Shown here: piece by piece, positions 1 through 64,000 of the stretch
Layout of the letters: each line of letters begins with the position of its first letter
Numbering within the stretch: position 1 is the stretch's first letter
IMG/VR virus record: IMGVR_UViG_3300027770_000025
Coordinates: 62,001 to 126,000 of that record
Reading direction: 5' to 3' (one strand)
Length of the DNA: 64,000 nucleotides
Notes under the pieces: model-generated
The model's input: only the letters and a program-made list of their open reading frames with translations
What the model was told of the DNA's origin: nothing
Databases searched by the model: none
Position numbers and translations under genes: made by a program

Positions 1-2
1 GT

Positions 3-1445
3 AGGCAGGTTGCTGACAGATACCACTGTGTTCCATGTGGTATCAGGAAAATCTGATTTCATCTCGATGTTACCTTCTCTAATTAAAACTGAGCCTTTGT
101 CCAGGTTATCATAGATATAAGCTTCTACTATTTTAAAATCCCTAGATCCTTGTATATTCATCAAATAATCCTCGTAATCTTCCTCTTTAGATATCCGAGG
201 CATGATCTTCATGAAATGATCTATCTCGCAAAAGAAATAATGGAAAGAAGCATCTTTAGGATAATTTGATTCATTTAGATAGAATAAACCTTTCTTATCG
301 TTCTTTATTACCGTTTCGGGTATCTGAGAAATCCAGAGCATAGAATTTTCTCCGTATAAGTCATCGGTCTCAAATCTTTGAAAATGCGTGTATCCAATGT
401 TCTTAGCTATATCTAGGACATTGAACAGGTTTACTAAAACTGATAGACCGTGTTTTTGAAGACCCGATTTTAAATTATGAACCGTGAAGTTACCTTTATC
501 CGACCAAAAGTCGACATCTTTCACATCCGGATAATCTTTCTTGAATAGCTGGTTACGGCTATCATAGAAATGATAATCCACCATATCTATGATTTCTTTC
601 TTTATCGAAGTATTTGATACAAGAAAAACGTCCTGCCCATTTGATTTCAATCTATTGATGCATTCTATAAGATTAGATTCTACTTTAGCATCATGAACAA
701 AGCAATCTATTATAGAGATTGTTTTTGTATTTCTTAGGGTCTCTCTCTTTTCTATAATACCAATAGCCTTTACATTATTGTCATTCTTTTCCTCCTCAGA
801 TCTAAGAGAAAACATTCCATGCTCACTGTGTCTATATACGCCGCAATTCCAATTATCACATCTTATTTTACCGCGAAGTGAAATCTCATAGTTAAATGCC
901 CAATCAAGATAAGGAAAATCCCTTATCCATTCTTTTAAAATATTCGGAAAGTTTCTAAAAGTTCTACCGAAGCTGACTATATTAGAATCGAGCAGATCCT
1001 GTGTATTAACCTCATCTTTTTTTGGAAATTTATTATGTCCGGGTTCTGTTGGATCAAATGTCCCGTCGGGCATAAGGCTCACGTATCCAGTAGAGTGCAT
1101 AACATAATCAGGATTACTCTCGAGAAAATCTATTTGCATTTGGAGCTTGTCTGAATTATTTAGATAATCGTCACCGTCTAATATAGTTGCATACTTACCT
1201 TTAGAATTTTCGAGAAGATATTTAATGTTCCCGAACGCTCCTAGATTTTCTGAGCTTTCAAATATAATAACCCTTGGGTCATTTGAGAATTCTTCCCTGA
1301 GTAATCTATTTGTACCATCCCCTGAATGATCATCTCTTATAAGGATCTCGAAGTCGAAATTAGTATTCTGTGACGTGACAGATTTTACACATTCGACTAT
1401 ATAGTTTTCAAAATTATATGATGGTATTATTACGCTTAATATCAT
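3..1445 (-). CDS. Glycosyltransferase family 2 protein with additional C-terminal domain(s); runs off the left window edge
   Basis: Not in ORF track (open end). Manual translation from ATG 1445: MILSVIIPSYNFENYIVECVKSVTSQNTNFDFEILIRDDHSGDGT, a classic GT2 N-terminus. Confidence 0.85.
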   Translation of the reverse strand, partial: MILSVIIPSYNFENYIVECVKSVTSQNTNFDFEILIRDDHSGDGTNRLLREEFSNDPRVIIFESSENLGAFGNIKYLLENSKGKYATILDGDDYLNNSDKLQMQIDFLESNPDYVMHSTGYVSLMPDGTFDPTEPGHNKFPKKDEVNTQDLLDSNIVSFGRTFRNFPNILKEWIRDFPYLDWAFNYEISLRGKIRCDNWNCGVYRHSEHGMFSLRSEEEKNDNNVKAIGIIEKRETLRNTKTISIIDCFVHDAKVESNLIECINRLKSNGQDVFLVSNTSIKKEIIDMVDYHFYDSRNQLFKKDYPDVKDVDFWSDKGNFTVHNLKSGLQKHGLSVLVNLFNVLDIAKNIGYTHFQRFETDDLYGENSMLWISQIPETVIKNDKKGLFYLNESNYPKDASFHYFFCEIDHFMKIMPRISKEEDYEDYLMNIQGSRDFKIVEAYIYDNLDKGSVLIREGNIEMKSDFPDTTWNTVVSVSNLP

Positions 1446-1453
1446 TATAGTGA

Positions 1454-2764
1454 TTAATTCTTATATGAGATGGGATCAAAATAATGTTCATACCATTGGG
1501 TAACTGGAGTATTGTAATAGCTAATCCATCTATGTGCTCCCATACCTAGCCACATTTCAGCAACTGTTCTGTTATCTGGATTTTCTATATTCAATTTTAC
1601 TAATGATGGTAAACTGTTTATATGTTTTGTATTTGACCACCAGAAATTTCCTGAAAAATAATTTTTGAAGTGATAATCAAGAAACATAAAAGACTCTACG
1701 TATAGACATCCGCATACATCACCTTTACTATTAATCAGATCTATTACTGGGGATTTCCATCTTTCTATATTAAAATAGTTCATGCAATCTCTCCAAGAAT
1801 CTATGTATACATTTTCTCCTCTTGACGATCCCTTTGTGTGAAAGTATAAAACAGATCCATTAGGATTTAATCTGCAATAATTTTGAAGATTTATCAGTGT
1901 ATTGAATTCTGCATTATTAACTGAATATCTAACTATTTCTATTTTTATATCAGGGTCATATTTTTTTAAAAGGGACTTAAATGTTTCATAATCTAAGTCT
2001 TTTTGGGAGTACACCCCATAAAAAATCTTATCGGCCCTTTTATAAAGACCAGACTCTTGAATTTTCACGATCTGATCTTCAACGATGCTTTCCCAATGAT
2101 TATCTAAAAAATTATGAGAGAATATAGCCACCCTGCTGTTTCTTAATAATCCTATTCCACCCCACACATCGTATCTCTGGTCCTTGAGAATCCTGTGGAA
2201 TTCGTTATCTCTATTAAAGCTATTGTCCCTCTCATTAGCTATAAATTCAAACCTTTTAGTATATGTTTCCGCTAGTTCGTTCCAAAATTTACTTACAAAT
2301 ATGTTATACCCCTCAGTTTCTTTACTCTGTATGATATCATGGAATGCTAGATATCCATCATCCGATAAGAATTGTTTGTATTTTTCGTAATCGTTCTTAA
2401 CCCCTTCGTATGAGTGATCCCCGTCAATAAAAATAAGATCAAACTTTATATCCAAAGATTTTATCAAGTTAACCGTGTCATTGGAGGTTGAATCCGAAAT
2501 TATGTAGTTATAGCTGGGAAAGCTCTCGCGTATTTTATCAAAATTAGGATGATGTTTGATATCAAGAGATATTACGTTTTCGTAGATATGACACAGTCCA
2601 AAAGAAGTTCCCCCGTAATTAGATCCTATCTCTAGCGCATATTTTCTATTATCACTTGAAGCCAGAAGATCTAGAAGGCCTTTAAATTCTTCTGGCTTTT
2701 GTTCTATGTTAAATGCCAAGCATTTTTCCCAAATTTTATTGAAGTTATATTCCATATTTTTCAT
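1454..2764 (-). CDS. Class I SAM-dependent methyltransferase (Methyltransf_24-like) fused to a glycosyltransferase-like C-terminal domain
   Basis: LEIGSNYGGT and DLIFIDGDHSYEGVKND...FHD motifs; C-terminal YFHTKG...FSGNFWW. Confidence 0.75.
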   Translation of the reverse strand: MKNMEYNFNKIWEKCLAFNIEQKPEEFKGLLDLLASSDNRKYALEIGSNYGGTSFGLCHIYENVISLDIKHHPNFDKIRESFPSYNYIISDSTSNDTVNLIKSLDIKFDLIFIDGDHSYEGVKNDYEKYKQFLSDDGYLAFHDIIQSKETEGYNIFVSKFWNELAETYTKRFEFIANERDNSFNRDNEFHRILKDQRYDVWGGIGLLRNSRVAIFSHNFLDNHWESIVEDQIVKIQESGLYKRADKIFYGVYSQKDLDYETFKSLLKKYDPDIKIEIVRYSVNNAEFNTLINLQNYCRLNPNGSVLYFHTKGSSRGENVYIDSWRDCMNYFNIERWKSPVIDLINSKGDVCGCLYVESFMFLDYHFKNYFSGNFWWSNTKHINSLPSLVKLNIENPDNRTVAEMWLGMGAHRWISYYNTPVTQWYEHYFDPISYKN

Positions 2765-2767
2765 TTT

Positions 2768-3562
2768 TTATTCGCAATCGTTTAAATTATATGCACTTGT
2801 CGAAGAGTCAAATCCAAGATTCACTATATGAAATCTTTTATGAAATAGACTCTTATATTTTTTTGACCATCTGATAGCGAACTCTAATTCTGTTCTCATG
2901 TTATCTCTATCGTAAGTCGTAGAGAATTCTCCTATACTTAAGAATCTTTCCCCGTGATGTGTTCCGGGTCTTAATGTAAAACTCGGCCAGTTTATATAGG
3001 TCATCCAGATGTCAGGTATTATCTGTTGTATTGCTGAAGATTCGTCCATAAAAAGGTTACAATTAAGAGGCTGATTCTCGTCATAATACCATTCCCAATA
3101 TTCACCTATTTCTTTAGGTTTTATGTGTTCAGGAAATTTCTTAAATGACTGTGCAAATCCAGCATATCCATATTCTGTATATTTTTCTAATAGATTTATA
3201 TTTTCTGAGATCCTAAAGAAGTCGACAAATAGATAGTCATCCTCCAGGAGGAAGAAATAATCGGTATTTGTATCTATTAGTTTTTCCCTCAAATTGTTTA
3301 GAATCCTTGCATGCCTATATGTGTCATTAAATGAGCCTTTATAAAAATGAGTTATTATTCTATTTTGATTTGGAAATAATTCAGATAATAGTATTTCCAT
3401 CTTTATCTTATCTTCTTCCGTTGATGAATCATCAAAGAATATAACGTTGTCTATAATTTCCATATCTTCACAAAAAACGGTAAATGCTTTAAGTACCCTA
3501 CTTAAAAGATGCAGTCTCTTACAAGATGTTATTGCTAATGATATTTTTTTACCTGTGTACAT
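2768..3562 (-). CDS. GT-A fold glycosyltransferase
   Basis: ITSCKR start, FFDDSS, FLLEDD motifs; cluster context. Confidence 0.7.
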   Translation of the reverse strand: MYTGKKISLAITSCKRLHLLSRVLKAFTVFCEDMEIIDNVIFFDDSSTEEDKIKMEILLSELFPNQNRIITHFYKGSFNDTYRHARILNNLREKLIDTNTDYFFLLEDDYLFVDFFRISENINLLEKYTEYGYAGFAQSFKKFPEHIKPKEIGEYWEWYYDENQPLNCNLFMDESSAIQQIIPDIWMTYINWPSFTLRPGTHHGERFLSIGEFSTTYDRDNMRTELEFAIRWSKKYKSLFHKRFHIVNLGFDSSTSAYNLNDCE

Positions 3563-4146
3563 TACGATATCTTTTTAATTGGATTTCCAGCATAGGTTCC
3601 GCTTGAAGTAATACTTTTAATTATCCCAGTATTTAGCCCTATTACTACATCATCGCATATTCTGATCTTCTCTCTAACTGAAGAATTTGTTCCTATGTAA
3701 ACCCTATCGCCTACATCAACGTTACCTGAAATTATAGCTCCTGGCATTAAAGAGAAGAAGCTACCTATATTACAATCATGTCCTATATGATTTCCCCTGT
3801 TCATAATGAGATGGTTTCCTATTTTAATGTCACATGTTAATATACAATTAGCCCCGATGAAATATCCATCGCCCAATTCACATTCCCCCATTATTCGTGA
3901 GGTTGGATGTGCATAGGAAAAATATCTAGTATTGGACGGAAGTCTAGATGCTATTTCAGATCTTGAGTTTGATTCACCAACAGCAATCATAACTTCGAAA
4001 TCACCAGGGGAGAATTCACTTAGTGGAAGAACCATAGGATCTGTTGGGGTGTAATATTTATCATCCACGAATCTTGTCATGATTTCTTCCATCTGAGCCA
4101 TCACTTCTCTTGCATGACCCCCATTTCCTATTAGAGCTCTTTTCAT
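3562..4146 (-). CDS. PglD/NeuD-type sugar acetyltransferase (hexapeptide repeat)
   Basis: IGNGGHAREV N-terminus, IGHDC, hexapeptide repeats, GNP C-terminus. Confidence 0.9.
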   Translation of the reverse strand: MKRALIGNGGHAREVMAQMEEIMTRFVDDKYYTPTDPMVLPLSEFSPGDFEVMIAVGESNSRSEIASRLPSNTRYFSYAHPTSRIMGECELGDGYFIGANCILTCDIKIGNHLIMNRGNHIGHDCNIGSFFSLMPGAIISGNVDVGDRVYIGTNSSVREKIRICDDVVIGLNTGIIKSITSSGTYAGNPIKKIS

Positions 4147-4775
4147 TTAGTTTTATAAATATCAAATTTACTCAAATCTGGGTACGGTAATTCCAAATCA
4201 TCCTGGTGCTTCTTTGTGCCGTCCATATTATAGAATTGTCCCATTAAAAGCATTCCCCTAGTAGCAAGTTCAGGCATCATATAAAAATTCCACCCCAGCA
4301 TATCAAAATAGTCATCATGATATGAGCATTCTCTTCTTCCACTATATCTTGCCCTTTTGAACCAGAGATACGCATCATGGGAATCAGTAAGTATTGCTCC
4401 GCCTTTACTAAGCTTAAAATGCTTATATGGACCAGTAAAAGAAATGCACATATGGGTATCTGGAATATACATGTCTGCAGTAAATCTTAGTGCAGAATCC
4501 CATACCTTACTTGGAAAAAGCTGATAAGCTCCTTTAATGGTCTTACCCTCTACAGGTTCGAATTCTACGTGTGCTCCTGCATGGATGATCTCGCACGGTA
4601 CGGACGGGTACGTCCTCGCGGGTATCTTTATAACCTCGCCTTTTACTTTTTCGTACATCAGAGCAAGAAACAAAGCATTGCTTTGATTGTCCACCGTTAC
4701 CACGTATGGAGCTCCTGTATAATCGGATAGGGCTTTCTCAAAGTCTTCCGTTATTTTATATACACCTGTTGCCAT
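4143..4775 (-). CDS. Short DegT/DnrJ/EryC1/StrS-family PLP aminotransferase
   Basis: FEKALSDYTGAPYVVTV, DSA, SFTGPYKH..GG, GWNFYM. Confidence 0.85.
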   Translation of the reverse strand: MATGVYKITEDFEKALSDYTGAPYVVTVDNQSNALFLALMYEKVKGEVIKIPARTYPSVPCEIIHAGAHVEFEPVEGKTIKGAYQLFPSKVWDSALRFTADMYIPDTHMCISFTGPYKHFKLSKGGAILTDSHDAYLWFKRARYSGRRECSYHDDYFDMLGWNFYMMPELATRGMLLMGQFYNMDGTKKHQDDLELPYPDLSKFDIYKTK

Positions 4776-4826
4776 TAAATAATGTTTAATTATTCTACTG
4801 CAACAAATGTTTTTTATTTCGTCTTG

Positions 4827-5453
4827 TTATTCGGATATTTCGAAAAACTTATCCTGGATAACCTCCACCTTATTCTTAAGGTTTTTCAGTCTGGAGATCT
4901 CTGATGGATTACCCGATGTATCTATGATTTTCCCGATATGATCGAGTAGCAGATAGCATAAACTTGCTAATTGTGATGTGAATTTACCATGCTCAGTGTA
5001 GTATGGAGCGTATGTGTCTTTGTTCTTTAGGTCTATTAAGTCAACTAAAAAATCTTCTAGATAAGATACAGTTTTTTCTGGGTTTCCTATAAAGATCTCT
5101 TCTCCAGTATCTTCATCCTCTTCAACTGATGCTTTTAAGATTTGATCCATTTCTGATATCATTCTTTCTAGCTCTGATTTGGCATCTATCATATTCCTTG
5201 ACATTTTTAATGCCTCCTCTTTATTGATCTTTGTGAGTGCGTCATAGGGAACAGATACGACTGAAGCCGGCCCGTTTATTAACTGAACCTTTGCCATACC
5301 ATTAGACAATGATAAGAATTTTGCTGGGCCTCTATATGATGTTACCCAATCGCCTTCCACGATATTAGGATCTGAATCGTCATGAAATTCAGATTCCGGA
5401 TCCTCCATAAATTTATCAAGATCGAAATCTTCGAAAAGTTTTACGTGCTTCAA
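4827..5453 (-). CDS. Hypothetical protein with capsid-targeting-like (CTS-like) N-terminal tag
   Basis: Starts MKHVKLFEDF. Confidence 0.7.
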   Translation of the reverse strand: MKHVKLFEDFDLDKFMEDPESEFHDDSDPNIVEGDWVTSYRGPAKFLSLSNGMAKVQLINGPASVVSVPYDALTKINKEEALKMSRNMIDAKSELERMISEMDQILKASVEEDEDTGEEIFIGNPEKTVSYLEDFLVDLIDLKNKDTYAPYYTEHGKFTSQLASLCYLLLDHIGKIIDTSGNPSEISRLKNLKNKVEVIQDKFFEISE

Positions 5454-5455
5454 AA

Positions 5456-5674
5456 TTACTTTTTGAATTCTTTCTTAGCTTCAGCGAAATCCTCTTCAGA
5501 TAGCTTCCAACCCTTTTTAACCTTTGAAAGATAAACCTGAGCACCCTTAAGAGTCGGTACTTTAGCCTCCTCGAAATATTGTTTAAGGTCTTTGTAAATT
5601 GCAGGACTGATCCCCTCTTTTTCTGTTATCTTTCCTTCTAATAGGAAGGTTTGGTATGATTTAATGTTTTCCAT
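5456..5674 (-). CDS. Small CTS-like-tagged hypothetical protein
   Basis: MENIKSYQTFLLE. Confidence 0.7.
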   Translation of the reverse strand: MENIKSYQTFLLEGKITEKEGISPAIYKDLKQYFEEAKVPTLKGAQVYLSKVKKGWKLSEEDFAEAKKEFKK

Positions 5675-5691
5675 TTGTTTGCTTAATTTAA

Positions 5692-5979
5692 TTATATATC
5701 TCTAATCTTCTCAACTATTACTGAAAGATCCCCTGTCCCTTTTATTAATCTGTGCCAGGTTCCCTTTGGTATTCTAATTGTTGATTTGATTTGTACTGGT
5801 AGCTTGTTATCAATCTGTAATTGCCAATCTGTTTCATGTACCCGATGCACTAATCTATCCTCTTCGTCCCAGTGCCACTTAAATTCTTCAGAACCACTAT
5901 ACTCAGAAAATTTCCTGATTACTGTTTCAGTTCTCCCTGAAGATACTAATGTCTCCTGGTATGGGTGGGATTTTACCAT
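5692..5979 (-). CDS. Cupin-like small phage protein
   Basis: WHWD...IPKGTWHRLIKG. Confidence 0.65.
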   Translation of the reverse strand: MVKSHPYQETLVSSGRTETVIRKFSEYSGSEEFKWHWDEEDRLVHRVHETDWQLQIDNKLPVQIKSTIRIPKGTWHRLIKGTGDLSVIVEKIRDI

Positions 5980-6560
5980 GGGTTGCTTGATTTTATGTTT
6001 AGTAGTTTTCTATATCTAGCAACGTTGCAAGACCACCATTTTGCTTTCCATCTCGGGCCTGGATTATCGCATTGCATTCTTTTCTGGAATGATCTGGCTT
6101 TTTTTGGATCATTGTTATTCACTCTCATGCCAGGTTGACCAAACCCGACCTTTACGACTTTGCCCCTATCATTCTTAGCGTATACAGCAAATTTTCTAGG
6201 ACCCCCTGGTGTTCTGAATGGCTTATTCAGATCCACCTTTCTGCCTTGGTATTCTGCCTCGTCTATCTCTTCATCACCTAGATAAAATGGAACATCTAAA
6301 AGAACTTCTTCCCCTTCATAAATTCCAGTTCTCCCCGCATCAGTACTTATCAGAATTAGATCATCTTCATCAAGATCTATTGATCCTGATTCCCAAAGTG
6401 TTCTAGCTTCATTTATTAATGCTAGCCAAGCATCAGACTCTATTCTATAAACGCTTTCCATTAACGGTAAACCGTTATCTATGTGGTACCTTAAACCTTC
6501 GCTTAGATTAGTGTTTATTTGGCTGTGTGTGATCGATTCAAACGTTTGTATATACTTCAC
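5973..6560 (-). CDS. Conserved large-phage protein, CTS-like tag, basic C-terminal domain
   Basis: MKYIQTFES; EAEYQGRKV..KPFRTPGGPRKFAVY..KVGFG..RSFQKRMQCD. Confidence 0.7.
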   Translation of the reverse strand: MKYIQTFESITHSQINTNLSEGLRYHIDNGLPLMESVYRIESDAWLALINEARTLWESGSIDLDEDDLILISTDAGRTGIYEGEEVLLDVPFYLGDEEIDEAEYQGRKVDLNKPFRTPGGPRKFAVYAKNDRGKVVKVGFGQPGMRVNNNDPKKARSFQKRMQCDNPGPRWKAKWWSCNVARYRKLLNIKSSNPW

Positions 6561-6693
6561 AGGGTATTTGTTTATTTGTTAGTAGCGAGCTTTAATAGCT
6601 GCTTATTATATATCAGAAACATTTGTCTAATCCGGATAAATTTTTTTTAGCCGTAACATAGTCCTATATTTGCACTTATAAAAGATAAAAAAC

Positions 6694-7173
6694 ATGGAAG
6701 AAGCAGTTAATTATTATTTGCACAGAATCAACACTGAGAAGAAAACAGGTTATATGTTTGGATTTATGCCGTTTCCCGCAGGGTCACCTGTGATGTTTAC
6801 CCTCGTGAATGTTGTTCTGTTTGCTCTTATCGGGATATACTTCAAAGCTCCTTTGTTAATGCTTCCACCCCTATTAACTATCGCATGGGAGCACTACATT
6901 ATATCATATCAAAGAAACATACTATTTGATGATTGTATGGCAAGCGAAGCTCTTATGCAGAACGAATTTAAAACCAAAGGTGCAGATCCTAATTTTCCAT
7001 TAGATCCTTTATACGTAACAAAAAGCGATCGTGAAGAAATATTCGATGAGTGTGAGGAATGGGTGGTAAGGGGTAGCTTAGTTGATAAACTAAAAAGCCA
7101 CCAAGCATTTATTTTAATACTGGTGGCTTCTTATATAGTAGCTTACTTCCTATTGAAGAATCTCGTTATTTAA
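6694..7173 (+). CDS. Membrane protein under an early-type promoter
   Basis: Hydrophobic segments; upstream ttttttttagccg...tatatttg. Confidence 0.65.
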   Translation: MEEAVNYYLHRINTEKKTGYMFGFMPFPAGSPVMFTLVNVVLFALIGIYFKAPLLMLPPLLTIAWEHYIISYQRNILFDDCMASEALMQNEFKTKGADPNFPLDPLYVTKSDREEIFDECEEWVVRGSLVDKLKSHQAFILILVASYIVAYFLLKNLVI

Positions 7174-7999
7174 TTCCTTTCTCTTTTAGGAATTTTTGAT
7201 ATGCTAATTTAACTTTTTCTACTGTTACGTTAAGATCTCTAGAAAGCCTAGAGATTGCAGCTTTTTGGGCTTTAGCTGTATCGTTTTTATAAATAGCTAC
7301 TGCCTTTAATGAGTTGATCAGCGAGTGAACCTTTTCGCCTAATCTAATTTGGTTAATCTTTTGCTCGAATCTTCTAGCAGCTGCTCTGGGACCTTCTGAA
7401 GCTGCAGCGTCTCTGTTCTTAGTGAACATAGTATTATCCTGGATAGCCTCACTAGCAAGTGCAGCAATTTCTCTAGGAGTTCTAGAGTTGAATTCGTTAA
7501 AGGCTTTAATTATTTTAGGGTAGATAGCTTCACCTGAAGTTTCACCCTCGCCACTAATTAGATTTCTGAATTTTTTAACAGTTCTTCGAACTGTCTCAGC
7601 AGAATCTAATCCAATTGCATCAGCAAATGCGGGACCTGTAATATTAAATACACCTTCTTTATCAATCTCTCCGAAATCTTTTATACCATCTATCATGATG
7701 GTGTATGTTCCGTAGTGGTTATCCTTAACCTTACCTAATGCTCTTAGATATAGAGCAGCCAATTGAGGTTTGCCCATGATCTGAAAATCTCTAGCAAGTG
7801 CAGCCTTTTCACCACTGGTTAATTCAGCATCATCATCTCCCCAATCATCTTCATCATCATCTTCATAAAGATCGCTTTCGAATACTGAGCTTAGATCTTC
7901 TTCCTGGTCGGCTTTCCAATCTTCATATATTGAGTCTGCGATTTCCATATCAGTTTGGTAATCCTCAGAGTATTGTTCAAATAGTTTAATGTTTTTCAT
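7166..7999 (-). CDS. CTS-like-tagged acidic hypothetical protein (start revised to 7999)
   Basis: MKNIKLFEQY; GATATATA ~25 nt upstream on minus strand. Confidence 0.7.
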   Translation of the reverse strand: MKNIKLFEQYSEDYQTDMEIADSIYEDWKADQEEDLSSVFESDLYEDDDEDDWGDDDAELTSGEKAALARDFQIMGKPQLAALYLRALGKVKDNHYGTYTIMIDGIKDFGEIDKEGVFNITGPAFADAIGLDSAETVRRTVKKFRNLISGEGETSGEAIYPKIIKAFNEFNSRTPREIAALASEAIQDNTMFTKNRDAAASEGPRAAARRFEQKINQIRLGEKVHSLINSLKAVAIYKNDTAKAQKAAISRLSRDLNVTVEKVKLAYQKFLKEKGIK

Positions 8000-8151
8000 G
8001 TGTGTTTTTTTATTTATCCCATATATATCTTTACACAGTCCCATATATTTACACATGATTTTTTTTCTAAGGACCTTGGTAATCAGTTATTTATGGCATG
8101 TTTATTGAAGTCATTAATGTTAACCTGGGGTAAATTAATAAAAAATTTGAT

Positions 8152-8188
8152 TTTTATTTTTTTTACCCGTGAAATGTTCATAACTTTG
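8152..8188 (+). promoter_or_regulatory. Early-type promoter of the sigma gene
   Basis: T-tract-ACCCG-N11-TAACTTTG; the last part matches the Bacteroidota -7 box TAnnTTTG. Confidence 0.6.
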
Positions 8189-8284
8189 TGGAATAACATA
8201 AAGATATGAATATTAACAATTTAAAACAAAAATTACAGAAACCCACCACATTGGTGTTAGTAAGTTATTAAGAAGGAGGACAAA

Positions 8285-9199
8285 ATGAGACAATTCAAAA
8301 TTACTGAGAGAATTACACCCAGGTCATCTAAATCGATCGCAGCTTACTATACAGAGGTTGAGAGGTATCCTATTATTACACCTCAGGAAGAGGTTGAACT
8401 AGCTAGGAGGATTCAAGAAGGTGATAAGGTAGCAAGGGATAAGCTGGCAACTGCCAATCTCAGATTTGTTATATCTGTTGCTAAGATGTATGGGGGAACT
8501 GGAGATCCTGAAATGTTTAATGATTTGATTTCTGCTGGAAATGTAGGTCTGATAGAGGCCGCAGAGAAATTTGACCCTTCAAGGGGTTTCAAATTTATAT
8601 CATTTGCTGTTTGGCATATTCGTAAGGAAATGCTTAAATACCTAGGTGATAATACCAGAATGGTTAGGATACCCCAAAATAAAACAAACGAGATCCGTGC
8701 TATAATGGAGGTCACGAATACTCTAACAATGAAATTGGGGAGAGAAGCCACAATAGAGGAAGTTATGGAGTATGTGGAGGATACTGGTGATATAAGGGTT
8801 AAGTCTTTATCAATTGACAGAGCAAATATCATGAGTGTAATGAATGCCGACAGAAAACCTGCTTCTCTAGATGCTCCGTTTAAGAATGACGGAAGTAACG
8901 ACAGCACAATGCACGATGTAATTGCAAGTGATCTAAGTAGTGCTGATAGCTTCAGTGTTGCAGAAAACATGGAAAAGATGACAAAGATGCTTACTGCTAC
9001 ACTAAGCCCAATAGCAAAAACCATAGTGTTAAGACGCCACGGAATTGGAGGTGGTTTTGAAGAAAGCTATGGTAGTATTGGACATGACTTAGGAATGTCA
9101 TCAGAAAGAATTCGCCAAATCTATATGAAATCACTTAAGATTATGGGCATCAGAGTTAGAAAATTAAAGTTACAGGGTGATGACATCTTCACTGATTAA
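8285..9199 (+). CDS. rpoD: Sigma-70 family factor, Bacteroidota primary-sigma-like (RpoD/SigA)
   Basis: MRQFKITERIT N-terminus typical of Bacteroidota sigma-A; NLRFVISVAK, GNVGLIEAAEKFDPSRGFKFISFAVW, ERIRQI. Confidence 0.9.
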   Translation: MRQFKITERITPRSSKSIAAYYTEVERYPIITPQEEVELARRIQEGDKVARDKLATANLRFVISVAKMYGGTGDPEMFNDLISAGNVGLIEAAEKFDPSRGFKFISFAVWHIRKEMLKYLGDNTRMVRIPQNKTNEIRAIMEVTNTLTMKLGREATIEEVMEYVEDTGDIRVKSLSIDRANIMSVMNADRKPASLDAPFKNDGSNDSTMHDVIASDLSSADSFSVAENMEKMTKMLTATLSPIAKTIVLRRHGIGGGFEESYGSIGHDLGMSSERIRQIYMKSLKIMGIRVRKLKLQGDDIFTD

Positions 9200-9217
9200 T
9201 AACAAAATAAATCACAT

Positions 9218-9248
9218 AAAAAAGGCCTAAGAAATTAGGCCTTTTTTT
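9218..9248. terminator. Bidirectional intrinsic terminator
   Basis: aaaaaaggcctaa-gaaa-ttaggccttttttt between convergent genes. Confidence 0.85.
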
Positions 9249-9249
9249 A

Positions 9250-9570
9250 TTAGTCGTTGTTTCTAAATTTATGGGGAAATATCATACGCAGTTCATGTCC
9301 CATTGGGATATCTTTCTTTCTCATTCCAAACACCTTCTCTTCAGGACAGCATGATTTGCCGTCCATCTTGAATCCGTTATTACAACACCATGTCTCAATA
9401 GATCGCGTGTACTGCTGTCCAACAGAGTAAGGAAAGCTAACACCTGAATCGTTTACTAAGTCCTTTATACGGCCACCTAATACGGTAAACGTGATGGCTC
9501 TGTTTTGTCTTGAAGACAGTACAACTTCTCGCCCATCGTTATAAGCTTCAAATAGTTCTAGATTTTCCAT
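9250..9570 (-). CDS. CTS-like-tagged hypothetical protein
   Basis: MENLELFEAY; GATATATA upstream. Confidence 0.7.
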   Translation of the reverse strand: MENLELFEAYNDGREVVLSSRQNRAITFTVLGGRIKDLVNDSGVSFPYSVGQQYTRSIETWCCNNGFKMDGKSCCPEEKVFGMRKKDIPMGHELRMIFPHKFRNND

Positions 9571-9685
9571 AACTTATATATCTTTACCTGCTCCAGTAAG
9601 CATCACCCCAGTTATTGGATGTCCACCAATTCTCCCTGAGTGCAAATCCATGATCTGCTAGAGTGGGAAATGAGTTCCAGTAAAA

Positions 9686-10270
9686 TTAAAATTGGTTTTT
9701 GATCCGGTTAACCTTGAGAACAGCATCAAGCTTCTTCTTGTCCCAGTTAAGCAACCTGATGATACTATCATACATCTCCTGGTCGTCCTCGTACATCAGA
9801 AGTTTCTCGGGATCTTTCTCGATGGATCTGGCTAGGTACTTGATGTTAAAACTATTGTTCACGCTGCCCATCATGATCTCTTTTGGATTAGCAAAGAGCT
9901 TCTCAAGCATGTCAGACACCTTATAACAGTTTTCGTTGGACTCAGAATGGTAGCCATCGGCTCCCGATTTAATGCTGAATCCATGCCAGAATTGGTAATC
10001 AGCCTCTCCAATCTCCATGGCGTTGAACACGTGGGTCATTAGATCATCAACATCCTTAAACTCTGTTGGCTCATCCTCGTCATCGTCACCGAATCCTAGA
10101 TCCTCATTAACAGCCTGGGCAAAATCGTAAAACGTGTCGTAAATGCCGGCCAACGTGTAACTCATTGCCAAGTCCCTACTGCCTGCAGTGAGGCTGATCA
10201 CAAATCCCATCGGGCCGCTTTCTGCGCTCTCGTTCAGCAGATAGCTTTCATATTGAGTTAAGTTGTTCAT
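9686..10270 (-). CDS. CTS-like-tagged hypothetical protein
   Basis: MNNLTQYESYLLNE. Confidence 0.7.
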   Translation of the reverse strand: MNNLTQYESYLLNESAESGPMGFVISLTAGSRDLAMSYTLAGIYDTFYDFAQAVNEDLGFGDDDEDEPTEFKDVDDLMTHVFNAMEIGEADYQFWHGFSIKSGADGYHSESNENCYKVSDMLEKLFANPKEIMMGSVNNSFNIKYLARSIEKDPEKLLMYEDDQEMYDSIIRLLNWDKKKLDAVLKVNRIKNQF

Positions 10271-10716
10271 TATTCTCCTGTGGCCTTTCTGATTAGTAGC
10301 TCGCCTAGAACTTCGATCTCTCCAACCAGCTCCTGGAAGGGGACCTGCTCTATGTTCATTGAGCTCTTTGTTGCGTTGTATAGCTCATTAAGCTTGCCCT
10401 TATATTCGTTCTCGATCTGAGCAAAATCAAGTTCACCCTCAACACCCTGTGTGTAGTAGGGCAGCTTCACCTTGAAGTGATGGTAGGTGAGGAGTGCGTC
10501 TCCGCCCTTCTCTTTGGCACCCTGAGCTATCTTCGTGGCTCCAGCCAGCCTATTACTAGAGAACATCTCTAACGACTCTTGGGCTTCGAGCTCTTCGGCA
10601 ATCGGCACGCAGTTGGGCACGGTCTTGCCTTTCTTTGTTTTTGTGCCAATCTGTTTGTATCCGCTCCAGCATGGTGTGCTCTCATGCAGTTGCTCATATG
10701 TCTTTATCACCTTCAT
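10270..10716 (-). CDS. CTS-like-tagged protein with CWxGY..G.K.K.GK.VPNCVP phage motif
   Basis: MKVIKTYEQLHE; PCWSGYKQIGTKTKKGKTVPNCVP. Confidence 0.7.
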   Translation of the reverse strand: MKVIKTYEQLHESTPCWSGYKQIGTKTKKGKTVPNCVPIAEELEAQESLEMFSSNRLAGATKIAQGAKEKGGDALLTYHHFKVKLPYYTQGVEGELDFAQIENEYKGKLNELYNATKSSMNIEQVPFQELVGEIEVLGELLIRKATGE

Positions 10717-10945
10717 GTTCTTATATATCCTTGTCTTCTCTTTGTTCTTCGCCTAGTCTAAAGCGCGGGTCGGGGTCCCCTTGATTTCCCCTGCATCCCC
10801 CTTAAGTTCTGGCTCGGGTCCAAAAGTGCGGTCCAGGTCTTCACCGATTAAAAAACTTGGGGGGTGATGCTCTGGGCGCTCTTTGAAATCCCGCGCAGAT
10901 ATATAGATAACAGGGTAACCCATTTAAAACTAAGTAACACACAGT

Positions 10946-11686
10946 ATGCCAATACCAACATCAGATATCGCAATTGGAGACATAGCTGCAACATTAATAC
11001 CATCTTCAACCGACGTAAGTTTATACAATTTATATGACCACGCCTCAACAACATCAGGTATAAATGGTGGCTCTTCGGGTTATGCTGGTAACTTTCATAA
11101 CTTGGCTATGGGTGTGAGTTCACCAGATTATTTTGCAAATAAGATATGGGGACAATGGCATTACGGGAGCGATTTGCCCGTCGGAAACTGGGGAAATTAT
11201 AACTATGACGCGAATGTGGTACTTGATTGGGACATCTCGATGGCCGCCAACTTTAAACCCGCCGATTTATTTGCATGTGATATCTACCTTACCGATGCCT
11301 ACAATGGCGGGGCTGGCAACGTGCTATACCTTGTTGCAAATATCTCTTTGGGTGCAGGCCAAAGCAGCGTGGTGACAGATTTTGACACGAGCATACCTGC
11401 TTTTAGCACTTTTCAGACCTCGGGATACATGACCACGGGATACTACATATATGTAGTCCTCAGTTCAAATATAACGGGGTCGAATTGTATTGTCAGGGTT
11501 ATCTCAGGAGGATTTGGTGATACTGATGGGGTGGGACCAGATACAACCAGAACACGTTATAGTAATCAGATAAATGTTGGTATGAGTAATACGTTTAATG
11601 GGATTATCATCTCTGGTTCTACCGTTAGTGCGCAAATAGCCTACAACAAGAGAACATACTTTACGATTGAAGTAAAGCTGAGCTAG
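10946..11686 (+). CDS. Probable virion/structural beta-rich protein
   Basis: G/S/T/N-rich composition; GATATATA at 10898. Confidence 0.55.
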   Translation: MPIPTSDIAIGDIAATLIPSSTDVSLYNLYDHASTTSGINGGSSGYAGNFHNLAMGVSSPDYFANKIWGQWHYGSDLPVGNWGNYNYDANVVLDWDISMAANFKPADLFACDIYLTDAYNGGAGNVLYLVANISLGAGQSSVVTDFDTSIPAFSTFQTSGYMTTGYYIYVVLSSNITGSNCIVRVISGGFGDTDGVGPDTTRTRYSNQINVGMSNTFNGIIISGSTVSAQIAYNKRTYFTIEVKLS

Positions 11687-11773
11687 CCGATGTGGGTTAA
11701 CCTTGTCATGTTAGTGACGGAACACATCTGGTCATCCTAAGTAGGCAAACATCATTCAAGTCATTATAGCCGT

Positions 11774-11823
11774 TGTAGACATTTTGTAGACATTTTGTAG
11801 ACATTTTGTAGACATTGTAGACA
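11774..11823. repeat. Tandem TGTAGACA(TTT) repeat, 5 copies, mostly 11-bp period
   Basis: tgtagacattt x3, then tgtagacat, tgtagaca. Confidence 0.95.
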
Positions 11824-11828
11824 AACAC

Positions 11829-11885
11829 ATACCATTATAACCATATTAGCCAAACCTATACCATTATAACCATATTAACCAAACC
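11829..11885. repeat. 29-bp tandem duplication
   Basis: ataccattataaccatatta(g/a)ccaaacc twice. Confidence 0.9.
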
Positions 11886-12279
11886 CTCAGGTGATTTTGC
11901 TAGGCGGTTTGGCTACCCACCAGATACCTCATATGCGAGGCCCCCTCAAAAGGACCCCTGTGAGGGACCCCTAAATGGTACTCTTTGGTCCCTCCCCTAA
12001 TGTATGGGTCCCCTAGCTTGGCGATCCCAGCCCCTATAACTACCCCTATACGTGAGGGGGCTTTACCCTATATACAGGACCCCCTTTTTTAACCCCCCTC
12101 CACACCCTGGAGGGGCCCTCGTTTCTAGGAAGCCACTAAGTTTAAAAAAATATAGCTAAGTAGGAGTGGGAACGTTGACCACGGTTTCACCATAGCTTGC
12201 TAGCTTTTTCCAAAAGGTTTAGCCCACAAAAAAAGCCTAGTGTCCTAGGCTTCTGTGGGGTGTCAGTAAATTGTGTTTG

Positions 12280-12417
12280 CTAAAACTCGAAACTTGCGGT
12301 CCCGACGTAGTTGCCTACGATAACATTAAAAATTGAAATTAGGATTCCGCCGAATGCGATTATCCCTAGACCGATAGCCCAAACTTTAAAAGTGATTTCT
12401 ACTGCTGATGATTTCAT
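12280..12417 (-). CDS. 45-aa single-TM early peptide
   Basis: Manual translation MKSSAVEITFKVWAIGLGIIAFGGILISIFNVIVGNYVGTASFEF; own promoter and terminator. Confidence 0.65.
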   Translation of the reverse strand: MKSSAVEITFKVWAIGLGIIAFGGILISIFNVIVGNYVGTASFEF

Positions 12418-12492
12418 ATGAATTAGTTTTAATTGGTTATAAAGTAAATGTAAGACATCTAGTCCAGGATAAAAAATATTACTGGTTCTTTT

Positions 12493-12669
12493 TTAGAAAA
12501 TAAATTTTATCAACTCCCAGCACCCTATGATCACAGCTAAAGGAACGATGCCTATCTCTAGACCTCTGGCCTTTGAGTAGTTAAAATGAAGAGGGTTTGC
12601 TATCAGTGCCTTTAATACACTGTATAGTAGGAAGAACGGAAATACGATAATCTGAAGTAGTTCTCTCAT
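12493..12669 (-). CDS. 58-aa membrane peptide
   Basis: Manual translation MRELLQIIVFPFFLLY...; own early promoter. Confidence 0.6.
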   Translation of the reverse strand: MRELLQIIVFPFFLLYSVLKALIANPLHFNYSKARGLEIGIVPLAVIIGCWELIKFIF

Positions 12670-12777
12670 GTGTATATGTTTTAATTGGTTAGCACAAATA
12701 TAAAGGGTTATATCGGGATAAAAAAATAAAGCTCTTGGTATTCTGTGGCCGGCGGTTCCTGATGCTGCTCACGTTGT

Positions 12778-12951
12778 CTACTCGTTGCTATCTAGCTGCT
12801 CAATTAGCATTTCTGCAAGGTGACCTATCCATCTGCCTATCTGCCAACATCCAATAATTACAAGAAGTGAATCTGGCAATATGATGATTAAGGATAGCGT
12901 TACACATATCGCAATTATCATGATGGGAATAGTGTGTTTAATAAGCTTCAT
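12778..12951 (-). CDS. Small membrane protein (start revised)
   Basis: MKLIKHTIPIMIIAICVTL... Confidence 0.55.
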   Translation of the reverse strand: MKLIKHTIPIMIIAICVTLSLIIILPDSLLVIIGCWQIGRWIGHLAEMLIEQLDSNE

Positions 12952-13270
12952 AGTTAATGGATTTAAGTTGTTATTTATATAAGGGTTGTTGTCAATTGTT
13001 TCTGTCCGCGGAAAATGCTGCGAAGTTGCTGCGAAGTTGCTGCGAAGTTGCTGTAAAGAGTGGGAACGTTGACAACGGTCTACCCAGCTGCATGCTATTG
13101 CTTTTCCCATCTTTTTCCGGAATTTTTAGTGGGGGTTTTACAGCTGTGCTCTATGGTCGTACCGAGGGCAACGTTCCCGCAGCAGCTTAGAGTTTTTGCT
13201 TGGCGAATTCTTTGACCAATAAAAAAGGCCTCGTGTGAGGCCCCTTCGGTGATTTCGTGAAATGTGTGGG

Positions 13271-13444
13271 TTAGTACCCGTTTCCATCTTCCCACTCTTC
13301 ATCTTGAAGCGGGTGGTGGAACGCTGGTCCTTGTGGGAAGCCATTACCAGAAGCCTGGTGTGCGATTGCGGGTTGGGGTTTGTTGCCCATTTGGTTTGCC
13401 CAAAAAGATTTTGGAGTTACTGGGGAAAATTGGTGGTTTTTCAT
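13271..13444 (-). CDS. Small early protein (start revised)
   Basis: MKNHQFSP...; early promoter upstream, terminator downstream. Confidence 0.6.
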   Translation of the reverse strand: MKNHQFSPVTPKSFWANQMGNKPQPAIAHQASGNGFPQGPAFHHPLQDEEWEDGNGY

Positions 13445-13503
13445 ATGACGATTTATTAGTTGGTTACATAGCAAATATAAGAATTCCAGTTCAGGATAAA
13501 AAA

Positions 13504-13722
13504 TTAAAACCTATTTTTTTCATTTAGTCCGCTAACCTTTTTGCCCTCTGGCAGGATCGTCGATAGCATAAACATTGCTGCCAACATAAAGCTTAAGAAA
13601 CAAAATGCCATCTCGTTGAGAACGCCGGCAAAGTGAATGTAGGTTTGGATATCCCCTGTTGCAGTGAACACCCCGATTAGCATGCAAGCTAAGAATCCTA
13701 AAACGTTTAATAGATTTTTCAT
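13504..13722 (-). CDS. Small two-TM early protein
   Basis: Two hydrophobic segments; promoter upstream. Confidence 0.65.
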   Translation of the reverse strand: MKNLLNVLGFLACMLIGVFTATGDIQTYIHFAGVLNEMAFCFLSFMLAAMFMLSTILPEGKKVSGLNEKNRF

Positions 13723-13797
13723 GTGTATATGGTTTAGTTGGTTATAGCATAAAAGTAAACAATCCCGCCGCGGGAAAAAAATAAACCTGAGATTTTT

Positions 13798-13959
13798 TTA
13801 AATCTCAGGTTCAAGTAAATCCCAGGCAGTTTCTCCGGTCGGGATATTGTTTTTAAGAATTGTGTAATTCGGGTCCATGCCGGAATCCATGACGTCATTA
13901 AGCAACTCATCAAGGGTTGAAAATGATTTTGTGTAGTAATCGCAGTCTAATGTGTACAT
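13798..13959 (-). CDS. 53-aa acidic early protein
   Basis: Manual translation MYTLDCDYYTKSFSTLDELL...; promoter at ~13983. Confidence 0.65.
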   Translation of the reverse strand: MYTLDCDYYTKSFSTLDELLNDVMDSGMDPNYTILKNNIPTGETAWDLLEPEI

Positions 13960-14575
13960 AAGAAAGTGTTTAATTGGTTATCTAAATATAAGACATCTGA
14001 TTGGGATAAAAAAATAAATTTTAATAAAATTATAAATAAACTTTTCTGGAGTAATACAGGTTAAGAATCTAAAACCTGTTAACAGTCGCTGTACCGCTGT
14101 CAACGTTCCTTAGACTTTTTCCAGATGCTTCCAGATGCTTCCAGATTGTTCCAGGATAATAATCCGGATACATGCGCTGGAACGTTGACAGCGGTTTAAA
14201 TACGGAAAAGAATCTGAAAACAGTAGGTGGTTTCCCAGAGAATTCCTGGATTTTTCCAAGCATCTATGGATTTATGGAGTGGGAACGTTGACGACGGATA
14301 TAGACATGGTACAAATTCAAAAAACCCCTGAGGATTTTCCCTGTTTTTCCGCGGATACACAGGCTATAGATTGTGGTCGACGTTCCCGCTCATTTCTATC
14401 AGGATCTTTCGTGGTTTAATATAGGATGTTCATGTGGTTTAACGTATGGGTTTCTGATGTATCCATGAAATATCCAGATGTTTTCAGATGTATCCAGGGT
14501 GTATTCAGATGTTTTCAGTCGCGGGAACGTTGACGACGGTTTAAGCAACAGACAGCAACAGACAGCAACAGTAGT

Positions 14576-14719
14576 TTATTGCTTGTTCTTTCTAATGATG
14601 GGGGTGATTATTCGGTCTAGTATTTCGAAAGATACTATCACCATTCCTAATATAGCTGCTGCTATCATGCTTATAAAGCCCACTGCTAACACCAAAGGTA
14701 ATCTTATTAGTCTTTTCAT
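14576..14719 (-). CDS. 47-aa single-TM peptide
   Basis: Manual translation MKRLIRLPLVLAVGFISMIAAAILGMVIVSF... Confidence 0.45.
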   Translation of the reverse strand: MKRLIRLPLVLAVGFISMIAAAILGMVIVSFEILDRIITPIIRKNKQ

Positions 14720-14885
14720 ATCTTCTTTTTCTTTTTCTTATACGAAGCTTACATGGCTTCTTCTTATCTACCATCTCCGTGGCCGGCTTTCCTGAGTTGA
14801 GATTCGGAAAATATTTAGCAGGTTCTATAACTTCTTTCTCACATGAAATAAAAAAGAGTGGTATAAGTAACAGTAATTTATTCAT
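14592..14885 (-). CDS. Possible small lipoprotein
   Basis: MNKLLLLIPLFFISC signal/lipobox-like; overlaps the previous ORF. Confidence 0.4.
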   Translation of the reverse strand: MNKLLLLIPLFFISCEKEVIEPAKYFPNLNSGKPATEMVDKKKPCKLRIRKRKRRYEKTNKITFGVSSGLYKHDSSSYIRNGDSIFRNTRPNNHPHH

Positions 14886-15100
14886 ATATGTATTTATCAG
14901 ATTTATTAAAACTCCTAAAACCCTCCGCGTGCGGGAGTATGTTAGCACCATACTATGTGCAGGAAGTTATGCATTTTTCCACGCATCTTCGGGACGGGAA
15001 CGTTGACAACGGTCTTCGGATTCGTACTAGATAAAAACTCGGGACAACAAAAAAGCAGACCGAAGTCTGCTTTTTATTAAATTACTTTAAAATAATGTTA

Positions 15101-15427
15101 CTAAGAATATTCATCACACTCCCTTAAAAATTCAATATCCATTTCATCAATATCACCTATTGATATTTCATCATATTCTCTGTTTATAAATTTCTTTCCC
15201 TCTATTAAACACTCTGTTATAATCTCCACATTTAAAATAGCTCCTATTAAACTCTCAAACCCCATTCCTGAATCTAGACTTCCGTCTGATAAAGCCTTCT
15301 CTGCCAACTCTCTAATATCGGGCATAGAGTCGCCAGTAATCTTAATGGTTGGGTAAGCTCCTCTTCCGCCTCCCCATAAATTTCCTAGTAAAAATCCTTC
15401 GGCGTGATAACTAATTTTCTTTTCCAT
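15101..15427 (-). CDS. Early hypothetical protein
   Basis: ORF with own promoter and GCAGAC/GTCTGC terminator. Confidence 0.75.
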   Translation of the reverse strand: MEKKISYHAEGFLLGNLWGGGRGAYPTIKITGDSMPDIRELAEKALSDGSLDSGMGFESLIGAILNVEIITECLIEGKKFINREYDEISIGDIDEMDIEFLRECDEYS

Positions 15428-15760
15428 GTTTGTTTAGCTTTAGTTGGTTATGATGCAAATATAAGAAACTAGATAGAGATAAAAAAATAAAATGTGAAAA
15501 TAATTTAATTCTTAATGACCACACAAACAGATGTTGGAGATCGGGGAACGTTGACAACGGTTTTACCCCAACTCTATCTGGAAACTCCCTTCTTCTTTTT
15601 TCTCCAGATAATCCTCTTTTTCCCAGAGTGTTTTCCACCCGGTCTAGGAGCGGGAACGTTGACAACGGTTTTACCCTGAGATGTGGATTACTTTAGTAAA
15701 AATTTGTCCACAAAAAAAGCAGACCGAAGTCTGCTTTCTTATTGACTATGAATCAACAGC

Positions 15761-16264
15761 CTATCCTTGTTTAAAGAATAGGTCGTCGACTTTGATTTGT
15801 GTGCTAGCTAAAACATGTTGAAGACAATCAGGACCGAAGCCGGTGTTAATTGATTCTGGGTGTGTTAGCGGTAATGCACACCGGAAGCATTTTCCTTCGT
15901 GCAATAATGATACCTTCTTATCCCTTAGGATCTGTGGATTCTCTAGCGCATTCATAATGAATTTCATAACCTGACCAAGTTGACTTTCGCTTGGAACGTT
16001 GCGGTGTAGTTTGCAAATCATACTGTCTTTGAAAATTGTACCTGCAAAAACGTAACCAGTTTGGCGATCGCCTAATAGGCTAACGAACACGTAGAAAATT
16101 GGAAGCTTAATCTTACGGTCGTTCTTGTCCGTGAGTTGCTTAACCTTTACGGTCATGTGAGTTTCTTTTTCTGTGTTGCGGAACGTGAGTACTGCACGAC
16201 CTGCAAAGAAAAGAGTTGGTAATGCGAGCGGGTTAACATTTGAACGGATAATTGGCTTTCTCAT
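15761..16264 (-). CDS. DUF6011-like Zn-finger protein
   Basis: CFRCALPLTHPESINTGFGPDC. Confidence 0.75.
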   Translation of the reverse strand: MRKPIIRSNVNPLALPTLFFAGRAVLTFRNTEKETHMTVKVKQLTDKNDRKIKLPIFYVFVSLLGDRQTGYVFAGTIFKDSMICKLHRNVPSESQLGQVMKFIMNALENPQILRDKKVSLLHEGKCFRCALPLTHPESINTGFGPDCLQHVLASTQIKVDDLFFKQG

Positions 16265-16693
16265 GGTGTATGTGTTTTAATTGGTTAATGCAAATATAAG
16301 ACCTTAACCCGGGATAAAAAAATAAAGCCCAGACTAATCCGGGTTTATTTTTAATCGAATATTTACACCTCAAGTATAAAAAATTGCTTTTTTTTAAACT
16401 TTATAAATCTGCTGGGAATCGTTCAGACCACGGGAACGCTGGTGGTGTTCCCATGCCCCCTTCTTCTTTTTCGGTTTGTATTTGTTGGCATCCTCATTGT
16501 TCAGAAACCACCTTATCCTCTTTCCATCTCACTGTACCGTGCTTATCCTCTATCACCTCATGCTCGTGGTGGGATTCCGTTTTAAAGATTTGTTTATAAT
16601 CTTTAATTTCATAAAGAGATTTTCTGTCTATTATTTTCATTTGATTTCTTTTAAATCCCTCGCGAGCGTGAGTATGTTAGTGACATACTATGT

Positions 16694-16963
16694 TTAGAAT
16701 AAACCTAGTTGGCGTATGCTTCTCTCGCCGAACTCCCTGTTTATCTGTTCTATTGTTTGATGACTCCTTGGATCTTCATCTTCAGAATACCAAACTTCAA
16801 ATGTGGTTTCGCCATTTCCGTATAGACTGCGCCCAGCACCACCACCTACAACGGAAGCGCTGGTTCCGTTTGGTAATTCCAGAAATGCAGATTTACCTCC
16901 TGGAACTACCTGGTGTGGTTTAAACACCAGGTCTTCAAAGGTGAAGATTTTTAGTTCTTGCAT
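16694..16963 (-). CDS. Early hypothetical protein
   Basis: SVVGGG..LYGNGETTFEV. Confidence 0.7.
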   Translation of the reverse strand: MQELKIFTFEDLVFKPHQVVPGGKSAFLELPNGTSASVVGGGAGRSLYGNGETTFEVWYSEDEDPRSHQTIEQINREFGERSIRQLGLF

Positions 16964-17121
16964 AGTATCAATCTTACGTTTTCGTTCTCGATAACATCAA
17001 AGGCTTTTCTTTCCTCTGTGATTTGGGTGTTAATCTTTTTAAGAGCTTCAATCATATTTCGGAATGCTGCTTGCATTTCCAAAAATTCTTTTCTGTTTTC
17101 ATCATTTGATTTCTCTGACAT
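16951..17121 (-). CDS. 56-aa early coiled-coil-like peptide
   Basis: Manual translation MSEKSNDENRKEFLEMQ...; promoter at ~17148. Confidence 0.55.
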   Translation of the reverse strand: MSEKSNDENRKEFLEMQAAFRNMIEALKKINTQITEERKAFDVIENENVRLILCKN

Positions 17122-17197
17122 GGCGTTTGTTTTAATTGGTTACAAAGCAAATATAAGAAACATGATTGAGATAAAAAAATAAAAGAGAGGATATTTT

Positions 17198-17386
17198 CTA
17201 AGCTCTTTCTATATCTAAATCCCCATATCTGTCACGGACTGGTATCCATCCGTAAATCATTCCAACCTCATCTACCCAATCATAAAGACCCATTCTGTCA
17301 TCCTCATGGGCTTTGTTGTTCCACTCGGCTAAGTCCTTTCTGACTAAGCTCCACCACTCATCTTTTGTTGCTGCTGTTACTGTCAT
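17198..17386 (-). CDS. Early hypothetical protein
   Basis: ORF track; follows 17390..17611. Confidence 0.6.
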   Translation of the reverse strand: MTVTAATKDEWWSLVRKDLAEWNNKAHEDDRMGLYDWVDEVGMIYGWIPVRDRYGDLDIERA

Positions 17387-17389
17387 AAT

Positions 17390-17611
17390 TTAGTCCTCCT
17401 CTTCGTTTAGTGGGGCAAACATTTTCCTGCCCATGTTAATAAAGTTATCGTACTCTCTTTCTCCCATTGAAGTCTTTAACTCTTCAACAGCTTCTTTGTG
17501 CTCTTTGATTTTTAATCTGGCTTTGTCCCAGTCGCCAGATGCTGCTGATTCTTTAATTTCCCAGTTGGTATCTAATACCTTTCTGAAGATTGCTGATTGT
17601 TCGTCGGTCAT
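17390..17611 (-). CDS. Early hypothetical protein, paralogue of 34538..34750
   Basis: Shared MTxxQ..F and L..SMG..EY......GR pattern. Confidence 0.7.
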   Translation of the reverse strand: MTDEQSAIFRKVLDTNWEIKESAASGDWDKARLKIKEHKEAVEELKTSMGEREYDNFINMGRKMFAPLNEEED

Positions 17612-17673
17612 GATGTGGTTTATTATTTGGTTAATACAAAGATAAGAAATTGGATCGGGATAAAAAAATAAAA

Positions 17674-17973
17674 CTATAAATCATTTAGAATTTCAAATGA
17701 ACTAATTCGTCTCGAACCAACACCAGTTGCTAGTATTGATTGAATCTCCTTGTCCAAGTCCTCCACCTTTTTAAAATTCCGCGCACCGATAGGGAGGGAA
17801 CGTTGGAGTTGCATGTTGGATATACTGAATCCCGTTCCGCTGGATTGCCAACCACCGTAGTAGTTGTAAGAGAGTGTGTTGTCCTCACGAAGAACAACTG
17901 ATAAAGTTTTTGAGTTTCCCTGTGGTCCGTAAGTCGGATCAAATAGACGGTAAATAATAAGTAGTTTTTTCAT
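17674..17973 (-). CDS. Early hypothetical protein
   Basis: Own promoter. Confidence 0.7.
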   Translation of the reverse strand: MKKLLIIYRLFDPTYGPQGNSKTLSVVLREDNTLSYNYYGGWQSSGTGFSISNMQLQRSLPIGARNFKKVEDLDKEIQSILATGVGSRRISSFEILNDL

Positions 17974-18055
17974 GGTTGGTTATATTTAATTGGTTAATGC
18001 AAATATAAGATTCCCTGTTGGGATAAAAAAATAAAACTGAATAATTTAACTTACC

Positions 18056-18244
18056 CTACCCTCGTCGTTTGATTATTAGTTTTACCTCAGCAACTAATTC
18101 TTTTGATTCTGTCTTAACCGTTAACGGATTCGCTCCGGGACGATGTGTCTTAAAGAATTTAACAATTGCGGGTACGTTTAGCATACCGCCATTAATTAAT
18201 TCTATAATTTCTGCTCTAATTTCTGTGGTTGTCATTGCGTTCAT
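18056..18244 (-). CDS. Early hypothetical protein (start revised)
   Basis: Own promoter at ~18263. Confidence 0.6.
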   Translation of the reverse strand: MNAMTTTEIRAEIIELINGGMLNVPAIVKFFKTHRPGANPLTVKTESKELVAEVKLIIKRRG

Positions 18245-18349
18245 ATTTGTCTTATTAATACTCAAATATAAGATAATAAATCGGAGTAAAAAAATAAATA
18301 CAGATTATTACTGCATGGTGTTTTCTGATGTAGCAGATAGTTCGAAACG

Positions 18350-18777
18350 TTGTCAACGTTCCTGCGCCGCAACCTTGTTTGTCTTATGGGAATTGATATA
18401 TAGATTAATAAAAAATAAAAAAACTAATGAAAAATTTTAATTCTTTCGAAGATTTCAGTAACCAAAAAATAAACGAGGCAGCGGGCGTAGCTCCTTTTTA
18501 TGATAGCGTAAGCCAAATGAATGCTATATTAGCAAGTGATGATATTGCGGGTAAAATGGAAATGATGTTCATTGACAGTATGACCTATGCAGAGGATCTC
18601 ACATGGATTCTTAAAAGTAAAGATCGTCCCAGATTTATTTTAAAGGTAACTTTAATAGCTGAGGGCGGAGGATATGGTGCTAAAAAATATACTGTAGGTA
18701 AAGTAGTAAAAACTATTGCAACACCTTAATTGTATTGTCAACGTTCCTGCGCCGCAACCTTGTTTGTCTTATGGGAA
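18350..18777. mobile_element. Gene cassette bounded by a perfect 43-bp direct repeat
   Basis: ttgtcaacgttcctgcgccgcaaccttgtttgtcttatgggaa at 18350-18392 and 18735-18777. Confidence 0.6.
18427..18729 (+). CDS. CTS-like-tagged late protein inserted in the early region
   Basis: MKNFNSFEDF..INE; GATATATA at 18395; opposite strand to neighbours. Confidence 0.75.
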   Translation: MKNFNSFEDFSNQKINEAAGVAPFYDSVSQMNAILASDDIAGKMEMMFIDSMTYAEDLTWILKSKDRPRFILKVTLIAEGGGYGAKKYTVGKVVKTIATP

Positions 18778-18856
18778 ACCTTGGAGCACAAAAAAAGAGA
18801 CCGAAGTCCCTTTCTCTGTGGGTAACCAAACCCATATCAAACACACATGATAATTT

Positions 18857-19054
18857 TTAATCCTCTATTTCGAATTGGTCTTCTTCGGGAATAACGGAAA
18901 GGGTTCTTCCACTATCCCATTTAACAATGATCTGACCTATTCCGTCTACTTTAACTACTGTACCCATAGCTCCCGGTTCGATTGGTTCAATATCATCCAT
19001 AAGAATCATTTTAATTCTTTTTCCTTCGATGTTTTTGCTGGTCAGGTGTTTCAT
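18857..19054 (-). CDS. DUF4314-like protein
   Basis: MDD..PIEPGAMGTVVKVDGIGQIIVKWDSGRTLSVIPEED. Confidence 0.75.
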   Translation of the reverse strand: MKHLTSKNIEGKRIKMILMDDIEPIEPGAMGTVVKVDGIGQIIVKWDSGRTLSVIPEEDQFEIED

Positions 19055-19121
19055 TGTCTTTTTCTTTTATTGGTTAATACAAAGATAACGTTTATATTCG
19101 GGATAAAAAAATAAAATCCGA

Positions 19122-19517
19122 TTATTCCCAATCATCATCTTCCTCTTCCTCTTCTGCGTAGAAGAAACCCTGAGCTTCGCAGGACTCCGGGTTCGGTAAG
19201 CTATTATACTGAGCTACCACATCGTCCTCTAACTCATGAACAAACTTCGGATAGATTACTCCGGGAGTGTTGTCCCCGCCTGGATTGTTCCTGAATACTA
19301 AATCAATTCCTGCACCTCGGTCTTCAGGTAAACCATTTAGCTCGCATAGGAGATCATAAAAATCCTTTCCACCAAACTCTCCGTAACCTTCATAATCAGG
19401 TTCGGTAAATACCCGTCCGTCCGGTGCAATCATATGCACTGTGAATGTTGGACGAGTTGAACAGTTGTTTGCGATTGACTCATCAGTATCGCACGTTTTC
19501 CAGCTAAAGAATCCCAT
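19122..19517 (-). CDS. Early conserved phage protein
   Basis: MGFFSW...YEGYGEFGGKDFY. Confidence 0.75.
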   Translation of the reverse strand: MGFFSWKTCDTDESIANNCSTRPTFTVHMIAPDGRVFTEPDYEGYGEFGGKDFYDLLCELNGLPEDRGAGIDLVFRNNPGGDNTPGVIYPKFVHELEDDVVAQYNSLPNPESCEAQGFFYAEEEEEDDDWE

Positions 19518-19752
19518 AGTGTTTTAGTTTTAATTGGTTATGGAGTAAAAGTAAGGTATCAGGTCGGGATAAAAAAATAAAAACTGAAAAAATACTCCGC
19601 CGGAGAAAGTAATAAAAACAGATGCTTCTGCTGGAGAAAACAGTATGCAGCCGCGGGAACGTTGACAGCGTTCTTCGGATTCGCAGCTGTGGAAAACCTA
19701 CGGCAACAAAAAAGGCAGACCTAAGCCTGCCTTTCAAAAGATTTTAAATCTT

Positions 19753-20061
19753 TTATTCGTCTAATTCGTTTAGTGCTCCTGCAATTTCATTTACAGCCAG
19801 ATCTGTAGAAAGTGATGAATGTCCGCCAATGTGCCATTCTATTAGTTCATTCTCATCCAATACCCTGTATTCCTTCCAATCATAAACTGTAAATACCTCA
19901 CCCTTCTCAGTCTCCATGACCCATTCGAAGTTTACCTTGTCCTTGCCATCATTCGTTTCAGAAACTGGAAGACCTAATATTTTTCGAAGGTCTGATACTG
20001 ATGCATTGAATACATCCCCATGGAAGCTTGTCCCACTTGGTGACTTTGATGGTTTTTTCAT
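19753..20061 (-). CDS. Early conserved phage protein (start revised)
   Basis: DKVNFEW...FTVYDWKEY...WHIGG. Confidence 0.75.
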   Translation of the reverse strand: MKKPSKSPSGTSFHGDVFNASVSDLRKILGLPVSETNDGKDKVNFEWVMETEKGEVFTVYDWKEYRVLDENELIEWHIGGHSSLSTDLAVNEIAGALNELDE

Positions 20062-20315
20062 AATTGTATAAGTTAGTTGGTTATGATGCAAATATAAGAT
20101 TCCTGGTTGGGATAAAAAAATAAAATGCTAAAATAGTTTTATTTTTCTTTAAGATGTTGAAGCTGTAGATAAAGATGTTACCCACATATAAAAAGATGTA
20201 GAAGTCGCGGGAACGTTGACAGCGTTCTTTGGATTCGCAGCTGTCGAAAACCTATGGCAACAAAAAAGGCCAAACCTAAGTTTGACCTCTTTAACCAATC
20301 AACCAACTTAACCAA

Positions 20316-20615
20316 TTAATATTTTGGCGGTGTAAAGAACACTATAGTTACTCCGCCTTCTCTAAATCCATCAGATACCATTACGCCATCCAACTTACCT
20401 TTATCTTCTCTGTTAATGTTATACCATTTGGAAATATAGCCAACTACGTCTGAATCTGCAAATCCTATTGGCTCTGGTCCACACATAGAACCCACTGTAT
20501 ATCCTAATTCTTTCAGTCTTCTCTCAGCGGAATTGAATGCGCTAAACGTGCCCGCGGGCGGAAAGGTTTCGGTGTGAAGTATTTCTCTTCCTAAATACGT
20601 TTCTCCTTTTTTCAT
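20316..20615 (-). CDS. Early hypothetical protein (start revised)
   Basis: GYTVGSMC..PIG...KW...LDG...FREG. Confidence 0.7.
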   Translation of the reverse strand: MKKGETYLGREILHTETFPPAGTFSAFNSAERRLKELGYTVGSMCGPEPIGFADSDVVGYISKWYNINREDKGKLDGVMVSDGFREGGVTIVFFTPPKY

Positions 20616-20831
20616 GATTGTTTGTTTTAGTTGGTTATAAAGCAAATATAAGATATAGGTTCGGGGTAAAAAAATAAAATACTAAATACCCTTCGCGGGC
20701 GTGAGTATCTTAGCACCATACTATGTGCAGGAGGTTACGGATTTTTCCACGCATCTTCGGGGCGGGAACGTTGACAGCGTTCTTCGGATGCTGCTTGGAT
20801 TAAAAATTAGATGTGGTGAGAAAAATAAATA

Positions 20832-21458
20832 TTATAAATTATTAATGATATCAATAAATATCTTTTTGGTCTCTTCTTTACCTATCTTTTCTTCTATGGA
20901 TTTGATAAAATTTATTACAATAGTCTGTTTGTAAATTTCCTGTTCGTAATCCTCCCATCTCTTAGCCTTTCCATCAGGTTTAGTATCCATAAACACCGTA
21001 GGTGCTTTTCCTGTGCATTTAGTTACAAGAGTCTCAACTTCTTTAATAATCCTGTCTACTTCAGTTTTATTTGTAATCACTATCTTTATATTAGGTAACT
21101 CTGATTGAAATTTATCATAGTCAAAATTTTTAGGAACTCTTACAGATACATGAGTAACACCGCCGCCTCTTCCGGTAAAATCTTTAGAGCCAATTCTAAT
21201 TCTAAGAACATTTTCTGAATCAATAGAAGATAAGTTCTTATTATCCTTTTCTCTATCGTATCTAAAATTATAAAAATCACTAGGATTAGTTATTATAAGT
21301 TTATCAAACGAACTTTCATTATCAGATGATATACTTGGATCGTCTTCTTTTACTTTAACATACCCATCAATAGTTGAATTAACATTAAATTTTAATTCAC
21401 TATATGGTAATTGGTCTTCGTTAATTTTTTCGTAGATAAAATCTTTAAATGTTTTCAT
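20832..21458 (-). CDS. CTS-like-tagged late protein inserted in the early region
   Basis: MKTFKDFIYE (very close to T4 IPIII MKTYQEFIAE); GATATATA upstream; flanked by 49-bp direct repeats. Confidence 0.75.
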   Translation of the reverse strand: MKTFKDFIYEKINEDQLPYSELKFNVNSTIDGYVKVKEDDPSISSDNESSFDKLIITNPSDFYNFRYDREKDNKNLSSIDSENVLRIRIGSKDFTGRGGGVTHVSVRVPKNFDYDKFQSELPNIKIVITNKTEVDRIIKEVETLVTKCTGKAPTVFMDTKPDGKAKRWEDYEQEIYKQTIVINFIKSIEEKIGKEETKKIFIDIINNL

Positions 21459-21603
21459 TTCTATTGTTATTTATATATTTATATATCTTTAGTTTGAGCG
21501 GGAACGTTGACAGCGTTCTTCGAATGCTACTTGGATTAAAACTTAGTCCAACAAAAAAGCCTCTTCCGAAGAAGAGGCTCTTGACCAATTAACCAACTAC
21601 CAA

Positions 21604-21891
21604 TTATAACATTGCTCTCACTTTTGCGAAGTACTTATCAATGTCATTTGCGAACTTAATTGCTCTTGCCTTTGTTTTAGCGTAAGCAAAGAACTCGCAG
21701 AACTCACTATCGAAGTCTATTCCTTTGCAGTTAATTTTTTCTTTGACAAAATCTTCAAAGTCATATGCGCTATCAAACTCTTTAACAGTCATCGCTCTTT
21801 TAGCGTTTCCTGAGATTGACCAATCTTTGAAGCCATCGAGTTTATAGACTTCAAGACCTAATTCTAATTTTAATGCTGTTTCTGATGGCAT
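21604..21891 (-). CDS. Early hypothetical protein
   Basis: AACCAAC leader and terminator. Confidence 0.7.
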   Translation of the reverse strand: MPSETALKLELGLEVYKLDGFKDWSISGNAKRAMTVKEFDSAYDFEDFVKEKINCKGIDFDSEFCEFFAYAKTKARAIKFANDIDKYFAKVRAML

Positions 21892-22094
21892 GTGTGATTG
21901 GGTTTAGTTGGTTGTTAAAACATTTTAATTTTTAATTTTTGTCGAACAGATTCAAAATCTGCACCAGTGACTTCATTCTTACAATCAGAGACTAAATCAC
22001 ATAGTTCATTAAAATCTTTAACTCCTGATTGTTTTGCTAACTTTAGTAACTCTTTGAATCCTTCTGTCATAATTATTTGGGTTGGGTTTAGTTA

Positions 22095-22307
22095 TTAAAG
22101 TTTAACAATTTTTGAATCGGTAACCTGAATGCAACAGATGTTAAGACGTTTAATATCTCTTTTTAAATTATCTATAGATAATTTACCTATTACAAAAGAC
22201 TTTGCCCCCTTTTTATTCTCACACTCTACGTGAAAAATCATTGGTGGGTCTAAACCTCCTATCACCCAATCTGGATCTGTAACTACTACACAAAATAGAT
22301 GTTTCAT
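22095..22307 (-). CDS. Early hypothetical protein
   Basis: Own promoter. Confidence 0.6.
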   Translation of the reverse strand: MKHLFCVVVTDPDWVIGGLDPPMIFHVECENKKGAKSFVIGKLSIDNLKRDIKRLNICCIQVTDSKIVKL

Positions 22308-22369
22308 ATTAATTTGTTTATTTGGTTATATTACAAAGATAAGAAACTACATCGTGATAAAAAAATAAA

Positions 22370-22810
22370 TCAGATCATTTTTGATAATCTGTTTACCCTT
22401 TTAAATACTGAGAATTGCTCCTCTGTAATTCCAAGATCCTTTAAGTAGCTGTCGATTATAGCCAAATCTTTCTGTGGCATTTTTTCGATAACTGCGACGG
22501 CCTGAAGGAACGTTGATCCTGTTCCCATTATGGTAGCTATTGATGTTGATGTCTTTACAGACAGGGCACCGGGAATGTTGATTTTAATTTCACCGGTGTC
22601 ATATTTATAAAAACCCCGCTCTTTGTTCTTTGCATGAACAACGGATAAATTAAATATACGGGCAACGTGACCAATGTGCTTAGATGTGGTACGACTATAT
22701 CTGCCGTGCTCTATTAACTTATCATCTTCGATATGTGCTACGATTGTATCATAACTAATGATTTCATTTCCTCTGCGGAATAAGTTCTCTCTTAATTTTA
22801 ATGTTTCCAT
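22370..22810 (-). CDS. Early conserved phage protein
   Basis: SYDTIVA...YSRTTSKH motif. Confidence 0.7.
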   Translation of the reverse strand: METLKLRENLFRRGNEIISYDTIVAHIEDDKLIEHGRYSRTTSKHIGHVARIFNLSVVHAKNKERGFYKYDTGEIKINIPGALSVKTSTSIATIMGTGSTFLQAVAVIEKMPQKDLAIIDSYLKDLGITEEQFSVFKRVNRLSKMI

Positions 22811-23085
22811 GGTTGGTTTGATTGGTTAATGTAAAGATAAGAATTCAGATTGGGATAAAAAAATAAAAACCTAAAATAATTCTATTTATTTTTCAGCTGT
22901 TAAATCAGACCAAACAGCTGTTGCAGCTTGCGGGAACGTTGACACCGGTTCCGCTCCAGTCTACAGTAAGGTTTGGGAAAGTTTGGAGCATAAAAAAACT
23001 CTCCTTGGGGTAGGAGAGTTTAGTAATCCATTTCTTGGTGGCGGCACCTTTACACGACCGGGATTTCCACTTGTGAGGATCTTTG

Positions 23086-23334
23086 TTAATCAACCCAAAC
23101 TTCTTTTGTTACCGAAATGGAACGCCATGCGCTTTTTTCCAAATCAAAGAAGGTTGTTACTGAACTGGGAGCCGAACCTCCTTTTGGGTGACCTGATACT
23201 GGGATGCGAGATAAATCTCTTGTTCCCATTGCTATTCTAAGTTCTCCACCAACTTTGTGGAAATAGAATTTAACTACGCCTTGACGTAATCTGTCTTTAA
23301 GTTGTTCGTGTGTGATTTTTTTAAGTGATGACAT
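23086..23334 (-). CDS. WYL_2/DUF2693-like SH3-fold protein
   Basis: VKFYFHKVGGELRIAMGT...FFDLEKSAWRS. Confidence 0.75.
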   Translation of the reverse strand: MSSLKKITHEQLKDRLRQGVVKFYFHKVGGELRIAMGTRDLSRIPVSGHPKGGSAPSSVTTFFDLEKSAWRSISVTKEVWVD

Positions 23335-23395
23335 ATGGTTTGTTTTAATTGGTTAATACAAAGATAAGGTATTTATTCGGGATAAAAAAATGTTT

Positions 23396-23845
23396 TTATT
23401 TTTTCTTTGTTATTTCAATTTCTTTTTTTATAACCATCAAGCCAATAAAATCTTCAAAATTATTTTTAATATTAAGTTCTTTTAATATCTTAGAGGAAAA
23501 TTCTTTTGATTCTCCAACAGAAAAAAATAAAGTTTCATCTGTCTCATGAAAAATTGTAATTGGTATTTCGCATCCAAGTTTTCCTAAGTTTTCTTTCCTG
23601 TGCCATTCCTCCTCCTTAATAATTTCTAATGTTTGGATTTCGTCTGTCATTTCTCCTGTTGGTTTAGGATATTGAAACTTACGCGGGGAAGTTATAAAAT
23701 TTTCAATAAAAGAATATGCACTTTCTTTTTCTAAAGGCTTCTGTGAAATTATTAAAAATTTACGAACAGAGTATTTTTCATAAGGTAGATTCCAATTCGT
23801 GATTGTTTCTAATTTAACTACAGTACCAAAAATCTTGTCTTTCAT
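23396..23845 (-). CDS. Early hypothetical protein
   Basis: Own promoter. Confidence 0.65.
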   Translation of the reverse strand: MKDKIFGTVVKLETITNWNLPYEKYSVRKFLIISQKPLEKESAYSFIENFITSPRKFQYPKPTGEMTDEIQTLEIIKEEEWHRKENLGKLGCEIPITIFHETDETLFFSVGESKEFSSKILKELNIKNNFEDFIGLMVIKKEIEITKKK

Positions 23846-24073
23846 TTTTATAGTGTTTAATTGGTTAATGCAAAGATAAGATATTGAACCGGGATAAAAA
23901 AATATTTCTAAAACTTTTTCTCCATCGGGAATTCTGCTGGAGAAACTGGTATCCGAATCCGGGGAACGTTGACAGCGGTTCTACTCTGTGCATATGGTTT
24001 TGCATTTAAGATTTTATGCCCACAAAAAAACCAGACCTAATCAGATCTGGTTCGCATTCGGAATTGGTAAATG

Positions 24074-24268
24074 CTATTTAATAGTTTTCCAACCTATGAT
24101 TTTAATATCCTTTTCTCTTACCCCAATCCATAAGTCAGACTTATTACTCTTACCGTTAATCTTAACCGCTCTCATAGAACTAGAGTAGATAACAACAGTA
24201 TCTTTTGGTACAACTACACCGCTTACCTTAGAGCGTAGTTCTTTTTTAAGTATGACTGCTTGTTCCAT
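24074..24268 (-). CDS. Small early protein (start revised)
   Basis: MEQAVILKKE... Confidence 0.55.
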   Translation of the reverse strand: MEQAVILKKELRSKVSGVVVPKDTVVIYSSSMRAVKINGKSNKSDLWIGVREKDIKIIGWKTIK

Positions 24269-24458
24269 ACCATAAATATAACAATTATATCTACGAAATA
24301 AAAATTTTACTAAGCATTTTTTTGTTAAAGTTTTTAGCCTACGCACGAGGTCCACGCTCCCGCACGTGCTTAGTATGTTAGCATCATACTATGTTTAAAA
24401 GGGCCTACAAAAAAGGCCTACCCTAAGGCAGACCTAATTTACGGAAATGAAGTTTATC

Positions 24459-25553
24459 TTAGAAAGGACTTGGTACGAAGTTAGTCATATCAAAATCCTT
24501 TGTCATCATACGTGATGCTTCTACTTGAAGACGACGACGATCGTAATCAGCTATTCTGAAACCGTTGTCGTGGCTAGCGAAGTGTGTTACCCCGTTAATT
24601 AAATCCCAAACGGATGTACCGGTTTTAGCACCTTTCTTTTGACCGGTGGTAAATGTAATGGTGTCGATGTTTGCCGCATGAAATCTAGCACGTGTAGTGT
24701 GCAATGGCACCCAAGCTTCAAGTTCTTTATTGTCAGCATCAGAGAATGCTTTGAGCGAGTCGTGTGCACTTTCTAATTCGAATAGTGAAGCACGTGTGTT
24801 CATAGCTAATCTTAATCTGTTCTCGAACTCTAGTGGGCGGAAACCGCGGTCGGCTAAAAGATTTAATTGTGCCCAGAATGTTTCCATTGAGCGTCCGTCC
24901 ATTTGACCTAACGATAATGACTCTTCAAATGTTTTACCCATTAACCCGTTTGCACAAACTAATCGATGTAAGAATGGACTTACCATAAAGCCTCCGATAG
25001 GACTGTTGGTGAACGAGATACCTCCGTAAAATTCTTCGTCGGCTAAACCACTAATACCCCAGACATTCTTAGGTGATGATGTGTTTATAACCACGCCACC
25101 ATCATTGTTGACCGAGAAATCGTTTACCTCCAGACCATACTTATTAATGATGCTGGATGAGGTGTCGATGAACGTTTGATTTGAAATTAAATCACGTGGG
25201 TCCTTTTGGACGTTAATAATTTCCCTAGTATCGGGGTTAACCACTAGTGATAACGTTGTGCTACCCTTAGCCTGCACCGCCACCTTTAACCTGTTGATAA
25301 GTTGTTGACGTGCTTTGTCACCGAATGATGTGGTAAACGTTTTGTCAAATCCGACGGGTAAGCCAACCACTTTACAGATACCTTTAAAGGCATCGCGATT
25401 AATTTTAATTTGATGATCCTCCAACTTCAGAGTGGTGTCGTTGATGATTTCAATATCCTTGATGCTGACTTCTTTTCGGATAGGAGTTTTGTTAACTGCT
25501 ATCTTCGCTTTGTCATCGAAGGCTTGTTGTGATAATGTTTCAAATTTTGGCAT
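24459..25553 (-). CDS. DUF932-like protein
   Basis: FTNS...LHRLVCANGL and SVWDLINGVTHFASH motifs. Confidence 0.6.
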   Translation of the reverse strand: MPKFETLSQQAFDDKAKIAVNKTPIRKEVSIKDIEIINDTTLKLEDHQIKINRDAFKGICKVVGLPVGFDKTFTTSFGDKARQQLINRLKVAVQAKGSTTLSLVVNPDTREIINVQKDPRDLISNQTFIDTSSSIINKYGLEVNDFSVNNDGGVVINTSSPKNVWGISGLADEEFYGGISFTNSPIGGFMVSPFLHRLVCANGLMGKTFEESLSLGQMDGRSMETFWAQLNLLADRGFRPLEFENRLRLAMNTRASLFELESAHDSLKAFSDADNKELEAWVPLHTTRARFHAANIDTITFTTGQKKGAKTGTSVWDLINGVTHFASHDNGFRIADYDRRRLQVEASRMMTKDFDMTNFVPSPF

Positions 25554-25626
25554 ATGGCTTTTATTTTTATTTGGTTTCTACAAAGATAAGAATTATGTAC
25601 GGGATAAAAAAATAAAAAGACGGGTT

Positions 25627-26634
25627 TTATAACCCGTCCTCCTCTTCCTCTTTAGCAAAACCAAAGAGAGTGTCAAATGCGTTTCCTTCGCTTTCGATTA
25701 GAGTACGCTCGTGGCTTAAAGCCTCTCTGGCATTCTCATCGTTGCTGAAACGTTTTAAATCATACTCAACATCACCCGTTGCAGATAGAGAATAGAACAT
25801 TCGTTTGTTAACAGGACCACGTCTGTTCTTGTTAAACATCATATACTGGCTGCCTGTTGCTTGATCGTAGCGTAACTCAAGCATACCAGTGGTATTATGC
25901 TTAAGCTTATTAGAACCGACGAAAACGCCTCCTTTTGTAACCTGTTGGATAGCAATAAAGGTTGTGTGGGTTTTAGTATCGTTTCCTGCAAGGTTGTGAG
26001 AGATCATTAGGTCGATCAGCCATTTTTCAGAACCGGTAGAGGTTAGTTTTAGTACCTCCTTAATATCTTCTTGTACCTCGGCAAAAGAGTCAATTAGTAC
26101 TACGTCGTAACCAGGTTTTAAAGCACTCTCAATTACAGTCTTAGGATTGCTGTCGCAATATTCTCCTGTAAATAGAATATCAACCTCGCCGAACTTGGGG
26201 TAACGCTGAACGTATCCATAAAGATCGATCCTTGTCATTTCAGCAGATATGAATAACACCCGATAGCCGTTGGCTGCCAGGTCGGAAAGAATATCTAACG
26301 ACACTGTGGATTTACCCACACCAGGATCGCCGATTAACATGAAGTTACAGGCCTTAGGTATTCCTCCATCGGAGGTGAACACCTGATCTACAGGTTTACC
26401 TGTCTTCATAGGAATGAATAGATCTGGTGAGAAGTATTGCCCACTCATGCGAACCAACTCCAGCGGCTTCTCGATAAATGCCGGTGGTGGTACATTGGCA
26501 CTTACTTGGGAAAGCGGAGGTAGTCCTTGATCTTGTCTTTTTCTAGCAGCAGCTAATCTGACTGCATCTGCGATACGAGCCTTAGCCTCATCGCTCATAG
26601 GTTTTCTTAGTCCTGTTGGTTCTTTGTGTGCCAT
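25627..26634 (-). CDS. RecA-superfamily ATPase, RadA/Sms-like (start revised)
   Basis: GDPGVGKST Walker A, FISAEM, VLIDS Walker B, QVTKGG.FVGSNKLKH, KNRRG. Confidence 0.75.
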   Translation of the reverse strand: MAHKEPTGLRKPMSDEAKARIADAVRLAAARKRQDQGLPPLSQVSANVPPPAFIEKPLELVRMSGQYFSPDLFIPMKTGKPVDQVFTSDGGIPKACNFMLIGDPGVGKSTVSLDILSDLAANGYRVLFISAEMTRIDLYGYVQRYPKFGEVDILFTGEYCDSNPKTVIESALKPGYDVVLIDSFAEVQEDIKEVLKLTSTGSEKWLIDLMISHNLAGNDTKTHTTFIAIQQVTKGGVFVGSNKLKHNTTGMLELRYDQATGSQYMMFNKNRRGPVNKRMFYSLSATGDVEYDLKRFSNDENAREALSHERTLIESEGNAFDTLFGFAKEEEEDGL

Positions 26635-26724
26635 CTTATATTGTTTTGATTGGTTATGGTGCAAGAATAATATTTCTAACCGGGGTAAAAAAATAAATTG
26701 GGGTTAATTTTAAAAATATTTTTA

Positions 26725-26934
26725 TTAACCCATTGTGGAGTAGTTAACCCTGTCCTTATACCTTCTAACCTTACCGTTACCTAGGTAAACATTTAGAACA
26801 CCCCCATTCCATAATGCCATCTGAACCGGTACCCCAACATCAATAGTAATAAAGTTATATTGGTCTTTGTAAACTTTAATGCGGTTGTATTCTATCCGAA
26901 CCACACCGCAATTAATAATTTTTGGATCCCACAT
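26725..26934 (-). CDS. Small early beta-rich protein
   Basis: Own promoter. Confidence 0.65.
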   Translation of the reverse strand: MWDPKIINCGVVRIEYNRIKVYKDQYNFITIDVGVPVQMALWNGGVLNVYLGNGKVRRYKDRVNYSTMG

Positions 26935-27026
26935 AGTTGATTGGTTTTATGTTTATGATGTAAATATAATAGATCCAACCGAGGTAAAAAAATATTTCAG
27001 ATATATAGTTCAATATAATTATTAAT

Positions 27027-27899
27027 ATGGATAAGATAAAAAGTTTTAAAGAGTTTACTCTTAACGAAAAAGGAAGTGCATTAGGTTTTCTAGGTGGTAT
27101 TCTAACTGGGAATATTGACATCTTCGATAAACCAGATCAATGGTCCGGTATAGGATCACCAATAACCGGCGATGGGGATCTGCCCAATTCTAACACCGTG
27201 GCATCTGGTCCAAATACCATAGGAGCATTAGCACCAGGTTCTTATACACCATCAGGAACTTATACAGCAACACCAGGTAATGATGACTTTGCTCTTTATA
27301 TGCAGCACCAACAAGGCATAGCAGGAGCAGCGGGTCTAGTTAAAGCACTTAACGGAACTGGTAATATGCATCCAGAAACAGTTAAAACTAAAAGCGGAAC
27401 TAGATACGCAAACCTAGTTAAGAACGTACCTTCTGATAGACCACAAGTTAAGAGAGATATTATAGCATCATTAGACAAAGGAGACCAAAAAACTGCAGCA
27501 GGACTATTCCTTAATATGTGGAAAGAGAAATGGTTTTCTAAGCAAAAGCAGGCTAAGACCGCTATCAACCTTCCCAAAAATGCTACGGTAAAAGATGCTA
27601 TCACTAAAGCATCTTCCAAATACAGTGTGCCCTTTGATTTTGCTATTACTGTTGCTATTATAGAATCAGGTTTAAATCCAGCTGCACACGGAGCAACATA
27701 CAAAGGTCTATATGCAATGAAACCCAGTAGCAACTACAGCGGATTGGTTACTCCTATGGGAAACAATTGGGCAGATCCCTATGTTAATGCAGAAAATGGT
27801 ATTAAGTTATTAAAAAATAACATTGCTCAATTCAAGAAAAGTTTAGGTAACGATTGGGCTTCTCTTAAAGTTGGAAGTTGGGCAAACAACTTAGCTTAA
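27027..27899 (+). CDS. CTS-like-tagged protein with C-terminal lytic transglycosylase (SLT-like) domain
   Basis: MDKIKSFKEFTLNE; ASSKYSVP..AIIESGLNPAA..GLYAM..DPYVNA. Confidence 0.75.
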   Translation: MDKIKSFKEFTLNEKGSALGFLGGILTGNIDIFDKPDQWSGIGSPITGDGDLPNSNTVASGPNTIGALAPGSYTPSGTYTATPGNDDFALYMQHQQGIAGAAGLVKALNGTGNMHPETVKTKSGTRYANLVKNVPSDRPQVKRDIIASLDKGDQKTAAGLFLNMWKEKWFSKQKQAKTAINLPKNATVKDAITKASSKYSVPFDFAITVAIIESGLNPAAHGATYKGLYAMKPSSNYSGLVTPMGNNWADPYVNAENGIKLLKNNIAQFKKSLGNDWASLKVGSWANNLA

Positions 27900-28046
27900 T
27901 TTTCCACGCAACCACAGAGCAGGAACGTTGACAACGGTTTCACCCACTACATCATACTTTTTCCCAATTATTAAACACAACAAAAAACCCAAGTCCTTTC
28001 GAACTTGGGTCCGGAGTCGAATAGTAAACTCCTTTAACCAACCAAC

Positions 28047-28475
28047 CTATTCAGCTTCTTTTATAAGTATATTTTCTAGTAATTTAGCTTGGCGTACATC
28101 TTCATGCGCATCTACACATAGCCACTCACCTGCTGCAGTGAAGACGTATCCATATTCTTCAACATCGCTATTAATGAAATCCTCCACACTGTCGTGGTCT
28201 CTAATCTCTAAATCCTCTCGACGGTCACGGTGATAAGCTACCACGATACCGTCTGCTGGTGAACCGAAATTATGAGTAACCCCTTCAGGTATTTCTACAT
28301 TTTTATTTAATGAAGAAATTGATCCTAATTTGATTAACGATTCAATTTTCTCTTGTGTTCGGAAATGATCTAATAAGATTCTGCCATTATTAGACGGGTA
28401 GCCGTCCCAGTGACAGTAAATTGAACGTACTTTTCCTGTTTGATCTTCGATTGCGATTCTTGAGCGTGTTGCCAT
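28047..28475 (-). CDS. Early conserved phage protein
   Basis: MATRSRIA...YCHWDGYP motif. Confidence 0.75.
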   Translation of the reverse strand: MATRSRIAIEDQTGKVRSIYCHWDGYPSNNGRILLDHFRTQEKIESLIKLGSISSLNKNVEIPEGVTHNFGSPADGIVVAYHRDRREDLEIRDHDSVEDFINSDVEEYGYVFTAAGEWLCVDAHEDVRQAKLLENILIKEAE

Positions 28476-28547
28476 AGTTATAATTGTTTTAGTTGGTTAG
28501 TGATGCAAATATAAGATACATGTTCGGGATAAAAAAATATTTTCTAA

Positions 28548-28922
28548 TTATTTACTGTAAACTTTATTACCTAAGCTTACCAACTTACCGAATCTCATAC
28601 CATCGGCAACAGAACCTTGAAACATCCAGTTAGGTGTTACCCTTGGGTTATAAGAAACTTTTTCTGAATCGTTCATGACTGTTAAACCCACATGGTCTAT
28701 GATTTCTATCTCATCACACAGTATCCAAGAGCAGACAGTTTTGTTTGCTCCTTTGAATATTTTAAGTGCTGTAGTCTTTTGATTCTTTAACACACATCCA
28801 GTCATTACGAGTTGAACCTCTTCCGGTGAGTGATAGGAGATGCCGCCGTTGGGTCTTTCTATCTTCCACTTCATAAAGTTTTTGCCTGCTCCTAAATTAA
28901 ATCTGACTCTGATGGTTTTCAT
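28548..28922 (-). CDS. Early conserved phage protein (start revised)
   Basis: RVRFNLGAGKNFMKW...YNPR.TPNW. Confidence 0.7.
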   Translation of the reverse strand: MKTIRVRFNLGAGKNFMKWKIERPNGGISYHSPEEVQLVMTGCVLKNQKTTALKIFKGANKTVCSWILCDEIEIIDHVGLTVMNDSEKVSYNPRVTPNWMFQGSVADGMRFGKLVSLGNKVYSK

Positions 28923-28986
28923 ATGGCTGAGGTTTGATTGGTTAACGTAAAGATAAGATACATGACCGGGATAAAAAAATAAATTC

Positions 28987-29382
28987 TTATAATTCTGCAG
29001 TGAATCTACATTCACCATTATCTTCCACACATTTCTTAATTTTGTTTCCTAAGTGAAGCCTTGCATAACTATCCATAATTGTTGAATACTTTGCTTCAGC
29101 AACCCCGAGCTGTTTAGCGAGCACATTAGGATTGTAACCGTTGGATGAACTAAACACCTCATCCAATTTAGACTTAAACTCTCCTAAGTCGGTAATGCAG
29201 GTTTGAATACCTTCGTTGATTGACTCAAGATCTTCTTTATTAAAGAAGTATTCTAATTCGTAAATTTCTCCATCGTCATCTTGCAATTCAATTTCTGAAC
29301 CACCGAAGTTGTTAGCATCGTCCGAGCTTTGTACGCCAAACCAGAATTTACCTTCTATGTCTCCTTGATAGTAACGTCCCAT
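28987..29382 (-). CDS. Early conserved phage protein
   Basis: MGRYYQGDIEGKFWFGVQSSDDA. Confidence 0.75.
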   Translation of the reverse strand: MGRYYQGDIEGKFWFGVQSSDDANNFGGSEIELQDDDGEIYELEYFFNKEDLESINEGIQTCITDLGEFKSKLDEVFSSSNGYNPNVLAKQLGVAEAKYSTIMDSYARLHLGNKIKKCVEDNGECRFTAEL

Positions 29383-29506
29383 TTGATTAATTTTTTAGTT
29401 GGTTAATAATACAAAAATAAGATTCCTAATCGGGATAAAAAAATAAAACACAAAAAAAAATCCTAAGATGTTATCTTAGGACTTTAGAAGTAGTTGTGCT
29501 TAGTAA

Positions 29507-29743
29507 TTAAGCCGTAACTGCTTTACGAGGGTTGGTCATTTTGAATGCTTGGTTAACAATCTTCATGTTAGAATACTTACCAGAAAGTACTTCACTAACT
29601 GTGCTTGAAGCATATCCAGTTTTAGCTGAAATGATTGCTTGGTCTCCTCTACGGATTTTTGAAGCAATAACCATCATTTTTTGTTCGTAGCTCATCTTGC
29701 TAGAACTTTTGGCTTTAGTAGCCACACTCTTAATTTTGTTCAT
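29507..29743 (-). CDS. Small basic HTH DNA-binding protein
   Basis: QAIISAKTGYASSTVSEVLSG. Confidence 0.6.
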   Translation of the reverse strand: MNKIKSVATKAKSSSKMSYEQKMMVIASKIRRGDQAIISAKTGYASSTVSEVLSGKYSNMKIVNQAFKMTNPRKAVTA

Positions 29744-29943
29744 GATAAAAGGTTTTAATTAAATTTACATGTATTATAGCAGGAAAACGTGAAAAAGTTT
29801 CTGATGCTGTCTTTCGGATGATGCCATCAGACGGAACGGTGTCAACGTTCCCGCGGTCTGTCTATGATTTTGGATTTAGTCAAATCCCACAAAAAACCCC
29901 CGGACTTTTGGACCGAGGGCTAATTGCTTTGTAACCAAACAAA

Positions 29944-30216
29944 CTACTTAACCAATTTCTGTGTCTTTAAGTGTGTGTAAACATCTTTAAGTTTTGTGTA
30001 ATCCATGCTTTGGGTTTCATCTAAAAGAGTCTCGATGGCATCTGAACCTAAGTCCATCTCCAATTCGCTCTCTTTCCAATTCTTATCTAACATTAGGTAT
30101 CCAAGACCACAGAGTATGTTAAGATCCGCCGAGCTAATAAATTCATTGAGAGAATCCCTCATTATAATATCGTTTACCAACTTACTCTGATTGTTATGTA
30201 GCTCCTGCGTTTTCAT
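29944..30216 (-). CDS. Hypothetical protein
   Basis: Tightly packed operon. Confidence 0.65.
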   Translation of the reverse strand: MKTQELHNNQSKLVNDIIMRDSLNEFISSADLNILCGLGYLMLDKNWKESELEMDLGSDAIETLLDETQSMDYTKLKDVYTHLKTQKLVK

Positions 30217-30217
30217 C

Positions 30218-30484
30218 TTAGTCTTCCTTAGATGTCTTACCCGAGCCTATTCTCGAATAACTTAAATAAGTTAATATTAGGACTGACCCGATATAACTTT
30301 TAACCGATGTTGTGATTCCGATCCCCATTAACTGTAAACCCCAGATAAGTAACATCGGGATTAATGCAAATGCCACTATGACCAATGCACCTAGGATAAC
30401 TGCTATTGCGATTGTTCCCTTTGAGTTTAACGATCCTTCTGCGATCTTTTTAAATATTTTTGCTAAATTCTTTTTCATATTCAA
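30218..30484 (-). CDS. Small membrane protein
   Basis: Two hydrophobic segments. Confidence 0.65.
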   Translation of the reverse strand: MNMKKNLAKIFKKIAEGSLNSKGTIAIAVILGALVIVAFALIPMLLIWGLQLMGIGITTSVKSYIGSVLILTYLSYSRIGSGKTSKED

Positions 30485-30488
30485 TTTT

Positions 30489-30740
30489 TTAAATTTCCCA
30501 AGGCTGTCTGCCGGAACCGTTGGTCCAGACAGATACGTCGTTAATTAGTATTTCCACGATAGGGCCGTATTGTGCTATTTTGGCCTCTGTGTTCATTCTT
30601 TTAATATAAGCCCCTGGTCTCTTCACTTTATCATAAACGAAAACTTTTCCTCTTTCGTGAATGGCTTTTACTGTGGATCCTCCTGGCTGTAAGCTTAGAG
30701 GGTTAGTTCTGTAGTTGTCGTTTACGTGTAATTCTGACAT
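30489..30740 (-). CDS. Hypothetical protein
   Basis: YRTNPLSLQPGG..YDKVK. Confidence 0.65.
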   Translation of the reverse strand: MSELHVNDNYRTNPLSLQPGGSTVKAIHERGKVFVYDKVKRPGAYIKRMNTEAKIAQYGPIVEILINDVSVWTNGSGRQPWEI

Positions 30741-30748
30741 ATTGTATT

Positions 30749-31084
30749 TTAGCTAAATGGATCTAGATCCGGGTTAGGTATTAATTTCCAGCTCTTCTCC
30801 GCTCCTGGGGATCTGGCTAGCATTATATTAGTGGACTCCTCCTTAAGTTTCACTAGAGCCTCATCATATTTACCATCTTTGATAAGGGTGTTAATATCTT
30901 TACATGCAGGGATAGGTAACTCTACCTGATAGACAACTGCGTGGCGGTGTCTGTTGGCATTTGCTCTTAGTACCATCATGCTTAGTTCTCTAGGATCAAC
31001 TTCGAATCCTTCTATTGCTGCATTGAAAGTAACTGGTCTGAAGCTTTCAATTCCGTGTGCGTCTGCTATTCCGTAGTATTTCAT
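30749..31084 (-). CDS. Conserved phage protein
   Basis: GIADAHGIESF...RANANRHRHAV...IPNP.LDP. Confidence 0.7.
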   Translation of the reverse strand: MKYYGIADAHGIESFRPVTFNAAIEGFEVDPRELSMMVLRANANRHRHAVVYQVELPIPACKDINTLIKDGKYDEALVKLKEESTNIMLARSPGAEKSWKLIPNPDLDPFS

Positions 31085-31213
31085 GGTTTGGTTGTTGGTT
31101 ATATTTACAAAGATAATATATCTTCTCGTGATAAAAAAATAAAACCCAATAAAAAAGGAGGTGCTTTTTAGAACACGCTCCTTAGTTTTGAAAATTGGGC
31201 TATGATCTATATA

Positions 31214-31522
31214 TTACGTGTTCCAATACTTTTTTTTGATTTCTAGCAAATAACTCCAAGGTAGATAATGATAGTAGAGAAAGAATCTCTCATACTCTTC
31301 TGGGGTGGGCTTAGTTAACTCGCCTAAACACCAACTTCTAACTAGATCTTCCCTAAGCTTATCTTTCTCTGTTTTTATGGCTAATAATCTCGTAGCTCTG
31401 GCTAGGAACCTCGCCGACGTTCCACCTCGTCTTCTCGATTCTCTTCGAATGATGACGGTTTTTTTAAGAGTCCGAATCACCCTTAGTAAGGTCCTTATAA
31501 GCTTGTGATCTTTTAAATTCAT
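31214..31522 (-). CDS. Basic hypothetical protein
   Basis: ORF track; operon context. Confidence 0.5.
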   Translation of the reverse strand: MNLKDHKLIRTLLRVIRTLKKTVIIRRESRRRGGTSARFLARATRLLAIKTEKDKLREDLVRSWCLGELTKPTPEEYERFFLYYHYLPWSYLLEIKKKYWNT

Positions 31523-31670
31523 CGATTCTTTTTTGTAATGATGCTAAGCTTATTGAAACCCTATTCTCTAGCACCTTAGCTTTTATTTCAGCGGGATTTA
31601 GGTTTCCCTTTTGTGCTAGATGATCTGATATTATATTAAATATCAGATCTGATTCGTTGTTTTCGTACAT
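31464..31670 (-). CDS. Hypothetical protein
   Basis: Operon context. Confidence 0.55.
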   Translation of the reverse strand: MYENNESDLIFNIISDHLAQKGNLNPAEIKAKVLENRVSISLASLQKRIDEFKRSQAYKDLTKGDSDS

Positions 31671-31682
31671 TGTCTGGTCTGG

Positions 31683-31880
31683 TTATTTTTCTGCCTTCTC
31701 TTCGGTCGTAAGAATACTAATGCTATGCATTAAGATTGTTAATCTGTCCTCCGGGTTAATGTTAGAAGAGTTTAGTGCTTTCTTAAGTGCTATTGCCTGA
31801 AGATAAATTGTTCGAGCAGTCTTTTCAACTTCTTTTCTGTAGTTCTGTAAAAGAGCTTCTGTCTTTGGATCTGTAATCAT
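31683..31880 (-). CDS. Hypothetical protein
   Basis: Operon context. Confidence 0.55.
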   Translation of the reverse strand: MITDPKTEALLQNYRKEVEKTARTIYLQAIALKKALNSSNINPEDRLTILMHSISILTTEEKAEK

Positions 31881-31885
31881 TATAA

Positions 31886-32203
31886 CTATTTCTTTTTATT
31901 TTTATTCGTTTTATTGCACCTGGTCTTGATGCAGACCATATCCTCCTTAGTAACCATAATGATCTTTGGTTTTATCTTAACAGTATCATCGGATTCCCAA
32001 ATCTTAGCGGTAAGGATAGACATGCTATCACCCTTCACCAGATACAATGTATCCATTCGATTTGTGGGTTGTGCAAATTCTGCAAAACTGGGTTCTGGAA
32101 ATTCTCTGTGTCTTCCCGTTGATCGCTGGCCCACAGGACCGCTGGTTGTCTTGCAAGCGGTAAGTGCTAATGCAAAAAATATGATAATGATTTTACTTTT
32201 CAT
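31886..32203 (-). CDS. Small lipoprotein
   Basis: MKSKIIIIFFALALTAC lipobox. Confidence 0.65.
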   Translation of the reverse strand: MKSKIIIIFFALALTACKTTSGPVGQRSTGRHREFPEPSFAEFAQPTNRMDTLYLVKGDSMSILTAKIWESDDTVKIKPKIIMVTKEDMVCIKTRCNKTNKNKKK

Positions 32204-32212
32204 TTTATAACT

Positions 32213-32521
32213 TTATAATAACAGTTCCTTTTGTACACTATTATCAGGGGTGATTTCAAATCCAGGCATATGCTTATCCACAAAAGATTTAATGAATTGG
32301 CATCTTTCATATTCTTCCTTAATGACAAATAGCGCCATCATACGGTTAATAGCCTTTTGTATCTCTTTAGGATTTGTACCATTTATAGCTTCTTGCCCGT
32401 CTGTAATCAACATCTCATAGGCTTCATAGCATCCTGCAACAAACTCTTTCTTGGATCTTTCGACGAGCTGTTTATTAAGCTCGTTGTGAATTCCTTCTTG
32501 ATCGTCTTCTTCTTCAAACAT
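32213..32521 (-). CDS. Hypothetical protein with EEYERC motif
   Basis: Operon context. Confidence 0.65.
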   Translation of the reverse strand: MFEEEDDQEGIHNELNKQLVERSKKEFVAGCYEAYEMLITDGQEAINGTNPKEIQKAINRMMALFVIKEEYERCQFIKSFVDKHMPGFEITPDNSVQKELLL

Positions 32522-32526
32522 GATTA

Positions 32527-32748
32527 CTATTCTTTTATATAAATTGTTTTACTTAATCCCAACTCTTTTACTTCACGATATAAAGTACCCCCTTCTGACA
32601 TCATTTCCATTTCAGAACGAAATTCTTTCGATGTGTCGTTATAAATTTTCTCCCTCATTAACGCACCTCTAGCTGAATAAAGCCTTCTTTTAATCTCCTC
32701 GTGGGAAGCTTTATTATCAGTGGTACATACAAATCTTATCGCTGCCAT
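32527..32748 (-). CDS. Hypothetical protein
   Basis: Operon context. Confidence 0.55.
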   Translation of the reverse strand: MAAIRFVCTTDNKASHEEIKRRLYSARGALMREKIYNDTSKEFRSEMEMMSEGGTLYREVKELGLSKTIYIKE

Positions 32749-32798
32749 ATTTAATTCTCTATATGTATTCTATTACAAAAAATAAAAAAAGTTCTCAA

Positions 32799-33185
32799 TT
32801 ATACCTTATATCTTGTTTTCAAATCCACTCTTTCTTTCTGCGAATTTTTTCTTGTGCTCTTCGCGGGAACGACGGTGGACTGGGACACGTAACTCTTTCT
32901 GGTGTTTCTCGCCTCCTCAAACGTGTCGGCAAACACTCCCATTGTGGTGTTCTCATAGTCACAGTGAGGTGTGTAGGTTTCCATAAACTCGCTCTCCGTG
33001 ATTCTCTTGGTTCCAAGATCCTCGAATTCCCCATGTGATTCTCGATAGTGAGTGACTATTACCCAACCGTCTCCTTGAGAGTGTTTGCTAACTAAAACAT
33101 ATTCGAAGGTGGGAACGTTGGAGTCCATGGCCATGAATCTGGTAGCAAATCTACTTTTTGTGCTGGTCTCTATATACGTTCTCAT
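32799..33185 (-). CDS. Hypothetical protein
   Basis: ORF track. Confidence 0.55.
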   Translation of the reverse strand: MRTYIETSTKSRFATRFMAMDSNVPTFEYVLVSKHSQGDGWVIVTHYRESHGEFEDLGTKRITESEFMETYTPHCDYENTTMGVFADTFEEARNTRKSYVSQSTVVPAKSTRKNSQKERVDLKTRYKV

Positions 33186-33360
33186 TATGCTAACTGTGAG
33201 CTTGTTCTTAATTGGTTTAACCAGCCTTTAAATACTGTGCGCTCACGTGCACTCATATTACGATTAAAGGTTGCGAAGTTGCCTACTGAGTTTCTGAACT
33301 CCTGTACTAGAACTTCTAATGTGCGTGGGGTGTTTTCTGCTTTTTTCATCTTATGTTGGT

Positions 33361-33960
33361 TTAAATGTTTACAATGTTGCCTTCTTCATTAAACTCCGGA
33401 GTAGTCTCTTCAATTCTGAATTCGACGTTTTCGTCAGAGAAGTATTCTTCTACCCCATTTACTATTCTTTTTGCTATTTGTCCTATGTGAGCTTCGAACT
33501 TTTCCGCAGCGTTATTACTAATAGCCTTTAGTGCTTCGTGGCGAGGGTCCTCGCTCATATATGGATTTTCCATTTCGATGATTGTTCTGCCGTCCCAGTC
33601 CATCATACTTACGTATAGATCTTGGAATATTTCCGGGATTCCCAACCAGGTCTTAAACATAGTTTGATTTGTGATCTCTAGCGCATCTGTGATCTGAACT
33701 GTTTCGAAGTAGTCCTCAAACAATATACCCTTTCTGTTATTCTTGAAAACGAATTGATCTCCATTGCGGTCGTAATAATCTTCTCCAAAAAGAGCCACCA
33801 TTTCTGCGTGGGGTGGCTCGAAGAGTGAGCAATCATCAATAGCCCAATCATATGCACTATGTGTTTCATGTTCTTTCATTTCTTCCCTTATCTCTTCTAT
33901 AGCTGTGGCCTTGGCAGATTCGGAAAGTTCTGAATAGTTTAATAACGTTATAGTTCTCAT
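33361..33960 (-). CDS. Acidic early protein; apparent paralogue of 57892..58572 (start revised)
   Basis: YSELSESAKATAIE...SDE.V...EFNEEGN. Confidence 0.7.
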   Translation of the reverse strand: MRTITLLNYSELSESAKATAIEEIREEMKEHETHSAYDWAIDDCSLFEPPHAEMVALFGEDYYDRNGDQFVFKNNRKGILFEDYFETVQITDALEITNQTMFKTWLGIPEIFQDLYVSMMDWDGRTIIEMENPYMSEDPRHEALKAISNNAAEKFEAHIGQIAKRIVNGVEEYFSDENVEFRIEETTPEFNEEGNIVNI

Positions 33961-34029
33961 AGTTGGCTGTTTGTTATAAAGCAAATATAAGATTCCTAAA
34001 TCGGATAAAAAAATAAAATGTAAACTTTT

Positions 34030-34536
34030 TTAAATAATTAAGTCTGTCCCGGTTTCCTCTATCTTTTCTATCCGTGTTGCAATATCTTCTATTCTAGCAT
34101 CATATCCTTTGATAGCATCTTTCTTCTCCTTAACCAAATCATTCATCTCTTGATATCTAGCCTGAATTTTTTCTGCAATCTTAGGATGAAGCCATTTAGT
34201 AGATGCTGTACTATCTCTTATCTCGTTCTGATTTTTCACTGTAAGCTCGACCAACGTGTTTACATTATATGAATAGTAGTATGGCTTTAATCCACGATTA
34301 TACAGATCCAACGTTTCTGCAACACTTAGATCTTTCTTGGATAACAATTTCTCGATGGCCGTTTGTTCGATGACTGTTTGCTCGGTCTCCCAGTTTAGAT
34401 CTGCTAAATCCGTTACTCGTCGGGTAACTATCAAATCGCCTTCCTTGTTCTCACTCATTGAAAATCTCGGATAATCCATATAACTGTAATAAGGGGCTAA
34501 ACCACGAAACAACCCATCTAAATCTTTTTCATCCAT
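34030..34536 (-). CDS. Hypothetical coiled-coil protein
   Basis: ORF track. Confidence 0.65.
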   Translation of the reverse strand: MDEKDLDGLFRGLAPYYSYMDYPRFSMSENKEGDLIVTRRVTDLADLNWETEQTVIEQTAIEKLLSKKDLSVAETLDLYNRGLKPYYYSYNVNTLVELTVKNQNEIRDSTASTKWLHPKIAEKIQARYQEMNDLVKEKKDAIKGYDARIEDIATRIEKIEETGTDLII

Positions 34537-34537
34537 G

Positions 34538-34750
34538 CTATACTTTTTTCTTTATTTTAATACCGTATGCTTCTCTACCTTTAGCTAAAAGTCGTTCGTA
34601 CTCAGCCACCCCCATGGAACGTCGGAGCTTAATTTTCTTTTTTCTTAACTCCTTAACTAGGTTCCATTTTTTAATACCATCCTCCTCTAAGTTAAATTCT
34701 AGATGCAAAATAAGAATCTCGCTAAAAAGACATCTTTGGTTTTCTGTCAT
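34538..34750 (-). CDS. Early protein, paralogue of 17390..17611
   Basis: MTENQ..F...LRRSMGVAEY..GR. Confidence 0.65.
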   Translation of the reverse strand: MTENQRCLFSEILILHLEFNLEEDGIKKWNLVKELRKKKIKLRRSMGVAEYERLLAKGREAYGIKIKKKV

Positions 34751-34979
34751 TTTTTTATTTTTTGTTAAACGCGGTATCCCTTTCTATTATGAATACTATT
34801 ACAAAATTAAGATAAAACCGCGGGTATAAAAAATGTTTCGGATATAAAAAATATTTTTTGTTAAAGTTTTAAACTTTCTTTTATTCGCAAAAAGAAAAAA
34901 GAAAACACGCTTTACAAAAAAACCGCGGGAACGTTGACCGCGGTTTTCGGATTATTGCAATCCTAAGCCTTTAAAGTTC

Positions 34980-35285
34980 TTACTTCATTCTTTCGTAGTA
35001 ATCCTTATCGTTATCCTTATCCTTATAATTATCCAACCTCTTGCATTCTTTAAACTCTTTAAGCTTTTTGATAACCACATCCTGCTCTGGTGTAGATTTA
35101 TCATCCCGATAAAGCCATTGGAAGAAAAGGAACGAGACCAGCACAAAAACGGGTCGGCAAACACCCGGCCATTTAGTGGGATTCATTTCCATAGATGCCA
35201 GAGATATACATCCTCCAGCTAAAAATACCGAGAGAGCCAAGTACCCTAATACCCTCTTTGTTCTTGTTGATATTGTTTCGTTCAT
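34980..35285 (-). CDS. Small membrane protein
   Basis: Two hydrophobic segments. Confidence 0.55.
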   Translation of the reverse strand: MNETISTRTKRVLGYLALSVFLAGGCISLASMEMNPTKWPGVCRPVFVLVSFLFFQWLYRDDKSTPEQDVVIKKLKEFKECKRLDNYKDKDNDKDYYERMK

Positions 35286-35740
35286 AGTTCTGGGTTTAAT
35301 TCATTATATATTATAGAGCTCATCCTGAAAAGAATCCGGGTGTGCGGGAGAGTATGTTAGCATCATACTATGTACCCACCACTTTACCCTTACTCTTCTT
35401 GGGCAACACCGAGCTGTTATCTCATCTTTCTATTTACCAAATTTTATTGCAAGGTAACCAATCCCGATAAACCATGCGGCTACAGATAACCATATAATAA
35501 GGTCCTGTGGTGTTTTCTTAGCTAATTTCATAGTGTAAATATAATAATAGATTACGGGATAAAAAAATAAATCGCCCGCTAGTTAGTATGTTAACATCAT
35601 AGTATGTTTGGGAGGAATTAGGATTTATTGGGAAGATCAGGGTTGGGAACGCGGGCTCGCAAAAAACCCCAGAAATGTTTTTTATCTCCGGGGTTATGAT
35701 TTATATTTGTACTGGTGGGGTTAACTTAACCCTTTTTGAC

Positions 35741-36283
35741 CTAAGCCTCTGGGAAGGCCTTGGATAACAGACTAGCGGATCTTTTATACTCTTCCATATC
35801 AGAGCTGCTAGGGTTATACCTTCTACCCTCTCTAGCCTTACTGTAGCTCACGTATTCCTCTATTAACTTCTCGGCCAACTCTGGGTCTATTCTGAATAAC
35901 CTCACAGTGCCATCCATATCCTCCCAAGCGTCTCTGCCCTCTAGGTACTCATTGTCCTTTAGTAGATATGTGGCGATGGTGGCGTACTCCTCTTCCTCGT
36001 AACCCTCAGCCCTTTCGTTCTCGTCATCCAGGATATAGTAGTACAGGAAGTCTTCATACTCATCCTCGAGATCCATGACATTCAACACCCAGAAGGTGCC
36101 GTCGCTCTTTCTCTTTAGGATACAGTCATCACCTGGGATGCCCAGCACCACGAAATCCCTTTGGGCTTCGGAGTATTCTGTGCCAGCCACAGGATCCGGA
36201 TTATCCGGTTGGTTCCAAGGGGCACTGGGATCGTTGTCCCAATGATCACCTTCGTATAGTTTAAATGATTTTAGATTCTTCAT
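35741..36283 (-). CDS. CTS-like-tagged acidic protein (start revised)
   Basis: MKNLKSFKLYE; DPSAPWNQ; GATATATA upstream. Confidence 0.7.
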   Translation of the reverse strand: MKNLKSFKLYEGDHWDNDPSAPWNQPDNPDPVAGTEYSEAQRDFVVLGIPGDDCILKRKSDGTFWVLNVMDLEDEYEDFLYYYILDDENERAEGYEEEEYATIATYLLKDNEYLEGRDAWEDMDGTVRLFRIDPELAEKLIEEYVSYSKAREGRRYNPSSSDMEEYKRSASLLSKAFPEA

Positions 36284-36878
36284 ACACCTATATATCACCC
36301 TAAGGACCGAGGGCTTTTTCACTCCAGACCTCTAAGGGAACCCGGCCTCCAAATAGATAATCCTAATAAGGTTCCGTCTCCTATAGATAGAGAGAAGGCA
36401 TAGAGTAATCCTAAGAGAACCACATAGAATCATAGGTGTGAGGCGAGGCGAAGGAACCCCAGCCCTAAAGGGTGCATAGGAGGCGGTAAATCGGGGCGGA
36501 GACTTAGGTGCCCAACCGGGGCAAAGGAATCTGGGACACTCTCACCACAAATCCCCACAATTTACCACTTTACACCAGAAATTTCCATATGTTAATAACT
36601 TTGTCAGGACCGTGGGAATCTGAGTCGAGACCGGGCCGGCTGACTGGGAGATCGGGGAAATCTTAGAAATCCCTGATACCCACCCTGGGTGGAAGCTCAG
36701 CCCTCTAGAGGGGTTACTACGAGGGCCTAGGTTTCGCATAGATGTCCAGGTAGTATCTTACTAACATACTATGTTCTGGGCTTCTGTCTTAGGGAATCCT
36801 AGAGATCATAGATATCCCTAGAGTTGGGTTAGACTACGTCCTAGTATCCCTTATAGAATTGGTGTGGGTTGGGGTTGT

Positions 36879-37265
36879 CTATAGCTCTAATCTACTCCAG
36901 GTGCCATCTGAGTTTAGTGACCCAGAGTAAAGGTACTTCTGCTTCCACTCTCTTGGAGATATAAGACTAAGGAACTTTGTGCCATCTCCCTTCTCATATA
37001 GATGATAGCACTCCCCTAATACGGGTTCGAATGATCTGGCTGCCGAGTAGAGTTCTAGATTAAGCACATAGTCTTCTTGTAGTTCCCTTATAAGATGTGC
37101 TATCTCATCTGTTCTCTTCTGTAACGACTTAGTGACCTTGTTTGCCTGTAGTGAGTTAAATGCTGATAGATCTAGTCTCTCTATCTTAGGTGCTGCTACA
37201 TGGTGTGGGTATGGTAGTAGATTAGGTGTTAGTTTAATCCTGTCTGCCTGTGATGGTGTGCTCAT
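36879..37265 (-). CDS. DUF2452-like protein
   Basis: FEPVLGECYHLYEK.DG..FLSLISPREW. Confidence 0.75.
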   Translation of the reverse strand: MSTPSQADRIKLTPNLLPYPHHVAAPKIERLDLSAFNSLQANKVTKSLQKRTDEIAHLIRELQEDYVLNLELYSAARSFEPVLGECYHLYEKGDGTKFLSLISPREWKQKYLYSGSLNSDGTWSRLEL

Positions 37266-37305
37266 GCTCTCTATCTTGATTAAGTGTGATCTATCTATCT
37301 ACTCT

Positions 37306-37397
37306 TATAAGAGACGGAACATTATCTGTATCTATTTGGAGGCCGGGTCCTCTTGAGGTAAAAGGTCGAAAAGGCCCATTTTGAAATGCGATATATA
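37306..37397 (+). repeat. 92-bp late-promoter upstream segment duplicated at 44052-44143
   Basis: tataagagacggaacattatctg.atctatttggag...ttttgaaatgcgatatata in both. Confidence 0.85.
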
Positions 37398-37419
37398 GAT
37401 CATATAAAACGGGAGCAGC

Positions 37420-37667
37420 ATGAGACATATAAAACCATATCAGATATTCGAAGCCAGTGCAGCTGCACTTCAGGAACTTACACAAGAGCAGATCGGGTGG
37501 TTGGATAAATGTGCAGCTGGCAGATGGAAGCTTAATCCACTACAAGACTTATTGATGTGGATGGTGATTTCGATTGCTCGTCCAAAAGTCTAACAGATCT
37601 TAAAGGGATTAAGTTCGGGGATGCGAGTGTGATTTTGGAAACCAGGTCCAGGCGCGTAGGTGACTAG
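37420..37667 (+). pseudogene. Frameshifted, array-less remnant of the LRR family
   Basis: MRHIKPYQIFEASAAALQELTQEQIGWLDKC..W.LNP, then 1-nt frameshift near 37539; LIDVDGDFDC..LTDLKGIKFG continues in another frame; LRR array absent. Confidence 0.8.
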
Positions 37668-37716
37668 GACCACAAAAAAAGCCTGGAGGTCTCCAGGCTG
37701 TAATGATTCTTCTATA

Positions 37717-39426
37717 TTAATAATTTTCTAGTAGTTCTGGTTTTTCTCTCTTTATCTTTCGGATAACCCCTTCCGGATCCGATGAATGTCTCTGCAATAC
37801 TCGTATATCGACGGGTCTTATTAAATCAAGTAACTCCTTATTGGAAACAATTAAATCAACAACCAAATTGTTATACTCTTTATATTTTGGGTTTGAATAT
37901 GTTATAAAAGAAAGATATCCAACTTTTTCTAATATTTTTGGTTTTAGTAATTTGTAAATAAGCGGCTTTGCATCATCTAAAGAATCTATGAGATTATTTA
38001 TCAAGTGAAATGTTAGTTCTTCTGGTTTAAGTGAAGTTATAATGTTTAAAATTCCATTAACTACATCTTTGTTAATCTCTTTTAAAAATTCCTTTTCTTC
38101 GTTTGATACCCTACCAAGATTTAGTCCTTGTGTAGTGTGATTGAGGAGCTTTTTAAAAGCATCTATATTATTGGATTTTGAAATTCTATTAAGCACCTCA
38201 TTTTTTAAATATTCACTTTCTTCTTTAGATAATTCCTTATTATTCCTATTATAAACAATTAGATCGATGATCAAATTAGCATATTCTTTGGATCCTTTAA
38301 AATCATCTAGATCTTTGTATTTTAAAATTATGATTTCTAATTCATTGAAGACAAAATGAAGTCCTCCAGCTGGATCCTTTTTAAAGGCCTCAAATTTCTT
38401 TATTGTAACATCGATATATCTCTTAAGGAGTTTTGAATCCCCCTTAATCGATTCGAACTGTTTTTGACTCAAACCAACGCCAAGGGTGAGATAATCATTT
38501 TTAAGCTCATCAGGTAAATTATAAAATTGAGTGTCACTTAATCTATTATCTAAATTAACATAAACTGATATGTAATATTTTTTCTCCTTAAATGGGAGAT
38601 TCATAAATTCTTCGTCGCTTATGCCTCCTTTGTATTTTTCTATTTTTTCACGCTCCTTTGCGGTTAATGGTTTAGAAGCAAATAGAGATTCTTTCCCCTT
38701 TAGTTCTGGGGCTATTTTTAAAATTTCACTCCATGATACGCGATTGTCCCCATCATTCATTGCAGATGATATCATGTATTTTTTAGCTTCTTCTCCCTCC
38801 TCGTCTTCATTATATAAATCTGGATTATTTAGAACCTGCAGAACAAAAAAATGCCATTTATCACGAAACTCACCATTAAATATGCTTTTACCTAAATTCC
38901 AGAAGGTGAATTCTTTTTTTGTAGCTTCAATTCTTTTGACAAAATAAAAAGAAGGCTCCAGCTCGCTTAGACGATAATTCCAAAACATATTCCCTGAATT
39001 TCTTGCAATACACCATGAGTATGGTTTATCCCCCTTGTACTGTATACAAGCTCTTGGGGAGTCTGCATAGTAGATTTCAACAGCTGCATCCTTGTATATC
39101 GGATCACCCCCGACTTCTATATCTTCAAAATTTGCTGACCCAAAATTTCTTTGTCCCGCAACATAATCAACAATAAGCTCAACCTCCTTGAATGTTTTAT
39201 AATTATCTATATTGAATCTGGATTCGTCAGGAGGAACCCCTAATCCTTCTATTTTAGCGTTTTTGGCTTCCCTGAATTTTTTATCCCTTAGATCTTTAAA
39301 GTCATCAAGATACCTATTGACAGTTTTCTCATCGTATCCCTGACCTATAAATTTAATTTTTTGGGAATTGAAATCCTCGTTTACTCCTCCTAGAATAAAA
39401 GCCTCAAAGATTTTAATATATTTCAT
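37717..39426 (-). CDS. Large CTS-like-tagged protein
   Basis: MKYIKIFEAF..VNE; ACIQY...SWCIAR motif. Confidence 0.75.
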   Translation of the reverse strand: MKYIKIFEAFILGGVNEDFNSQKIKFIGQGYDEKTVNRYLDDFKDLRDKKFREAKNAKIEGLGVPPDESRFNIDNYKTFKEVELIVDYVAGQRNFGSANFEDIEVGGDPIYKDAAVEIYYADSPRACIQYKGDKPYSWCIARNSGNMFWNYRLSELEPSFYFVKRIEATKKEFTFWNLGKSIFNGEFRDKWHFFVLQVLNNPDLYNEDEEGEEAKKYMISSAMNDGDNRVSWSEILKIAPELKGKESLFASKPLTAKEREKIEKYKGGISDEEFMNLPFKEKKYYISVYVNLDNRLSDTQFYNLPDELKNDYLTLGVGLSQKQFESIKGDSKLLKRYIDVTIKKFEAFKKDPAGGLHFVFNELEIIILKYKDLDDFKGSKEYANLIIDLIVYNRNNKELSKEESEYLKNEVLNRISKSNNIDAFKKLLNHTTQGLNLGRVSNEEKEFLKEINKDVVNGILNIITSLKPEELTFHLINNLIDSLDDAKPLIYKLLKPKILEKVGYLSFITYSNPKYKEYNNLVVDLIVSNKELLDLIRPVDIRVLQRHSSDPEGVIRKIKREKPELLENY

Positions 39427-39568
39427 GCTCTATATATCATTCGGAAGATATCGAAAAAATAAAAGACATACTTAAAAATAGAGCTGAAATATTAGCTATA
39501 TTAAGAGGAAGATAAACCATTTACTTAAAAATAAATTAAAGCAGGCAGTAGTCTGCTTTTTTTGTGGA

Positions 39569-40150
39569 CTAAGCTTTGATATTGAAGTACGCTAGATCAG
39601 CAGAGGTTGCTTGATCGATTGGCATCACCTTGGATACCGGTGATCCTGGATGGAAGCTTCTAATAACACCATTTGGATCCTGCTTGTATTCTACTGCCAT
39701 AAGTCCAATAGCAGGTGCTGTGTAGCTGCTGAATGCTAGTGGTTTGCTGGCTTTGTCAGGATTTAGTCTGGTATAGGATGGGTATGCATCTGCGTAGGTT
39801 GCTGGACCCCATTTACCATCTTTGTATATGACCCAAATCTGTTTACCATTTTGTGTCTTGGATAACGATACCTTGTAACCCTTATCTAGTAGATATCCAT
39901 ATGACATCACCGAGTCCTGGTCATCCTGTGGTACGAACATTGATTTGGGATACCATGACTTTAACCCACTATCTTCTCCTCCTGTGTTGGCATGTGATGA
40001 CTTCCATCTCTTAGTCTCTCCTGCATCTGATAACAGATACTTAGATCCTTGTGAGGTCTCGAAGTATGTTGTGATAGGAGATAGAGATGGTGACACCAGC
40101 TTCTTTGTGCTGTTGCTCTCGTATAGATTATATGACTTGATGTGTCTCAT
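39569..40150 (-). CDS. CTS-like-tagged hypothetical protein
   Basis: MRHIKSYNLYE. Confidence 0.75.
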   Translation of the reverse strand: MRHIKSYNLYESNSTKKLVSPSLSPITTYFETSQGSKYLLSDAGETKRWKSSHANTGGEDSGLKSWYPKSMFVPQDDQDSVMSYGYLLDKGYKVSLSKTQNGKQIWVIYKDGKWGPATYADAYPSYTRLNPDKASKPLAFSSYTAPAIGLMAVEYKQDPNGVIRSFHPGSPVSKVMPIDQATSADLAYFNIKA

Positions 40151-40224
40151 GATCTATATATTCCGGTTAATAGTGCGGATATATAAAATATTAAAAACAG
40201 AACAATAAAAAACAGAACAATAAA

Positions 40225-40554
40225 ATGGAAAGAATTATTAAAACTTATGAGAGCTTCTCCTACTCTCCAGAAAACTTGGGAGACGAGATGGACATTATTA
40301 GGTTTGATGCTGGAGATGAGAAGAAGCTATCAGCTTTAGCAAAAGCTTTAGACCACAGCATTGACTTGGTTAATCCTGATTGGGGAAAGAAGTATCTGGA
40401 TAAAGGACCTATCTACGTTATCAACTCCAAATACTATTATCAACCTTCGAATGGCAAATTGGTTTCTGATGGATCGGGTAAAGGAATTCCTTTTGATGTT
40501 CTTGTTGATGAAGTTGGGGATCAGATCTTAACATTGGATTCAGGGGACATTTAA
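40225..40554 (+). CDS. CTS-like-tagged hypothetical protein
   Basis: MERIIKTYESF. Confidence 0.7.
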   Translation: MERIIKTYESFSYSPENLGDEMDIIRFDAGDEKKLSALAKALDHSIDLVNPDWGKKYLDKGPIYVINSKYYYQPSNGKLVSDGSGKGIPFDVLVDEVGDQILTLDSGDI

Positions 40555-40560
40555 TTTTTT

Positions 40561-41400
40561 ATGGCTAGAGTACTTAACTTTGATCAATATGTTTCGTTGA
40601 GCGAGGGAGTGAGAACTGGAACTAGAAAGGTGCCAGTAAAGCACTTCATACTTGATGGTGCTTCTTCAGCAGGTAAAAGTTCTGCGTTGAAGGATCTGAA
40701 TGATTCTTGGTGTGTTTTAGCGGTTGATTCTTTTTATAACGTTATGTTTGAAGAGCTAGGAAATGAGGATTTTGGAAATTCAGACAAACAAACTATCTCT
40801 GAAATATATCCCGGATGTCCATATGGGTACTCCAAACCAGATGATCCCAACTGGGAGAAAGCTGCAAGATGGTACATGGCTCAGGAAGCAATGTACGGGA
40901 AGATCCTGAATGAGGGCTTAAAAGACGCCACTGGAAAAGTGTTCGGAAAGCCAGCTGACAAGGATAAAGTTATCTATGACGATGTGGAGGGAACCATTAT
41001 GGACATGTTTGGTGCCGGGGATAGACCTAAATGGCTGCTGGTTCATGCACCGATCGATCACACAATAGCTAATGTTAGGAGAAGAGGAGATAGACCTTTG
41101 GATGGTGTTCTTAAAAATTCCTACTGCTTTAAGTACATGGCTCTACCAGAACCTGGTGGAATTGATCCGGATATGTCATGGAGTTCTGATGATATTAGGG
41201 CTTTGCTTCCTGGTGAAGAATGGGTAGAAGAATTCTTAACAAAGCTTGGTGTCTCTGATGATGGAAGAAGATATTGGATTTACACTAAACCCCAGCCACA
41301 AGGAAAATATGACGCGATTATTAATACAAGAGACAGTAGAGGAAATCAAAAGTCAATAGAGCAGATTGCAAAAGAGGCCAAAATAAAATTCGATCAATGA
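40561..41400 (+). CDS. P-loop small-molecule kinase (chloramphenicol phosphotransferase-like) with CTS-like tag
   Basis: ILDGASSAGKSS, VDSF, VIYDDV, RRGDR. Confidence 0.65.
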   Translation: MARVLNFDQYVSLSEGVRTGTRKVPVKHFILDGASSAGKSSALKDLNDSWCVLAVDSFYNVMFEELGNEDFGNSDKQTISEIYPGCPYGYSKPDDPNWEKAARWYMAQEAMYGKILNEGLKDATGKVFGKPADKDKVIYDDVEGTIMDMFGAGDRPKWLLVHAPIDHTIANVRRRGDRPLDGVLKNSYCFKYMALPEPGGIDPDMSWSSDDIRALLPGEEWVEEFLTKLGVSDDGRRYWIYTKPQPQGKYDAIINTRDSRGNQKSIEQIAKEAKIKFDQ

Positions 41401-42119
41401 GACACATTAAATTATTTGAATCTTTTATAAATAAAAAAAATCCGACCTATAAAGAACCTGAGTATGAGTTTAAAGAGTTCTATCGTGCATTTAAGAGCTA
41501 TCCAGAACTAAGATCAATCTTACCGTCTGATATAGATCAGGAGATATTTGAAATAAAATCAGATGGATTTGGTGACGAACCTGAATGGCTAGAAAAACAC
41601 GTAGATCCGCCTAGTAAACCGGACGAGATCACAACAGAAGAGCTATTGGAGATTGCTGGTGATGAGGATCCCCGATTTATTCCCCTCATTATTTTCTGTA
41701 AGGAACTATTAGAATCAGGTAAGATGAAAAAAATCAATCTGGAATATATGCGTCAAGGATTAACTTCAAATTTTAAGAATCATGATTGGGCTATATTAAA
41801 AAAAGATCCGAATTATTTAGATAGCTGTGAGACTGAATATAATAAAGCTATTGATGCAGGATTAACTGATAAAATACTTACTACTACTACTGGGCTAGTT
41901 CAACAATATCCAGATATAAATATAGGCCACGCTCAAGTCTGGACTTATCTCGGGCGATCAATAGAGCACTTCAATAAGGTTGAAAAGAGTGGGGGAAAAT
42001 TACCTTGTACCCAGTTCATAGTGTATGAAGGAAATTATTATACTATAGGCGGAAGAAGAAGAATGTTTTGGCACTTTTATAATAATATAGATCCCACCGT
42101 ATGGTTAATGGATATCTAA
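41397..42119 (+). CDS. CTS-like-tagged hypothetical protein
   Basis: MRHIKLFESF. Confidence 0.7.
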   Translation: MRHIKLFESFINKKNPTYKEPEYEFKEFYRAFKSYPELRSILPSDIDQEIFEIKSDGFGDEPEWLEKHVDPPSKPDEITTEELLEIAGDEDPRFIPLIIFCKELLESGKMKKINLEYMRQGLTSNFKNHDWAILKKDPNYLDSCETEYNKAIDAGLTDKILTTTTGLVQQYPDINIGHAQVWTYLGRSIEHFNKVEKSGGKLPCTQFIVYEGNYYTIGGRRRMFWHFYNNIDPTVWLMDI

Positions 42120-42202
42120 ATCCACATTTGGTTATTATAATTTAAAGCAGACTTTGGTCTGCTTTTTTTATGGATATATAGAGCAGATAAAACGGGAGCA
42201 GC

Positions 42203-43081
42203 ATGAAGTACATTAAGCCATATCAGATATTCGAAGCCAGTGCATCAGCATCTGCACCAGCACTTACAGCGGAGCAGATAGAGTGGCTGGATAAATGTGT
42301 ACATGTAAGCTGGACTCTTAATCCACAAACAGGTCTTGTTGATGTGGATGGTGATTTCTATTGTGTAGATGAGGGTCTGACAGATTTTAAAGGGGTTAAG
42401 TTCGGGAAAGTGGGTGGGTATTTCAGTTGTGAGAAAAATGAGCTCACCTCACTGGTGGGAGCACCTAAGACCGTTAACGGTGATTTCTGGTGTCATGACA
42501 ATGAGCTCACCTCACTGGTGGGAGCACCTCAGACCGTTGGTGGGTATTTCGATTGTAGGGGCAATCAGCTCACCACACTGGTGGGAGCACCTCAGACGGT
42601 TGGTGGTTTCGATTGTGAAGGCAATCGTCTTACCTCACTTGATGGAGCACCACAAGAGGTTAAAGGGTATTTCGATTGTAGGGGCAATCAGCTCACCACA
42701 CTGGTGGGAGCACCTCAGAGCGTTGGTGGGGATTTCAATTGTGATAACAATCAGCTCACCACACTGGAGGGAGCACCTCAGACCGTTGGTGTGGATTTCT
42801 ATTGTAATGACAATGAGCTCACCACACTGGAGGGAGCACCTCAGACCGTTAAAGGGAGTTTCAATTGTGAGGGGAATCCAGTCTCTGAAAGCACTTTAAA
42901 AGCCATCTTTGCGCTAATGCGAAAAGGAATGGCTTATCAGCAGGCTCTAGAAAAACGCTGGCCGAAGATGAAAGATGTAGATAGGGTGCTAATGTATAAA
43001 CAAATGACTAATCTACCACCAGAAGAGATGAGAAAGTACAATGCGTTGGCTACCTATGCTAACATAAAGAGCTATTTATAA
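42203..43081 (+). CDS. 22-aa LRR protein 1 (7 GAP repeats), CTS-like tag
   Basis: Repeats xFxCxxNxLTSLxGAPQxVGG. Confidence 0.9.
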   Translation: MKYIKPYQIFEASASASAPALTAEQIEWLDKCVHVSWTLNPQTGLVDVDGDFYCVDEGLTDFKGVKFGKVGGYFSCEKNELTSLVGAPKTVNGDFWCHDNELTSLVGAPQTVGGYFDCRGNQLTTLVGAPQTVGGFDCEGNRLTSLDGAPQEVKGYFDCRGNQLTTLVGAPQSVGGDFNCDNNQLTTLEGAPQTVGVDFYCNDNELTTLEGAPQTVKGSFNCEGNPVSESTLKAIFALMRKGMAYQQALEKRWPKMKDVDRVLMYKQMTNLPPEEMRKYNALATYANIKSYL

Positions 43082-43095
43082 TTCACTATATCTCC

Positions 43096-43407
43096 TTAGA
43101 GTAGTCTTGAAGCTATCCTGTCCATGGCTTGGGCTAGCTCGTGATCCTTATCTGTGACCACATCTCCTGCGTCATGAGTTCTGAGCCAGCACTCCACCTC
43201 CTTATAGATGTTGGTCCATTTGGGATGGTGATCCATTTGGTTGCACACCTCTGCTACTTCGTTCATAAACTCCATGGCAACATTGAAATCTGCAAAAACG
43301 TATTTCTTGTACAGCGAGTTGTCGGCAGTAACCCACCCTTCTGTTTGAGTGATTGGCTTTAGTGTCTCCTGGATCTCAAACCCTCTATATTGCTGCAAGT
43401 GTCTCAT
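43096..43407 (-). CDS. phhB: Pterin-4a-carbinolamine dehydratase
   Basis: F.DF..AMEFMNEVA....QMDHHP.W.N.Y..V...L.THDAG.VT.KD..LA. Confidence 0.9.
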   Translation of the reverse strand: MRHLQQYRGFEIQETLKPITQTEGWVTADNSLYKKYVFADFNVAMEFMNEVAEVCNQMDHHPKWTNIYKEVECWLRTHDAGDVVTDKDHELAQAMDRIASRLL

Positions 43408-43523
43408 ACCGTTTGGGTGTATGTGTAGGTTTTTTTGAAATCAAACTTTAATATATACTAAAAACTAAATAAAAACTTACATATACACCTTGTTATGTGT
43501 TAGTAAAAAATAACTAACTAATT

Positions 43524-44000
43524 ATGAAATACCTAAAATTATTCGAAAATTTTATTTTGAATGAACTGACATCTTATCAACAAGCACCTGTCGAAGTAAA
43601 AGAATTTGCCGAGGGATTAAAATCACATTTAGAAGTAAATGGTTGCAGTGTTTTTGATGTTAAAGGACTATCTTTAGACGATGAAAGAAATCTAGTCTTT
43701 GATGAAAGACCCAAAGGAAAAAATATTATCTTTTCATTGAGTAATGAATTCAGTAACAAATACTTACCTGATGATGATTGTTTGAATGTTTATTACGAAA
43801 AGGGTAACGTTCAAGTAATTTCTTTGATTGTGGATTATTTGAAGGATTTTAATGAAAAAATAGGTAAAGCTACAAATGCTTCTGAAAGAACTGAAGGCTA
43901 TCGAAACGCGATGATAAATGATTATCTTATTTGGGATTTACTTGTCAAAAAAAGTGAAAAGCTTGTGAAGAACTACTCTGTTAAGTTCGTGGGTCGTTAA
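43524..44000 (+). CDS. CTS-like-tagged hypothetical protein
   Basis: MKYLKLFENFILNE. Confidence 0.7.
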   Translation: MKYLKLFENFILNELTSYQQAPVEVKEFAEGLKSHLEVNGCSVFDVKGLSLDDERNLVFDERPKGKNIIFSLSNEFSNKYLPDDDCLNVYYEKGNVQVISLIVDYLKDFNEKIGKATNASERTEGYRNAMINDYLIWDLLVKKSEKLVKNYSVKFVGR

Positions 44001-44173
44001 TTATTTTTTTATTACACATAACACTATATATCCTCTATTAGTTGCTCTATCTATAAGAGACGGAACATTATCTGCATCTATTTGGAGACCGGGCCTGGTT
44101 GTGGTAAAAGGCCGAAAAGGCCAGTTTTGAAATGCGATATATATAATAATTAAAATAATAAGAACAACCCAAT

Positions 44174-44647
44174 ATGAAAAAAGAAAAACTAAACGAATCA
44201 GCAGAAGCAGGTGCTATGTTTATTTCGCTACACCCTGATGACTATCACGGAGCGCCAGAGGTTGACACCGTATTTCCCTCTAGTATTCCTGGGGGGTTTT
44301 CCGGTGATGTGTTTCCGACAATTCCTAGCAAAGAAGAGGTTTTTAATGATTGGTTAGCAGCAGGATATAACGCTTTTGATACGGGCTGGGACGGTGATTT
44401 TGATAACCCGCATGAGGTAGAAGAGGGACAGAAGGAGACTTTTGAACTTTATGGCGATATGCCCCTTTATTATGCGACCTATATGATAGTTATGAATGAT
44501 GAACTAAATCCGCAAGAAATAATTGAGAATATAAATTATGATATACAGGAGGAATCTTATAATGGGAATAAGCTCGATCCTGATGATTTTGTTAAGCTTC
44601 TTAACGGTATACAGGGCATTATTGCTGCATATGTATTAACTAGATAA
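44174..44647 (+). CDS. Acidic late protein
   Basis: MKKEKLNES; GATATATA at 44136. Confidence 0.7.
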   Translation: MKKEKLNESAEAGAMFISLHPDDYHGAPEVDTVFPSSIPGGFSGDVFPTIPSKEEVFNDWLAAGYNAFDTGWDGDFDNPHEVEEGQKETFELYGDMPLYYATYMIVMNDELNPQEIIENINYDIQEESYNGNKLDPDDFVKLLNGIQGIIAAYVLTR

Positions 44648-44667
44648 TTATATAAATCTTAAATTTA

Positions 44668-45486
44668 ATGGAAAAAAAATTAAAATCTTTAGTTTTTAGA
44701 AATAAAACAGGAAGAAGGAGTCCATGGACTTGCAATTTTTATATTGGGTGTTCTAACTCATGCACATACTGCTGCTGTACGTATATTGTTAAACATTCAT
44801 GGTCATCTAGCGTTAAACTCATAAAGCACTTTATCAACGAATCGCATGCATTAGAGATTTTTGAAGAGGAGATAAAAGACAACCTAGCTTCATTACAGGA
44901 AAGGGGAAGACTTTTCTTCTCATTAACAACCGACGCAATGCTTCCCGAGACAAAAGAACTGACGTTTTCCGCTATGAGAATTTGTCATGATAATAATATT
45001 CCCTTTAAGGTTTTAACTAAATGTACAGATTGGGTAAATGGGGAATTCGTAAAAGAATTTGAGAATTCCGGAACAGTATGGGGTTTAGAACCTAAAATGG
45101 AACTTTTTGCTTTTGGCTTCTCCCTTACAGGTCATGATGAAATAGAGATTGGTGCAGGAACGAATGAGGATAGGGTAAAATCCCTTATTAAATTGAAAAA
45201 CCTCGGATTTAGAACGTTTATTAGTTTTGAACCTGTAATAGATTATGAATCCACTTTTTCAATAATGGAAAAATCCTATATGTACTGTGACTTCATGAGA
45301 ATAGGACTAATGAACGGGCCAACACGTGACAAGAATATAGATCGGGTAAAACTTCGTGGCTTCTTTGATCGTGTGAACGCTATGGTTAAATACGTTCCAG
45401 TTTATTGGGGGGATAGCATAATAACATATTTAGAAATAGATAGAGAAAATATGCCACAAAATTGTGTTATTGAAGAGATTTTCTAA
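44668..45486 (+). CDS. Radical SAM protein
   Basis: GCSNSCTYC (CxxxCxxC), LTK, SFEP. Confidence 0.8.
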   Translation: MEKKLKSLVFRNKTGRRSPWTCNFYIGCSNSCTYCCCTYIVKHSWSSSVKLIKHFINESHALEIFEEEIKDNLASLQERGRLFFSLTTDAMLPETKELTFSAMRICHDNNIPFKVLTKCTDWVNGEFVKEFENSGTVWGLEPKMELFAFGFSLTGHDEIEIGAGTNEDRVKSLIKLKNLGFRTFISFEPVIDYESTFSIMEKSYMYCDFMRIGLMNGPTRDKNIDRVKLRGFFDRVNAMVKYVPVYWGDSIITYLEIDRENMPQNCVIEEIF

Positions 45487-45489
45487 ATC

Positions 45490-46035
45490 GTGCATAGGGA
45501 TCTAATATTAGAACACGCAAAGAGATGGAGATCTATTGGGATCGATACTGTTTCTATTAAAGTTGAGGGAGAGCACAGATCAAAGAAGCTATACAGAAAA
45601 ACACTAAAGATAAGTGATGAAATATTGAATTCGCCTGATATGCTTTCCGAAGATTTTAATTTTCTTGGCATCTCACTCAGAAATTCAGGTATTTTTTGTC
45701 TTGATATAGAGGCGATTAATAATTCAGTTGATAATTTCTATTCTCTCCTGGCAGAAAGAGAAATAGATCCCAATTCTTTTTTAATGGAAACGAGCCTAAA
45801 TGGTGGACTTCATGCTTATTTCAGAACGGATGATTTGATAATAGAGAATAAACACTTTAATTTTCTGCATGGAATTCATTTTGATATATTAACCAGATTT
45901 AGAGTATTTACCTCGCCTTCAACCTTTAGCGGTAAGAAGTATGAATGGATAGGTACACATTTTGATCGCATCTCATCATTGAATCAGATTCCGAAATTTC
46001 CAGAAGAACTTCACGATCTTATATGTGATATATAA
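45490..46035 (+). CDS. Bifunctional primase/polymerase (Prim-Pol) N-terminal-like domain
   Basis: FCLDIE, ETSLNGGLHAYF, PS....YEW. Confidence 0.65.
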   Translation: MHRDLILEHAKRWRSIGIDTVSIKVEGEHRSKKLYRKTLKISDEILNSPDMLSEDFNFLGISLRNSGIFCLDIEAINNSVDNFYSLLAEREIDPNSFLMETSLNGGLHAYFRTDDLIIENKHFNFLHGIHFDILTRFRVFTSPSTFSGKKYEWIGTHFDRISSLNQIPKFPEELHDLICDI

Positions 46036-46061
46036 AGATGAAATAAAATACATTTAATTCA

Positions 46062-46304
46062 ATGAAAAATCTGATAAATTTTAAAAAATTTAGCTTAAAT
46101 GAGTCCGATCAAATCGAGAAATCTATTAATAACATTTCAGATTCTGCTCTTGATATTATTATAGATAAATGCGAGAGTGACGCACTTTTAGCTATAAAAG
46201 AAAATGTTCCTTATCTATATCAGGTGCTTTCAAAAAGATCACAATCTAGAGGAATAGACATTGATAAAATGGTTTCAGCAAAAGCTAAAATGAAATGGAT
46301 CTAG
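46062..46304 (+). CDS. Small CTS-like-tagged protein
   Basis: MKNLINFKKFSLNE. Confidence 0.7.
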   Translation: MKNLINFKKFSLNESDQIEKSINNISDSALDIIIDKCESDALLAIKENVPYLYQVLSKRSQSRGIDIDKMVSAKAKMKWI

Positions 46305-46390
46305 AATAGAGCACAAAGTTAATCAAAGCAGACATAAGTCTGCTTTTTTTGTGGTTTTATTTTTTTATCCCGTATAATTGACTTATCTTT

Positions 46391-46960
46391 ATGAAAAATT
46401 TAAAACTCAAAATAATGGAAAAATTAGATGGAATAAAAAAAGAAATGATTGATAGGCTTGGTCAAATATCTCCTATGCTTAGACGTGGAGATGAAAGAAG
46501 TAAAAAAATAGCAGGCATTGCAACACATTTGCATGCTTTGTCCTATATGGAGACAGGGGCAAGAAGAACCCGTTTACTTGAGGAGATATCTGATATCTAC
46601 AATGAAATGCAGGTAAAGTATAATCGTGAAATATACGAAGGATCAGGGGGAAAAATCGGATCAGGTAAAATGGTTGCTGCCACAGAAAAAGATCCAATAC
46701 ATGACATTGCAATAAAGAAAATATCAGGTATTGATGTAAATGGATTTAACACAATACAAATAAATATGGCTTTAATGCAGGACCCTATGTCCAGAATAGT
46801 ATTAGGGCAGTTTTACGGTGACGATAAAGCAGCAGACGAATTCTTTAATTTCGTATACCGATCTTTATGGACTTTGCTTCTTTGTTGCTACAGCAACAAG
46901 AGCTACGCAGAAAAAATAGAAAAGATTGTGTGCAAGTTTCCAGCACCTAGTTTAAACTAG
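46391..46960 (+). CDS. Hypothetical protein under an early-type promoter (true start probably 46415)
   Basis: ttttatttttttatcccg-N10-ttatcttta at 46356-46391. Confidence 0.65.
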   Translation: MKNLKLKIMEKLDGIKKEMIDRLGQISPMLRRGDERSKKIAGIATHLHALSYMETGARRTRLLEEISDIYNEMQVKYNREIYEGSGGKIGSGKMVAATEKDPIHDIAIKKISGIDVNGFNTIQINMALMQDPMSRIVLGQFYGDDKAADEFFNFVYRSLWTLLLCCYSNKSYAEKIEKIVCKFPAPSLN

Positions 46961-47022
46961 ATTTATGGTAATGTTACAAAAAAGCAGGAAATCACCTGCT
47001 TTTTTATGGATATATAATGGAC

Positions 47023-47472
47023 ATGAAGAATCTAAAGACCTATAGAATGTTTGAGAGTGTGATGGAGATGACTCAGTGGCGATTACTACAAACTTTCGAA
47101 GCATTTTCACCTTCTTTTCCAAAAAACAAACACATGAATTCTTTCTTCGGGCGGGAAGAATATAAAATAAAATTATTGACTACTATAGATGGAATTAAAG
47201 TTTATCTAATTAATTCTTCCATCTTAAGTCAAAAATTTCACGTGTGGAACACATATTTAGGTAGTCATCATTATGGTAAAAAAAGTTCTCATATTCCAGA
47301 GGATGAAATTTTTATATCTGATAAAACTCCCGAGAATGAAATTAAAAGAGTAATACTGCATGAGTATGTAGAAAGAGCTATAATGAAAGTTTTAGAAACA
47401 CAATATAATATGTCACCTGAACAAGCATGGGAAATAGCTCATTATTTTGTTAAGAATGATTTAGGTTTATAA
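47023..47472 (+). CDS. CTS-like-tagged protein, possible metal-binding HExxE motif
   Basis: MKNLKTYRMFESVME identical to next gene; ILHEYVE...AH. Confidence 0.7.
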   Translation: MKNLKTYRMFESVMEMTQWRLLQTFEAFSPSFPKNKHMNSFFGREEYKIKLLTTIDGIKVYLINSSILSQKFHVWNTYLGSHHYGKKSSHIPEDEIFISDKTPENEIKRVILHEYVERAIMKVLETQYNMSPEQAWEIAHYFVKNDLGL

Positions 47473-47489
47473 GGTAACCATATAAGAAG

Positions 47490-48548
47490 ATGAAGAATTT
47501 AAAGACCTATAGAATGTTTGAGAGTGTGATGGAGCCGACCCAGGAGCAGATCGGGTGGCTCGACAAATGTGTATATGGAAGCTGGAAGCTTAACACTTCT
47601 ACAGGGCTTGTAGATGTTGATGGGAATTTCAATTGTAACGAACAGGGTCTGACGGATCTTAAAGGTGTTAGATTCGGAGAAGTGAGCGAGGATTTCGATT
47701 GTGAAGACAATCGTCTCACCTCACTTGATGGAGCACCACAAGAGGTTAAAGGGAGTTTCAATTGTAATAGTAATCAGCTCACAAGTCTGGAGGGAGCACC
47801 TCAGGCTGTTAATGGGAGTTTCGATTGCCAGAATAATCAGCTCACAAGTCTGGTGGGAGCACCCCAGAAAGTTGGTGGGGCTTTCAGTTGTTATCGCAAT
47901 CGGCTCACCTCACTCGAGGGAGCACCTCAGACCGTTGGCGGGAGTTTCTATTGTAACGGCAATCAGCTCACAAGTCTTGAGGGAGCACCTCAGAGTGTTG
48001 ATGGTGATTTCGATTGTAGGAGCAATCAGCTCACCACCCTGGTGGGAGCAACTAAGACAGTTGGCAAGCATTTCATTTGTAGTCATAATCAGCTCACAAG
48101 TCTGGTGGGGGCACCTCAGAAAGTTGATGGGGATTTCACTTGTAAGAACAATGCTCTAACCTCACTGGTGGGAGCACCACAGACTGTTAATGAGTTTTTC
48201 AATTGTAGTGAGAATCAGCTCACAAGTCTTGAGGGAGCACCTCAGACCGTTGGTGGAAGTTTCTATTGTATAGATAATCAGCTCACAAGTCTTGAGGGAG
48301 CACCTCAGAAAGTTGGTGGTATTTTCCACTGTGAGGATAATCCAGTTACTGAGAAGACACTTAAAGAAATATTAGATTATATGGGAATGCGTAGATCCTA
48401 TCTAGATGTTGTTAAATCCCGATGGTACCTATTTCCCTTGGAGGATCAGGTGCTGTTATACAGACCTGATTTCGAGTGGATTGGAGCAGAAGAGAGAAGG
48501 AAGTTGGATGCTATGAAAACTTATACCAATATTAAAGGAATGATATAA
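47490..48548 (+). CDS. 22-aa LRR protein 2 (10 repeats), CTS-like tag
   Basis: Repeat pattern as in 42203. Confidence 0.9.
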   Translation: MKNLKTYRMFESVMEPTQEQIGWLDKCVYGSWKLNTSTGLVDVDGNFNCNEQGLTDLKGVRFGEVSEDFDCEDNRLTSLDGAPQEVKGSFNCNSNQLTSLEGAPQAVNGSFDCQNNQLTSLVGAPQKVGGAFSCYRNRLTSLEGAPQTVGGSFYCNGNQLTSLEGAPQSVDGDFDCRSNQLTTLVGATKTVGKHFICSHNQLTSLVGAPQKVDGDFTCKNNALTSLVGAPQTVNEFFNCSENQLTSLEGAPQTVGGSFYCIDNQLTSLEGAPQKVGGIFHCEDNPVTEKTLKEILDYMGMRRSYLDVVKSRWYLFPLEDQVLLYRPDFEWIGAEERRKLDAMKTYTNIKGMI

Positions 48549-48581
48549 TGATATATAAGACAATAAAAAAAACATAATAAA

Positions 48582-49262
48582 ATGAAAAACCTAAAAACGA
48601 TTACTATTTTCCTGTTTGCCACCTTATTAATAGCTGGGTGCTCAGACAGCGTACAAAAAGTGCAAACTGCCCAAGAGAACGAGGCTAAAGCCCTTAAAAT
48701 TCACGAAGGTGCTTTTGCTTTCTGTGGAGCATCTGCTGCAGTGCCTACAGGCAATAAGATCATTATTCAAGGCGTGGAGTTCGATGAAGGATGTGCTATC
48801 TGTCCAGTTCTAACAGGACCTTCCATCTCTAATCTAGACATGTATGGCAGTGGAGGTACTTGGGGAGATTTCGCAGTGGCGTCCAACTTTCAAACACCAG
48901 ACGGAACAGATAAAACAATCTGGAGCCTATTCTGGTACTTTGACACCACTACCACTATTCCTCAGTTCAACCCTGAAAGCAAGAAGTGGGAGTTATCTTC
49001 CCCAGTGAACAGATCATTTACAATTAACCTGGATTCACCAGCAACATCTGAGAGCAACATGTTTGCTATGCCTGGTGTGGTTTTTGATACCACTGAATCT
49101 GGAATTATCTTAGCTAAAGTTTATGGACCACTTAATGAAGCAGCAATTCCTTTGCGTAAAGCAGTAGCTGTTAAGAACGGGGAGACTTCAATAACTGCAG
49201 CAAAAGAAGGATTTCCCTACCCAGTAGGTACCCCAATCCCGACGATGCCAAAGAAAAAGTAA
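48582..49262 (+). CDS. Lipoprotein
   Basis: Signal peptide ending LLIAGC; GATATATA upstream. Confidence 0.75.
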   Translation: MKNLKTITIFLFATLLIAGCSDSVQKVQTAQENEAKALKIHEGAFAFCGASAAVPTGNKIIIQGVEFDEGCAICPVLTGPSISNLDMYGSGGTWGDFAVASNFQTPDGTDKTIWSLFWYFDTTTTIPQFNPESKKWELSSPVNRSFTINLDSPATSESNMFAMPGVVFDTTESGIILAKVYGPLNEAAIPLRKAVAVKNGETSITAAKEGFPYPVGTPIPTMPKKK

Positions 49263-49323
49263 ACACCACCAACATTAAATTAAAGCAGACAATTGTCTGC
49301 TTTTTTTGTGGATATATAAAATC

Positions 49324-50205
49324 ATGAAGCACGTTACCTCATACAACCTATTTGAATCAGAATCAGAACCAATCAGAAAGGTGTTCACCAGAGAGCAGCT
49401 TAGCTGGCTAGATAAATGCACAGAGAACTCCTGGAAATACAATCCATCTACAGGGCTTGTTGATGTGGATGGGGATTTCTATTGTAGCGGCCAGAATCTA
49501 CAAGATTTTAAAGGTGTCAGATTCGGGACAGTTGGAAGGGGTTTCAGTTGTAAGAATAATCAGCTCACCACACTGGAGGGAGCACCTCAGAGTGTTGGTG
49601 GGGATTTCAATTGTTATAATAATCAGCTCACCACACTGGAGGGAGCACCTCAGAGTGTTGGCAATAGTTTCAATTGTGATGACAATCAGCTCACCACACT
49701 AGTGGGAGCACCTCAGAGCGTTGGTGGGGGTTTCAGTTGTAAGAATAATCAGCTCACAAGTCTAATGGGAGCACCTCAGAGTGTTGGTGAGGATTTCGAT
49801 TGTGAGAATAATCAGCTCACGAGTCTTGAGGGAGCACCTCAGGCTGTTAATGGGCGTTTCAGTTGTAGGGATAATGAGCTCACCACACTAGTGGGAGCAC
49901 CTCAGAAAGTTAATGGGGCTTTCAGTTGTGTTGGCAATCAGCTCACGAGTCTGGTGGGAGCACCTCAAACGGTTGGTGAGATTTTCTATTGTGGTGGTAA
50001 TCCAGTCTCTGAATCAACTTTAAAAGTCATCTTTGCGCTAATTCGAAAAGGAATTGCTTATCAGCAGGCTCTAGAACAATACTGGCCGGAGATGGAAGAT
50101 GAAGATAGGGCGTTAATGTATAAACAAATGCCTAATCTACCACCAGAAGAAACAAGAAAATACAAGGCGTTGGCTAACTACAATAACATAAAGGGTTATT
50201 TATAA
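49324..50205 (+). CDS. 22-aa LRR protein 3 (7 repeats), CTS-like tag (start revised)
   Basis: MKHVTSYNLFE; repeats. Confidence 0.9.
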   Translation: MKHVTSYNLFESESEPIRKVFTREQLSWLDKCTENSWKYNPSTGLVDVDGDFYCSGQNLQDFKGVRFGTVGRGFSCKNNQLTTLEGAPQSVGGDFNCYNNQLTTLEGAPQSVGNSFNCDDNQLTTLVGAPQSVGGGFSCKNNQLTSLMGAPQSVGEDFDCENNQLTSLEGAPQAVNGRFSCRDNELTTLVGAPQKVNGAFSCVGNQLTSLVGAPQTVGEIFYCGGNPVSESTLKVIFALIRKGIAYQQALEQYWPEMEDEDRALMYKQMPNLPPEETRKYKALANYNNIKGYL

Positions 50206-50960
50206 TGAAGTACATTAAGCCATATCAGATATTCGAAGCCAATGCGGCAGCACCAGCAGCACTTACTGAGGAGCAGATCGAGTGGTTGGATAAATGTGCT
50301 AATCGAACATGGTCACTAAATCCACAGACTGGACTGGTTGATGTGGATTTGGATTTCAATTGTACCGGACAGGGACTTTCAGATTTTAAAGGAGTTAAGT
50401 TCGGGGTGGTTAATAGAAGTTTCTTTTGTCCCCGCAATTCCCTTACTTCCCTTATAGGAGCACCACAACGGGTTGGCGGGGATTTATATTGTAACGAAAA
50501 TGCACTCACCTCACTTGAGGGAGCACCACAACGGGTTGGAATGAGCTTAAATTGTAACAACAATTCACTCACCTCACTTATGGGAGCACCACGAGAGGTT
50601 GGCGGGAGTTTCTATTGTCACACCAATCTTCTAACCTCATTAGAGGGAGCACCCCAACGGGTTGGTGGGGATTTCACTTGTACTAACAATCTTCTCACCT
50701 CACTTGAGGGAGCACCAAAAAGTGTTTTCAGGGATTTCGGTTGTCATGGCAATCCAGTCTCAGAAAAAACATTAAAGAAGATATATGACAAAATGCAAAA
50801 GGGTACCAGTTATCTGGCTGCTGTGGAGAGTCTTTGGAGCGAGATTCCTCAGGACGATCAGGTTCTGCTTTATGCTGATGATTTCAAATGGGTAAGCCCA
50901 GAGCAGGGTAGAGGACTAGTAGCACTAAGGGCTTATCAGGCTCTAAGAGGCATGCTTTAG
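50205..50960 (+). CDS. 22-aa LRR protein 4 (5 repeats), CTS-like tag
   Basis: MKYIKPYQIFEA; repeats. Confidence 0.9.
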   Translation: MKYIKPYQIFEANAAAPAALTEEQIEWLDKCANRTWSLNPQTGLVDVDLDFNCTGQGLSDFKGVKFGVVNRSFFCPRNSLTSLIGAPQRVGGDLYCNENALTSLEGAPQRVGMSLNCNNNSLTSLMGAPREVGGSFYCHTNLLTSLEGAPQRVGGDFTCTNNLLTSLEGAPKSVFRDFGCHGNPVSEKTLKKIYDKMQKGTSYLAAVESLWSEIPQDDQVLLYADDFKWVSPEQGRGLVALRAYQALRGML

Positions 50961-50975
50961 CGGATATATAGAGTT

Positions 50976-52496
50976 ATGAAAAGAATAAAAAGTTTTAATG
51001 ATTTTATTAATAGTAATGTTAACGAAGGTGTTTTTAGTAAAATAGCTAGGAGCTTTACCGGAGCCGATAGAAAAGAAATAAATGCTCAGGTAAAGCTATT
51101 AAGAGACACTTACGAGGGATTAAATGACGGAGAAAAGAAAGAATTTTCCGATAGACTACAGCAAAAAATAGATAAAAATAATCAAGGAGGCTCGAGCATA
51201 GCTATTAGGTTACGTGAGAAATTTAAAACCATACTCGATTCGGGGGATTGGTATTCAGAACTAGGAAAAATATCTTCGGATGATGCCGAATATCTAATTA
51301 TGTATATTAGCTCTCTCTATCAATACATAATTAGAGAATATGATAATATAAAAGAAGTAGTTCAAAAAAATAAACTAACTAAAGAGTTAGAAAAATATAA
51401 TGAAGATGTCGCTAAATATAACAAAATTTCTTCATTTATAAAAGATGATTTTGAATCAAAAAAAGAAGAGTTTAATAAATTCTTTAGTTGTATCGACGGG
51501 AGTCCTAATTTTAAGAACAGAGACACATATGCTTTTATAGATAAATTTAATGCTTCTGATAGAAACAAAAAAATATTAGAAACAGACATATTTAAGAGAT
51601 TTAAGGCTTATACTATTGAGTTAAATCAGAAATTAAAAAGCTTTGAATGGAACTCGGGAGAATTTGTAAATACCATTGAACTTTATGACAAAGTCCAAAG
51701 TAGATACGAAGAACTCTTCAATAAGTCACAGGGTATGTCTATAAGACCAGATAAACCCAACTTTCAAATTTCGGGATGGGGTATGGACTTATTAACATGG
51801 GCTGAGGAGAATCTGAAAGATAAAACAATATCAGAGATGGCATTGGATATGACAATGAATAATTTGGATTATGCGAATGGAATGAAATGTGTTGAAATAG
51901 GAACCGAAGATACTAAAGTGGCCATAAAAAATGAAGATGGATTAATTGGTGGAAATATTGTTTATTCTGGGCAAAACTTTAATAATCTTAATTTAGAAAA
52001 TGTATCAGACCTTATCAATAAAGAAGGAGGATATAAGGAAAGTGTTTCGGGAAAAGTTATGTATGTAACTAATAATATACCATATGCTTTCTACTATTGC
52101 TATTTGAGATTTGGATTAGATGCTGATAGACCTAGCCCCAATTTATCTAGAAATTTATTTCCAACAGTTTATAAAATAACTCTAAAAAAAGGAACTAAAT
52201 TTTTTCATAAAAGTGATACCTATATAGATCAAGAAGAATATAAATTAGCTAGTATTTGTGGAATGTCTGGTTATCACTCGGGAAATGAAATAGTGAATGG
52301 CCAGAGTATTGAAGTGTCATTAATTACCAGCGATTGTATTGATACAATAGAGGCAATTAAACCAGGAGAGTTAATTTCATATTTAGAAAGTCCAGAATTT
52401 ACTAAAGATAATCAACTTATAAGTGGAGAAAGATATAAAATAGACCAGAACGAAATAAACTGGTATAAGGAATTAGTTTCACGGTATGGGATATGA
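50976..52496 (+). CDS. Large CTS-like-tagged protein; possible C-terminal ADP-ribosyltransferase-like fold
   Basis: MKRIKSFNDF..VNE; VYSG...MYVTNN..YAFYY...VYKITL...E. Confidence 0.55.
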   Translation: MKRIKSFNDFINSNVNEGVFSKIARSFTGADRKEINAQVKLLRDTYEGLNDGEKKEFSDRLQQKIDKNNQGGSSIAIRLREKFKTILDSGDWYSELGKISSDDAEYLIMYISSLYQYIIREYDNIKEVVQKNKLTKELEKYNEDVAKYNKISSFIKDDFESKKEEFNKFFSCIDGSPNFKNRDTYAFIDKFNASDRNKKILETDIFKRFKAYTIELNQKLKSFEWNSGEFVNTIELYDKVQSRYEELFNKSQGMSIRPDKPNFQISGWGMDLLTWAEENLKDKTISEMALDMTMNNLDYANGMKCVEIGTEDTKVAIKNEDGLIGGNIVYSGQNFNNLNLENVSDLINKEGGYKESVSGKVMYVTNNIPYAFYYCYLRFGLDADRPSPNLSRNLFPTVYKITLKKGTKFFHKSDTYIDQEEYKLASICGMSGYHSGNEIVNGQSIEVSLITSDCIDTIEAIKPGELISYLESPEFTKDNQLISGERYKIDQNEINWYKELVSRYGI

Positions 52497-52584
52497 TTTT
52501 AAGAAGATAAAGAATTTAAAGACCTTGACTAACCCAGCTTTGAATTTCAAAAAAATGATATATAGATAAAATCAATAGGCTAGT

Positions 52585-52911
52585 ATGAAACACATAAAAT
52601 TATTTGAAAACTACTTTGAATCTGATAATTCATCACCTGGGTTTATTAACGAATCTTTAGAAAAGAAGATTAGTAACGGTAAAATAACAGCTACGATAAA
52701 AAATAAATTAGGTCTTGAAGTTTCTTCAGGGAATTTTGTTTTGCAAATTGGTAGCGGTACAGGTCTTATTATAAAACATCCGGATTTTGATAAAAATAAA
52801 AAACAAATAAAAATTTCTATGGATGGTCCAGAGGGTTTTCGTGACATGTCAGGTATCCCAAATAAAGGTACCTGGTCAATTAATGGAACATATTTAACCC
52901 TCAAAGAATAA
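52585..52911 (+). CDS. CTS-like-tagged small protein
   Basis: MKHIKLFENY. Confidence 0.7.
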   Translation: MKHIKLFENYFESDNSSPGFINESLEKKISNGKITATIKNKLGLEVSSGNFVLQIGSGTGLIIKHPDFDKNKKQIKISMDGPEGFRDMSGIPNKGTWSINGTYLTLKE

Positions 52912-52956
52912 ATATAATGAATAAATGATCGACCTGCTTTTTTGTGGATATTTGAT

Positions 52957-53412
52957 TTATTTCTCGTCCAGAGGGTAGATGTCTTCGATCCAGCTAGGTA
53001 CTTCATCCAAAACCTCAATCTCATCAGAATACCCATATTTTCTATAATCCTTTAAGGGAAGCACAGAGTACTTTTCTTTTTTATCTTTAGTAAATTGTTT
53101 GTGTGCAAAATCTAGAACCAAATCATCAACCAGTATTGCTATGTGTGCATCTTTAGCCTTTTCTGTTTCTGGAAAGTAAACTATTCTAACAGGTGTTCTG
53201 TTATTTTCACACCATTGATAAAACTCCTGAACATACCAAGCACAGTTTCCTTTCTTCTTATCGAACTCTTTACCAACTCTTAGATCGTAGTTCTTTCCCA
53301 GATCTCTTAGAAATTGATCCGCAATATTTTCCACTCCTGGTTTGCTAACTCTAAAGCTGGTAGGAACCATTTGATTCTCGTAATCATCAAATGTTCTGAT
53401 AAATTTCATCAT
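52957..53412 (-). CDS. CTS-like-tagged protein with putative Cys-His-Asp (papain/transglutaminase-like) triad
   Basis: GNCAWY...AHIAIL...VLDF. Confidence 0.55.
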   Translation of the reverse strand: MMKFIRTFDDYENQMVPTSFRVSKPGVENIADQFLRDLGKNYDLRVGKEFDKKKGNCAWYVQEFYQWCENNRTPVRIVYFPETEKAKDAHIAILVDDLVLDFAHKQFTKDKKEKYSVLPLKDYRKYGYSDEIEVLDEVPSWIEDIYPLDEK

Positions 53413-53450
53413 GCTCTATATATCCCCTCTCTCCTTGAAATATATACATT

Positions 53451-53536
53451 ATCCGGCGGGTTTAACCCCCATTTTAGGACCGGAGTGGTTACGATCACTG
53501 AAAGACGGGAACTCGCTACTCTCGTCTTTCTTTTTT
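53451..53536 (+). ncRNA. Candidate small structured RNA
   Basis: GC-rich intergenic island after ATATATA; three hairpins, the last followed by a T-run. Confidence 0.35.
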
Positions 53537-53565
53537 GGATATATAGATCAAATAAAAGAATACCT

Positions 53566-53916
53566 ATGATGAACATAAAAATGTACGAAAACTTCGTAAA
53601 CGAATCTCCAGAGATGACTAACGTTCCCCAGCTAAGAACTCAAACATCTGATGTTGCCGTGCCTAGTAATGACAATCAGGCAATAACAAGAGAGCAGGAA
53701 GCTATGAGAGCAAGACTTGAATCTGATGTTAAAAGAATGTACCCTAATTTATCAATTAGACACACACAGGACGGACAATCAGGTGTAGCAATAGATAATA
53801 ATGTAATTTACGCTTCGGATCATTACGAGGCTTTTAACGCATTTCTATTTGGCCTTGTAATGGCTAAGATGCAAGAGGGAAGAGGTGGAAACGATAGAAT
53901 GCCAACTAGATATTAA
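53566..53916 (+). CDS. CTS-like-tagged protein (start revised)
   Basis: MMNIKMYENFVNE. Confidence 0.7.
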   Translation: MMNIKMYENFVNESPEMTNVPQLRTQTSDVAVPSNDNQAITREQEAMRARLESDVKRMYPNLSIRHTQDGQSGVAIDNNVIYASDHYEAFNAFLFGLVMAKMQEGRGGNDRMPTRY

Positions 53917-53918
53917 TT

Positions 53919-54758
53919 ATGATAGACGTAAAATACGGATTTGAAATAGAGGATGTAAGGAGGTTCATCGAGAAGCTTACCCCTTGTAAGAAGGTTACTT
54001 TTATCACTACTTCCAGTAGGAGTCCGTATGTTGAGAAGTTTGGGGAAAGTCCAAAATCTTCACAGTTAGCTAGAAATCTGGCAGAAAAGCTAAAGCAAAG
54101 AGATATTAAGGTTGAGGTTATAGATGCTGCTAAATTAAACATACACAACTGTTTAGGCTGCGTTAGTGAACTACATGGTAATAATTGTGGCGTTAAAGAA
54201 TCAGCTATTAAAGACGATATAAAGAATCCGCATGGGCATCTTAGATGCTGGGCATCACATGATTTTGAAGATGATGAGCTTTACAAGATAGCCAACGCAA
54301 TCTATGATAGTCAGGCAGTTGTCTTCTTTGGATCTCAGAGATGGGGAAGTGTTAATGCAATCTACCAGAAGGTTATAGAAAGGCTTGATTGGATGGAGAA
54401 CATGCACAGCACACTCGGGGAGAAAAGCACGATCGATAACATAATGGCAGGTTTAGTTGTGATAGGTCAGAACTGGCAGGTTGATCAGAGTCTAACCACA
54501 CAGAAGAAAGTACTGGAATTCTTCGGATTTCAAGTACCTGATGAGTTATTTATGGGTTGGCAGTATACAAGAGATTCTAATGAGGAATCACCTGAAGCTT
54601 ATCGAGATGCAGTTGATACTTTCGAGGTTGCTTGGAACACGCCACTATTTCATTGGGAGAAGGAGAAAGGAACTGAATTAAGCACTGACGAGAAACCAAA
54701 TGAATCACAAACTTTCAGAACATTCAACGAATTTGTAAACGAGGTAAAGAAAATTTAA
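53919..54758 (+). CDS. Flavodoxin-like NAD(P)H-dependent FMN reductase / iron-sulfur flavoprotein family
   Basis: TSSRS, KS..LA, NIHNCLGC, VFFGSQRWG, ERLD. Confidence 0.75.
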   Translation: MIDVKYGFEIEDVRRFIEKLTPCKKVTFITTSSRSPYVEKFGESPKSSQLARNLAEKLKQRDIKVEVIDAAKLNIHNCLGCVSELHGNNCGVKESAIKDDIKNPHGHLRCWASHDFEDDELYKIANAIYDSQAVVFFGSQRWGSVNAIYQKVIERLDWMENMHSTLGEKSTIDNIMAGLVVIGQNWQVDQSLTTQKKVLEFFGFQVPDELFMGWQYTRDSNEESPEAYRDAVDTFEVAWNTPLFHWEKEKGTELSTDEKPNESQTFRTFNEFVNEVKKI

Positions 54759-54763
54759 TAGCA

Positions 54764-55837
54764 ATGAGAATTTTGCCATATGAACTTTTCGGATCTTATA
54801 GTAAAAGAAATCTTTTATTTGAGGAATTTATTCCTTCAGGAAACGAAAAATGGCCTAGCAACTGGAAAGAAATGCCAGAGTGGAAAACCTTACAGGATCT
54901 AGGATTTATTGAGACAACTACCGATAGGCAGACAAGACTTAACACTATTATGTTGAAAAACACCCTGATAAATTATCTTTATCCTGCTGGAGTAGTTCTT
55001 CAAGCATCAGGATACATCAGGGATAAAGGAGTTGATTCGGGATACATTAGCAATAAATATGACAATCTCTCTGATATGTTAAATTATCTTATTGTGAGAT
55101 ATTCTAAGGAATCAGAAAGGAATTCAGTAAGTGAAAGAACAGGACCTTTAACTCAAGAACAGATAAAGGCTATAAACGTATTCACACAAGCACCATGGAG
55201 GTGGAACACTAAAACAGAATCTGTTGATGTTGACGGTAAGGTTAGAGTAATGGATTCAAATGGTTTAAATAAAGATGTAATCGGAACTTTTAAATTCGGA
55301 AAGGTAAAAGGAGAATTTGAATTACGAGGCAGTCATTTTGATCTTGACACGTTAGAAAATTTTGCACCAGATTATGTCGGAAAGAATGTGATGATGTTTA
55401 GTACAGATCTGAAAGACATGAAAGGATTTCCTTCAATAGTAAAAGGAAGAATATGGATAAGTGGAACGCCAGGTTCTTTAGAAGGTATACCTATGGAAGC
55501 AGAAGAATTATCGACTGATTATTTTATTGCCAGACCCTGGAATATCAAGAATGCTTTAATCATTCTTGATAGAGGGTCAGTAGATGTGGAAGACACAAGA
55601 GCAGGCGTGGAAGCGATTAAAAGACATTGGGACGATAATCCAGATAGAAGTAAAAAAGCTAGTCAGCTGGCTTCAACAGTTTTAAGCGATGATATAATCG
55701 ATGAATATTTTAAAAATAATCCACTTAAGCTATATATTCTTGACCCTTACCCTGAAATTAAAGCCGGTGTTCTAAAAAGAACAGGTATGAAGGATCTTTC
55801 TGGTGTAGGTAAAGGATTACAGGGAGGATGGTTCTAA
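54764..55837 (+). CDS. Tagged protein containing a degenerate copy of the LRR N-cap and diverged repeats
   Basis: LTQEQI...W.WN..T.SVDVDG...FGKVKGEF...LDTLENFAP.YVG..MKGFP..SLEGIP. Confidence 0.7.
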   Translation: MRILPYELFGSYSKRNLLFEEFIPSGNEKWPSNWKEMPEWKTLQDLGFIETTTDRQTRLNTIMLKNTLINYLYPAGVVLQASGYIRDKGVDSGYISNKYDNLSDMLNYLIVRYSKESERNSVSERTGPLTQEQIKAINVFTQAPWRWNTKTESVDVDGKVRVMDSNGLNKDVIGTFKFGKVKGEFELRGSHFDLDTLENFAPDYVGKNVMMFSTDLKDMKGFPSIVKGRIWISGTPGSLEGIPMEAEELSTDYFIARPWNIKNALIILDRGSVDVEDTRAGVEAIKRHWDDNPDRSKKASQLASTVLSDDIIDEYFKNNPLKLYILDPYPEIKAGVLKRTGMKDLSGVGKGLQGGWF

Positions 55838-55854
55838 AATACATAAAAAATACA

Positions 55855-56256
55855 ATGGAGCACATATTAGAGTACGAACAATTTTCAGGGGAATCTTTAA
55901 ATGAAGCAGAAATCATTTATGATGGTGTTAAAATAACATCGGCAAACGACAAAACTGGTAGAGTAATTTTATCTTATGGATTGACAAAGATATTCTATAA
56001 AGTTAAAGCAAAAGTACAAAAGATCGGTATAACATGGTACGATGGACCTATTTCAGTGGTAGCTGCTTGGCAGGACGATAAAAAACAATGTTGGGTTAAG
56101 GATAACACAGGTAAGTTATTTGAGTTAAATCCAGATACATTAAAGATCCTTGCTGCAAAAGCAAAAGCAAAAGCACCGCTAATAGCTTTTACTGGAACTG
56201 GTGAGGTCAAAGGAGTAGAAGGAACATATAACGCTACCTTGACTAAGGTTGCATAA
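55855..56256 (+). CDS. CTS-like-tagged protein (start revised)
   Basis: MEHILEYEQF..LNE. Confidence 0.7.
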   Translation: MEHILEYEQFSGESLNEAEIIYDGVKITSANDKTGRVILSYGLTKIFYKVKAKVQKIGITWYDGPISVVAAWQDDKKQCWVKDNTGKLFELNPDTLKILAAKAKAKAPLIAFTGTGEVKGVEGTYNATLTKVA

Positions 56257-56286
56257 GATATGAAGATATATAAAAAAAACTATACA

Positions 56287-56910
56287 ATGGAACACATTAA
56301 ATTATTTGAAAATTACATATTTGAAGCTGCAAACGCAGAGACACTGGAGTCACCAGGGATTGCTAAGGGTGTAGATACAGAAGAGTATTTAGCTAAAGTT
56401 AGGGGTGAAGAAGCTAAAGATAGAGATAAAAACTCGGAGTATTTTGCAGCTTGTAAACAGTTTGCCACTAGCTTTGTTGGTAAATCAATGAAAATTCCTA
56501 ATTACGGGATGATTCCTAAATCAACTTTTACCATGGAAGGATTTGCAGATTGTTGCTTCTCTATTATGAGCATGGCTAAAGGATCTGGTGTTTGGAATAA
56601 CGCAGTTAGAAAAGAAGAATCTAAGCTGGAGACCGGATATTTCCCTACAGCTTTTGTAGCTGGATATGTTACTAAGGATAAAGGATTTGCTGATATTGAT
56701 TTCAATGCAGATATAAACGGACCTAAGAAAGCCCTTGCTCCTGCTTTATCCGGATATTATTGCTATTTAAACGTCCACAAAAGAATCGGTACAGATATTG
56801 ATTTGAAACCAGCACCTGAGAAATTCTCTATGCAAGAGCTGGTTGCTCTGGATCCACAATGGAAGGTATATTTTCAGGGATTGGTTAATTTAGCAACCAA
56901 ATTTCAATAA
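56287..56910 (+). CDS. CTS-like-tagged protein (start revised)
   Basis: MEHIKLFENYIFE. Confidence 0.7.
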   Translation: MEHIKLFENYIFEAANAETLESPGIAKGVDTEEYLAKVRGEEAKDRDKNSEYFAACKQFATSFVGKSMKIPNYGMIPKSTFTMEGFADCCFSIMSMAKGSGVWNNAVRKEESKLETGYFPTAFVAGYVTKDKGFADIDFNADINGPKKALAPALSGYYCYLNVHKRIGTDIDLKPAPEKFSMQELVALDPQWKVYFQGLVNLATKFQ

Positions 56911-56975
56911 TAAAATTCGTAAACATAAAAAAAGGCCTGAGTAATCAGGCCTTTTTTGTTCCCTGTGATTATCGC

Positions 56976-57389
56976 TTATTCGAAAGTGATAACAATCTTA
57001 GCTCCAGTTTGTTTAGCCAATCTTGATAAACTAGCAAAATCTATAGAGATGTTGGCTTGCTCAATTACCCGGGGCTCGCTAACAGTCTTAATTAACCTGG
57101 TAGGTTTATTAGTTTTGATCATTGGATCTGTACCCCATCTACGATTTTTTGTGGATAATGTTGTCGGAGCAATATTTTTTTGGCCCTTAGAGGAAGTCAA
57201 GCGGCCTTTAACACCCAACGTACTTTTACGTCCCCAAACTGATGCCTTAGTACGACCTAGCGCAACTGCAATCTGATCAGTGGTTGATTTACCTGATGCC
57301 ATTTCTTTCAGAATTGCATCATCTTTTTTTGTCCATGAAGCGTTATTGAACGGAGCTTTCGGATTAACCGTGTTTTTTATGTAAGCCAT
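56976..57389 (-). CDS. HTH/Myb-like DNA-binding protein under an early promoter
   Basis: WTKKDDAILKEM...QIAVALGRTKASVWGR; promoter 57411-57444. Confidence 0.7.
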   Translation of the reverse strand: MAYIKNTVNPKAPFNNASWTKKDDAILKEMASGKSTTDQIAVALGRTKASVWGRKSTLGVKGRLTSSKGQKNIAPTTLSTKNRRWGTDPMIKTNKPTRLIKTVSEPRVIEQANISIDFASLSRLAKQTGAKIVITFE

Positions 57390-57652
57390 ATTTAATTATT
57401 TAAGTTAGGGTAAATATAAGATCATATTACGGGATAAAAAAATTTTAGTGTATATTTTTTAGATATATAGTATTATTTTACATATTAAACTCAATGGAAA
57501 AATTATTACTATTACTATTAATTGCCCCAGCAGTAGTCTGGGGATGGACAGCAACGATATTCTTTATAGCAGACTACATTAAGTCACGTAGGAATTAAAA
57601 AAAGGCGGGAAATAATTTCTCACCTTTCTATTTTATATTCAACCGGATTAAA

Positions 57653-57841
57653 TTACATACTAGAGAAAATCCAATATAAAATAAGACCAATTCCAAAACC
57701 AACTAAGCTTAAAACTGCGTAATAAGCTACGGTTTCGTTATTGAAAACTTGTCTTTTAGATCTCCCCTGGTAAACATCATAATCCCAATTAATGTCGTCA
57801 TTTAATTCGACCACCGGTTTTTTCTTTTGCTTTGCCATCAC
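57653..57841 (-). CDS. Small membrane protein
   Basis: YQGRS motif plus C-terminal TM. Confidence 0.6.
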   Translation of the reverse strand: MMAKQKKKPVVELNDDINWDYDVYQGRSKRQVFNNETVAYYAVLSLVGFGIGLILYWIFSSM

Positions 57842-57891
57842 ATTCAGGTTTTTCTGTTATATTATTATTTGTTGATATTTGTTTCGGCGAT

Positions 57892-58572
57892 CTATAACAT
57901 ATTTCCATCCTCGTCAAAAGTGTGACCCCCTGATCTTAGATCCTCAGCTATTGTTTCGTCTGAAGTTAGCTCATCATGGTATGTTTCAAGACTATTATAA
58001 AGGCCTTTGCTTTTTTCTCTTGCCCAATCCGTAATTATAGGATCTATTCTTTCACACACATCATTAACATCAATCTCTATAATCATACCCAGACCTAGAT
58101 CAAGTTCGATCTCCTCGTCACCGTCAACCTCAACGTTTGCTGAGATCGTGTTGTGGTGATAGTAGTTTCTATCATTTCTTTGTATAGTGATGTAGATATT
58201 TTCTGCAATTGAAGCTAAAGCCGTATCAAATTTTCTTGGTGTCTTATCACCTAGACCTACTGATGCTGGTGTTATTCCAAGCTCTTTTAGAAATAATTCA
58301 TTGTCTTTCACTTTTCCTGTAAAAGAAGCACCGTCACCTTGTGAATAGAATCCAGAGAACTGGCAATCAATATCGGCCATACCAATCGCTTCCATTTCTT
58401 CAGTGAATCCCTCTATGATAGGCTCCCACCAATCGTATGATTCTATGTTATAATCTCTATTTCTATCTATGGCATTCTTCTTAGCCTCCGGAGATAGTTC
58501 ATCGAATGTATACGATTTCTCGTCTTCTGATTCAGACAGATTGGAAAATTGAGAGTATTTAAGTATCTTCAT
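57892..58572 (-). CDS. CTS-like-tagged acidic protein; apparent paralogue of 33361..33960
   Basis: MKILKYSQF..LSE; YTFDELSPEAK; FSGFYSQGDGASF; FDEDGN. Confidence 0.75.
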   Translation of the reverse strand: MKILKYSQFSNLSESEDEKSYTFDELSPEAKKNAIDRNRDYNIESYDWWEPIIEGFTEEMEAIGMADIDCQFSGFYSQGDGASFTGKVKDNELFLKELGITPASVGLGDKTPRKFDTALASIAENIYITIQRNDRNYYHHNTISANVEVDGDEEIELDLGLGMIIEIDVNDVCERIDPIITDWAREKSKGLYNSLETYHDELTSDETIAEDLRSGGHTFDEDGNML

Positions 58573-58688
58573 AACCCTATATATCGAATAAAAGCTCGTT
58601 TAAAAGCTTTTAGCGAGCTTGTTTATCTTTTTAATATCTTCATTAGATAAACGGTAATAAGCTTCGCTAAGCTTATTTAAACTGGAGG

Positions 58689-58766
58689 TGGTGGTCCCTA
58701 CAGGGCTCGAACCTGTGACCCTCTGATTATGAGTCAGACGCTACTAACCAACTGAGCTAAGGGACC
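58689..58766 (-). tRNA. tRNA with CAT anticodon, likely tRNA-Ile2 (lysidine type); elongator Met not excluded
   Basis: GGTCCCT acceptor stem, TAGCTCAGTTGG D-arm, tctga-CT-CAT-AA-tcaga anticodon arm, GGTTCGAGCC T-arm, encoded CCA. Confidence 0.9.
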
Positions 58767-58950
58767 TTTGTTATTAATTATACTCAAATATAAGAAACCG
58801 TTTCTGTTTAAAAAAACTTTTTTCACAAAAAAGAAAACTTTTTTCCAATATATAGTGTTGGATAACTCGAATCCCACGAATTTTTTCCACTAAGGAGCTA
58901 AAACGTGAAAATATTTTCCACTATGGACGATTCAAATAGTAAAACAACTA

Positions 58951-59157
58951 ATGAAATTAAAGAGACTAAAAACAATAGCGCTCATACTGGCAACGTTTTT
59001 CAATCCCTTGGGATTCGATGCACTATTTGCGATAGTTACAAAGTGGACGGGTTCGTATTTAATCACAGACATCTTATTCTATATGGCTTCTGCTTCCTTC
59101 TTTGCACTATATTTCTTTCTTGGAAAAATTGAAAGGGAAAAAGAATTAGAAAAATAA
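58951..59157 (+). CDS. Small membrane protein
   Basis: FFNPLGFDALF; hydrophobic. Confidence 0.65.
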   Translation: MKLKRLKTIALILATFFNPLGFDALFAIVTKWTGSYLITDILFYMASASFFALYFFLGKIEREKELEK

Positions 59158-59161
59158 GATT

Positions 59162-59347
59162 CTAATCTATATCTCCGCTTAGCAGAAAAAATAAGCAATC
59201 TTTCAAATACTCATCTTCGAGTTCATCGAAAACTTCTCTGGGTGCCTTATTGGCTACCAATTCAAATACTTTATGTACAGCTTCTTCACCATATGTTTCT
59301 GAAGCCTCTGCCACTGTCCGTGCCTTTATTACTGTTGTTTTTATCAT
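59162..59347 (-). CDS. Small hypothetical protein
   Basis: ORF track. Confidence 0.5.
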   Translation of the reverse strand: MIKTTVIKARTVAEASETYGEEAVHKVFELVANKAPREVFDELEDEYLKDCLFFLLSGDID

Positions 59348-59386
59348 TTTTATCTAAATATTATTTATTAGAGATATATAACTACG

Positions 59387-59962
59387 ATGAAAAATCTTAA
59401 GCCATTTGCCATATTCGAGGCTTCTTCATATAGTTACACAATCGACGATGTAAAAAGGTTGCCGTTATTTGGGCTATTAGAAAAACTTGGTTTTTATGAT
59501 TCAACTACCGATAGAATATGGAAAAATAGTAATATGAGAATTTATAACGATCTTCTTTATATGAATGAACCTTCTGAATGTATAACTATCTATGGCAATG
59601 GTCCGGTTAGAAAAACTATTAAAGGTATGTTTGGTACCGGTGCACCCCATATACTAAAGAACTTCAATTCTAATATCTCTTCATTAACAGACTGGAATAT
59701 TAGATTTGCTTATCTCGTTAATTGGGCTAGAAAAAGATATGCTAAACAGGGATTAGCTTTTGATCTATCTAAAATTCCTAATATAGAAAGTTATTTAGAA
59801 TCTATCTATAAAGAAGATATTCCAATCTTTATGGGCATTTACAAAGATTTAGATCAAAGATCTAAAGAATTGTTTCTGAAAAAAATAGGGAAGACCGAGG
59901 ATGATCTAAATAAATTGGTTGCTCTTTATAATAAAGCCACTAACATTATGAAATGGACTTAA
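59387..59962 (+). CDS. CTS-like-tagged hypothetical protein
   Basis: MKNLKPFAIFE; GATATATA at ~59373. Confidence 0.7.
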   Translation: MKNLKPFAIFEASSYSYTIDDVKRLPLFGLLEKLGFYDSTTDRIWKNSNMRIYNDLLYMNEPSECITIYGNGPVRKTIKGMFGTGAPHILKNFNSNISSLTDWNIRFAYLVNWARKRYAKQGLAFDLSKIPNIESYLESIYKEDIPIFMGIYKDLDQRSKELFLKKIGKTEDDLNKLVALYNKATNIMKWT

Positions 59963-60384
59963 TCCATTCTTCTTAGGTCCCTTTCTACGTCTCTCTCCTT
60001 AATAGATTCCCTTTTGTCATAAAGCTTTTTACCTTTAGCTAAAGCTATTTCCATTTTTAGCCTATTCCTTTCGTCTACAAATATCTTAACCGGGATTATG
60101 GTTAACCCTTTGTCTAGTGAGGAGCTTAGTTTTTTTAACTCTTTCTTTCTGAGGAGAAGCTTCTTATCTCTAAGTGCTTCGTGCTGAAAGGATCCAGGAC
60201 CAGGAGTTATTCCCAGTCCTTTCACCCAAAGTTCCCCTTTATCGAAAATGCAATATGTGTCAACCATAGAAGCCTTACCGTCTTTGATCGCCTTTACCTC
60301 GGTGCCAAATAGGCATATCCCTGCGATATAGGTGTCGATGAAAGTGTATTCGAATCTGGCCTTACGATTAACTATCGATTTCAT
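59959..60384 (-). CDS. smpB: SsrA-binding protein SmpB
   Basis: NRKARFEY...AGI.L.GTEVKAI...KLLL...GLTIIP...AKGKKLYDKRE. Confidence 0.95.
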   Translation of the reverse strand: MKSIVNRKARFEYTFIDTYIAGICLFGTEVKAIKDGKASMVDTYCIFDKGELWVKGLGITPGPGSFQHEALRDKKLLLRKKELKKLSSSLDKGLTIIPVKIFVDERNRLKMEIALAKGKKLYDKRESIKERDVERDLRRMD

Positions 60385-60394
60385 TATTTTTGTT

Positions 60395-61246
60395 TTAATC
60401 CGCTGAAACTGCTCTTCCTATTTGTGATTCCCAATCTTTATCGGTTCTAACTTCTCTGTTCTTTTCTATTGAAGCATTTAGAATCTTTGTTGAAATTCCC
60501 ATTTGTTTAGCAACATATTGTAAAGCTGCAATATCCTTAGGAAAACAATGTCCGCCGTATCCCAGATCACCATCAGGACCAGGAACACCCCAATGGGAAT
60601 TACCCAACCTTTCGTCATAACGAGCATATTCGATTACTTTATCGTAATCAATATTAAGCTCCTGACAGATCTGATACATCTCATTAGCAAAAGAAACCTT
60701 AGTAGCTAGAAAAGTATTCGTAACGTACTTAATCATCTCCGCAATAGTCGAGCTGGTTTTAATTACAGGAACTTTGGGAAAAGCTTTAGAGAATATTTGT
60801 TTAACCTTCGTTGTTCCTGGTCTTTCACCTCCGATGATGATTCTATTTTGATTTTTGTAATCATCGTTAGCATTAGCCTCTGTTAAAAATTCTGGATTGA
60901 ATACTATATCAATGTTATCGAATTTTTTATCAAACATCTCTGTTGTTCCTGGTGGAATTGTCGATTTGATAATAACTATATAACCTTCTTTTCCGTGCTC
61001 ATCTACACAATCAGAGATCTCGTTTAAAGCTGAAGATATGATCGAAAGATCACACTCCCCGGTTTTTCTCATTGGGGTAGGTACACATAAGAAAGTGACC
61101 TCAGTGTTTCTTACTACTCCAGATATACCTATAGCATTACTAAATTTCTTTGGATCTTTATCGAAAGCAAATACGTCGAAGTAATTTTTCATTCCTTCGT
61201 ATACTGCGCTTCCAACAAACCCCTGCCCGATAATTCCTATATTCAT
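60395..61246 (-). CDS. UDP-glucose/GDP-mannose dehydrogenase family protein
   Basis: GIIGQGFVG, CVPTP, KSTIPPG, NPEFL, KY..NTFLA.K, GGHCFPKD. Confidence 0.9.
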   Translation of the reverse strand: MNIGIIGQGFVGSAVYEGMKNYFDVFAFDKDPKKFSNAIGISGVVRNTEVTFLCVPTPMRKTGECDLSIISSALNEISDCVDEHGKEGYIVIIKSTIPPGTTEMFDKKFDNIDIVFNPEFLTEANANDDYKNQNRIIIGGERPGTTKVKQIFSKAFPKVPVIKTSSTIAEMIKYVTNTFLATKVSFANEMYQICQELNIDYDKVIEYARYDERLGNSHWGVPGPDGDLGYGGHCFPKDIAALQYVAKQMGISTKILNASIEKNREVRTDKDWESQIGRAVSAD

Positions 61247-61252
61247 ATTAGC

Positions 61253-61936
61253 CTATTTTTTCTTTGGATCTTTTTTAGTAACAACCTCATCAATGATACC
61301 GTACTTAACAGCTGCTTCTGCACTTAACCAGAAATCTCTAGTTGCATCCTTCATTACTTGTTCTGGTTTTTTCCCACAGTAACCGCCGAGAAGATCGAAA
61401 AGAATTTTATTACACTCTTCCCATTCTTGCATGTCGATTTTAGCGTCCTGAATGTTTCCTCTGAAACCACCACTCGATTGGTGTAGCATCACCTTACTAA
61501 ATCTCAATGAGCTACGCTTTCCTTTTGCTCCAGCTCCAAGTAAAACAGATCCCATTGAAGCTGCCATCCCTGTGTTAACTGTTCTGATATCTGCAGAGAT
61601 GTATTCCATTACATCGACCATAGATAAACCAGACTTAACTGATCCACCTGGTGAATCGATGTGCATAGTGATATCTCTGTTATCCACAGAATCCAGATAC
61701 ATTAGCTGTGCCTGAACCACCGTTGACATGTTATCATTAACTTCACCAGCAACCCAAAGAATACGATCACGCATTAAACGTGAGAAGATATCCATTTGGG
61801 TTACCCTCATTTCTCTTTCCTCTAAAATATAAGGTGTCATTGATGCTTGGATTTGCTTATCGAAATAATCTAATTTCAATGAAGAAATGTTATGTTCGCT
61901 TCTAGCGTACTTTTCAAATTCTGATTTTTGGTTCAT
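61253..61936 (-). CDS. clpP: ATP-dependent Clp protease proteolytic subunit
   Basis: DIFSRL, DSPGGSV, GMAASMG, MLHQ, RDFW. Confidence 0.95.
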   Translation of the reverse strand: MNQKSEFEKYARSEHNISSLKLDYFDKQIQASMTPYILEEREMRVTQMDIFSRLMRDRILWVAGEVNDNMSTVVQAQLMYLDSVDNRDITMHIDSPGGSVKSGLSMVDVMEYISADIRTVNTGMAASMGSVLLGAGAKGKRSSLRFSKVMLHQSSGGFRGNIQDAKIDMQEWEECNKILFDLLGGYCGKKPEQVMKDATRDFWLSAEAAVKYGIIDEVVTKKDPKKK

Positions 61937-61945
61937 ATTCTATTT

Positions 61946-62281
61946 TTAATTGTTTTCTTTTTTTAACTCATCCCACACCACTTTTGTTTCATAAAAGCAT
62001 GTGAGTTTAATTCCGCCTTCAACAAATTCCATTGCTTCGACTATAAGTCCTTCCCATTCTGTCTCATAGTAACCCATATCAGCTCCTGGTTGATTTTCAT
62101 GTTCGACTGTGGTGTAAGGTCCTCCCGGAGGATCAAACATTATAAGCTTATTGTCATCGGTGACTGAAGTCCGATAAAAATCTGCAGAGTATCCTGACAT
62201 TATAAATTCGGTCAGGGATATTCTTTCAACTACTATCTTATCTGAATGGCGATTTATATAAATTGATTCTTTAATATTCAT
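61946..62281 (-). CDS. Hypothetical protein
   Basis: FDPPGGPY motif. Confidence 0.65.
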   Translation of the reverse strand: MNIKESIYINRHSDKIVVERISLTEFIMSGYSADFYRTSVTDDNKLIMFDPPGGPYTTVEHENQPGADMGYYETEWEGLIVEAMEFVEGGIKLTCFYETKVVWDELKKENN

Positions 62282-62416
62282 ATTCTACTTGGATATTTAT
62301 ATTTTTAGATTATAGACGCAAACTTAATTAATAATCCCGGTATATAAAAATAAATTATTGGTTTATCCCGGATCCTTTATCATAAAATAGTGTATAACCC
62401 CTATAAATTAATTAAA

Positions 62417-63001
62417 ATGAAGGAGAATCAGGAGTCACGTTTAATCTCGATAATAGGTGCACCGAGTTCAGGTAAGTCCACGCTTGCAACATCTATACAT
62501 CACGGATTAAAGATATCAAAAAGAAATTCTGTGTTTGTTGGGGAAGCAGCAACGGACTATATTGCAGAGTGGGGGATACCAAATACACCCACCGATCAAA
62601 TCATCATATTCTATAAGCAACTCGGTAGGGAAAGAATGTATGTTGGATCTAAAGAGTTTATCATCTGTGATTCTAGCTCTATTCTAAACTACTTCTATTT
62701 CAGATCTTTATTTAGCCCTGTTTTAAGCTTAAAGGATATAGCAACAATAAATCATTTACAGAAGGAAATTCTAAAGTCCTTAAGTCAGTGGCATAAAATA
62801 TATTATGTCCCGCCGTTTCTTGATGAAGAAGATCAGAACGATGGTATAAGATACCATAACAAAGAGCAGATAATTAAATTGGATTTGATAATAAAGAATT
62901 ATCTTGAACTTGAAAGAATTCCGTATATCGATCTTTCATCAATACCAATGGAAGAAAGAGATAAATGGATTTTGAATGATCTTACTAAACCACGTAAGTA
63001 A
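62417..63001 (+). CDS. NadR/AAA_28-like P-loop kinase (start revised)
   Basis: IIGAPSSGKST, E.A, IICDS, DGIR. Confidence 0.75.
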   Translation: MKENQESRLISIIGAPSSGKSTLATSIHHGLKISKRNSVFVGEAATDYIAEWGIPNTPTDQIIIFYKQLGRERMYVGSKEFIICDSSSILNYFYFRSLFSPVLSLKDIATINHLQKEILKSLSQWHKIYYVPPFLDEEDQNDGIRYHNKEQIIKLDLIIKNYLELERIPYIDLSSIPMEERDKWILNDLTKPRK

Positions 63002-63445
63002 TTAGAAAACTGGTATAATAGCCCAAGGTTCTGCAGGGAGCCAATATTGTGCATCATCTATAACCTTTTGCATTTGCTGTACATTTATAGTATTTCTCCA
63101 GTTAGGAGTTTTATTTTTATTTAACCCTATATTAAACCCTGTCATACCAACCCATTTTTTGAGATACTCTTTTGTTGGCATAACTTTTTTATAAGATAAT
63201 TTTCCATCCTTATATCCCATAATATAAATCTCTTCATACAAATTAGTCATATAAACAGGTATCCCTGGCTTATTTCCGACCTTCATTCTGGATAATTCCT
63301 GAACATATTTAACCGGCATAAGAAAAACATAGCTTTTATCTTCTCTATCTTTCTGAGGATTACCCTTAATAAAAACCCATCCTCCCTGTGTCCATGGTAG
63401 GGTGCCTTCATTTAGCCAGATTTGATATTCTAGTAAGTTTTCCAC
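63002..63445 (-). CDS. CTS-like-tagged hypothetical protein
   Basis: ENLLEYQIWLNE; GATATATA-like motif upstream. Confidence 0.65.
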   Translation of the reverse strand: MENLLEYQIWLNEGTLPWTQGGWVFIKGNPQKDREDKSYVFLMPVKYVQELSRMKVGNKPGIPVYMTNLYEEIYIMGYKDGKLSYKKVMPTKEYLKKWVGMTGFNIGLNKNKTPNWRNTINVQQMQKVIDDAQYWLPAEPWAIIPVF

Positions 63446-63514
63446 ACCTTATATATCAAATCTATAAGATATATATAATGTAAAAAAAAACAGATATATA
63501 AAAATAAATACAAA

Positions 63515-63985
63515 ATGGAAAACATATTAGAATTTGAAACGTTTAATCCTCAAGCTACAGGATCTGCTCCAGCAGGAGTTGAAGTAGCACCTCCGGTTTT
63601 TGGTAATATAGATTTTACCATGTCGGGAGTATCTGATGATGCTATGAAGCTTATTGCAGGACTTATGGCTCAATCGGTATTAGCATCAGGTGAAGCTGAA
63701 AGAATAGCTAGAATGGCAGATACAGACCCAGCTTCGGCAGCGTCTTATCTACAAAAGAAGGTGGAAGGGATCTTAATTGGAGTTCCGGGATTAGCTCCTA
63801 CATTTATTCAGTCTATGAAATCTCAATCTTCAAATATTTCTAAGATTATGGTTCAAACAATTCCAGGATTACTTGGTAGCTTAACAGATAAAGATATTGA
63901 AGCAAACGAATTAAAACCAGATACATCTAAAGCATCTTTCCTAAGTAAACTTAGCGGATTTTTTGCTGACAATCAGGGAGCATAA
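63515..63985 (+). CDS. CTS-like-tagged hypothetical protein
   Basis: MENILEFETF; GATATATA at ~63493. Confidence 0.7.
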   Translation: MENILEFETFNPQATGSAPAGVEVAPPVFGNIDFTMSGVSDDAMKLIAGLMAQSVLASGEAERIARMADTDPASAASYLQKKVEGILIGVPGLAPTFIQSMKSQSSNISKIMVQTIPGLLGSLTDKDIEANELKPDTSKASFLSKLSGFFADNQGA

Positions 63986-64000
63986 TCACTATGAGGTCTA

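Follow-up and report, generated by a model that had tools for sequence, protein, structure and literature searches.

A T4 capsid-targeting-like N-terminal tag on a third of the genes in 64 kb of an uncultured freshwater phage

Introduction

Why should dozens of proteins of one phage, most with unrelated bodies, open with nearly the same residues? The question is raised by a 64-kb stretch of DNA, all of which was analysed and which we call the window, from a 348.6-kb uncultured phage contig of a freshwater (lake) metagenome; the host is probably a member of the Bacteroidota, judging only from relatives and composition. A first-pass annotation had proposed that about 35 of the encoded proteins bear a leader like the capsid targeting sequence (CTS) of phage T4, and that they would be packaged and injected.

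Results

A recurrent N-terminal tag

With starts corrected, the tag M-[K/R/E]-x-[I/L/V]-K-x-[F/Y]-E-x-[F/Y] opens 36 of the 110 genes that we called in the window; this number and the outermost tagged genes, at 4827 and 63985, match the proposal. I/L/V/F occupies position 4 in 35/36 tags, and F/Y occupies position 7 in 32/36. A strict pattern (M; charged/polar at 2; I/V/L/F at 4; F/Y at 7; aromatic/aliphatic at 10) matches 31/110 N-termini as against an expectation of 0.27 taken from the interior of these proteins, fits 0/353 internal Met positions, and is far commoner than in shuffled N-termini (mean 0.30, maximum 3 in 2000 shuffles). On a weight matrix the 31 strong tags score 10.7-24.4 and untagged genes reach at most 7.1; five tags are weak or register-shifted (20832, 40225, 40561, 53566, 54764). 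The (L/I/V)NE said to lie close by is likewise borne out: between residues 6 and 30, the 36 tagged proteins have 12 [LIVMF]NE sites and the 74 untagged have 3; [LIVM]xE occurs in that interval in 34/36 tagged vs 31/74 untagged proteins.

The tagged genes largely share one promoter class. RATATATAR has 34 sites in the window, for example the promoter-like one at 50963..50971 (+), vs 7.3 expected, and no shuffle reached 34; RATATATA, which we term the late motif, its class being named late by analogy only, lies at most 80 nt upstream of 27/36 tagged vs 4/74 untagged genes (Fisher p 5e-14). An AACCAA-type motif stands upstream of 2/36 tagged vs 27/74 untagged genes, in keeping with the earlier remark that almost no early-promoter genes have the tag. 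The phage sigma-70 family factor at 8285..9199 (+), with Pfam Sigma70 r1.2, r2, r3 and r4, is a candidate reader of one of these two promoter classes.

The tagged proteins

The bodies, compared by BLASTP from residue 17 to the end, are as unrelated as had been claimed for 30 singletons; the claim fails for one six-member repeat family. Almost none of the tagged proteins could be assigned a known function; their median pI is 5.5, i.e., they are not basic, and the cargo ranges up to 569 aa. Below, a slash marks the putative cut.

Along the minus strand lie 4827..5453 (-; 208 aa, TTG start, MKHVKLFEDF, matrix score 19.8), which has no match in Pfam or PHROG; 5456..5674 (-; 72 aa, MENIKSYQTF), with LLE at 11-13 and a late motif 18 nt upstream; 5973..6560 (-; 195 aa, GTG start, MKYIQTFESI), whose body matches phrog_7595 and whose homologs in loci L113 and L119 are also tagged; 7166..7999 (-; 277 aa, MKNIKLFEQY, matrix score 23.0); and 9250..9570 (-; 106 aa, MENLELFEAY), where the late motif ends 4 nt before the ATG. 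The gene at 9686..10270 (-; 194 aa, MNNLTQYESYLLNE) is directly 3' of 10270..10716 (-; 148 aa, MKVIKTYEQL), which matches several PHROGs of unknown function. A single late gene, 18427..18729 (+; 100 aa, MKNFNSFEDFSNQKINE), sits within an early block, and two late motifs precede 20832..21458 (-; 208 aa), whose tag is in the T4 register (MKTFKDFIYEKINE, MKTFKDFIYE). In 27027..27899 (+; 290 aa) the leader MDKIKSFKEFTLNE is followed by a hydrophobic, Gly-rich segment and a lytic transglycosylase domain of the SLT type (Pfam SLT 1.4e-6; phrog_4067 transglycosylase); three tagged proteins have SLT, CHAP or PG-binding domains, and the canonical endolysin cassette is untagged.

Further on, the late motif of 35741..36283 (-; 180 aa, MKNLKSFKLYE) ends 5 nt before the ATG, and family searches, Pfam and PHROG among them, gave no match for 37717..39426 (-; 569 aa, MKYIKIFEAFILGGVNE). 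Next to 39569..40150 (-; 193 aa, MRHIKSYNLYE) are 40225..40554 (+; 109 aa), with the register shifted by +1 (MERIIKTYESF) and a weak matrix score, the weakly tagged, P-loop kinase-like 40561..41400 (+; 279 aa, MARVLNFDQYVSLSE; Pfam CPT 9e-4, below its cut-off), and 41397..42119 (+; 240 aa, MRHIKLFESF), which has a 67% identical homolog in L065. The pterin-4a-carbinolamine dehydratase at 43096..43407 (-; 103 aa, MRHLQQYRGFE) is doubtfully tagged: its Pfam match (1.7e-25) begins at residue 11 and a late motif is absent; one or two tags, here and at 54764, may be coincidental. After 43524..44000 (+; 158 aa, MKYLKLFENFILNE) and 46062..46304 (+; 80 aa, MKNLINFKKFSLNE) comes 47023..47472 (+; 149 aa, MKNLKTYRMFE), whose leader is identical to that of 47490, a member of the repeat family. 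This family comprises 37420..37593 (+; 57 aa, MRHIKPYQIFE), a truncated copy; 42203..43081 (+; 292 aa, MKYIKPYQIFE/AS); 47490..48548 (+; 352 aa, MKNLKTYRMFE), with an LRR_4 match; 49324..50205 (+; 293 aa, MKHVTSYNLFE), preceded by a hairpin with a T-run and then a late motif; 50205..50960 (+; 251 aa, MKYIKPYQIFE); and a distant, weakly tagged member, 54764..55837 (+; 357 aa, MRILPYELF).

For 50976..52496 (+; 506 aa, MKRIKSFNDFINSNVNE/G), 32 aligned homologs, 32-84% identical, show no variation at F10 and E17 (in VNE/G) and next to none at M1 and R3. The AF2 model of this protein has a pLDDT of 83.8, with low confidence for residues 1-20. Beyond it are 52585..52911 (+; 108 aa, MKHIKLFENY); 52957..53412 (-; 151 aa, MMKFIRTFDDYE), with a late motif ending 5 nt before the ATG; 53566..53916 (+; 116 aa, MMNIKMYENFVNE); 55855..56256 (+; 133 aa counted from an internal start, MEHILEYEQFSGESLNE); and 56287..56910 (+; 207 aa, MEHIKLFENYIFE). 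The body of 57892..58572 (-; 226 aa, MKILKYSQFSNLSE) matches phrog_5162 (PHROG 3.7e-37); most of the homologs listed, from 214 phage records, align only from residue ~20, and hence lack the tag. The last tagged genes are 59387..59962 (+; 191 aa, MKNLKPFAIFE/AS), 63002..63445 (-; 147 aa, GTG start, MENLLEYQIWLNE) and 63515..63985 (+; 156 aa, MENILEFETF). Going by the sequences, the tag is an add-on to the protein bodies.

The tag in other genomes

The consensus MKHIK[L/T]FExF[I/L/V]NE heads hundreds of genes in T4-like phages that are uncultured, among them huge phages already in the literature. A scan of IMG/VR returned at least 120 tag-bearing stretches, many with multiple tags (in L085, 15 kb carry 15 tagged genes), and a search of cultured phages found none. 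In cellular genomes the tag is rare: 98 stretches in 596 Gb, nearly all with one match and most of them from MAGs. Among the matches listed, T4 core genes are present on 36/120 tag-bearing loci; the gp20 portal is listed on 5 of the 120, 3 of these 5 also having a gp21-like protease. The protease of tag-bearing loci belongs to PF03420, keeps the N-terminal LLI-x-E of T4, and has a scaffold-like domain as its fusion partner (PF03420+PF20034). In two such loci the capsid proteins begin MATLINE/AE and MYANQLINE/AE, the very motif that ends the tags. The portal and protease genes of L115 flank a tagged gene, in the slot that the core proteins gp67 and gp68 fill in T4. The tag is absent from portal, capsid, protease, tail-fibre-like and lysis genes, so it is no general mark of genes for structure or lysis.

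Pfam finds a Gp23 match on the source contig, which also has a gp21-like paralog. The contig's own head module, prohead protease included, was not found within 44-184 kb of the record (140 kb), where the sole gp21-like gene seen has a GELxHP motif without its His.

Discussion

What the tag might do

Mutagenesis of T4 IPIII assigned targeting to residues 4 and 7 and processing to residues 8 and 10 (PMC9026906). The best-conserved sites of the tag (4, 7, then [LIV]-x-E) coincide with these determinants, so that the proposed likeness to the T4 CTS stands. This close resemblance to the T4 head-loading signal probably points to a large packaged cargo. Hence, we regard it as reasonably likely, on the sequence evidence, that a T4-type capsid targeting propeptide brings many late proteins into the prohead, is cut after Glu, and leaves cargo to be injected; the phage would thereby package and inject dozens of effectors. 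The basis for this is the motif, its conservation at the protein level, the one promoter class, the unrelated bodies, the T4 CTS match and the occurrence in T4-like, protease-bearing phages; from these we infer late timing, docking, cleavage, packaging and injection. Briefly, the tagged genes would be transcribed late from RATATATA promoters, singly or in short cassettes. Residues 1 to 10-17, with the hydrophobic 4 and the aromatic 7 and 10, might dock each protein on the scaffolding core of the nascent prohead. A Glu-specific prohead protease of the gp21 family would then remove the tag after [L/I/V]-x-E, in many cases (I/L/V)NE with A, S or G as the next residue, and the mature protein might be kept in the head with the DNA and enter the next host together with it.

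Several points count against this reading. A tagged share of a third of the genes in 64 kb is far above any known CTS set, the cargo is mostly acidic, and the phage's own head module did not turn up in the part of the record noted above. Nor is avoidance of internal cleavage sites in the tagged bodies clear: generic [LIVM]xE is slightly scarce in them (observed/expected 0.86 vs 1.21 in the window and 0.97 vs 1.16 in IMG/VR), but in IMG/VR their [LIV]NE is enriched (1.64).

The mostly acidic cargo, unlike the DNA-embedded T4 internal proteins, would suit an unlikely alternative, in which the tag docks proteins at another virion site (the outside of the capsid, head/tail appendages) for display rather than injection, as would the LRR-like repeat family and the cell-wall-binding proteins. 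However, the tag fits the CTS of T4 internal proteins down to the protease site at its end, a tag, if cut off, would provide no lasting anchor, and the tagged gene of L115 occupies a prohead-core slot. Rather improbable is a role, unrelated to the capsid, in directing proteins to another intracellular site (membrane, replication/assembly compartment, partner chaperone). An amphipathic helix would result from the hydrophobic residues at 4, 7 and 10/11 and the intervening K/E, and AF2 places a short helix at residues 7-11 after a flexible N-terminus; but the tag has no hydrophobic h-region or lipobox and is therefore no Sec or lipoprotein signal, the true lipoproteins of the window (48582) are untagged with ordinary signal peptides, and the specific T4 CTS likeness would go unexplained.

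ClpXP has known N-terminal degrons starting Met-basic-hydrophobic, and the window encodes a strong ClpP homolog (61253-61936; 1.5e-56) and SmpB; it is nonetheless quite improbable that the tag is a degradation or timing signal, read by phage ClpP and an unfoldase of the host, or else by some other protease, that limits the lifetime of late proteins. That ClpP adjoins SmpB suggests a role in trans-translation, many tag-bearing contigs lack ClpP in the sampled loci, and neither the [LIV]NE/A or S end shared with capsid N-termini nor the restriction to T4-like phages would be accounted for. Finally, promoter and first codons could together form a mobile or recombinogenic cassette, or an enhancer of translation initiation on leaderless late mRNAs, with a functionless peptide as by-product. 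Twelve late motifs stop just 4-6 nt ahead of the start codon, which may leave many mRNAs with little or no leader; codons 7 and 8 show a mild excess of TTT and GAA, and the leader DNA of some tagged paralogs is near-identical. Yet selection on the tag acts at the amino-acid level: codon positions 1 and 2 hold its information and position 3 little, every synonymous codon of K, I and L occurs at close to its genome-wide frequency, substitutions are conservative in the protein (F/Y, I/L/V, K/R), and the tag is retained in homologs at 32-45% identity and also in phages of 22 to 46% GC with differing upstream DNA. This makes the nucleic-acid account very improbable.

Comparison with known systems

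Encapsulin cargo-loading peptides and the P1 Dar system also fill an HK97-fold shell with diverse cargo by a short terminal peptide or a dedicated pathway; neither has sequence similarity to the tag, the encapsulin tags are C-terminal and uncleaved, and P1 Dar loading proceeds via DarA/Hdf without a common tag. The giant phages phiKZ, 201phi2-1 and SPN3US are likewise large; their heads contain about 50 proteins, many of which are ejected, and their head and ejection proteins bear propeptides (PMC5694885, PMC10052503). There too, a gp21-related protease cuts after Glu, and a diverged protease paralog is present as it is here. However, the propeptides there are long, in many cases above 100 residues, share no common short tag and are cleaved at A/S/G-x-E, and these phages come from another clade (Chimalliviridae and relatives).

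The T4 CTS itself has the same short MK leader, hydrophobic or aromatic at 4, F at 7 and [I/L]-x-E before a small residue, carried by unrelated proteins in phages with gp20, gp21 and gp23 homologs. In NC_000866, IPI begins MKTFKEF and IPII/IPIII MKTYQEFIAE/A, next to which the start MKTFKDFIYE of 20832 is readily set. Unlike the T4 CTS, the tag is usually 13-17 residues long, has a third aromatic at 10 and prefers an (I/L/V)NE end; its cargo is mostly acidic, unlike IPII and IPIII, and the protease of tag-bearing relatives is a PF03420+PF20034 fusion. It has 36 carriers in 64 kb, with a function that we infer, vs the four known in T4 (IPI, IPII, IPIII and Alt; Mullaney and Black 1996; PMC9026906, PMC3012670). 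A parallel to its organization is the T-even internal-protein locus (T2, T6 and relatives), which joins CTS-like leaders to varied basic proteins (PMC9026906). Both couple a conserved leader to interchangeable, fast-evolving cargo, interpreted for the T-even phages as anti-defence (IPI* vs GmrSD); the T-even locus has few genes per genome in enterobacterial phages, whereas here dozens lie in an island of an uncultured phage.

A shared N-terminal peptide on proteins with differing bodies

Of the 110 genes called in the window by a codon-usage score, with starts corrected afterwards, 36 encode proteins that open with the tag M-[K/R/E]-x-[I/L/V]-K-x-[F/Y]-E-x-[F/Y], which bears out the recurrent N-terminal tag reported by the first-pass annotation. 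A strict pattern is matched by 31 of the 110 N-termini as against 0.27 expected from internal positions, and by none of 353 internal Met positions; shuffling the N-termini yields a mean of 0.30 matches and at most 3 in 2000 shuffles. A weight matrix sets 31 strong tags apart from all the untagged genes, and five more are weak or register-shifted. One or two of the 36 may be chance tags. The most doubtful is that of the pterin dehydratase (43096), where the Pfam match runs from residue 11 on and the late motif discussed below is missing. The companion claim, that the tags sit on unrelated bodies, holds for 30 proteins that are BLASTP singletons and fails for one six-member family with leucine-rich-repeat-like matches. 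Two members of this repeat family have almost the same 30-nt leader (GATATATAGAnCAnATAAAACGGGAGCAGC, at 37390-37419 and 42173-42202); together with a copy truncated to 57 aa (37420-37593), this points to recent duplication and decay in the island.

The closest known counterpart is the capsid targeting sequence (CTS) of phage T4, the leader of its internal head proteins. T4 IPII and IPIII (NC_000866) start with MKTYQEFIAE and then A; IPI starts with MKTFKEF and reaches ITE, again with A next, at residue 19. The first 10 residues of IPIII are enough for packaging, with targeting mostly via residues 4 and 7 and processing via residues 8 and 10; varied internal proteins of other T-evens bear CTS-like leaders (PMC9026906). 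The first-pass annotation had likened the window tag to this leader, and the likeness is sustained: the tag is best kept at precisely the two targeting residues of T4, position 4 (I/L/V/F in 35/36) and position 7 (F/Y in 32/36). Position 2 is K/E/R in 32/36, position 5 is K in 21/36, position 8 is E/Q in 20/36 and position 10 is F/Y in 28/36. A predicted cleavage site of the form [LIVM]xE then follows within residues 6-30 in 34/36 tagged proteins, and the same form occurs there in 31/74 untagged ones. In one gene (20832-21458) the leader stands in the T4 register and begins MKTFKDFIYEKINE. Unlike T4 IPII and IPIII, the tagged proteins of the window are mostly acidic, with a median pI of 5.5.

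Other readings of a short conserved N-terminus make different predictions as to where the conservation should lie. Sec signals have a hydrophobic core of 10-15 residues after a basic N-region, with a lipobox in lipoproteins; the tags have charged residues at positions 2, 5 and 8 and no hydrophobic run, ruling out a Sec or lipoprotein signal peptide, and the genuine lipoprotein-like N-termini of the window (48582, 31886) differ from them. Descent of the whole tagged set from one diverged paralogous family, which should show as similarity beyond the N-terminus, is contradicted by the 30 singletons and by the distinct domains that the tagged proteins carry (SLT, CHAP, PG_binding_1, LRR, phrog_5162). 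If the tag were purely a translation signal or a recombination cassette, it is the nucleotides that should be kept. However, the first and second codon positions carry the information in the tag and the third does not; Lys is encoded by AAA and AAG at 10:10 and 14:7; three codons are used for Ile and five for Leu, near genome-wide usage; and substitutions are peptide-conservative (F/Y, I/L/V, K/R). Selection thus acts on the peptide rather than on the DNA or mRNA, and the pure translation-signal or recombination-cassette reading is rejected.

Two promoter-like motifs separate the gene classes

The tagged genes are also marked by what precedes them. The motif RATATATAR occurs at 34 sites in the window as against 7.3 expected, and RATATATA is present in the 80 nt before 27/36 tagged genes but only 4/74 untagged ones (Fisher p 5e-14); most of the remaining nine tagged genes come directly after another tagged gene. 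We infer that this class is late from its analogy to the late promoter of T4 (TATAAATA). In 12 genes only 4-6 nt separate the end of the motif from the start codon (9574-9582, 36288-36296, 39430-39438, 50963-50971 and eight more), so that many transcripts of this class may have almost no leader; if RATATATA is a -10-like element, these 12 transcripts would begin at or beside the start codon. A hairpin and T-run, followed by RATATATA, stand before several tagged genes, which hence look like self-contained cassettes. Metatranscriptome contigs give small fragments without transcript starts.

A second motif, TTTG...TAACCAAnTAAA, precedes 27/74 untagged as against 2/36 tagged genes, in keeping with the earlier observation that almost all genes with an early-type promoter lack the tag. 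About 27 small genes on the minus strand between 12280 and 34000 each follow such a motif, which ends ~10 nt before the ATG; these units form an early-type regulatory cassette that recurs from gene to gene and recalls the mobile promoter cassettes of T4-type phages. The phage also encodes a full-length sigma-70 family factor (regions 1.2, 2, 3 and 4; 8285-9199) beside these two sharply different promoter-like motifs, one per gene class.

The leader as an add-on and its putative cargo

The body of the protein encoded at 57892-58572 is phrog_5162, and most of its listed matches (214 phage records) align only from about residue 20. In the family of the 506-aa protein (50976-52496) the leader is kept, with F10 and E17 invariant down to 32% identity. 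The AF2 model of this protein is confident overall (pLDDT 83.8) but has low confidence over residues 1-20, with a short helix at 7-11, which fits a flexible leader on a folded body. The N-terminal half of the protein is long and helical; its C-terminal domain is of mixed alpha/beta type and contains the invariant motifs Y-A-F-Y-Y, R-F, H-S-G-N and Q-S-V-E. Protein-atlas matches to ADP-ribosyltransferases and weak Foldseek matches to PARP13, MbcT and tankyrase (E ~0.7) offer a weak lead towards an ADP-ribosyltransferase-like C-terminal domain, to which neither a PDB profile search nor hhalign against T4 Alt lends support.

For most of the tagged cargo, Pfam and PHROGs return no function; the cargo with assignments includes an SLT transglycosylase, the repeat family and a P-loop kinase-like protein that falls under its Pfam cut-off. 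The tagged bodies give mixed results for depletion of internal cleavage sites. One copy of every tagged protein amounts to 0.8 MDa in total.

The source genome around the window

Through its 569-aa protein (37717-39426), the window is placed on the 348,582-bp freshwater metagenome contig Ga0209086_10000002 (sample 3300027770), where record position equals window position + 62,000; our reading covers record 44-184 kb of these 348.6 kb. The window is AT-rich (GC 33-42%). Its sole nucleotide match among 50,697 phage records is a sugar-modification gene, 68% identical, in Flavobacterium phages and a 595-kb uncultured phage, and T4 proteins (from 106 kb of T4) match just one small gene, that for a 31.1-like protein at 23086. 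By the weight matrix, record 44-164.5 kb holds 35 strong tags, 31 of them within the window, and 164-184 kb holds none; the window is thus an island of tagged genes. Tagged genes outside it encode a CHAP-domain protein and a peptidoglycan-binding protein (PG_binding_1), and more variant leaders occur there. Besides further tagged genes, record 44-184 kb contains a lysis cassette, tail-fibre-like genes, T4-like RNA ligases and a Dda-like helicase. The lysis cassette is untagged (L236:25-1884, record 162.7-164.5 kb) and begins with an endolysin combining PG_binding_1 and GH19-like domains, followed by a small protein (a possible holin), a lipoprotein and a small membrane protein, and then by tail-collar and laminin-G genes.

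No head module was found in record 44-184 kb of the 348.6 kb. Just outside the window lies a pair of genes (L129:13838-15257, record 129.3-130.8 kb) encoding gp21-like and Gp23-like proteins, which points to a T4-type head ancestry of the source genome. The former, of 182 aa, is 30% identical to the N-domain of the prohead protease from locus L038 (E 2e-5); it has GELVDV where its relatives have GELDHP, and so lacks the His of the GELxHP motif. This paralog is the only gp21-like gene in record 44-184 kb. The latter, of 296 aa, matches Pfam Gp23 (5.7e-10) over the middle of the model only. The pair is surrounded by non-structural genes, has no late motif upstream, and could be a decoy or a remnant; SPN3US likewise has a diverged protease paralog (PMC5694885).

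Auxiliary genes of the window (1454-4775, 44668-45486, 53919-54758, 60395-61246) comprise an aminotransferase/acetyltransferase/methyltransferase sugar cluster, a radical SAM enzyme, an FMN-reductase-like protein (Pfam match marginally under its cut-off) and a UDP-glucose dehydrogenase; further sugar genes lie in both flanks. A tRNA-Met (58689-58766), an SmpB homolog (59959-60384) and a strong ClpP homolog (61253-61936; 1.5e-56) stand close together, so that some of the machinery for trans-translation and for degrading tagged proteins is phage-encoded; no tmRNA was detected in the window by ARAGORN.

The tag and head genes in other phages

Scanning IMG/VR with a degenerate DNA pattern for the tag recovered at least 120 stretches, many from contigs with several tags, as in L085, where 15 tagged genes stand in tandem within 15 kb. 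The same pattern in 596 Gb of bacterial and archaeal genomes yielded only 98 stretches, nearly all of them lone matches and the majority from metagenome bins. Among the matches listed, 316 distinct tagged ORFs give the consensus MK[H/Y]IK[L/T]FExF[I/L/V]NE; positions 11-13 and the residue after E, which lie outside the search pattern, are patterned too, with E at position 13 in 53% of these tags, LNE, INE and VNE most frequent as residues 11-13, and A or S next after E in 47% of the 136 listed tags with residues 11-13 fitting [LIVMF]xE.

The company that the tag keeps is T4-like. T4 core genes (gp43, gp41, UvsX, UvsW, gp46/47, gp18, gp20, gp21) occur in 36 of the 120 listed short loci; five have a gp20-like portal, three of these also a gp21-like protease, and T4-type capsid and portal genes occur in tag-bearing loci L115, L038, L031, L032 and L007. 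The L038 protease is of the T4 prohead protease family (PF03420) fused to PF20034 and has 5396 homologs, among the best 120 of which the source contig does not appear. Both it and the L115 protease retain the N-terminal LLI-x-E of the T4 protease, which fits the gp21 cleavage logo (PMC9026906). The capsid proteins begin MATLINE followed by AE (L115) and MYANQLINE followed by AE (L038), an ending that the tags share. The slot between portal and protease, which in T4 holds the core proteins gp67 and gp68, is occupied in L115 by a tagged gene of 110 aa. In L038, a tagged 379-aa protein (L038:8471-9610) lies between the protease and capsid genes of the T4-like contig and repeats EWYLNGQLHRTDGPA, judged by eye to be MORN-like. 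The portal, protease, capsid, tail-fibre-like and lysis genes are themselves untagged.

The closest deposited portals and proteases are those of the huge phages LR756500-LR756504 and LR745206 and of the Lak phages, and one tagged protein is letter-for-letter identical in the huge phage LR756504.1. The first 99 kb of Tenacibaculum phage PTm1 hold no tags, and neither the tagged small protein nor the protease-scaffold fusion of L038 has matches in cultured phages; these comparisons turned up no cultured carrier of the tag. The most widely shared gene of the window is an untagged one of 95 aa between two tagged genes (5692-5979), 43-53% identical in about 17 tag-bearing IMG/VR loci among the matches listed and without a Pfam or PHROG match. 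We found no published description of the tag strings and no paper tying the CTS to metagenomic huge phages.

Implications and comparison with known systems

Taken together, the tag is probably a CTS-type leader: read from sequence, this is the best-supported mechanism, since the leader sequence, the clade, the protease family and the shared (I/L)NE site agree. A broader and more tentative proposal, which we put forward as possible, is that the 13-residue tag serves as a sequence-readable address label throughout a large T4-like branch, wholly uncultured, to which the largest known phage genomes belong, with the tagged-cassette islands as plug-in sites. Islands of terminator-promoter-tag cassettes, such as that at 35.7-64 kb of the window, would then be sites acquiring new cargo, with proteins for anti-defence and host takeover as the candidates. 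On this proposal, sequence alone would be enough to list the proteins that thousands of phages package and inject; in practical terms, the tag could be used to find injected proteins in metagenomic data and, as a candidate packaging signal, to engineer phages of this clade.

Should the tag act like the T4 CTS, dozens of ORFans per genome would become one class of head-borne proteins, first into the host and the expected place of anti-restriction and host-takeover factors (cf. T4 IPI* and Alt). CTS-based loading would then be ancestral and widespread in T4-like phages rather than a peculiarity of the T-evens, and huge phages would have enlarged it by an order of magnitude. In mass, the 0.8 MDa of window cargo would still be small beside the ejection proteins of SPN3US, reported at >40 MDa (PMC7411985). 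The principle is known from T4; what is new is the form of the tag, its spread in an uncultured T4-like branch with huge phages, and the size of the repertoire.

What the first reader, a model, noticed from the sequence alone, without database searches (positions are those of the whole stretch)
12168..34947. Candidate new system: early-region gene-cassette array punctuated by a GGGAACGTTGAC element
About 22 intergenic copies of GGGAACGTTGACnnCG(G/T), all that I found lying in 12.1-35 kb. They typically sit between one unit's terminator and the next unit's promoter. Neighbouring copies share long flanks (19652/20206, 20762/21498, 18350/18735), and 14922-15021 versus 20690-20789 share ~100 bp that also includes the AGTATG palindrome. 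This looks like an array whose 'spacers' are whole promoter-gene-terminator units, with the repeat duplicated on insertion. The core GGAACGTTG also occurs inside coding sequence at 15993, 17797, 22507 and 33112 in the majority orientation, suggesting a DNA-level site. Closest known analogy: PeSL elements of T4-type phages, but here the element is separate from both promoter and terminator. No integrase is visible in the window.
Basis: partly seen in the sequence, partly recalled or inferred. Interest (0 to 1): 0.85.

Follow-up and report, generated by a model that had tools for sequence, protein, structure and literature searches.

The report
Boundary palindrome in phage cassette region
A 21-base imperfect palindrome marks the ends of small gene units in the variable accessory region of a 349-kb freshwater phage; it is under selection and gene units are gained, lost and swapped at it, most likely by ordinary recombination between repeated control sequences rather than by a new dedicated cassette system.

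Summary
There are 22 copies of GGGAACGTTGAC (up to 1 mismatch; 0.11 expected). All lie in window 12.1-35 kb, and they are 22 of only 24 in the whole 348,582-bp phage genome.

Genes there run on the minus strand. In gene sense the element reads rAACCGyTGTCAACGTTCCCGC, a decayed inverted repeat. It sits 25-50 nt after the preceding unit's terminator or stop codon, and usually 72-126 nt before a strongly conserved promoter (P1).

Sister phages of 290-430 kb carry a cleaner palindrome at the same place and only in the same region. It is CACCG-N7-CGGTG in four of them and GGAACCG..CGGTTCC in one.

Twenty near-identical contigs from other lakes show 34 structural differences. About a third have a junction at the element, and another third at P1.

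The genome has no integrase, resolvase or Y1 transposase. A RecA/RadA-like ATPase borders the region.

Best reading: the element is a sequence-specific protein-binding boundary site inside composite terminator-palindrome-promoter cassettes. Because it is repeated, it also acts as a crossover point. That makes it a variant of the PeSL principle of T4-type phages. The binding factor and exact role remain unknown, and a dedicated recombination site is not excluded.

The parts
12166..12186 (+). element copy 1 (strand = strand on which GGGAACGTTGAC reads; gene sense is the opposite strand)
   Evidence: Exact core. It lies 48 nt after a terminator T-run in gene sense. Contig L161 carries an extra gene-less 92-bp unit here, bounded by a 17-18-bp repeat that is the element itself.
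13060..13080 (+). element copy 2
   Evidence: Exact core, followed in gene sense by three 11-bp tandem repeats. It forms an inverted pair with copy 3.
13160..13180 (-). element copy 3, inverted
   Evidence: One mismatch (GCC). It lies 45 nt after a hairpin plus T-run.
14092..14112 (-). element copy 4, inverted
   Evidence: One mismatch. It faces copy 5 across 68 bp that hold CATCTGGAAG repeats.
14176..14196 (+). element copy 5
   Evidence: One mismatch at the first base.
14279..14299 (+). element copy 6
   Evidence: Exact core. A 44-nt tandem duplication that includes a degenerate copy is polymorphic here in L158, L162, L165 and L166.
14369..14389 (-). element copy 7, inverted
   Evidence: GTCGAC variant of the centre.
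14521..14541 (+). element copy 8
   Evidence: Exact core, lying between 10-bp tandem repeats and CATCTG boxes.
14994..15014 (+). element copy 9
   Evidence: 41 nt after the terminator of gene 15101-15427. It is the end of a 96-bp repeat across which L147 and L148 lack that gene unit.
15542..15562 (+). element copy 10
   Evidence: 57 nt before the P1 promoter of gene 15101-15427. It shares 25 identical bases with copy 11. L160, L161 and L164 have the 108 bp between the two copies deleted.
15650..15670 (+). element copy 11
   Evidence: 48 nt after the terminator of the DUF6011 gene.
18345..18365 (-). element copy 12
   Evidence: It lies upstream of the inverted gene 18427-18729 and is part of a 43-bp perfect direct repeat.
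18730..18750 (-). element copy 13
   Evidence: It begins 7 nt after the stop of the inverted gene. Six variant contigs lack the gene and keep a single copy of the element.
19653..19673 (+). element copy 14
   Evidence: 41 nt after a terminator. In run X6 a contig joins the left flank of inverted copy 21 to this copy exactly at the element.
20207..20227 (+). element copy 15
   Evidence: It lies inside a 91-nt, 89% repeat with copy 14. L148 and L159 lack the gene between the two copies.
20762..20782 (+). element copy 16
   Evidence: It follows gene 20832-21458, which has no terminator. A 49-nt repeat shared with copy 17 ends at the element.
21498..21518 (+). element copy 17
   Evidence: 41 nt after a terminator, with GATATATAA 12 nt downstream. 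L146, L147 and L159 lack the 208-aa unit between copies 17 and 16.
22930..22950 (+). element copy 18
   Evidence: In L145 and L146 a 108-aa gene unit is inserted right after it and is followed by a second copy. The two flanks share only about 17 bp, which is the element.
23960..23980 (+). element copy 19
   Evidence: 50 nt after a terminator and 60 nt before a P1 promoter.
27919..27939 (+). element copy 20
   Evidence: 49 nt after the terminator of gene 28047-28475, facing the 3' end of the convergent gene 27027-27899. No promoter follows it.
29834..29854 (-). element copy 21, inverted, perfect dyad GGAACG-N7-CGTTCC
   Evidence: It is inverted relative to both neighbouring genes in the reference and in the nine variant contigs that reach it (L169-L173, L175-L177); L174 ends before it.
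34925..34945 (+). element copy 22
   Evidence: The core forms the loop of a hairpin (CCGCG/CGCGG) flanked by an A-run and a T-run, directly after gene 34980-35285.
12100..24400 (-). hypervariable part of the accessory (hyperplastic) region
   Evidence: Most genes here have no homologue in five sister phages, or one at a different position. 34 structural differences were found among 20 near-identical contigs.
20643..20682 (-). example of the P1 promoter module (T-run, ATCCC, 7-9 nt, TAnnTTTG box)
   Evidence: Conserved before most units. 25 of 49 genome copies lie in genome 70-100 kb. It is the other main recombination junction.
15706..15724 (-). example of an intrinsic terminator that precedes the element
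   Evidence: Terminators of this type occur genome-wide, but only those of genome 74-92 kb are followed by the element.
20689..20725 (-). example of the AGTATG..CATACT palindrome module
   Evidence: This module is found only in genome 70-100 kb, and it is conserved in sequence in sister phages.
18427..18729 (+). inverted 100-aa cassette gene, present or absent in the population
20832..21458 (-). 208-aa cassette gene, present or absent in the population
25627..26634 (-). RecA/RadA-superfamily ATPase bordering the variable region in all relatives
   Evidence: PDB matches to RadA at 6e-7 and to RecA over residues 77-290. Pfam KaiC and RecA matches are weak. It is 72-78% identical in relatives.
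8285..9199 (+). sigma-70 family factor (regions 1.2, 2, 3, 4) on the other border

Best explanation
The repeat is the conserved centre and one arm of a roughly 21-bp imperfect inverted repeat. In gene sense it reads rAACCGyTGTCAACGTTCCCGC. It is this phage's version of a palindromic element, core CCG-TyG-n-CrA-CGG, that a clade of 290-430-kb freshwater phages places at the ends of transcription units. The element occurs only in the variable accessory region between a RecA-like ATPase block and a sigma-factor block.

I take it to be a double-stranded DNA site for a sequence-specific, probably dimeric, protein that has not been identified. My preferred role is a boundary or insulator: a bound protein behind each terminator or stop codon blocks read-through into the next unit, or times that unit, as the stoperators of mycobacteriophages do.

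Together with the terminator before it and the P1 promoter after it, the element forms a composite regulatory cassette. These modules are repeated some 20 times among otherwise unrelated genes. They are therefore the only homology available, and the phage's general recombination machinery crosses over in them. That deletes, duplicates, inserts and inverts gene units.

Shown: confinement to one region, selection on the sequence, conservation in relatives, and junction enrichment. Inferred: protein binding, the boundary role, and homologous rather than site-specific exchange.
For: - Non-random and confined to one region.
- The 12-nt core shows 1.5% differences among orthologous copies in lake populations, against 8-9% in the flanks.
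- Sister phages carry CACCG-N7-CGGTG (7, 14, 7 and 2 copies; reversed control 0), and one carries GGAACCG..CGGTTCC. In every case the copies lie only in the syntenic region and 25-58 nt after a terminator.
- The arms differ between phages at symmetric positions but are constant within a genome. That is the pattern of a protein site.
- In this phage the hairpin potential of the sense strand equals that of shuffled sequence (-2.5 against -2.9 kcal/mol), yet the sequence is kept.
- The element is tied to unit ends. It is a near-constant 41 or 48-50 nt from the T-run. It is present after a convergent gene with no promoter beyond it. It follows terminator-less genes. In my count, its orientation follows the upstream gene in about 18 of 22 copies.
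- Junctions: 11-12 of 34 structural differences have the element at a breakpoint and 13 have P1. Flanking repeats are 17-208 bp.
- A RecA/RadA-like gene is adjacent.
- No integrase, resolvase or Y1 transposase was found.
Against: - No candidate DNA-binding protein was found. HTH_3, HTH_17, HU and ParB_N are absent from the genome, and Pfam and Atlas gave nothing for conserved neighbouring genes.
- Five or so terminators inside the region lack the element.
- Several copies lie in gene-poor stretches, some as inverted pairs, which a pure boundary role does not explain.
- The distance to the promoter's -7 box shows a weak periodicity of about 10.5 bp (Rayleigh p 0.002, but the copies are not independent). 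That would fit an upstream activator site instead.
- In several events the two recombining flanks share only the 17-25 bp of the element, which is short for homologous exchange.
- There are no transcript 5' or 3' end data.
Confidence: 0.5

Rival explanations
1. The element is a dedicated site-specific recombination site, working like an integron attC site or a plasmid pdif site. An unrecognised phage enzyme or a host recombinase cuts and rejoins at the element, moving gene cassettes in and out of the array.
For: - Junctions are enriched at the element.
- In three events only the element, 17-25 bp, is shared by the recombining flanks.
- Homology blocks repeatedly stop 0-9 nt past the same edge of the core.
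- Cassette gene orientation is coupled to element orientation, including in the inverted 100-aa unit.
- A contig in run X6 joins an inverted and a direct copy exactly at the element.
- The dyad symmetry resembles recombinase core sites.
Against: - The complete genome has no Phage_integrase, Resolvase or Y1_Tnp match.
- P1 promoter modules are junctions as often as the element.
- Many flanking repeats are 43-208 bp long and extend well beyond the element.
- Units carry their own promoters and terminators.
- The element is also kept where nothing varies: copy 21 is identical in orientation in all nine variant contigs that reach it.
Confidence: 0.15
2. The element is an upstream regulatory site for the next unit's P1 promoter. 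An activator or repressor bound 85-135 bp upstream of the start site contacts RNA polymerase or loops the DNA, and recombination at the element is a by-product.
For: - Most copies lie 72-126 nt before the -7 box of a P1 promoter.
- The distances cluster near 73, 83, 93, 103, 113 and 123 nt.
- P1 and the element are enriched in the same 30 kb.
Against: - Copy 20 has no promoter after it.
- Three units use a different promoter-like motif (GATATATAR) at 12-70 nt.
- The distance to the terminator is tighter than the distance to the promoter.
- P1 promoters inside operons lack the element.
- The periodicity test used non-independent copies.
Confidence: 0.15
3. The element acts as an RNA hairpin in transcripts that read through the terminator, serving as a processing, stability or antitermination signal.
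For: - In sister phages the palindromes would fold at -9 to -10 kcal/mol.
- An RNA-library contig covers copy 16, which follows a gene without a terminator.
Against: - In this phage the sense-strand fold is no better than shuffled sequence.
- Within each genome the arms are constant in sequence, with uncompensated mismatches rather than compensatory pairs.
- Most copies lie beyond an intrinsic terminator.
Confidence: 0.07
4. The element is a promoter read on the plus strand, with its TTGACA serving as a -35 box for the phage's own sigma-70-like factor. It would produce short antisense transcripts.
For: - A perfect TTGACA in 12 copies, and a full sigma-70-type gene beside the region.
- Four copies score 10 of 12 in the consensus scan.
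Against: - There is no conserved -10 at 16-18 nt. Conservation instead runs contiguously on both sides of TTGAC.
- Sigma-70-like sites are not enriched in the region (34 found, 40.6 expected).
- In relatives the element is symmetric and lacks TTGACA.
Confidence: 0.04

Closest known systems
PeSL (promoter-early stem-loop) regulatory cassettes of T4-type phages (PMC2839356, PMC4122927)
   Same: Both are repeated composite intergenic control sequences (terminator stem-loop plus strong conserved promoter). Both are concentrated in hyperplastic regions full of small orphan genes. In both, indels and replacements between close relatives have their junctions in these repeats, no integrase is involved, and general recombination is invoked.
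   Different: The phage clade is different, and the promoter type has a TAnnTTTG box instead of the sigma-70 consensus. The queried element is a third, separate component: a lineage-specific palindrome between terminator and promoter that has no counterpart in PeSLs. Mini-circles were not tested here.
Stoperators of cluster A mycobacteriophages such as L5 and Bxb1 (PMC9283540, PMC6550527)
   Same: Both are a short, sequence-specific site repeated some 20-30 times in short intergenic spaces and oriented with transcription. Stoperators are bound by one protein that stops elongation, and they are lineage-specific in sequence.
   Different: Stoperators are spread over the whole genome of temperate phages, have a known repressor and are asymmetric. 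Here the sites are confined to one 23-kb region, are palindromic in sister phages, have no known binder, and the phage shows no integrase.
Integron attC sites and gene cassettes
   Same: Both are an array of small, mostly unrelated genes, each followed by an imperfectly palindromic element. Cassettes are present or absent between close relatives, and the element sequence is lineage-specific, as in chromosomal integrons.
   Different: There is no IntI-type recombinase, no attI and no common promoter. The element is 21 bp rather than 57-141 bp with the R/L box structure. The units have their own promoters and terminators, and junctions are just as frequent in the promoters.
REP / BIME extragenic palindromes (PMC3733652)
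   Same: Both are short imperfect palindromes placed after genes in extragenic space.
   Different: REPs occur in hundreds of copies genome-wide, carry a GTAG or CGTC tag and go with a RAYT transposase. Here there are 22 copies in one region, no consistent tag and no Y1 transposase.

Membership tests
PeSL-type mobile regulatory cassette | Conserved strong promoter repeated in intergenic spaces of a hyperplastic region | tested here: met
   The P1 module (T-run, ATCCC, TAnnTTTG) stands before most units. 25 of 49 genome copies lie in genome 70-100 kb. It is not a sigma-70 consensus promoter.
PeSL-type mobile regulatory cassette | Adjacent stem-loop acting as terminator for upstream transcription | tested here: met
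   A hairpin plus T-run lies 25-50 nt before the element and 100-180 nt before P1. Function is inferred from sequence only.
PeSL-type mobile regulatory cassette | Indel and replacement junctions between close relatives fall in the repeated cassette | tested here: met
   24-25 of 34 structural differences have P1 or the element at a junction.
PeSL-type mobile regulatory cassette | Formation of excised mini-circles during infection | not testable with these tools
   This needs inverse PCR or long reads from infected cells.
PeSL-type mobile regulatory cassette | The queried motif itself is the promoter or the stem-loop | tested here: not met
   The element is separate from both. It has no -10 partner and, in this phage, no stable hairpin.
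Integron (attC cassette array) | IntI tyrosine recombinase with attI next to the array | tested here: not met
   PF00589 gives no match in the complete 348,582-bp genome, while the control genomes all match.
Integron (attC cassette array) | attC of 57-141 bp with R''-L''/L'-R' boxes that folds as a single strand | tested here: not met
   The conserved block is about 21 nt. Single-strand folding is no better than shuffled sequence.
Integron (attC cassette array) | Cassettes mostly promoterless, expressed from a common promoter | tested here: not met
   Units have their own P1 or GATATATAR motif and usually their own terminator.
Stoperator-type operator | Many copies of one short site in intergenic spaces, oriented with transcription | tested here: met
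   22 copies. By my count, about 18 are co-oriented with the gene upstream. They are confined to one region.
Stoperator-type operator | Cognate repressor that binds the site and blocks elongation | tested here: inconclusive
   No candidate was found by family searches. Binding cannot be tested here.
REP element | Genome-wide high copy number, GTAG/CGTC tag, associated RAYT (Y1 transposase) | tested here: not met
   22 of 24 copies lie in 23 kb. There is no consistent tag and no PF01797 match.
parS / ParB-type centromere or silencing sites | ParB-family protein encoded with clustered palindromic sites | tested here: not met
   PF02195 gives no match in the genome.

The most novel reading that the evidence does not exclude
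The palindrome is the recombination site of a cassette-exchange system in huge phages that works without any known integrase family. An unrecognised phage enzyme, or a host recombinase, would cut at the edge of the conserved core and so build the accessory-gene array unit by unit. This would be a phage counterpart of integrons or pdif modules. The evidence for it is that the two sides of some junctions share only the 17-25 bp of the element, that homology blocks tend to stop at one edge of the core, and that one junction joins an inverted and a direct copy exactly at the element.
Probability: 0.15. Interest if true: 0.85.

Novelty: new variant of a known kind. Interest (0 to 1): 0.55.

Why it matters
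Huge phages carry large blocks of small genes of unknown function that differ even between near-identical genomes. How these blocks are built and controlled is poorly known outside T4-type phages.

Here the boundaries of the units are marked by a selected, lineage-specific palindrome. Natural populations from many lakes show units being lost, gained, duplicated and probably inverted at it and at the promoter.

This extends the 'mobile regulatory cassette' principle to an unrelated, uncultured phage clade. It also points to an unidentified sequence-specific factor. In addition, it gives a practical handle, the element plus the P1 module, for delimiting accessory gene units in metagenomic phage genomes.

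Tried and rejected
- **Exact-pattern scan of IMG/VR.** It returned only single chance hits. Relatives had to be found through the ATPase protein instead.
- **DNA searches of GenBank phages.** No match. The nearest protein hit, LR756508.1 at 34%, lacks the architecture.
- **Sigma-70 promoter reading.** Rejected: there is no -10 partner and no enrichment.
- **ECF-type promoter reading (GGAAC ... CGT).** Rejected: nothing is conserved 16-17 nt downstream.
- **N4-type hairpin promoter.** Considered because the relatives' palindromes could form a 7-bp stem with a 3-nt loop. It is unsupported: the largest ORF is 1848 aa, so there is no giant virion polymerase, and the phage has three sigma factors.
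- **RNA hairpin.** Rejected for this phage on folding energies. Rfam finds only a tRNA in the window.
- **Integron, REP/RAYT and parS/ParB.** The defining genes are absent.
- **Search for the binding protein.** Pfam, PHROGs, Atlas and genome-wide family searches gave no lead. No complex prediction was run because there was no candidate.
- **TPR-gene insertion in L158.** It first counted as a junction at the element. On inspection it lies in the variable segment after the element.
- **Contig with the X6-type inverted junction.** A look-up through the 90-aa neighbour gene did not recover such a contig.
- **First look-up of the 112-aa ORF.** It failed because its TTG start lies in the promoter; the true start is 30 nt downstream.

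Full report
**Observation**

GGGAACGTTGAC with up to one mismatch occurs 22 times in the window: 15 exact, 16 on the plus strand and 6 on the minus strand. All copies lie between 12168 and 34938. Dinucleotide-preserving shuffles give 0.11.

The window is bases 62,001-126,000 of a 348,582-bp virus record rated complete. The whole genome has 24 hits, and 22 of them are the ones in the window.

**Context**

No GenBank phage matches at DNA level. The phage is common in freshwater: at least 18 lake or freshwater DNA runs and one metatranscriptome hold this stretch.

Genes in 12-35 kb run on the minus strand. The motif as reported is therefore the antisense reading.

Most units start with a strikingly conserved promoter-like block that I call P1: a T-run, ATCCC, 7-9 nt, then a TAnnTTTG box, followed by an A-rich leader without a Shine-Dalgarno sequence. 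Shine-Dalgarno-like 4-mers before start codons are no more frequent than at random (11.7% against 10.9%). TAnnTTTG is enriched 2.3-fold upstream of genes. From established knowledge of Bacteroidota promoters (the -7 box TAnnTTTG and weak use of Shine-Dalgarno sequences) I infer a Bacteroidota host. This was not tested further.

P1 is concentrated in genome 70-100 kb (25 of 49 copies). A second palindrome, AGTATG..CATACT, occurs only there. The phage encodes three sigma factors. One is a full sigma-70-type protein that borders the region at 8285-9199.

**Anatomy**

In gene sense the conserved block is rAACCGyTGTCAACGTTCCCGC, about 21-22 nt. It is a decayed inverted repeat. The arms are GAAC(C)G and CGTTC around a 7-nt centre, yTGTCAA. 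The right arm and centre are nearly invariant, and the left arm is degenerate.

The element lies 41 or 48-50 nt after the T-run of the preceding intrinsic terminator. All nine terminators of the T-run-GTGG type on the gene strand between genome 74.2 and 91.9 kb are followed by it. None of the same type elsewhere in the genome is.

It also follows three genes that have no terminator, at 7-45 nt from the stop codon. It follows one gene that converges on another, so that no promoter lies beyond it (copy at 27921). Copy 34927 forms the loop of a terminator hairpin.

In my count, its orientation follows the gene upstream in about 18 of 22 cases. This includes the two copies around the one inverted gene, 18427-18729.

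Downstream of it come unit-specific short tandem repeats, often with a 10-11-bp period and CATCTG or CAGCTG cores. Then comes P1, with the -7 box mostly 72-126 nt from the element's centre.

**Relatives**

The neighbouring ATPase retrieved eight loci from five further phage genomes of 154 kb (a fragment) to 430 kb, at 72-78% amino-acid identity. None has the exact motif. All have an equivalent element at the same place:
- G002 has GGAACCGyTGyCAACGGTTCC.
- G001, G003, G004 and G005 have CACCG-N7-CGGTG, with 7, 14 (plus one distant hit), 7 and 2 copies; the reversed control pattern gives zero.

In every genome the copies cluster only in the syntenic region and lie 25-58 nt after a terminator.

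In every genome this region lies between the ATPase block and the sigma block. Its gene content is largely unshared or reshuffled.

The inner core CCG-TyG-n-CrA-CGG is common to all. The outer arms differ between phages at symmetric positions but are constant within a genome, with a few uncompensated mismatches.

The more distant phage LR756508.1 lacks the architecture.

**Selection and structure**

Among orthologous copies in other lake populations, the 12-nt core differs at 1.5% of positions, against 8-9% in the flanks. The requirement of at most 2 core mismatches biases this slightly.

As sense-strand RNA the element folds no better than shuffled sequence (-2.5 against -2.9 ± 2.2 kcal/mol). 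The relatives' palindromes reach -9 to -10. So in this phage the sequence, not the hairpin, is what is kept. That points to recognition of double-stranded DNA by a protein, with one strong half-site.

**Population variation**

Exact-protein look-ups returned about 20 contigs from other metagenomes that are 90-99.9% identical over shared parts but differ in gene content. Chained alignments give 34 distinct structural differences:
- Twelve have the element within 10 nt of a junction. One of these, a TPR-gene insertion, on inspection lies in the variable segment behind the element.
- Thirteen have the P1 module.
- Nine have neither.

Junction endpoints near the element number 15 of 66, against 4.7% expected (p about 4e-7). 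Against non-coding sequence only, the figures are 15 of 53 against 10.8% (p 3e-4). P1 is enriched to a similar degree.

Examples:
- The inverted 100-aa gene is absent from six contigs, which keep one copy of a 43-bp repeat that ends at the element's centre.
- The 208-aa gene is absent from three contigs, with a 48-49-bp repeat that ends at the element.
- L145 and L146 have an extra 108-aa unit inserted directly behind copy 22932 and followed by a second copy. Only about 17 bp are shared between the two flanks.
- Three contigs lack the 108 bp between two tandem copies that share 25 bp.
- L161 has an extra gene-less 92-bp unit bounded by 17-18 bp of the element.

Laying contigs of four runs on 18.0-24.0 kb gave the same picture. 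Most joints run promoter to promoter. Some lie in the spacer between terminator and element. One contig of run X6 joins the flank of the inverted copy 29841 to copy 19655 exactly at the element, as an inversion would. I could not recover that arrangement in longer contigs.

**What it is not**

The complete genome has no tyrosine recombinase, no serine recombinase and no Y1 (RAYT/IS200) transposase; the control genomes were positive in each search. It has no ParB.

The element is not a sigma-70 or ECF-type promoter. Nothing is conserved at the -10 distance, and sigma-70-like sites are not enriched. Rfam finds nothing in the region.

**Mechanism**

I commit to the following. The element is a binding site for a sequence-specific, probably dimeric, protein and marks the end of a transcription unit. 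It most likely works as a roadblock or insulator behind the terminator, as stoperators do in mycobacteriophages (PMC9283540). This part is inferred from position, orientation, selection and symmetry. No binder was found.

The second part is better supported. Terminator, element and P1 form repeated modules between unrelated genes, and recombination in these modules reshuffles the units. Four observations favour homologous or short-homology exchange, as proposed for PeSLs of T4-type phages (PMC2839356, PMC4122927):
- P1 is used as a junction as often as the element.
- Flanking repeats range from 17 to 208 bp.
- No dedicated recombinase is present.
- A RecA/RadA-superfamily ATPase lies at the border of the region in all relatives.

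The cases where only 17-25 bp are shared, and the tendency of homology to stop at one edge of the core, keep a site-specific mechanism alive at roughly 15%.

**Novelty**

The principle of mobile regulatory cassettes in hyperplastic regions is known. What is new is its occurrence in an uncultured clade of huge freshwater phages with a different promoter type, and the presence of a separate, selected, lineage-specific palindrome as a third component and recombination junction. I rate it a new variant of a known kind. It is of moderate interest, and higher if the element proves to be a true recombination site.

**Limits**

- All functional statements rest on sequence.
- Gene calls are my own simple caller plus the JGI calls.
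- Junction positions from local alignments are accurate to a few bases.
- The variant contigs are not independent lineages.
- The RNA evidence is contig-level only and cannot place transcript ends.

Noticed in passing
window 14907-14960, 16645-16690, 20689-20725, 24330-24400, 35351-35373, 35585-35607, 36752-36774: A second conserved module: the palindrome AGTATG-N7-CATACT followed by a short CGC..GCG dyad and a G-run. It is found only in genome 70-100 kb, and its sequence is conserved in sister phages. At 16641-16693 it sits directly between two genes with no promoter, so it may act in RNA.
   Followed up: partly
whole genome; in the window e.g. 21480-21490, 18395-18405, 9575-9590, 10720-10735: GATATATA(A/G) occurs 63 times genome-wide. 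46 copies lie 3-39 nt before a start codon on the same strand, in two classes of 3-6 nt and 13-30 nt. It is probably a second promoter class, perhaps for one of the phage sigma factors, giving very short leaders. The three population-variable units bounded by the palindrome use it and lack terminators.
   Followed up: partly
window 10720-10945, 11700-12100 and 35290-37420: GC-rich (43-46%), apparently non-coding islands flank the variable region on both sides. They are full of short GGGG/CCCC-containing words. At 36334-36385 and 37306-37354 there are 20-26-nt inverted repeats about 950 nt apart, around gene 36879-37265.
   Followed up: no
window 11773-11863: An 11-bp unit, TTGTAGACATT, is repeated four to five times in tandem, next to two copies of a TGGTTATAATGGTAT-like word. 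The arrangement is iteron-like and lies at the distal edge of the array.
   Followed up: no
window 13040-13060, 14115-14175, 14540-14570, 20140-20205 and the equivalent places in L123, L127, G004: Each intergenic unit carries its own short tandem repeats (7-11 bp, 2-4 copies, often with a 10-11-bp period) beside the palindrome. Many have CATCTG, CAGCTG or CATCTT cores. Their meaning is unknown; phased bending or a second binding site are possibilities.
   Followed up: no
window 16494-16640: The 48-aa ORF here is a remnant. Variant contigs have a 112-aa gene at this place, and the reference lacks about 150 nt inside it.
   Followed up: partly
window 22495-22516: Inside gene 22370-22810 there is an element-like dyad, GGGAAC-N9-CAACGTTCC. 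It is one of the four coding-sequence copies of the 9-mer, all in the majority orientation. No junction was seen at any of the four.
   Followed up: partly
window 8285-9199; genome 327870-328076 and 320489-320668: The genome has three sigma-70 family genes: one full-length protein (regions 1.2-4) beside the variable region, and two shorter ones (open frames of 214 and 148 aa). The full-length one is only 42-49% identical in sister phages, while its neighbours are 75-85% identical.
   Followed up: no
window 4143-4775: A 210-aa protein, 82-85% identical in sister phages, matches only the N-terminal part of the DegT/DnrJ/EryC1 aminotransferase family.
   Followed up: no
window 29750-29800: The unit after inverted copy 21 has no P1 promoter. 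It has a TGCTATAAT extended -10-like box instead, and this is conserved in all variant contigs.
   Followed up: no

What the first reader, a model, noticed from the sequence alone, without database searches (positions are those of the whole stretch)
18350..18777. Perfect 43-bp direct repeat flanks an out-of-place late, tagged gene
The gene 18427..18729 (plus strand, GATATATA promoter, CTS-like tag) is bracketed by identical 43-mers that begin with the reverse complement of the element. The left repeat ends 2 nt before GATATATA and the right begins 5 nt after the stop, so the insert is almost exactly one transcription unit. That precision suggests recent directed capture, either by circle integration or by an RNA-templated route.
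Basis: partly seen in the sequence, partly recalled or inferred. Interest (0 to 1): 0.75.

Follow-up and report, generated by a model that had tools for sequence, protein, structure and literature searches.

The report
Recently inserted phage late-gene cassette
A 342-bp unit (late promoter plus a small gene whose product is probably packed into the phage head) was recently inserted into the early-gene region of a giant T4-like lake phage, duplicating 43 bp of target, and phages with and without it coexist in nature, so it shows one accessory-gene gain caught in the act.

Summary
Identical 43-mers (18350-18392, 18735-18777) bracket a 342-bp insert. The insert is a GATATATA promoter plus a 100-aa ORF with an N-terminal tag like the T4 capsid-targeting sequence. 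Three independent metagenome contigs (L021, L024, L050) carry one exact 43-mer and lack exactly 385 bp. Four more divergent haplogroups are also single-copy. At least 16 independent assemblies carry the filled form, so it is not a misassembly.

The host genome is a 348-kb T4-like phage (gp23, gp21-type protease, UvsX/RecA-like). The site lies in a hyperplastic array of small early genes separated by promoter, palindrome and terminator modules. The gene's closest relative (98.7% nt) sits in an unrelated context in another phage lineage, with its own palindrome and terminator. The window copy was cut out between promoter and stop.

The joints show 0 and 3 nt of microhomology, with no terminal inverted repeats. 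No RT, integrase, resolvase or Cas1 was found. An RNA route is rejected because the promoter is included and the 3' UTR is excluded. Two other tagged late cassettes (Y here, Z in a relative) show the same architecture with 49- and 37-bp duplications.

The closest known analogue is PeSL modular shuffling with mini-circles in T4-type phages. This differs in that site-unique target DNA is duplicated.

The parts
18056..18244 (-). Early gene (62 aa) downstream of the site, in the early-gene direction
   Evidence: ORF list. Gene calls on the own record and on relatives.
18241..18299 (-). Early promoter module of the 62-aa gene, a member of the dispersed 57-59-nt intergenic repeat family
   Evidence: Repeat families D1-D4. 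The A-rich promoter box lies 52-85 nt from the element in typical modules.
18346..18360 (.). Complete palindromic element AACGTT-GTC-AACGTT. It is inverted here relative to 16 of the 20 copies, and also in the empty alleles.
   Evidence: It folds as a 6-bp stem with a 3-nt loop.
18350..18392 (+). Direct repeat copy 1. It starts 4 nt inside the palindrome and ends 2 nt before the promoter motif.
   Evidence: One natural variant has a SNP at 18388 (L044).
18393..18734 (+). The 342-bp insert, absent (together with one 43-mer) from the empty alleles
   Evidence: Alignment of filled and empty alleles. Homology to X loci of other lineages starts at 18393/18394. It is 99.4-100% identical among 16 filled alleles. 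No terminal inverted repeats.
18395..18402 (+). GATATATA late-promoter-like motif
   Evidence: Genome-wide census. The motif also precedes the ORF holding the gp21-like protease.
18427..18729 (+). Gene X (100 aa). Residues 1-17 form a CTS-like propeptide ending in I-N-E. Residues 24-97 form a compact alpha+beta domain of unknown function.
   Evidence: 32 homologues at 63-99% identity with an invariant tag. The AF2 model has pLDDT 72.5 with residues 1-23 disordered. No Pfam, PHROG, fold or Atlas match.
18735..18777 (+). Direct repeat copy 2. Its palindrome lacks the left arm. The joint TTGTATTG|TCAACG has 3 nt (TTG) of microhomology with the native 3' flank.
18787..18820 (-). Terminator hairpin plus T-run of the upstream early gene. 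It pairs less well on the + strand.
   Evidence: Fold of the minus strand, with a 15-bp stem and TTCG loop.
18857..19054 (-). Early gene (65 aa, DUF4314) upstream of the site
   Evidence: Pfam 6.3e-19. The exact protein occurs in 151 collection blocks.
20762..20810 (+). Second case, gene Y: direct repeat copy A (49 bp, 46/49 identical to copy B), beginning with the element
   Evidence: Empty allele L020 has a single copy.
20832..21458 (-). Gene Y (208 aa), a late, tagged gene (MKTFKDFIYE...). Its GATATATA motif is at 21480-21487.
   Evidence: It is 94.6% nt identical to L029, whose flanks are otherwise unalignable.
21498..21546 (+). Gene Y: direct repeat copy B

Best explanation
Shown. The locus is a presence/absence polymorphism in a natural population of a 348-kb T4-like freshwater phage. 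A 342-bp cassette (late promoter GATATATA plus gene X) lies in the spacer between the palindromic element and the terminator of one intergenic module of the hyperplastic early-gene array. Exactly 43 bp of that spacer, including most of the palindrome, is present on both sides of it. Single copy is the ancestral state. The cassette is foreign to this site. Its relatives in other phage lineages are full units of promoter, X, palindrome and terminator, with different neighbours.

Inferred, origin. This was a DNA-level illegitimate insertion. It had two independent joints, one blunt and one with 3 nt of microhomology. They landed 43 bp apart on the target, at or next to two hairpin-forming sequences (palindrome and terminator). 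Filling in or re-copying the interval duplicated it. Possible routes are a staggered double break with fragment capture, or two template switches during recombination-dependent replication.

Inferred, afterwards. The 43-bp repeats let the phage's own homologous recombination pop the unit out as a 385-bp circle and put it back into empty 43-mers. This is how the PeSL mini-circles of T4-type phages behave, and it explains why the cassette sits on several flank haplotypes.

Inferred, function. X is made late. Its N-terminal tag directs it into the prohead, the gp21-like protease removes the tag after I-N-E(17), and the roughly 83-aa product is delivered with the DNA. It would be an accessory, possibly anti-defence, internal protein.
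For: Empty alleles with one exact 43-mer and a 385-bp gap: L021, L024 and L050.

Divergent single-copy alleles: L015, L016/L019 and L020.

Filled allele in at least 16 assemblies. One of them has a SNP in copy 1.

The 43-mer occurs nowhere else in the genome, and the insert has no paralogue.

X occurs in five or more other contexts. Native unit and joints. CDS 98.7% identical to L038.

No TIRs. No RT, tyrosine or serine recombinase, Cas1, GIY-YIG or HNH.

T4-like head genes and a RecA/UvsX-like gene.

The same architecture holds for Y and Z, with repeats that are progressively more diverged.

The insert is 99.8% identical among filled alleles, while the flanks are 90-97%. All four gametes exist for a SNP 12 nt from repeat 1.

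The tag is enriched on GATATATA genes (20/53 vs 12/308, p=4e-11). The T4 CTS is MKTYQEFIAE (PMC8442874). An SLT-domain protein carries the tag.

PeSL mini-circles of 400-1400 bp have been demonstrated (PMC2839356).
Against: Random illegitimate joints do not predict cassette ends that sit 0-2 nt before the promoter and 4-5 nt after the stop in both X and Z. They also do not predict three duplications of similar size (37-49 bp), all containing the element in the same orientation relative to the gene. This may instead reflect selection, or an unrecognised specific mechanism.

No sampled donor combines the window's leader type with its CDS type.

Polarity rests on parsimony.

No read-level evidence for circles is available. 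Only k=31 unitigs could be laid, and these break in the 43-mer whichever allele is present.

Head packaging and cleavage of X are untested.
Confidence: 0.6

Rival explanations
1. Pure PeSL-type event. X arrived as a mini-circle already carrying the 43-mer and integrated by homologous recombination into the resident 43-mer. There was no illegitimate step at this site.
For: The structure of two copies when filled and one when empty is exactly what circle integration or excision gives (PMC2839356). The four-gamete pattern and the invariant cassette on varied flanks fit repeated integration or excision. A RecA/UvsX-like gene is present.
Against: 30 of the 43 bases are unique to this site. No other X context carries them. 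A circle with that sequence can therefore only come from an already filled allele, and the first event is left unexplained.
Confidence: 0.2
2. A dedicated capture system. An unrecognised nuclease or recombinase acts at the palindromic element, makes cuts staggered by about 40-50 bp, and inserts minimal promoter-ORF units in a fixed orientation.
For: Three different tagged late genes (X, Y, Z) are flanked by 43-, 49- and 37-bp duplications containing the element. All three have the element in the same orientation relative to the gene, and two have ends within 0-5 nt of the promoter and the stop. The element is confined to this 23-kb block, with fixed spacing to terminators.
Against: Duplication length and cut positions relative to the palindrome differ among the three cases. 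In Y the element lies at the other end of the repeat. No integrase, resolvase, Cas1, GIY-YIG or HNH was found. X itself has no nuclease-like fold. A third late cassette in the block (27027-27899) has no flanking repeat.
Confidence: 0.12
3. The filled form is ancestral. X was always flanked by two native modules that gene conversion made identical, and all single-copy alleles are deletions.
For: Every gene in the array is flanked by similar modules, for example the 68-bp, 94% repeat around 19753-20091. Deletion between 43-bp repeats is easy.
Against: Four divergent haplogroups all lack X. Copy 2 lacks the left arm of the palindrome, unlike any native module. X is 98.7% identical to a copy in an unrelated context, while the local flanks differ by 6-15% between haplogroups.
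Confidence: 0.05
4. RNA-templated (retro) insertion of the X transcript.
For: The insert is about one expression unit. Its right end lies 5 nt after the stop.
Against: The insert begins upstream of the promoter motif, which a transcript would not contain. It lacks the native 3' UTR, palindrome and terminator. It has no A-tail. There is no RT in the genome.
Confidence: 0.02
5. Assembly artefact.
For: Short-read assemblers can mis-join at repeats.
Against: The identical structure appears in at least 16 assemblies from different samples and pipelines, on contigs up to 348 kb that span both joints. The empty form was also assembled independently three times.
Confidence: 0.01

Closest known systems
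PeSL (promoter-early stem-loop) modular shuffling and mini-circles in T4-type phages (Arbiol et al. 2010, PMC2839356; Comeau et al. 2014, PMC4122927)
   Same: A T4-like phage. A hyperplastic region of small ORFans, each with its own promoter and terminator module. Gene-sized indels between close relatives bounded by those modules. The flanking repeats allow excision as a circle of about 400 bp. No dedicated recombinase.
   Different: The repeat here is not two dispersed modules recombined into a chimera. It is a duplication that includes 30 bp unique to the site. The modules carry an extra palindrome. The mobile genes have late promoters and head-targeting tags rather than early promoters. X lies antisense to the array. 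Circles have not been demonstrated here.
T-even internal protein (IP) genes with the capsid targeting sequence (Mullaney and Black 1996, as reviewed in PMC9026906 and PMC3012670)
   Same: A short conserved N-terminal tag (T4: MKTYQEFIAE; Y: MKTFKDFIYE; X: MKNFNSFEDF...KINE) on otherwise unrelated, highly variable small late proteins. A gp21-type protease gene is present. An I/L-x-E site follows the tag. Gene content varies between close relatives.
   Different: Here roughly 30-50 genes carry the tag, far more than the three IPs of T4. Packaging, cleavage and any anti-defence role are untested. X has no sequence or fold similarity to IPI*.
Integron gene cassettes
   Same: Small single-gene units next to an imperfect palindromic site. 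Arrays with variable content. Circular intermediates are plausible.
   Different: No tyrosine integrase. The cassettes carry their own promoter. The target sequence is duplicated, which attI x attC recombination does not do.
Elements that duplicate their target (transposons, casposons, CRISPR spacer integration)
   Same: An insert flanked by a perfect direct repeat of target DNA.
   Different: No transposase or Cas1, and no terminal inverted repeats. The duplication is long and of variable length (37, 43, 49 bp).

Membership tests
PeSL-type mobile regulatory cassette system | T4-type phage with hyperplastic regions of small non-conserved ORFs | tested here: met
   Gp23 at 138 bits, Peptidase_S77 at 32.9 bits, RecA-like at 53 bits. 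The array of 50-200-aa minus-strand ORFs has many gene-sized indels among relatives.
PeSL-type mobile regulatory cassette system | Composite terminator stem-loop plus early promoter motif repeated between the ORFs | tested here: met
   Repeat families D1-D5. Terminator hairpin. Regular spacing of promoter box, element and terminator. An extra palindrome is present that PeSLs do not have.
PeSL-type mobile regulatory cassette system | Indel junction is a chimera of two pre-existing dispersed motifs (homologous exchange) | tested here: not met
   For X, both copies equal the single copy of the empty allele, and 30 of the 43 bases occur nowhere else. The joints have 0 and 3 nt of homology.
PeSL-type mobile regulatory cassette system | Excised mini-circles detectable | not testable with these tools
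   Only k=31 unitigs were available, and these break inside the 43-mer.
T4-type CTS-tagged internal (ejected) proteins | N-terminal tag of about 10 residues resembling MKTYQEFIAE, followed by a gp21 site (L/I-x-E) | tested here: met
   X begins MKNFNSFEDF, with aromatic residues at positions 4 and 7 and I-N-E at 15-17, invariant in 27 homologues. Y matches 6 of 10 positions, including I-x-E. T4 sequence from PMC8442874.
T4-type CTS-tagged internal (ejected) proteins | gp21-family prohead protease encoded by the phage | tested here: met
   PF03420 at 32.9 bits against a cut-off of 27.
T4-type CTS-tagged internal (ejected) proteins | Protein present, and cleaved, in the mature head | not testable with these tools
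   No isolate and no proteome.
Integron cassette | Tyrosine integrase (IntI) and attI/attC recombination without target duplication | tested here: not met
   No PF00589 match. A target duplication is present.
Transposon / casposon / CRISPR-type integration | Transposase or Cas1, terminal inverted repeats, fixed-length target duplication | tested here: not met
   No Cas1. Best TIR-like match is 5 nt. Duplications of 37, 43 and 49 bp.
Retro-insertion (RNA-templated) | Insert co-linear with a transcript; reverse transcriptase available | tested here: not met
   The insert includes the promoter motif and lacks the native 3' UTR. No PF00078 match. Transcript ends were not mapped.

The most novel reading that the evidence does not exclude
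T4-like jumbo phages of this freshwater group have a specific, so far unrecognised way of capturing minimal 'late promoter plus head-targeted ORF' units beside a palindromic intergenic element. It generates duplications of about 37-49 bp of the spacer bounded by the element and the terminator, and so builds an exchangeable arsenal of injected proteins. In function this would be an integron-like system, but with no known integrase.
Probability: 0.2. Interest if true: 0.85.

Novelty: new variant of a known kind. Interest (0 to 1): 0.6.

Why it matters
How large lytic phages acquire and exchange accessory genes is mostly inferred from old, blurred events. This locus offers an unblurred one. Donor-like contexts, filled alleles and exact empty alleles are all sampled from nature, and both joints are readable to the base. 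Two older events (Y, Z) have the same architecture.

The locus links two established T4 themes. One is module-mediated shuffling of hyperplastic regions. The other is polymorphic head-targeted internal proteins. It links them in a distant, uncultured, 348-kb relative. It also points to a very large repertoire of tagged late proteins, roughly 30-50, as the cargo being exchanged.

If the recurrent geometry reflects a mechanism rather than selection, that mechanism would be a new route of gene capture. If the tag works as it does in T4, these cassettes are candidates for injected anti-defence factors.

Tried and rejected
- **IMG/VR scans.** Scans for the 43-mer, for X and for the element found no relatives, because the own record is masked there. 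Relatives came instead from the exact-protein index.
- **Reads.** Only Logan unitigs (k=31) exist for the holding runs. They break inside the 43-mer, so they neither bridge the joints nor reveal circles. One low-depth contig in run X1 that joins 18331 to 18735 through 19 other letters looks like a divergent empty allele, but only 27 nt lie on its shorter side. The RNA run X15 holds contigs over X but carries no strand or end information.
- **Function of X.** There was no match in Pfam, PHROG, Foldseek PDB/BFVD (best E 0.04-0.1, TM below 0.45) or the ESM Atlas. A nuclease or recombinase role for X is unsupported.
- **Simple consensus scans.** The sigma-70 promoter and terminator scan was uninformative here.
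- **Endonuclease VII.** The search was silent in the controls too, so it says nothing either way.
- **Transposon reading.** Rejected: no TIRs and variable duplication length.
- **RNA route.** Rejected: the promoter is inside the insert and there is no RT.
- **Longer homology at the left joint.** The shared C(T/C)TATG lying 4-6 nt upstream does not fit the observed joint.
- **Complex prediction.** Not attempted, because no binding claim is made.

Full report
**1. Observation**

- Positions 18350-18392 and 18735-18777 are identical 43-mers, 385 bp apart.
- Between them lie TT, the motif GATATATA (18395-18402), a 24-nt A-rich leader, a 100-codon ORF (18427-18729) and five bases (TTGTA).
- Bases 2-13 of the 43-mer are the reverse complement of GGAACGTTGACA.
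- Allowing 3 mismatches, the 43-mer occurs only at these two places in the whole genome.
- Neither the insert nor its protein has another copy there.

**2. Setting**

The window is bases 62001-126000 of a 348,582-bp virus record from a freshwater lake metagenome, 36% G+C.

The phage is T4-like. It encodes:
- a gp23-family capsid protein (138 bits);
- a gp21-family prohead protease (32.9 bits, above the cut-off);
- a RecA/UvsX-like protein.

The finding lies in a 23-kb array of small minus-strand genes, each with its own promoter and terminator. The intergenic modules are dispersed repeats (families D1-D5).

These modules contain a near-palindromic element, consensus GGGAACGTTGACA(N)CG(G)TT. 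It has 20 copies against 0.12 expected, all within window 12169-34928. It sits 52-61 nt from the A-run of the neighbouring terminator and 52-85 nt from the next promoter box.

At the X site the element is inverted, and it is inverted in the alleles without X too.

**3. The gene is late and tagged**

GATATATA occurs 77 times, about twice expectation. It nearly always lies 4-40 nt upstream of an ATG, including the ORF that holds the prohead protease.

ORFs behind this motif are strongly enriched for an N-terminal signature M-K-x-(I/L)-K-x-(F/Y)-x-x-(F/Y). It occurs on 20 of 53 such ORFs against 12 of 308 others (p = 4e-11). An (I/L)-x-E usually follows within about 17 residues.

The T4 capsid targeting sequence is MKTYQEFIAE. 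It is removed by gp21, and it is the only conserved feature of the otherwise diverse, polymorphic internal proteins (PMC8442874; PMC9026906; PMC3012670).
- The neighbouring gene Y starts MKTFKDFIYE, a 6 of 10 match that includes I-x-E.
- X starts MKNFNSFEDFSNQKINE.
- One tagged protein in the block (27027-27899) has an SLT transglycosylase domain, as expected for virion-delivered proteins.

The 'CTS-like tag' is therefore a sound reading by sequence, although packaging is untested.

X is a real, conserved family: 32 homologues at 63-99% identity with an invariant tag. The predicted structure has a disordered residue 1-23 segment followed by a small alpha+beta domain. No family or fold match was found.

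**4. The decisive test: empty sites**

Looking up the exact flanking proteins in public assemblies returned many near-identical contigs.
- **Filled.** At least 16 independent assemblies carry the filled form with two 43-mers. One of them (L044) has a single SNP in copy 1.
- **Empty.** Three contigs (L021, L024, L050) carry a single exact 43-mer and lack exactly 385 bp, with colinear flanks.
- **Divergent.** Four more divergent haplogroups (L015, L016/L019, L020) also have one copy, differing at 6 or more positions.

Misassembly is excluded. Single copy is the ancestral state by parsimony.

**5. Where X came from**

In other lineages X is again a lone gene among early genes, but with different neighbours.

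Its native unit is promoter, X, about 20-35 nt, a palindrome (CACCGTTGTCGACGGTG type), and a strong terminator.

The window's CDS is 98.7% identical to that of L038, whose surroundings do not align with this genome at all. By contrast, the local flanks differ by 6-15% between haplogroups.

Homology to all foreign copies begins at 18393/18394 and ends at TTGTATTG. The window copy therefore lost its own palindrome and terminator and uses those of the target.
- The left joint (GGGAA|TTGATATATA) shows no microhomology.
- The right joint shows 3 nt (TTG) and cuts the target palindrome 4 nt into its left arm.
- The insert has no terminal inverted repeats.
- The genome has no detectable reverse transcriptase, tyrosine or serine recombinase, Cas1, GIY-YIG or HNH.

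**6. Mechanism**

An RNA route is rejected. The promoter motif lies inside the insert and the native 3' UTR lies outside it.

A site-specific or homologous exchange cannot have made the first copy. 30 of the 43 duplicated bases are unique to this site and absent from every sampled donor.

The simplest origin is a DNA-level illegitimate insertion whose two joints landed 43 bp apart on the target, duplicating the interval. Both joints lie at or near hairpin-forming sequences (palindrome and terminator). This suggests breaks or replication stalls there, in a phage that replicates by recombination.

Once made, the 43-bp repeats should support excision and re-integration by homologous recombination, as shown experimentally for PeSL mini-circles of 400-1400 bp (PMC2839356). 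The population data fit this:
- The cassette and both repeats are 99.7-100% identical across filled alleles, whereas the adjacent flanks are 90-97% identical.
- For a SNP only 12 nt from repeat 1, all four combinations with presence or absence exist.

**7. Not a one-off**

A genome-wide scan of the 66 GATATATA genes found tight flanking repeats containing the element only for X and for Y. A third hit is an unrelated 40-nt repeat around a 156-aa ORF outside the window. It lies 50 and 181 nt from that gene's ends.
- **Y** (20832-21458, minus strand) sits between 49-bp repeats, 46/49 identical, that start with the element. An exact empty allele is L020.
- **Z**, a third tagged gene (92 aa), sits in relative L020 between 37-bp repeats (33/37). 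These abut its promoter (0 nt) and its stop (4 nt). Empty alleles are L018 and L023.

In all three cases the duplicated piece is the spacer between the element and the neighbouring terminator-like hairpin. In all three the element reads TGTCAACGTTCC in the gene's sense direction.

Lengths and cut positions differ, and in Y the element is at the other end of the repeat. A fixed-stagger enzyme is therefore unlikely.

Even so, the closeness of the cassette ends to promoter and stop in both X and Z is not what random joints predict. This remains unexplained. Selection is a possible reason, for example if an element is needed both downstream of a late gene, as in the native units, and upstream of the next early promoter. 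A specific mechanism is the alternative.

**8. Comparison and verdict**

The system works like PeSL-mediated modular shuffling and like the polymorphic CTS-tagged internal-protein loci of T-even phages. It fails one defining PeSL feature, the chimeric junction of two dispersed motifs. It also fails the defining features of integrons, transposons and retro-insertion.

I rate it a new variant of a known kind. The RNA route is refuted. Circle integration is plausible for the spread of the cassette but not for its origin.

Noticed in passing
whole genome G000; in the window especially 5700-63500: Roughly 30-50 late (GATATATA) genes begin with a T4-CTS-like tag (MKxIKxFExF..., often followed by I/L-x-E). 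That is far more than the three internal proteins of T4. It suggests a very large cargo of head-packaged or ejected proteins.
   Followed up: partly
window 12169-34928: The near-palindromic element GGGAACGTTGACA(N)CGGTT has 20 copies, all confined to this 23-kb early block and regularly spaced (52-61 nt) from terminators. Related phage lineages carry a variant palindrome (CACCGTTGNCGACGGTG) in the same places, including just downstream of late genes. Its function is unknown; it may be a regulator site, an RNA hairpin or a recombination hotspot.
   Followed up: partly
window 20762-21546: Gene Y (208 aa, tag MKTFKDFIYE) is a second late cassette flanked by a 49-bp direct repeat (46/49 identical). 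It is absent from L016, L019, L020, L021 and L024. It is 94.6% nt identical to a copy in L029, whose flanks are unalignable.
   Followed up: yes
L020:2061-2442 (relative); empty in L018 and L023: Gene Z (92 aa, MKNIKHYDSF...) lies between 37-bp repeats (33/37 identical) that start at the element. The repeats abut the promoter (0 nt) and the stop (4 nt).
   Followed up: partly
window 27000-27899: A third late, tagged gene in the early block, on the plus strand, has an SLT transglycosylase domain (28.3 bits). An element follows it at 27922, but it has no flanking direct repeat.
   Followed up: partly
L040:2460-3485: Two adjacent tagged late genes (114 and 101 aa) share the first 50 nt of coding sequence (96%) and the promoter. 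The second, an X homologue with its native terminator, lies between 44-bp repeats (91%) that contain the element. The tag-coding DNA may itself be a recombination substrate.
   Followed up: no
window 15078-15648, 19725-20073, 21914-22304, 23415-23871: These are further gene-sized segments that are present here but absent from several close relatives, with breakpoints in the intergenic modules. For example, a 68-bp, 94% repeat (19649-19716 and 20203-20270) lies around the early gene 19753-20091. This is ordinary PeSL-like indel behaviour.
   Followed up: partly
genome-wide: In about 14 late genes the ATG lies only 4-6 nt after GATATATA. This implies leaderless or nearly leaderless late mRNAs.
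   Followed up: no
window 14098-14190: Two copies of the element lie in opposite orientation, 80 bp apart. A further inverted copy is at 29840. None of these was examined.
   Followed up: no
G000:C1:307827-308640 (outside the window): A promoter-bearing segment of about 40 nt is duplicated 768 bp apart around a 156-aa late ORF. It looks like a local tandem duplication unrelated to the element.
   Followed up: no
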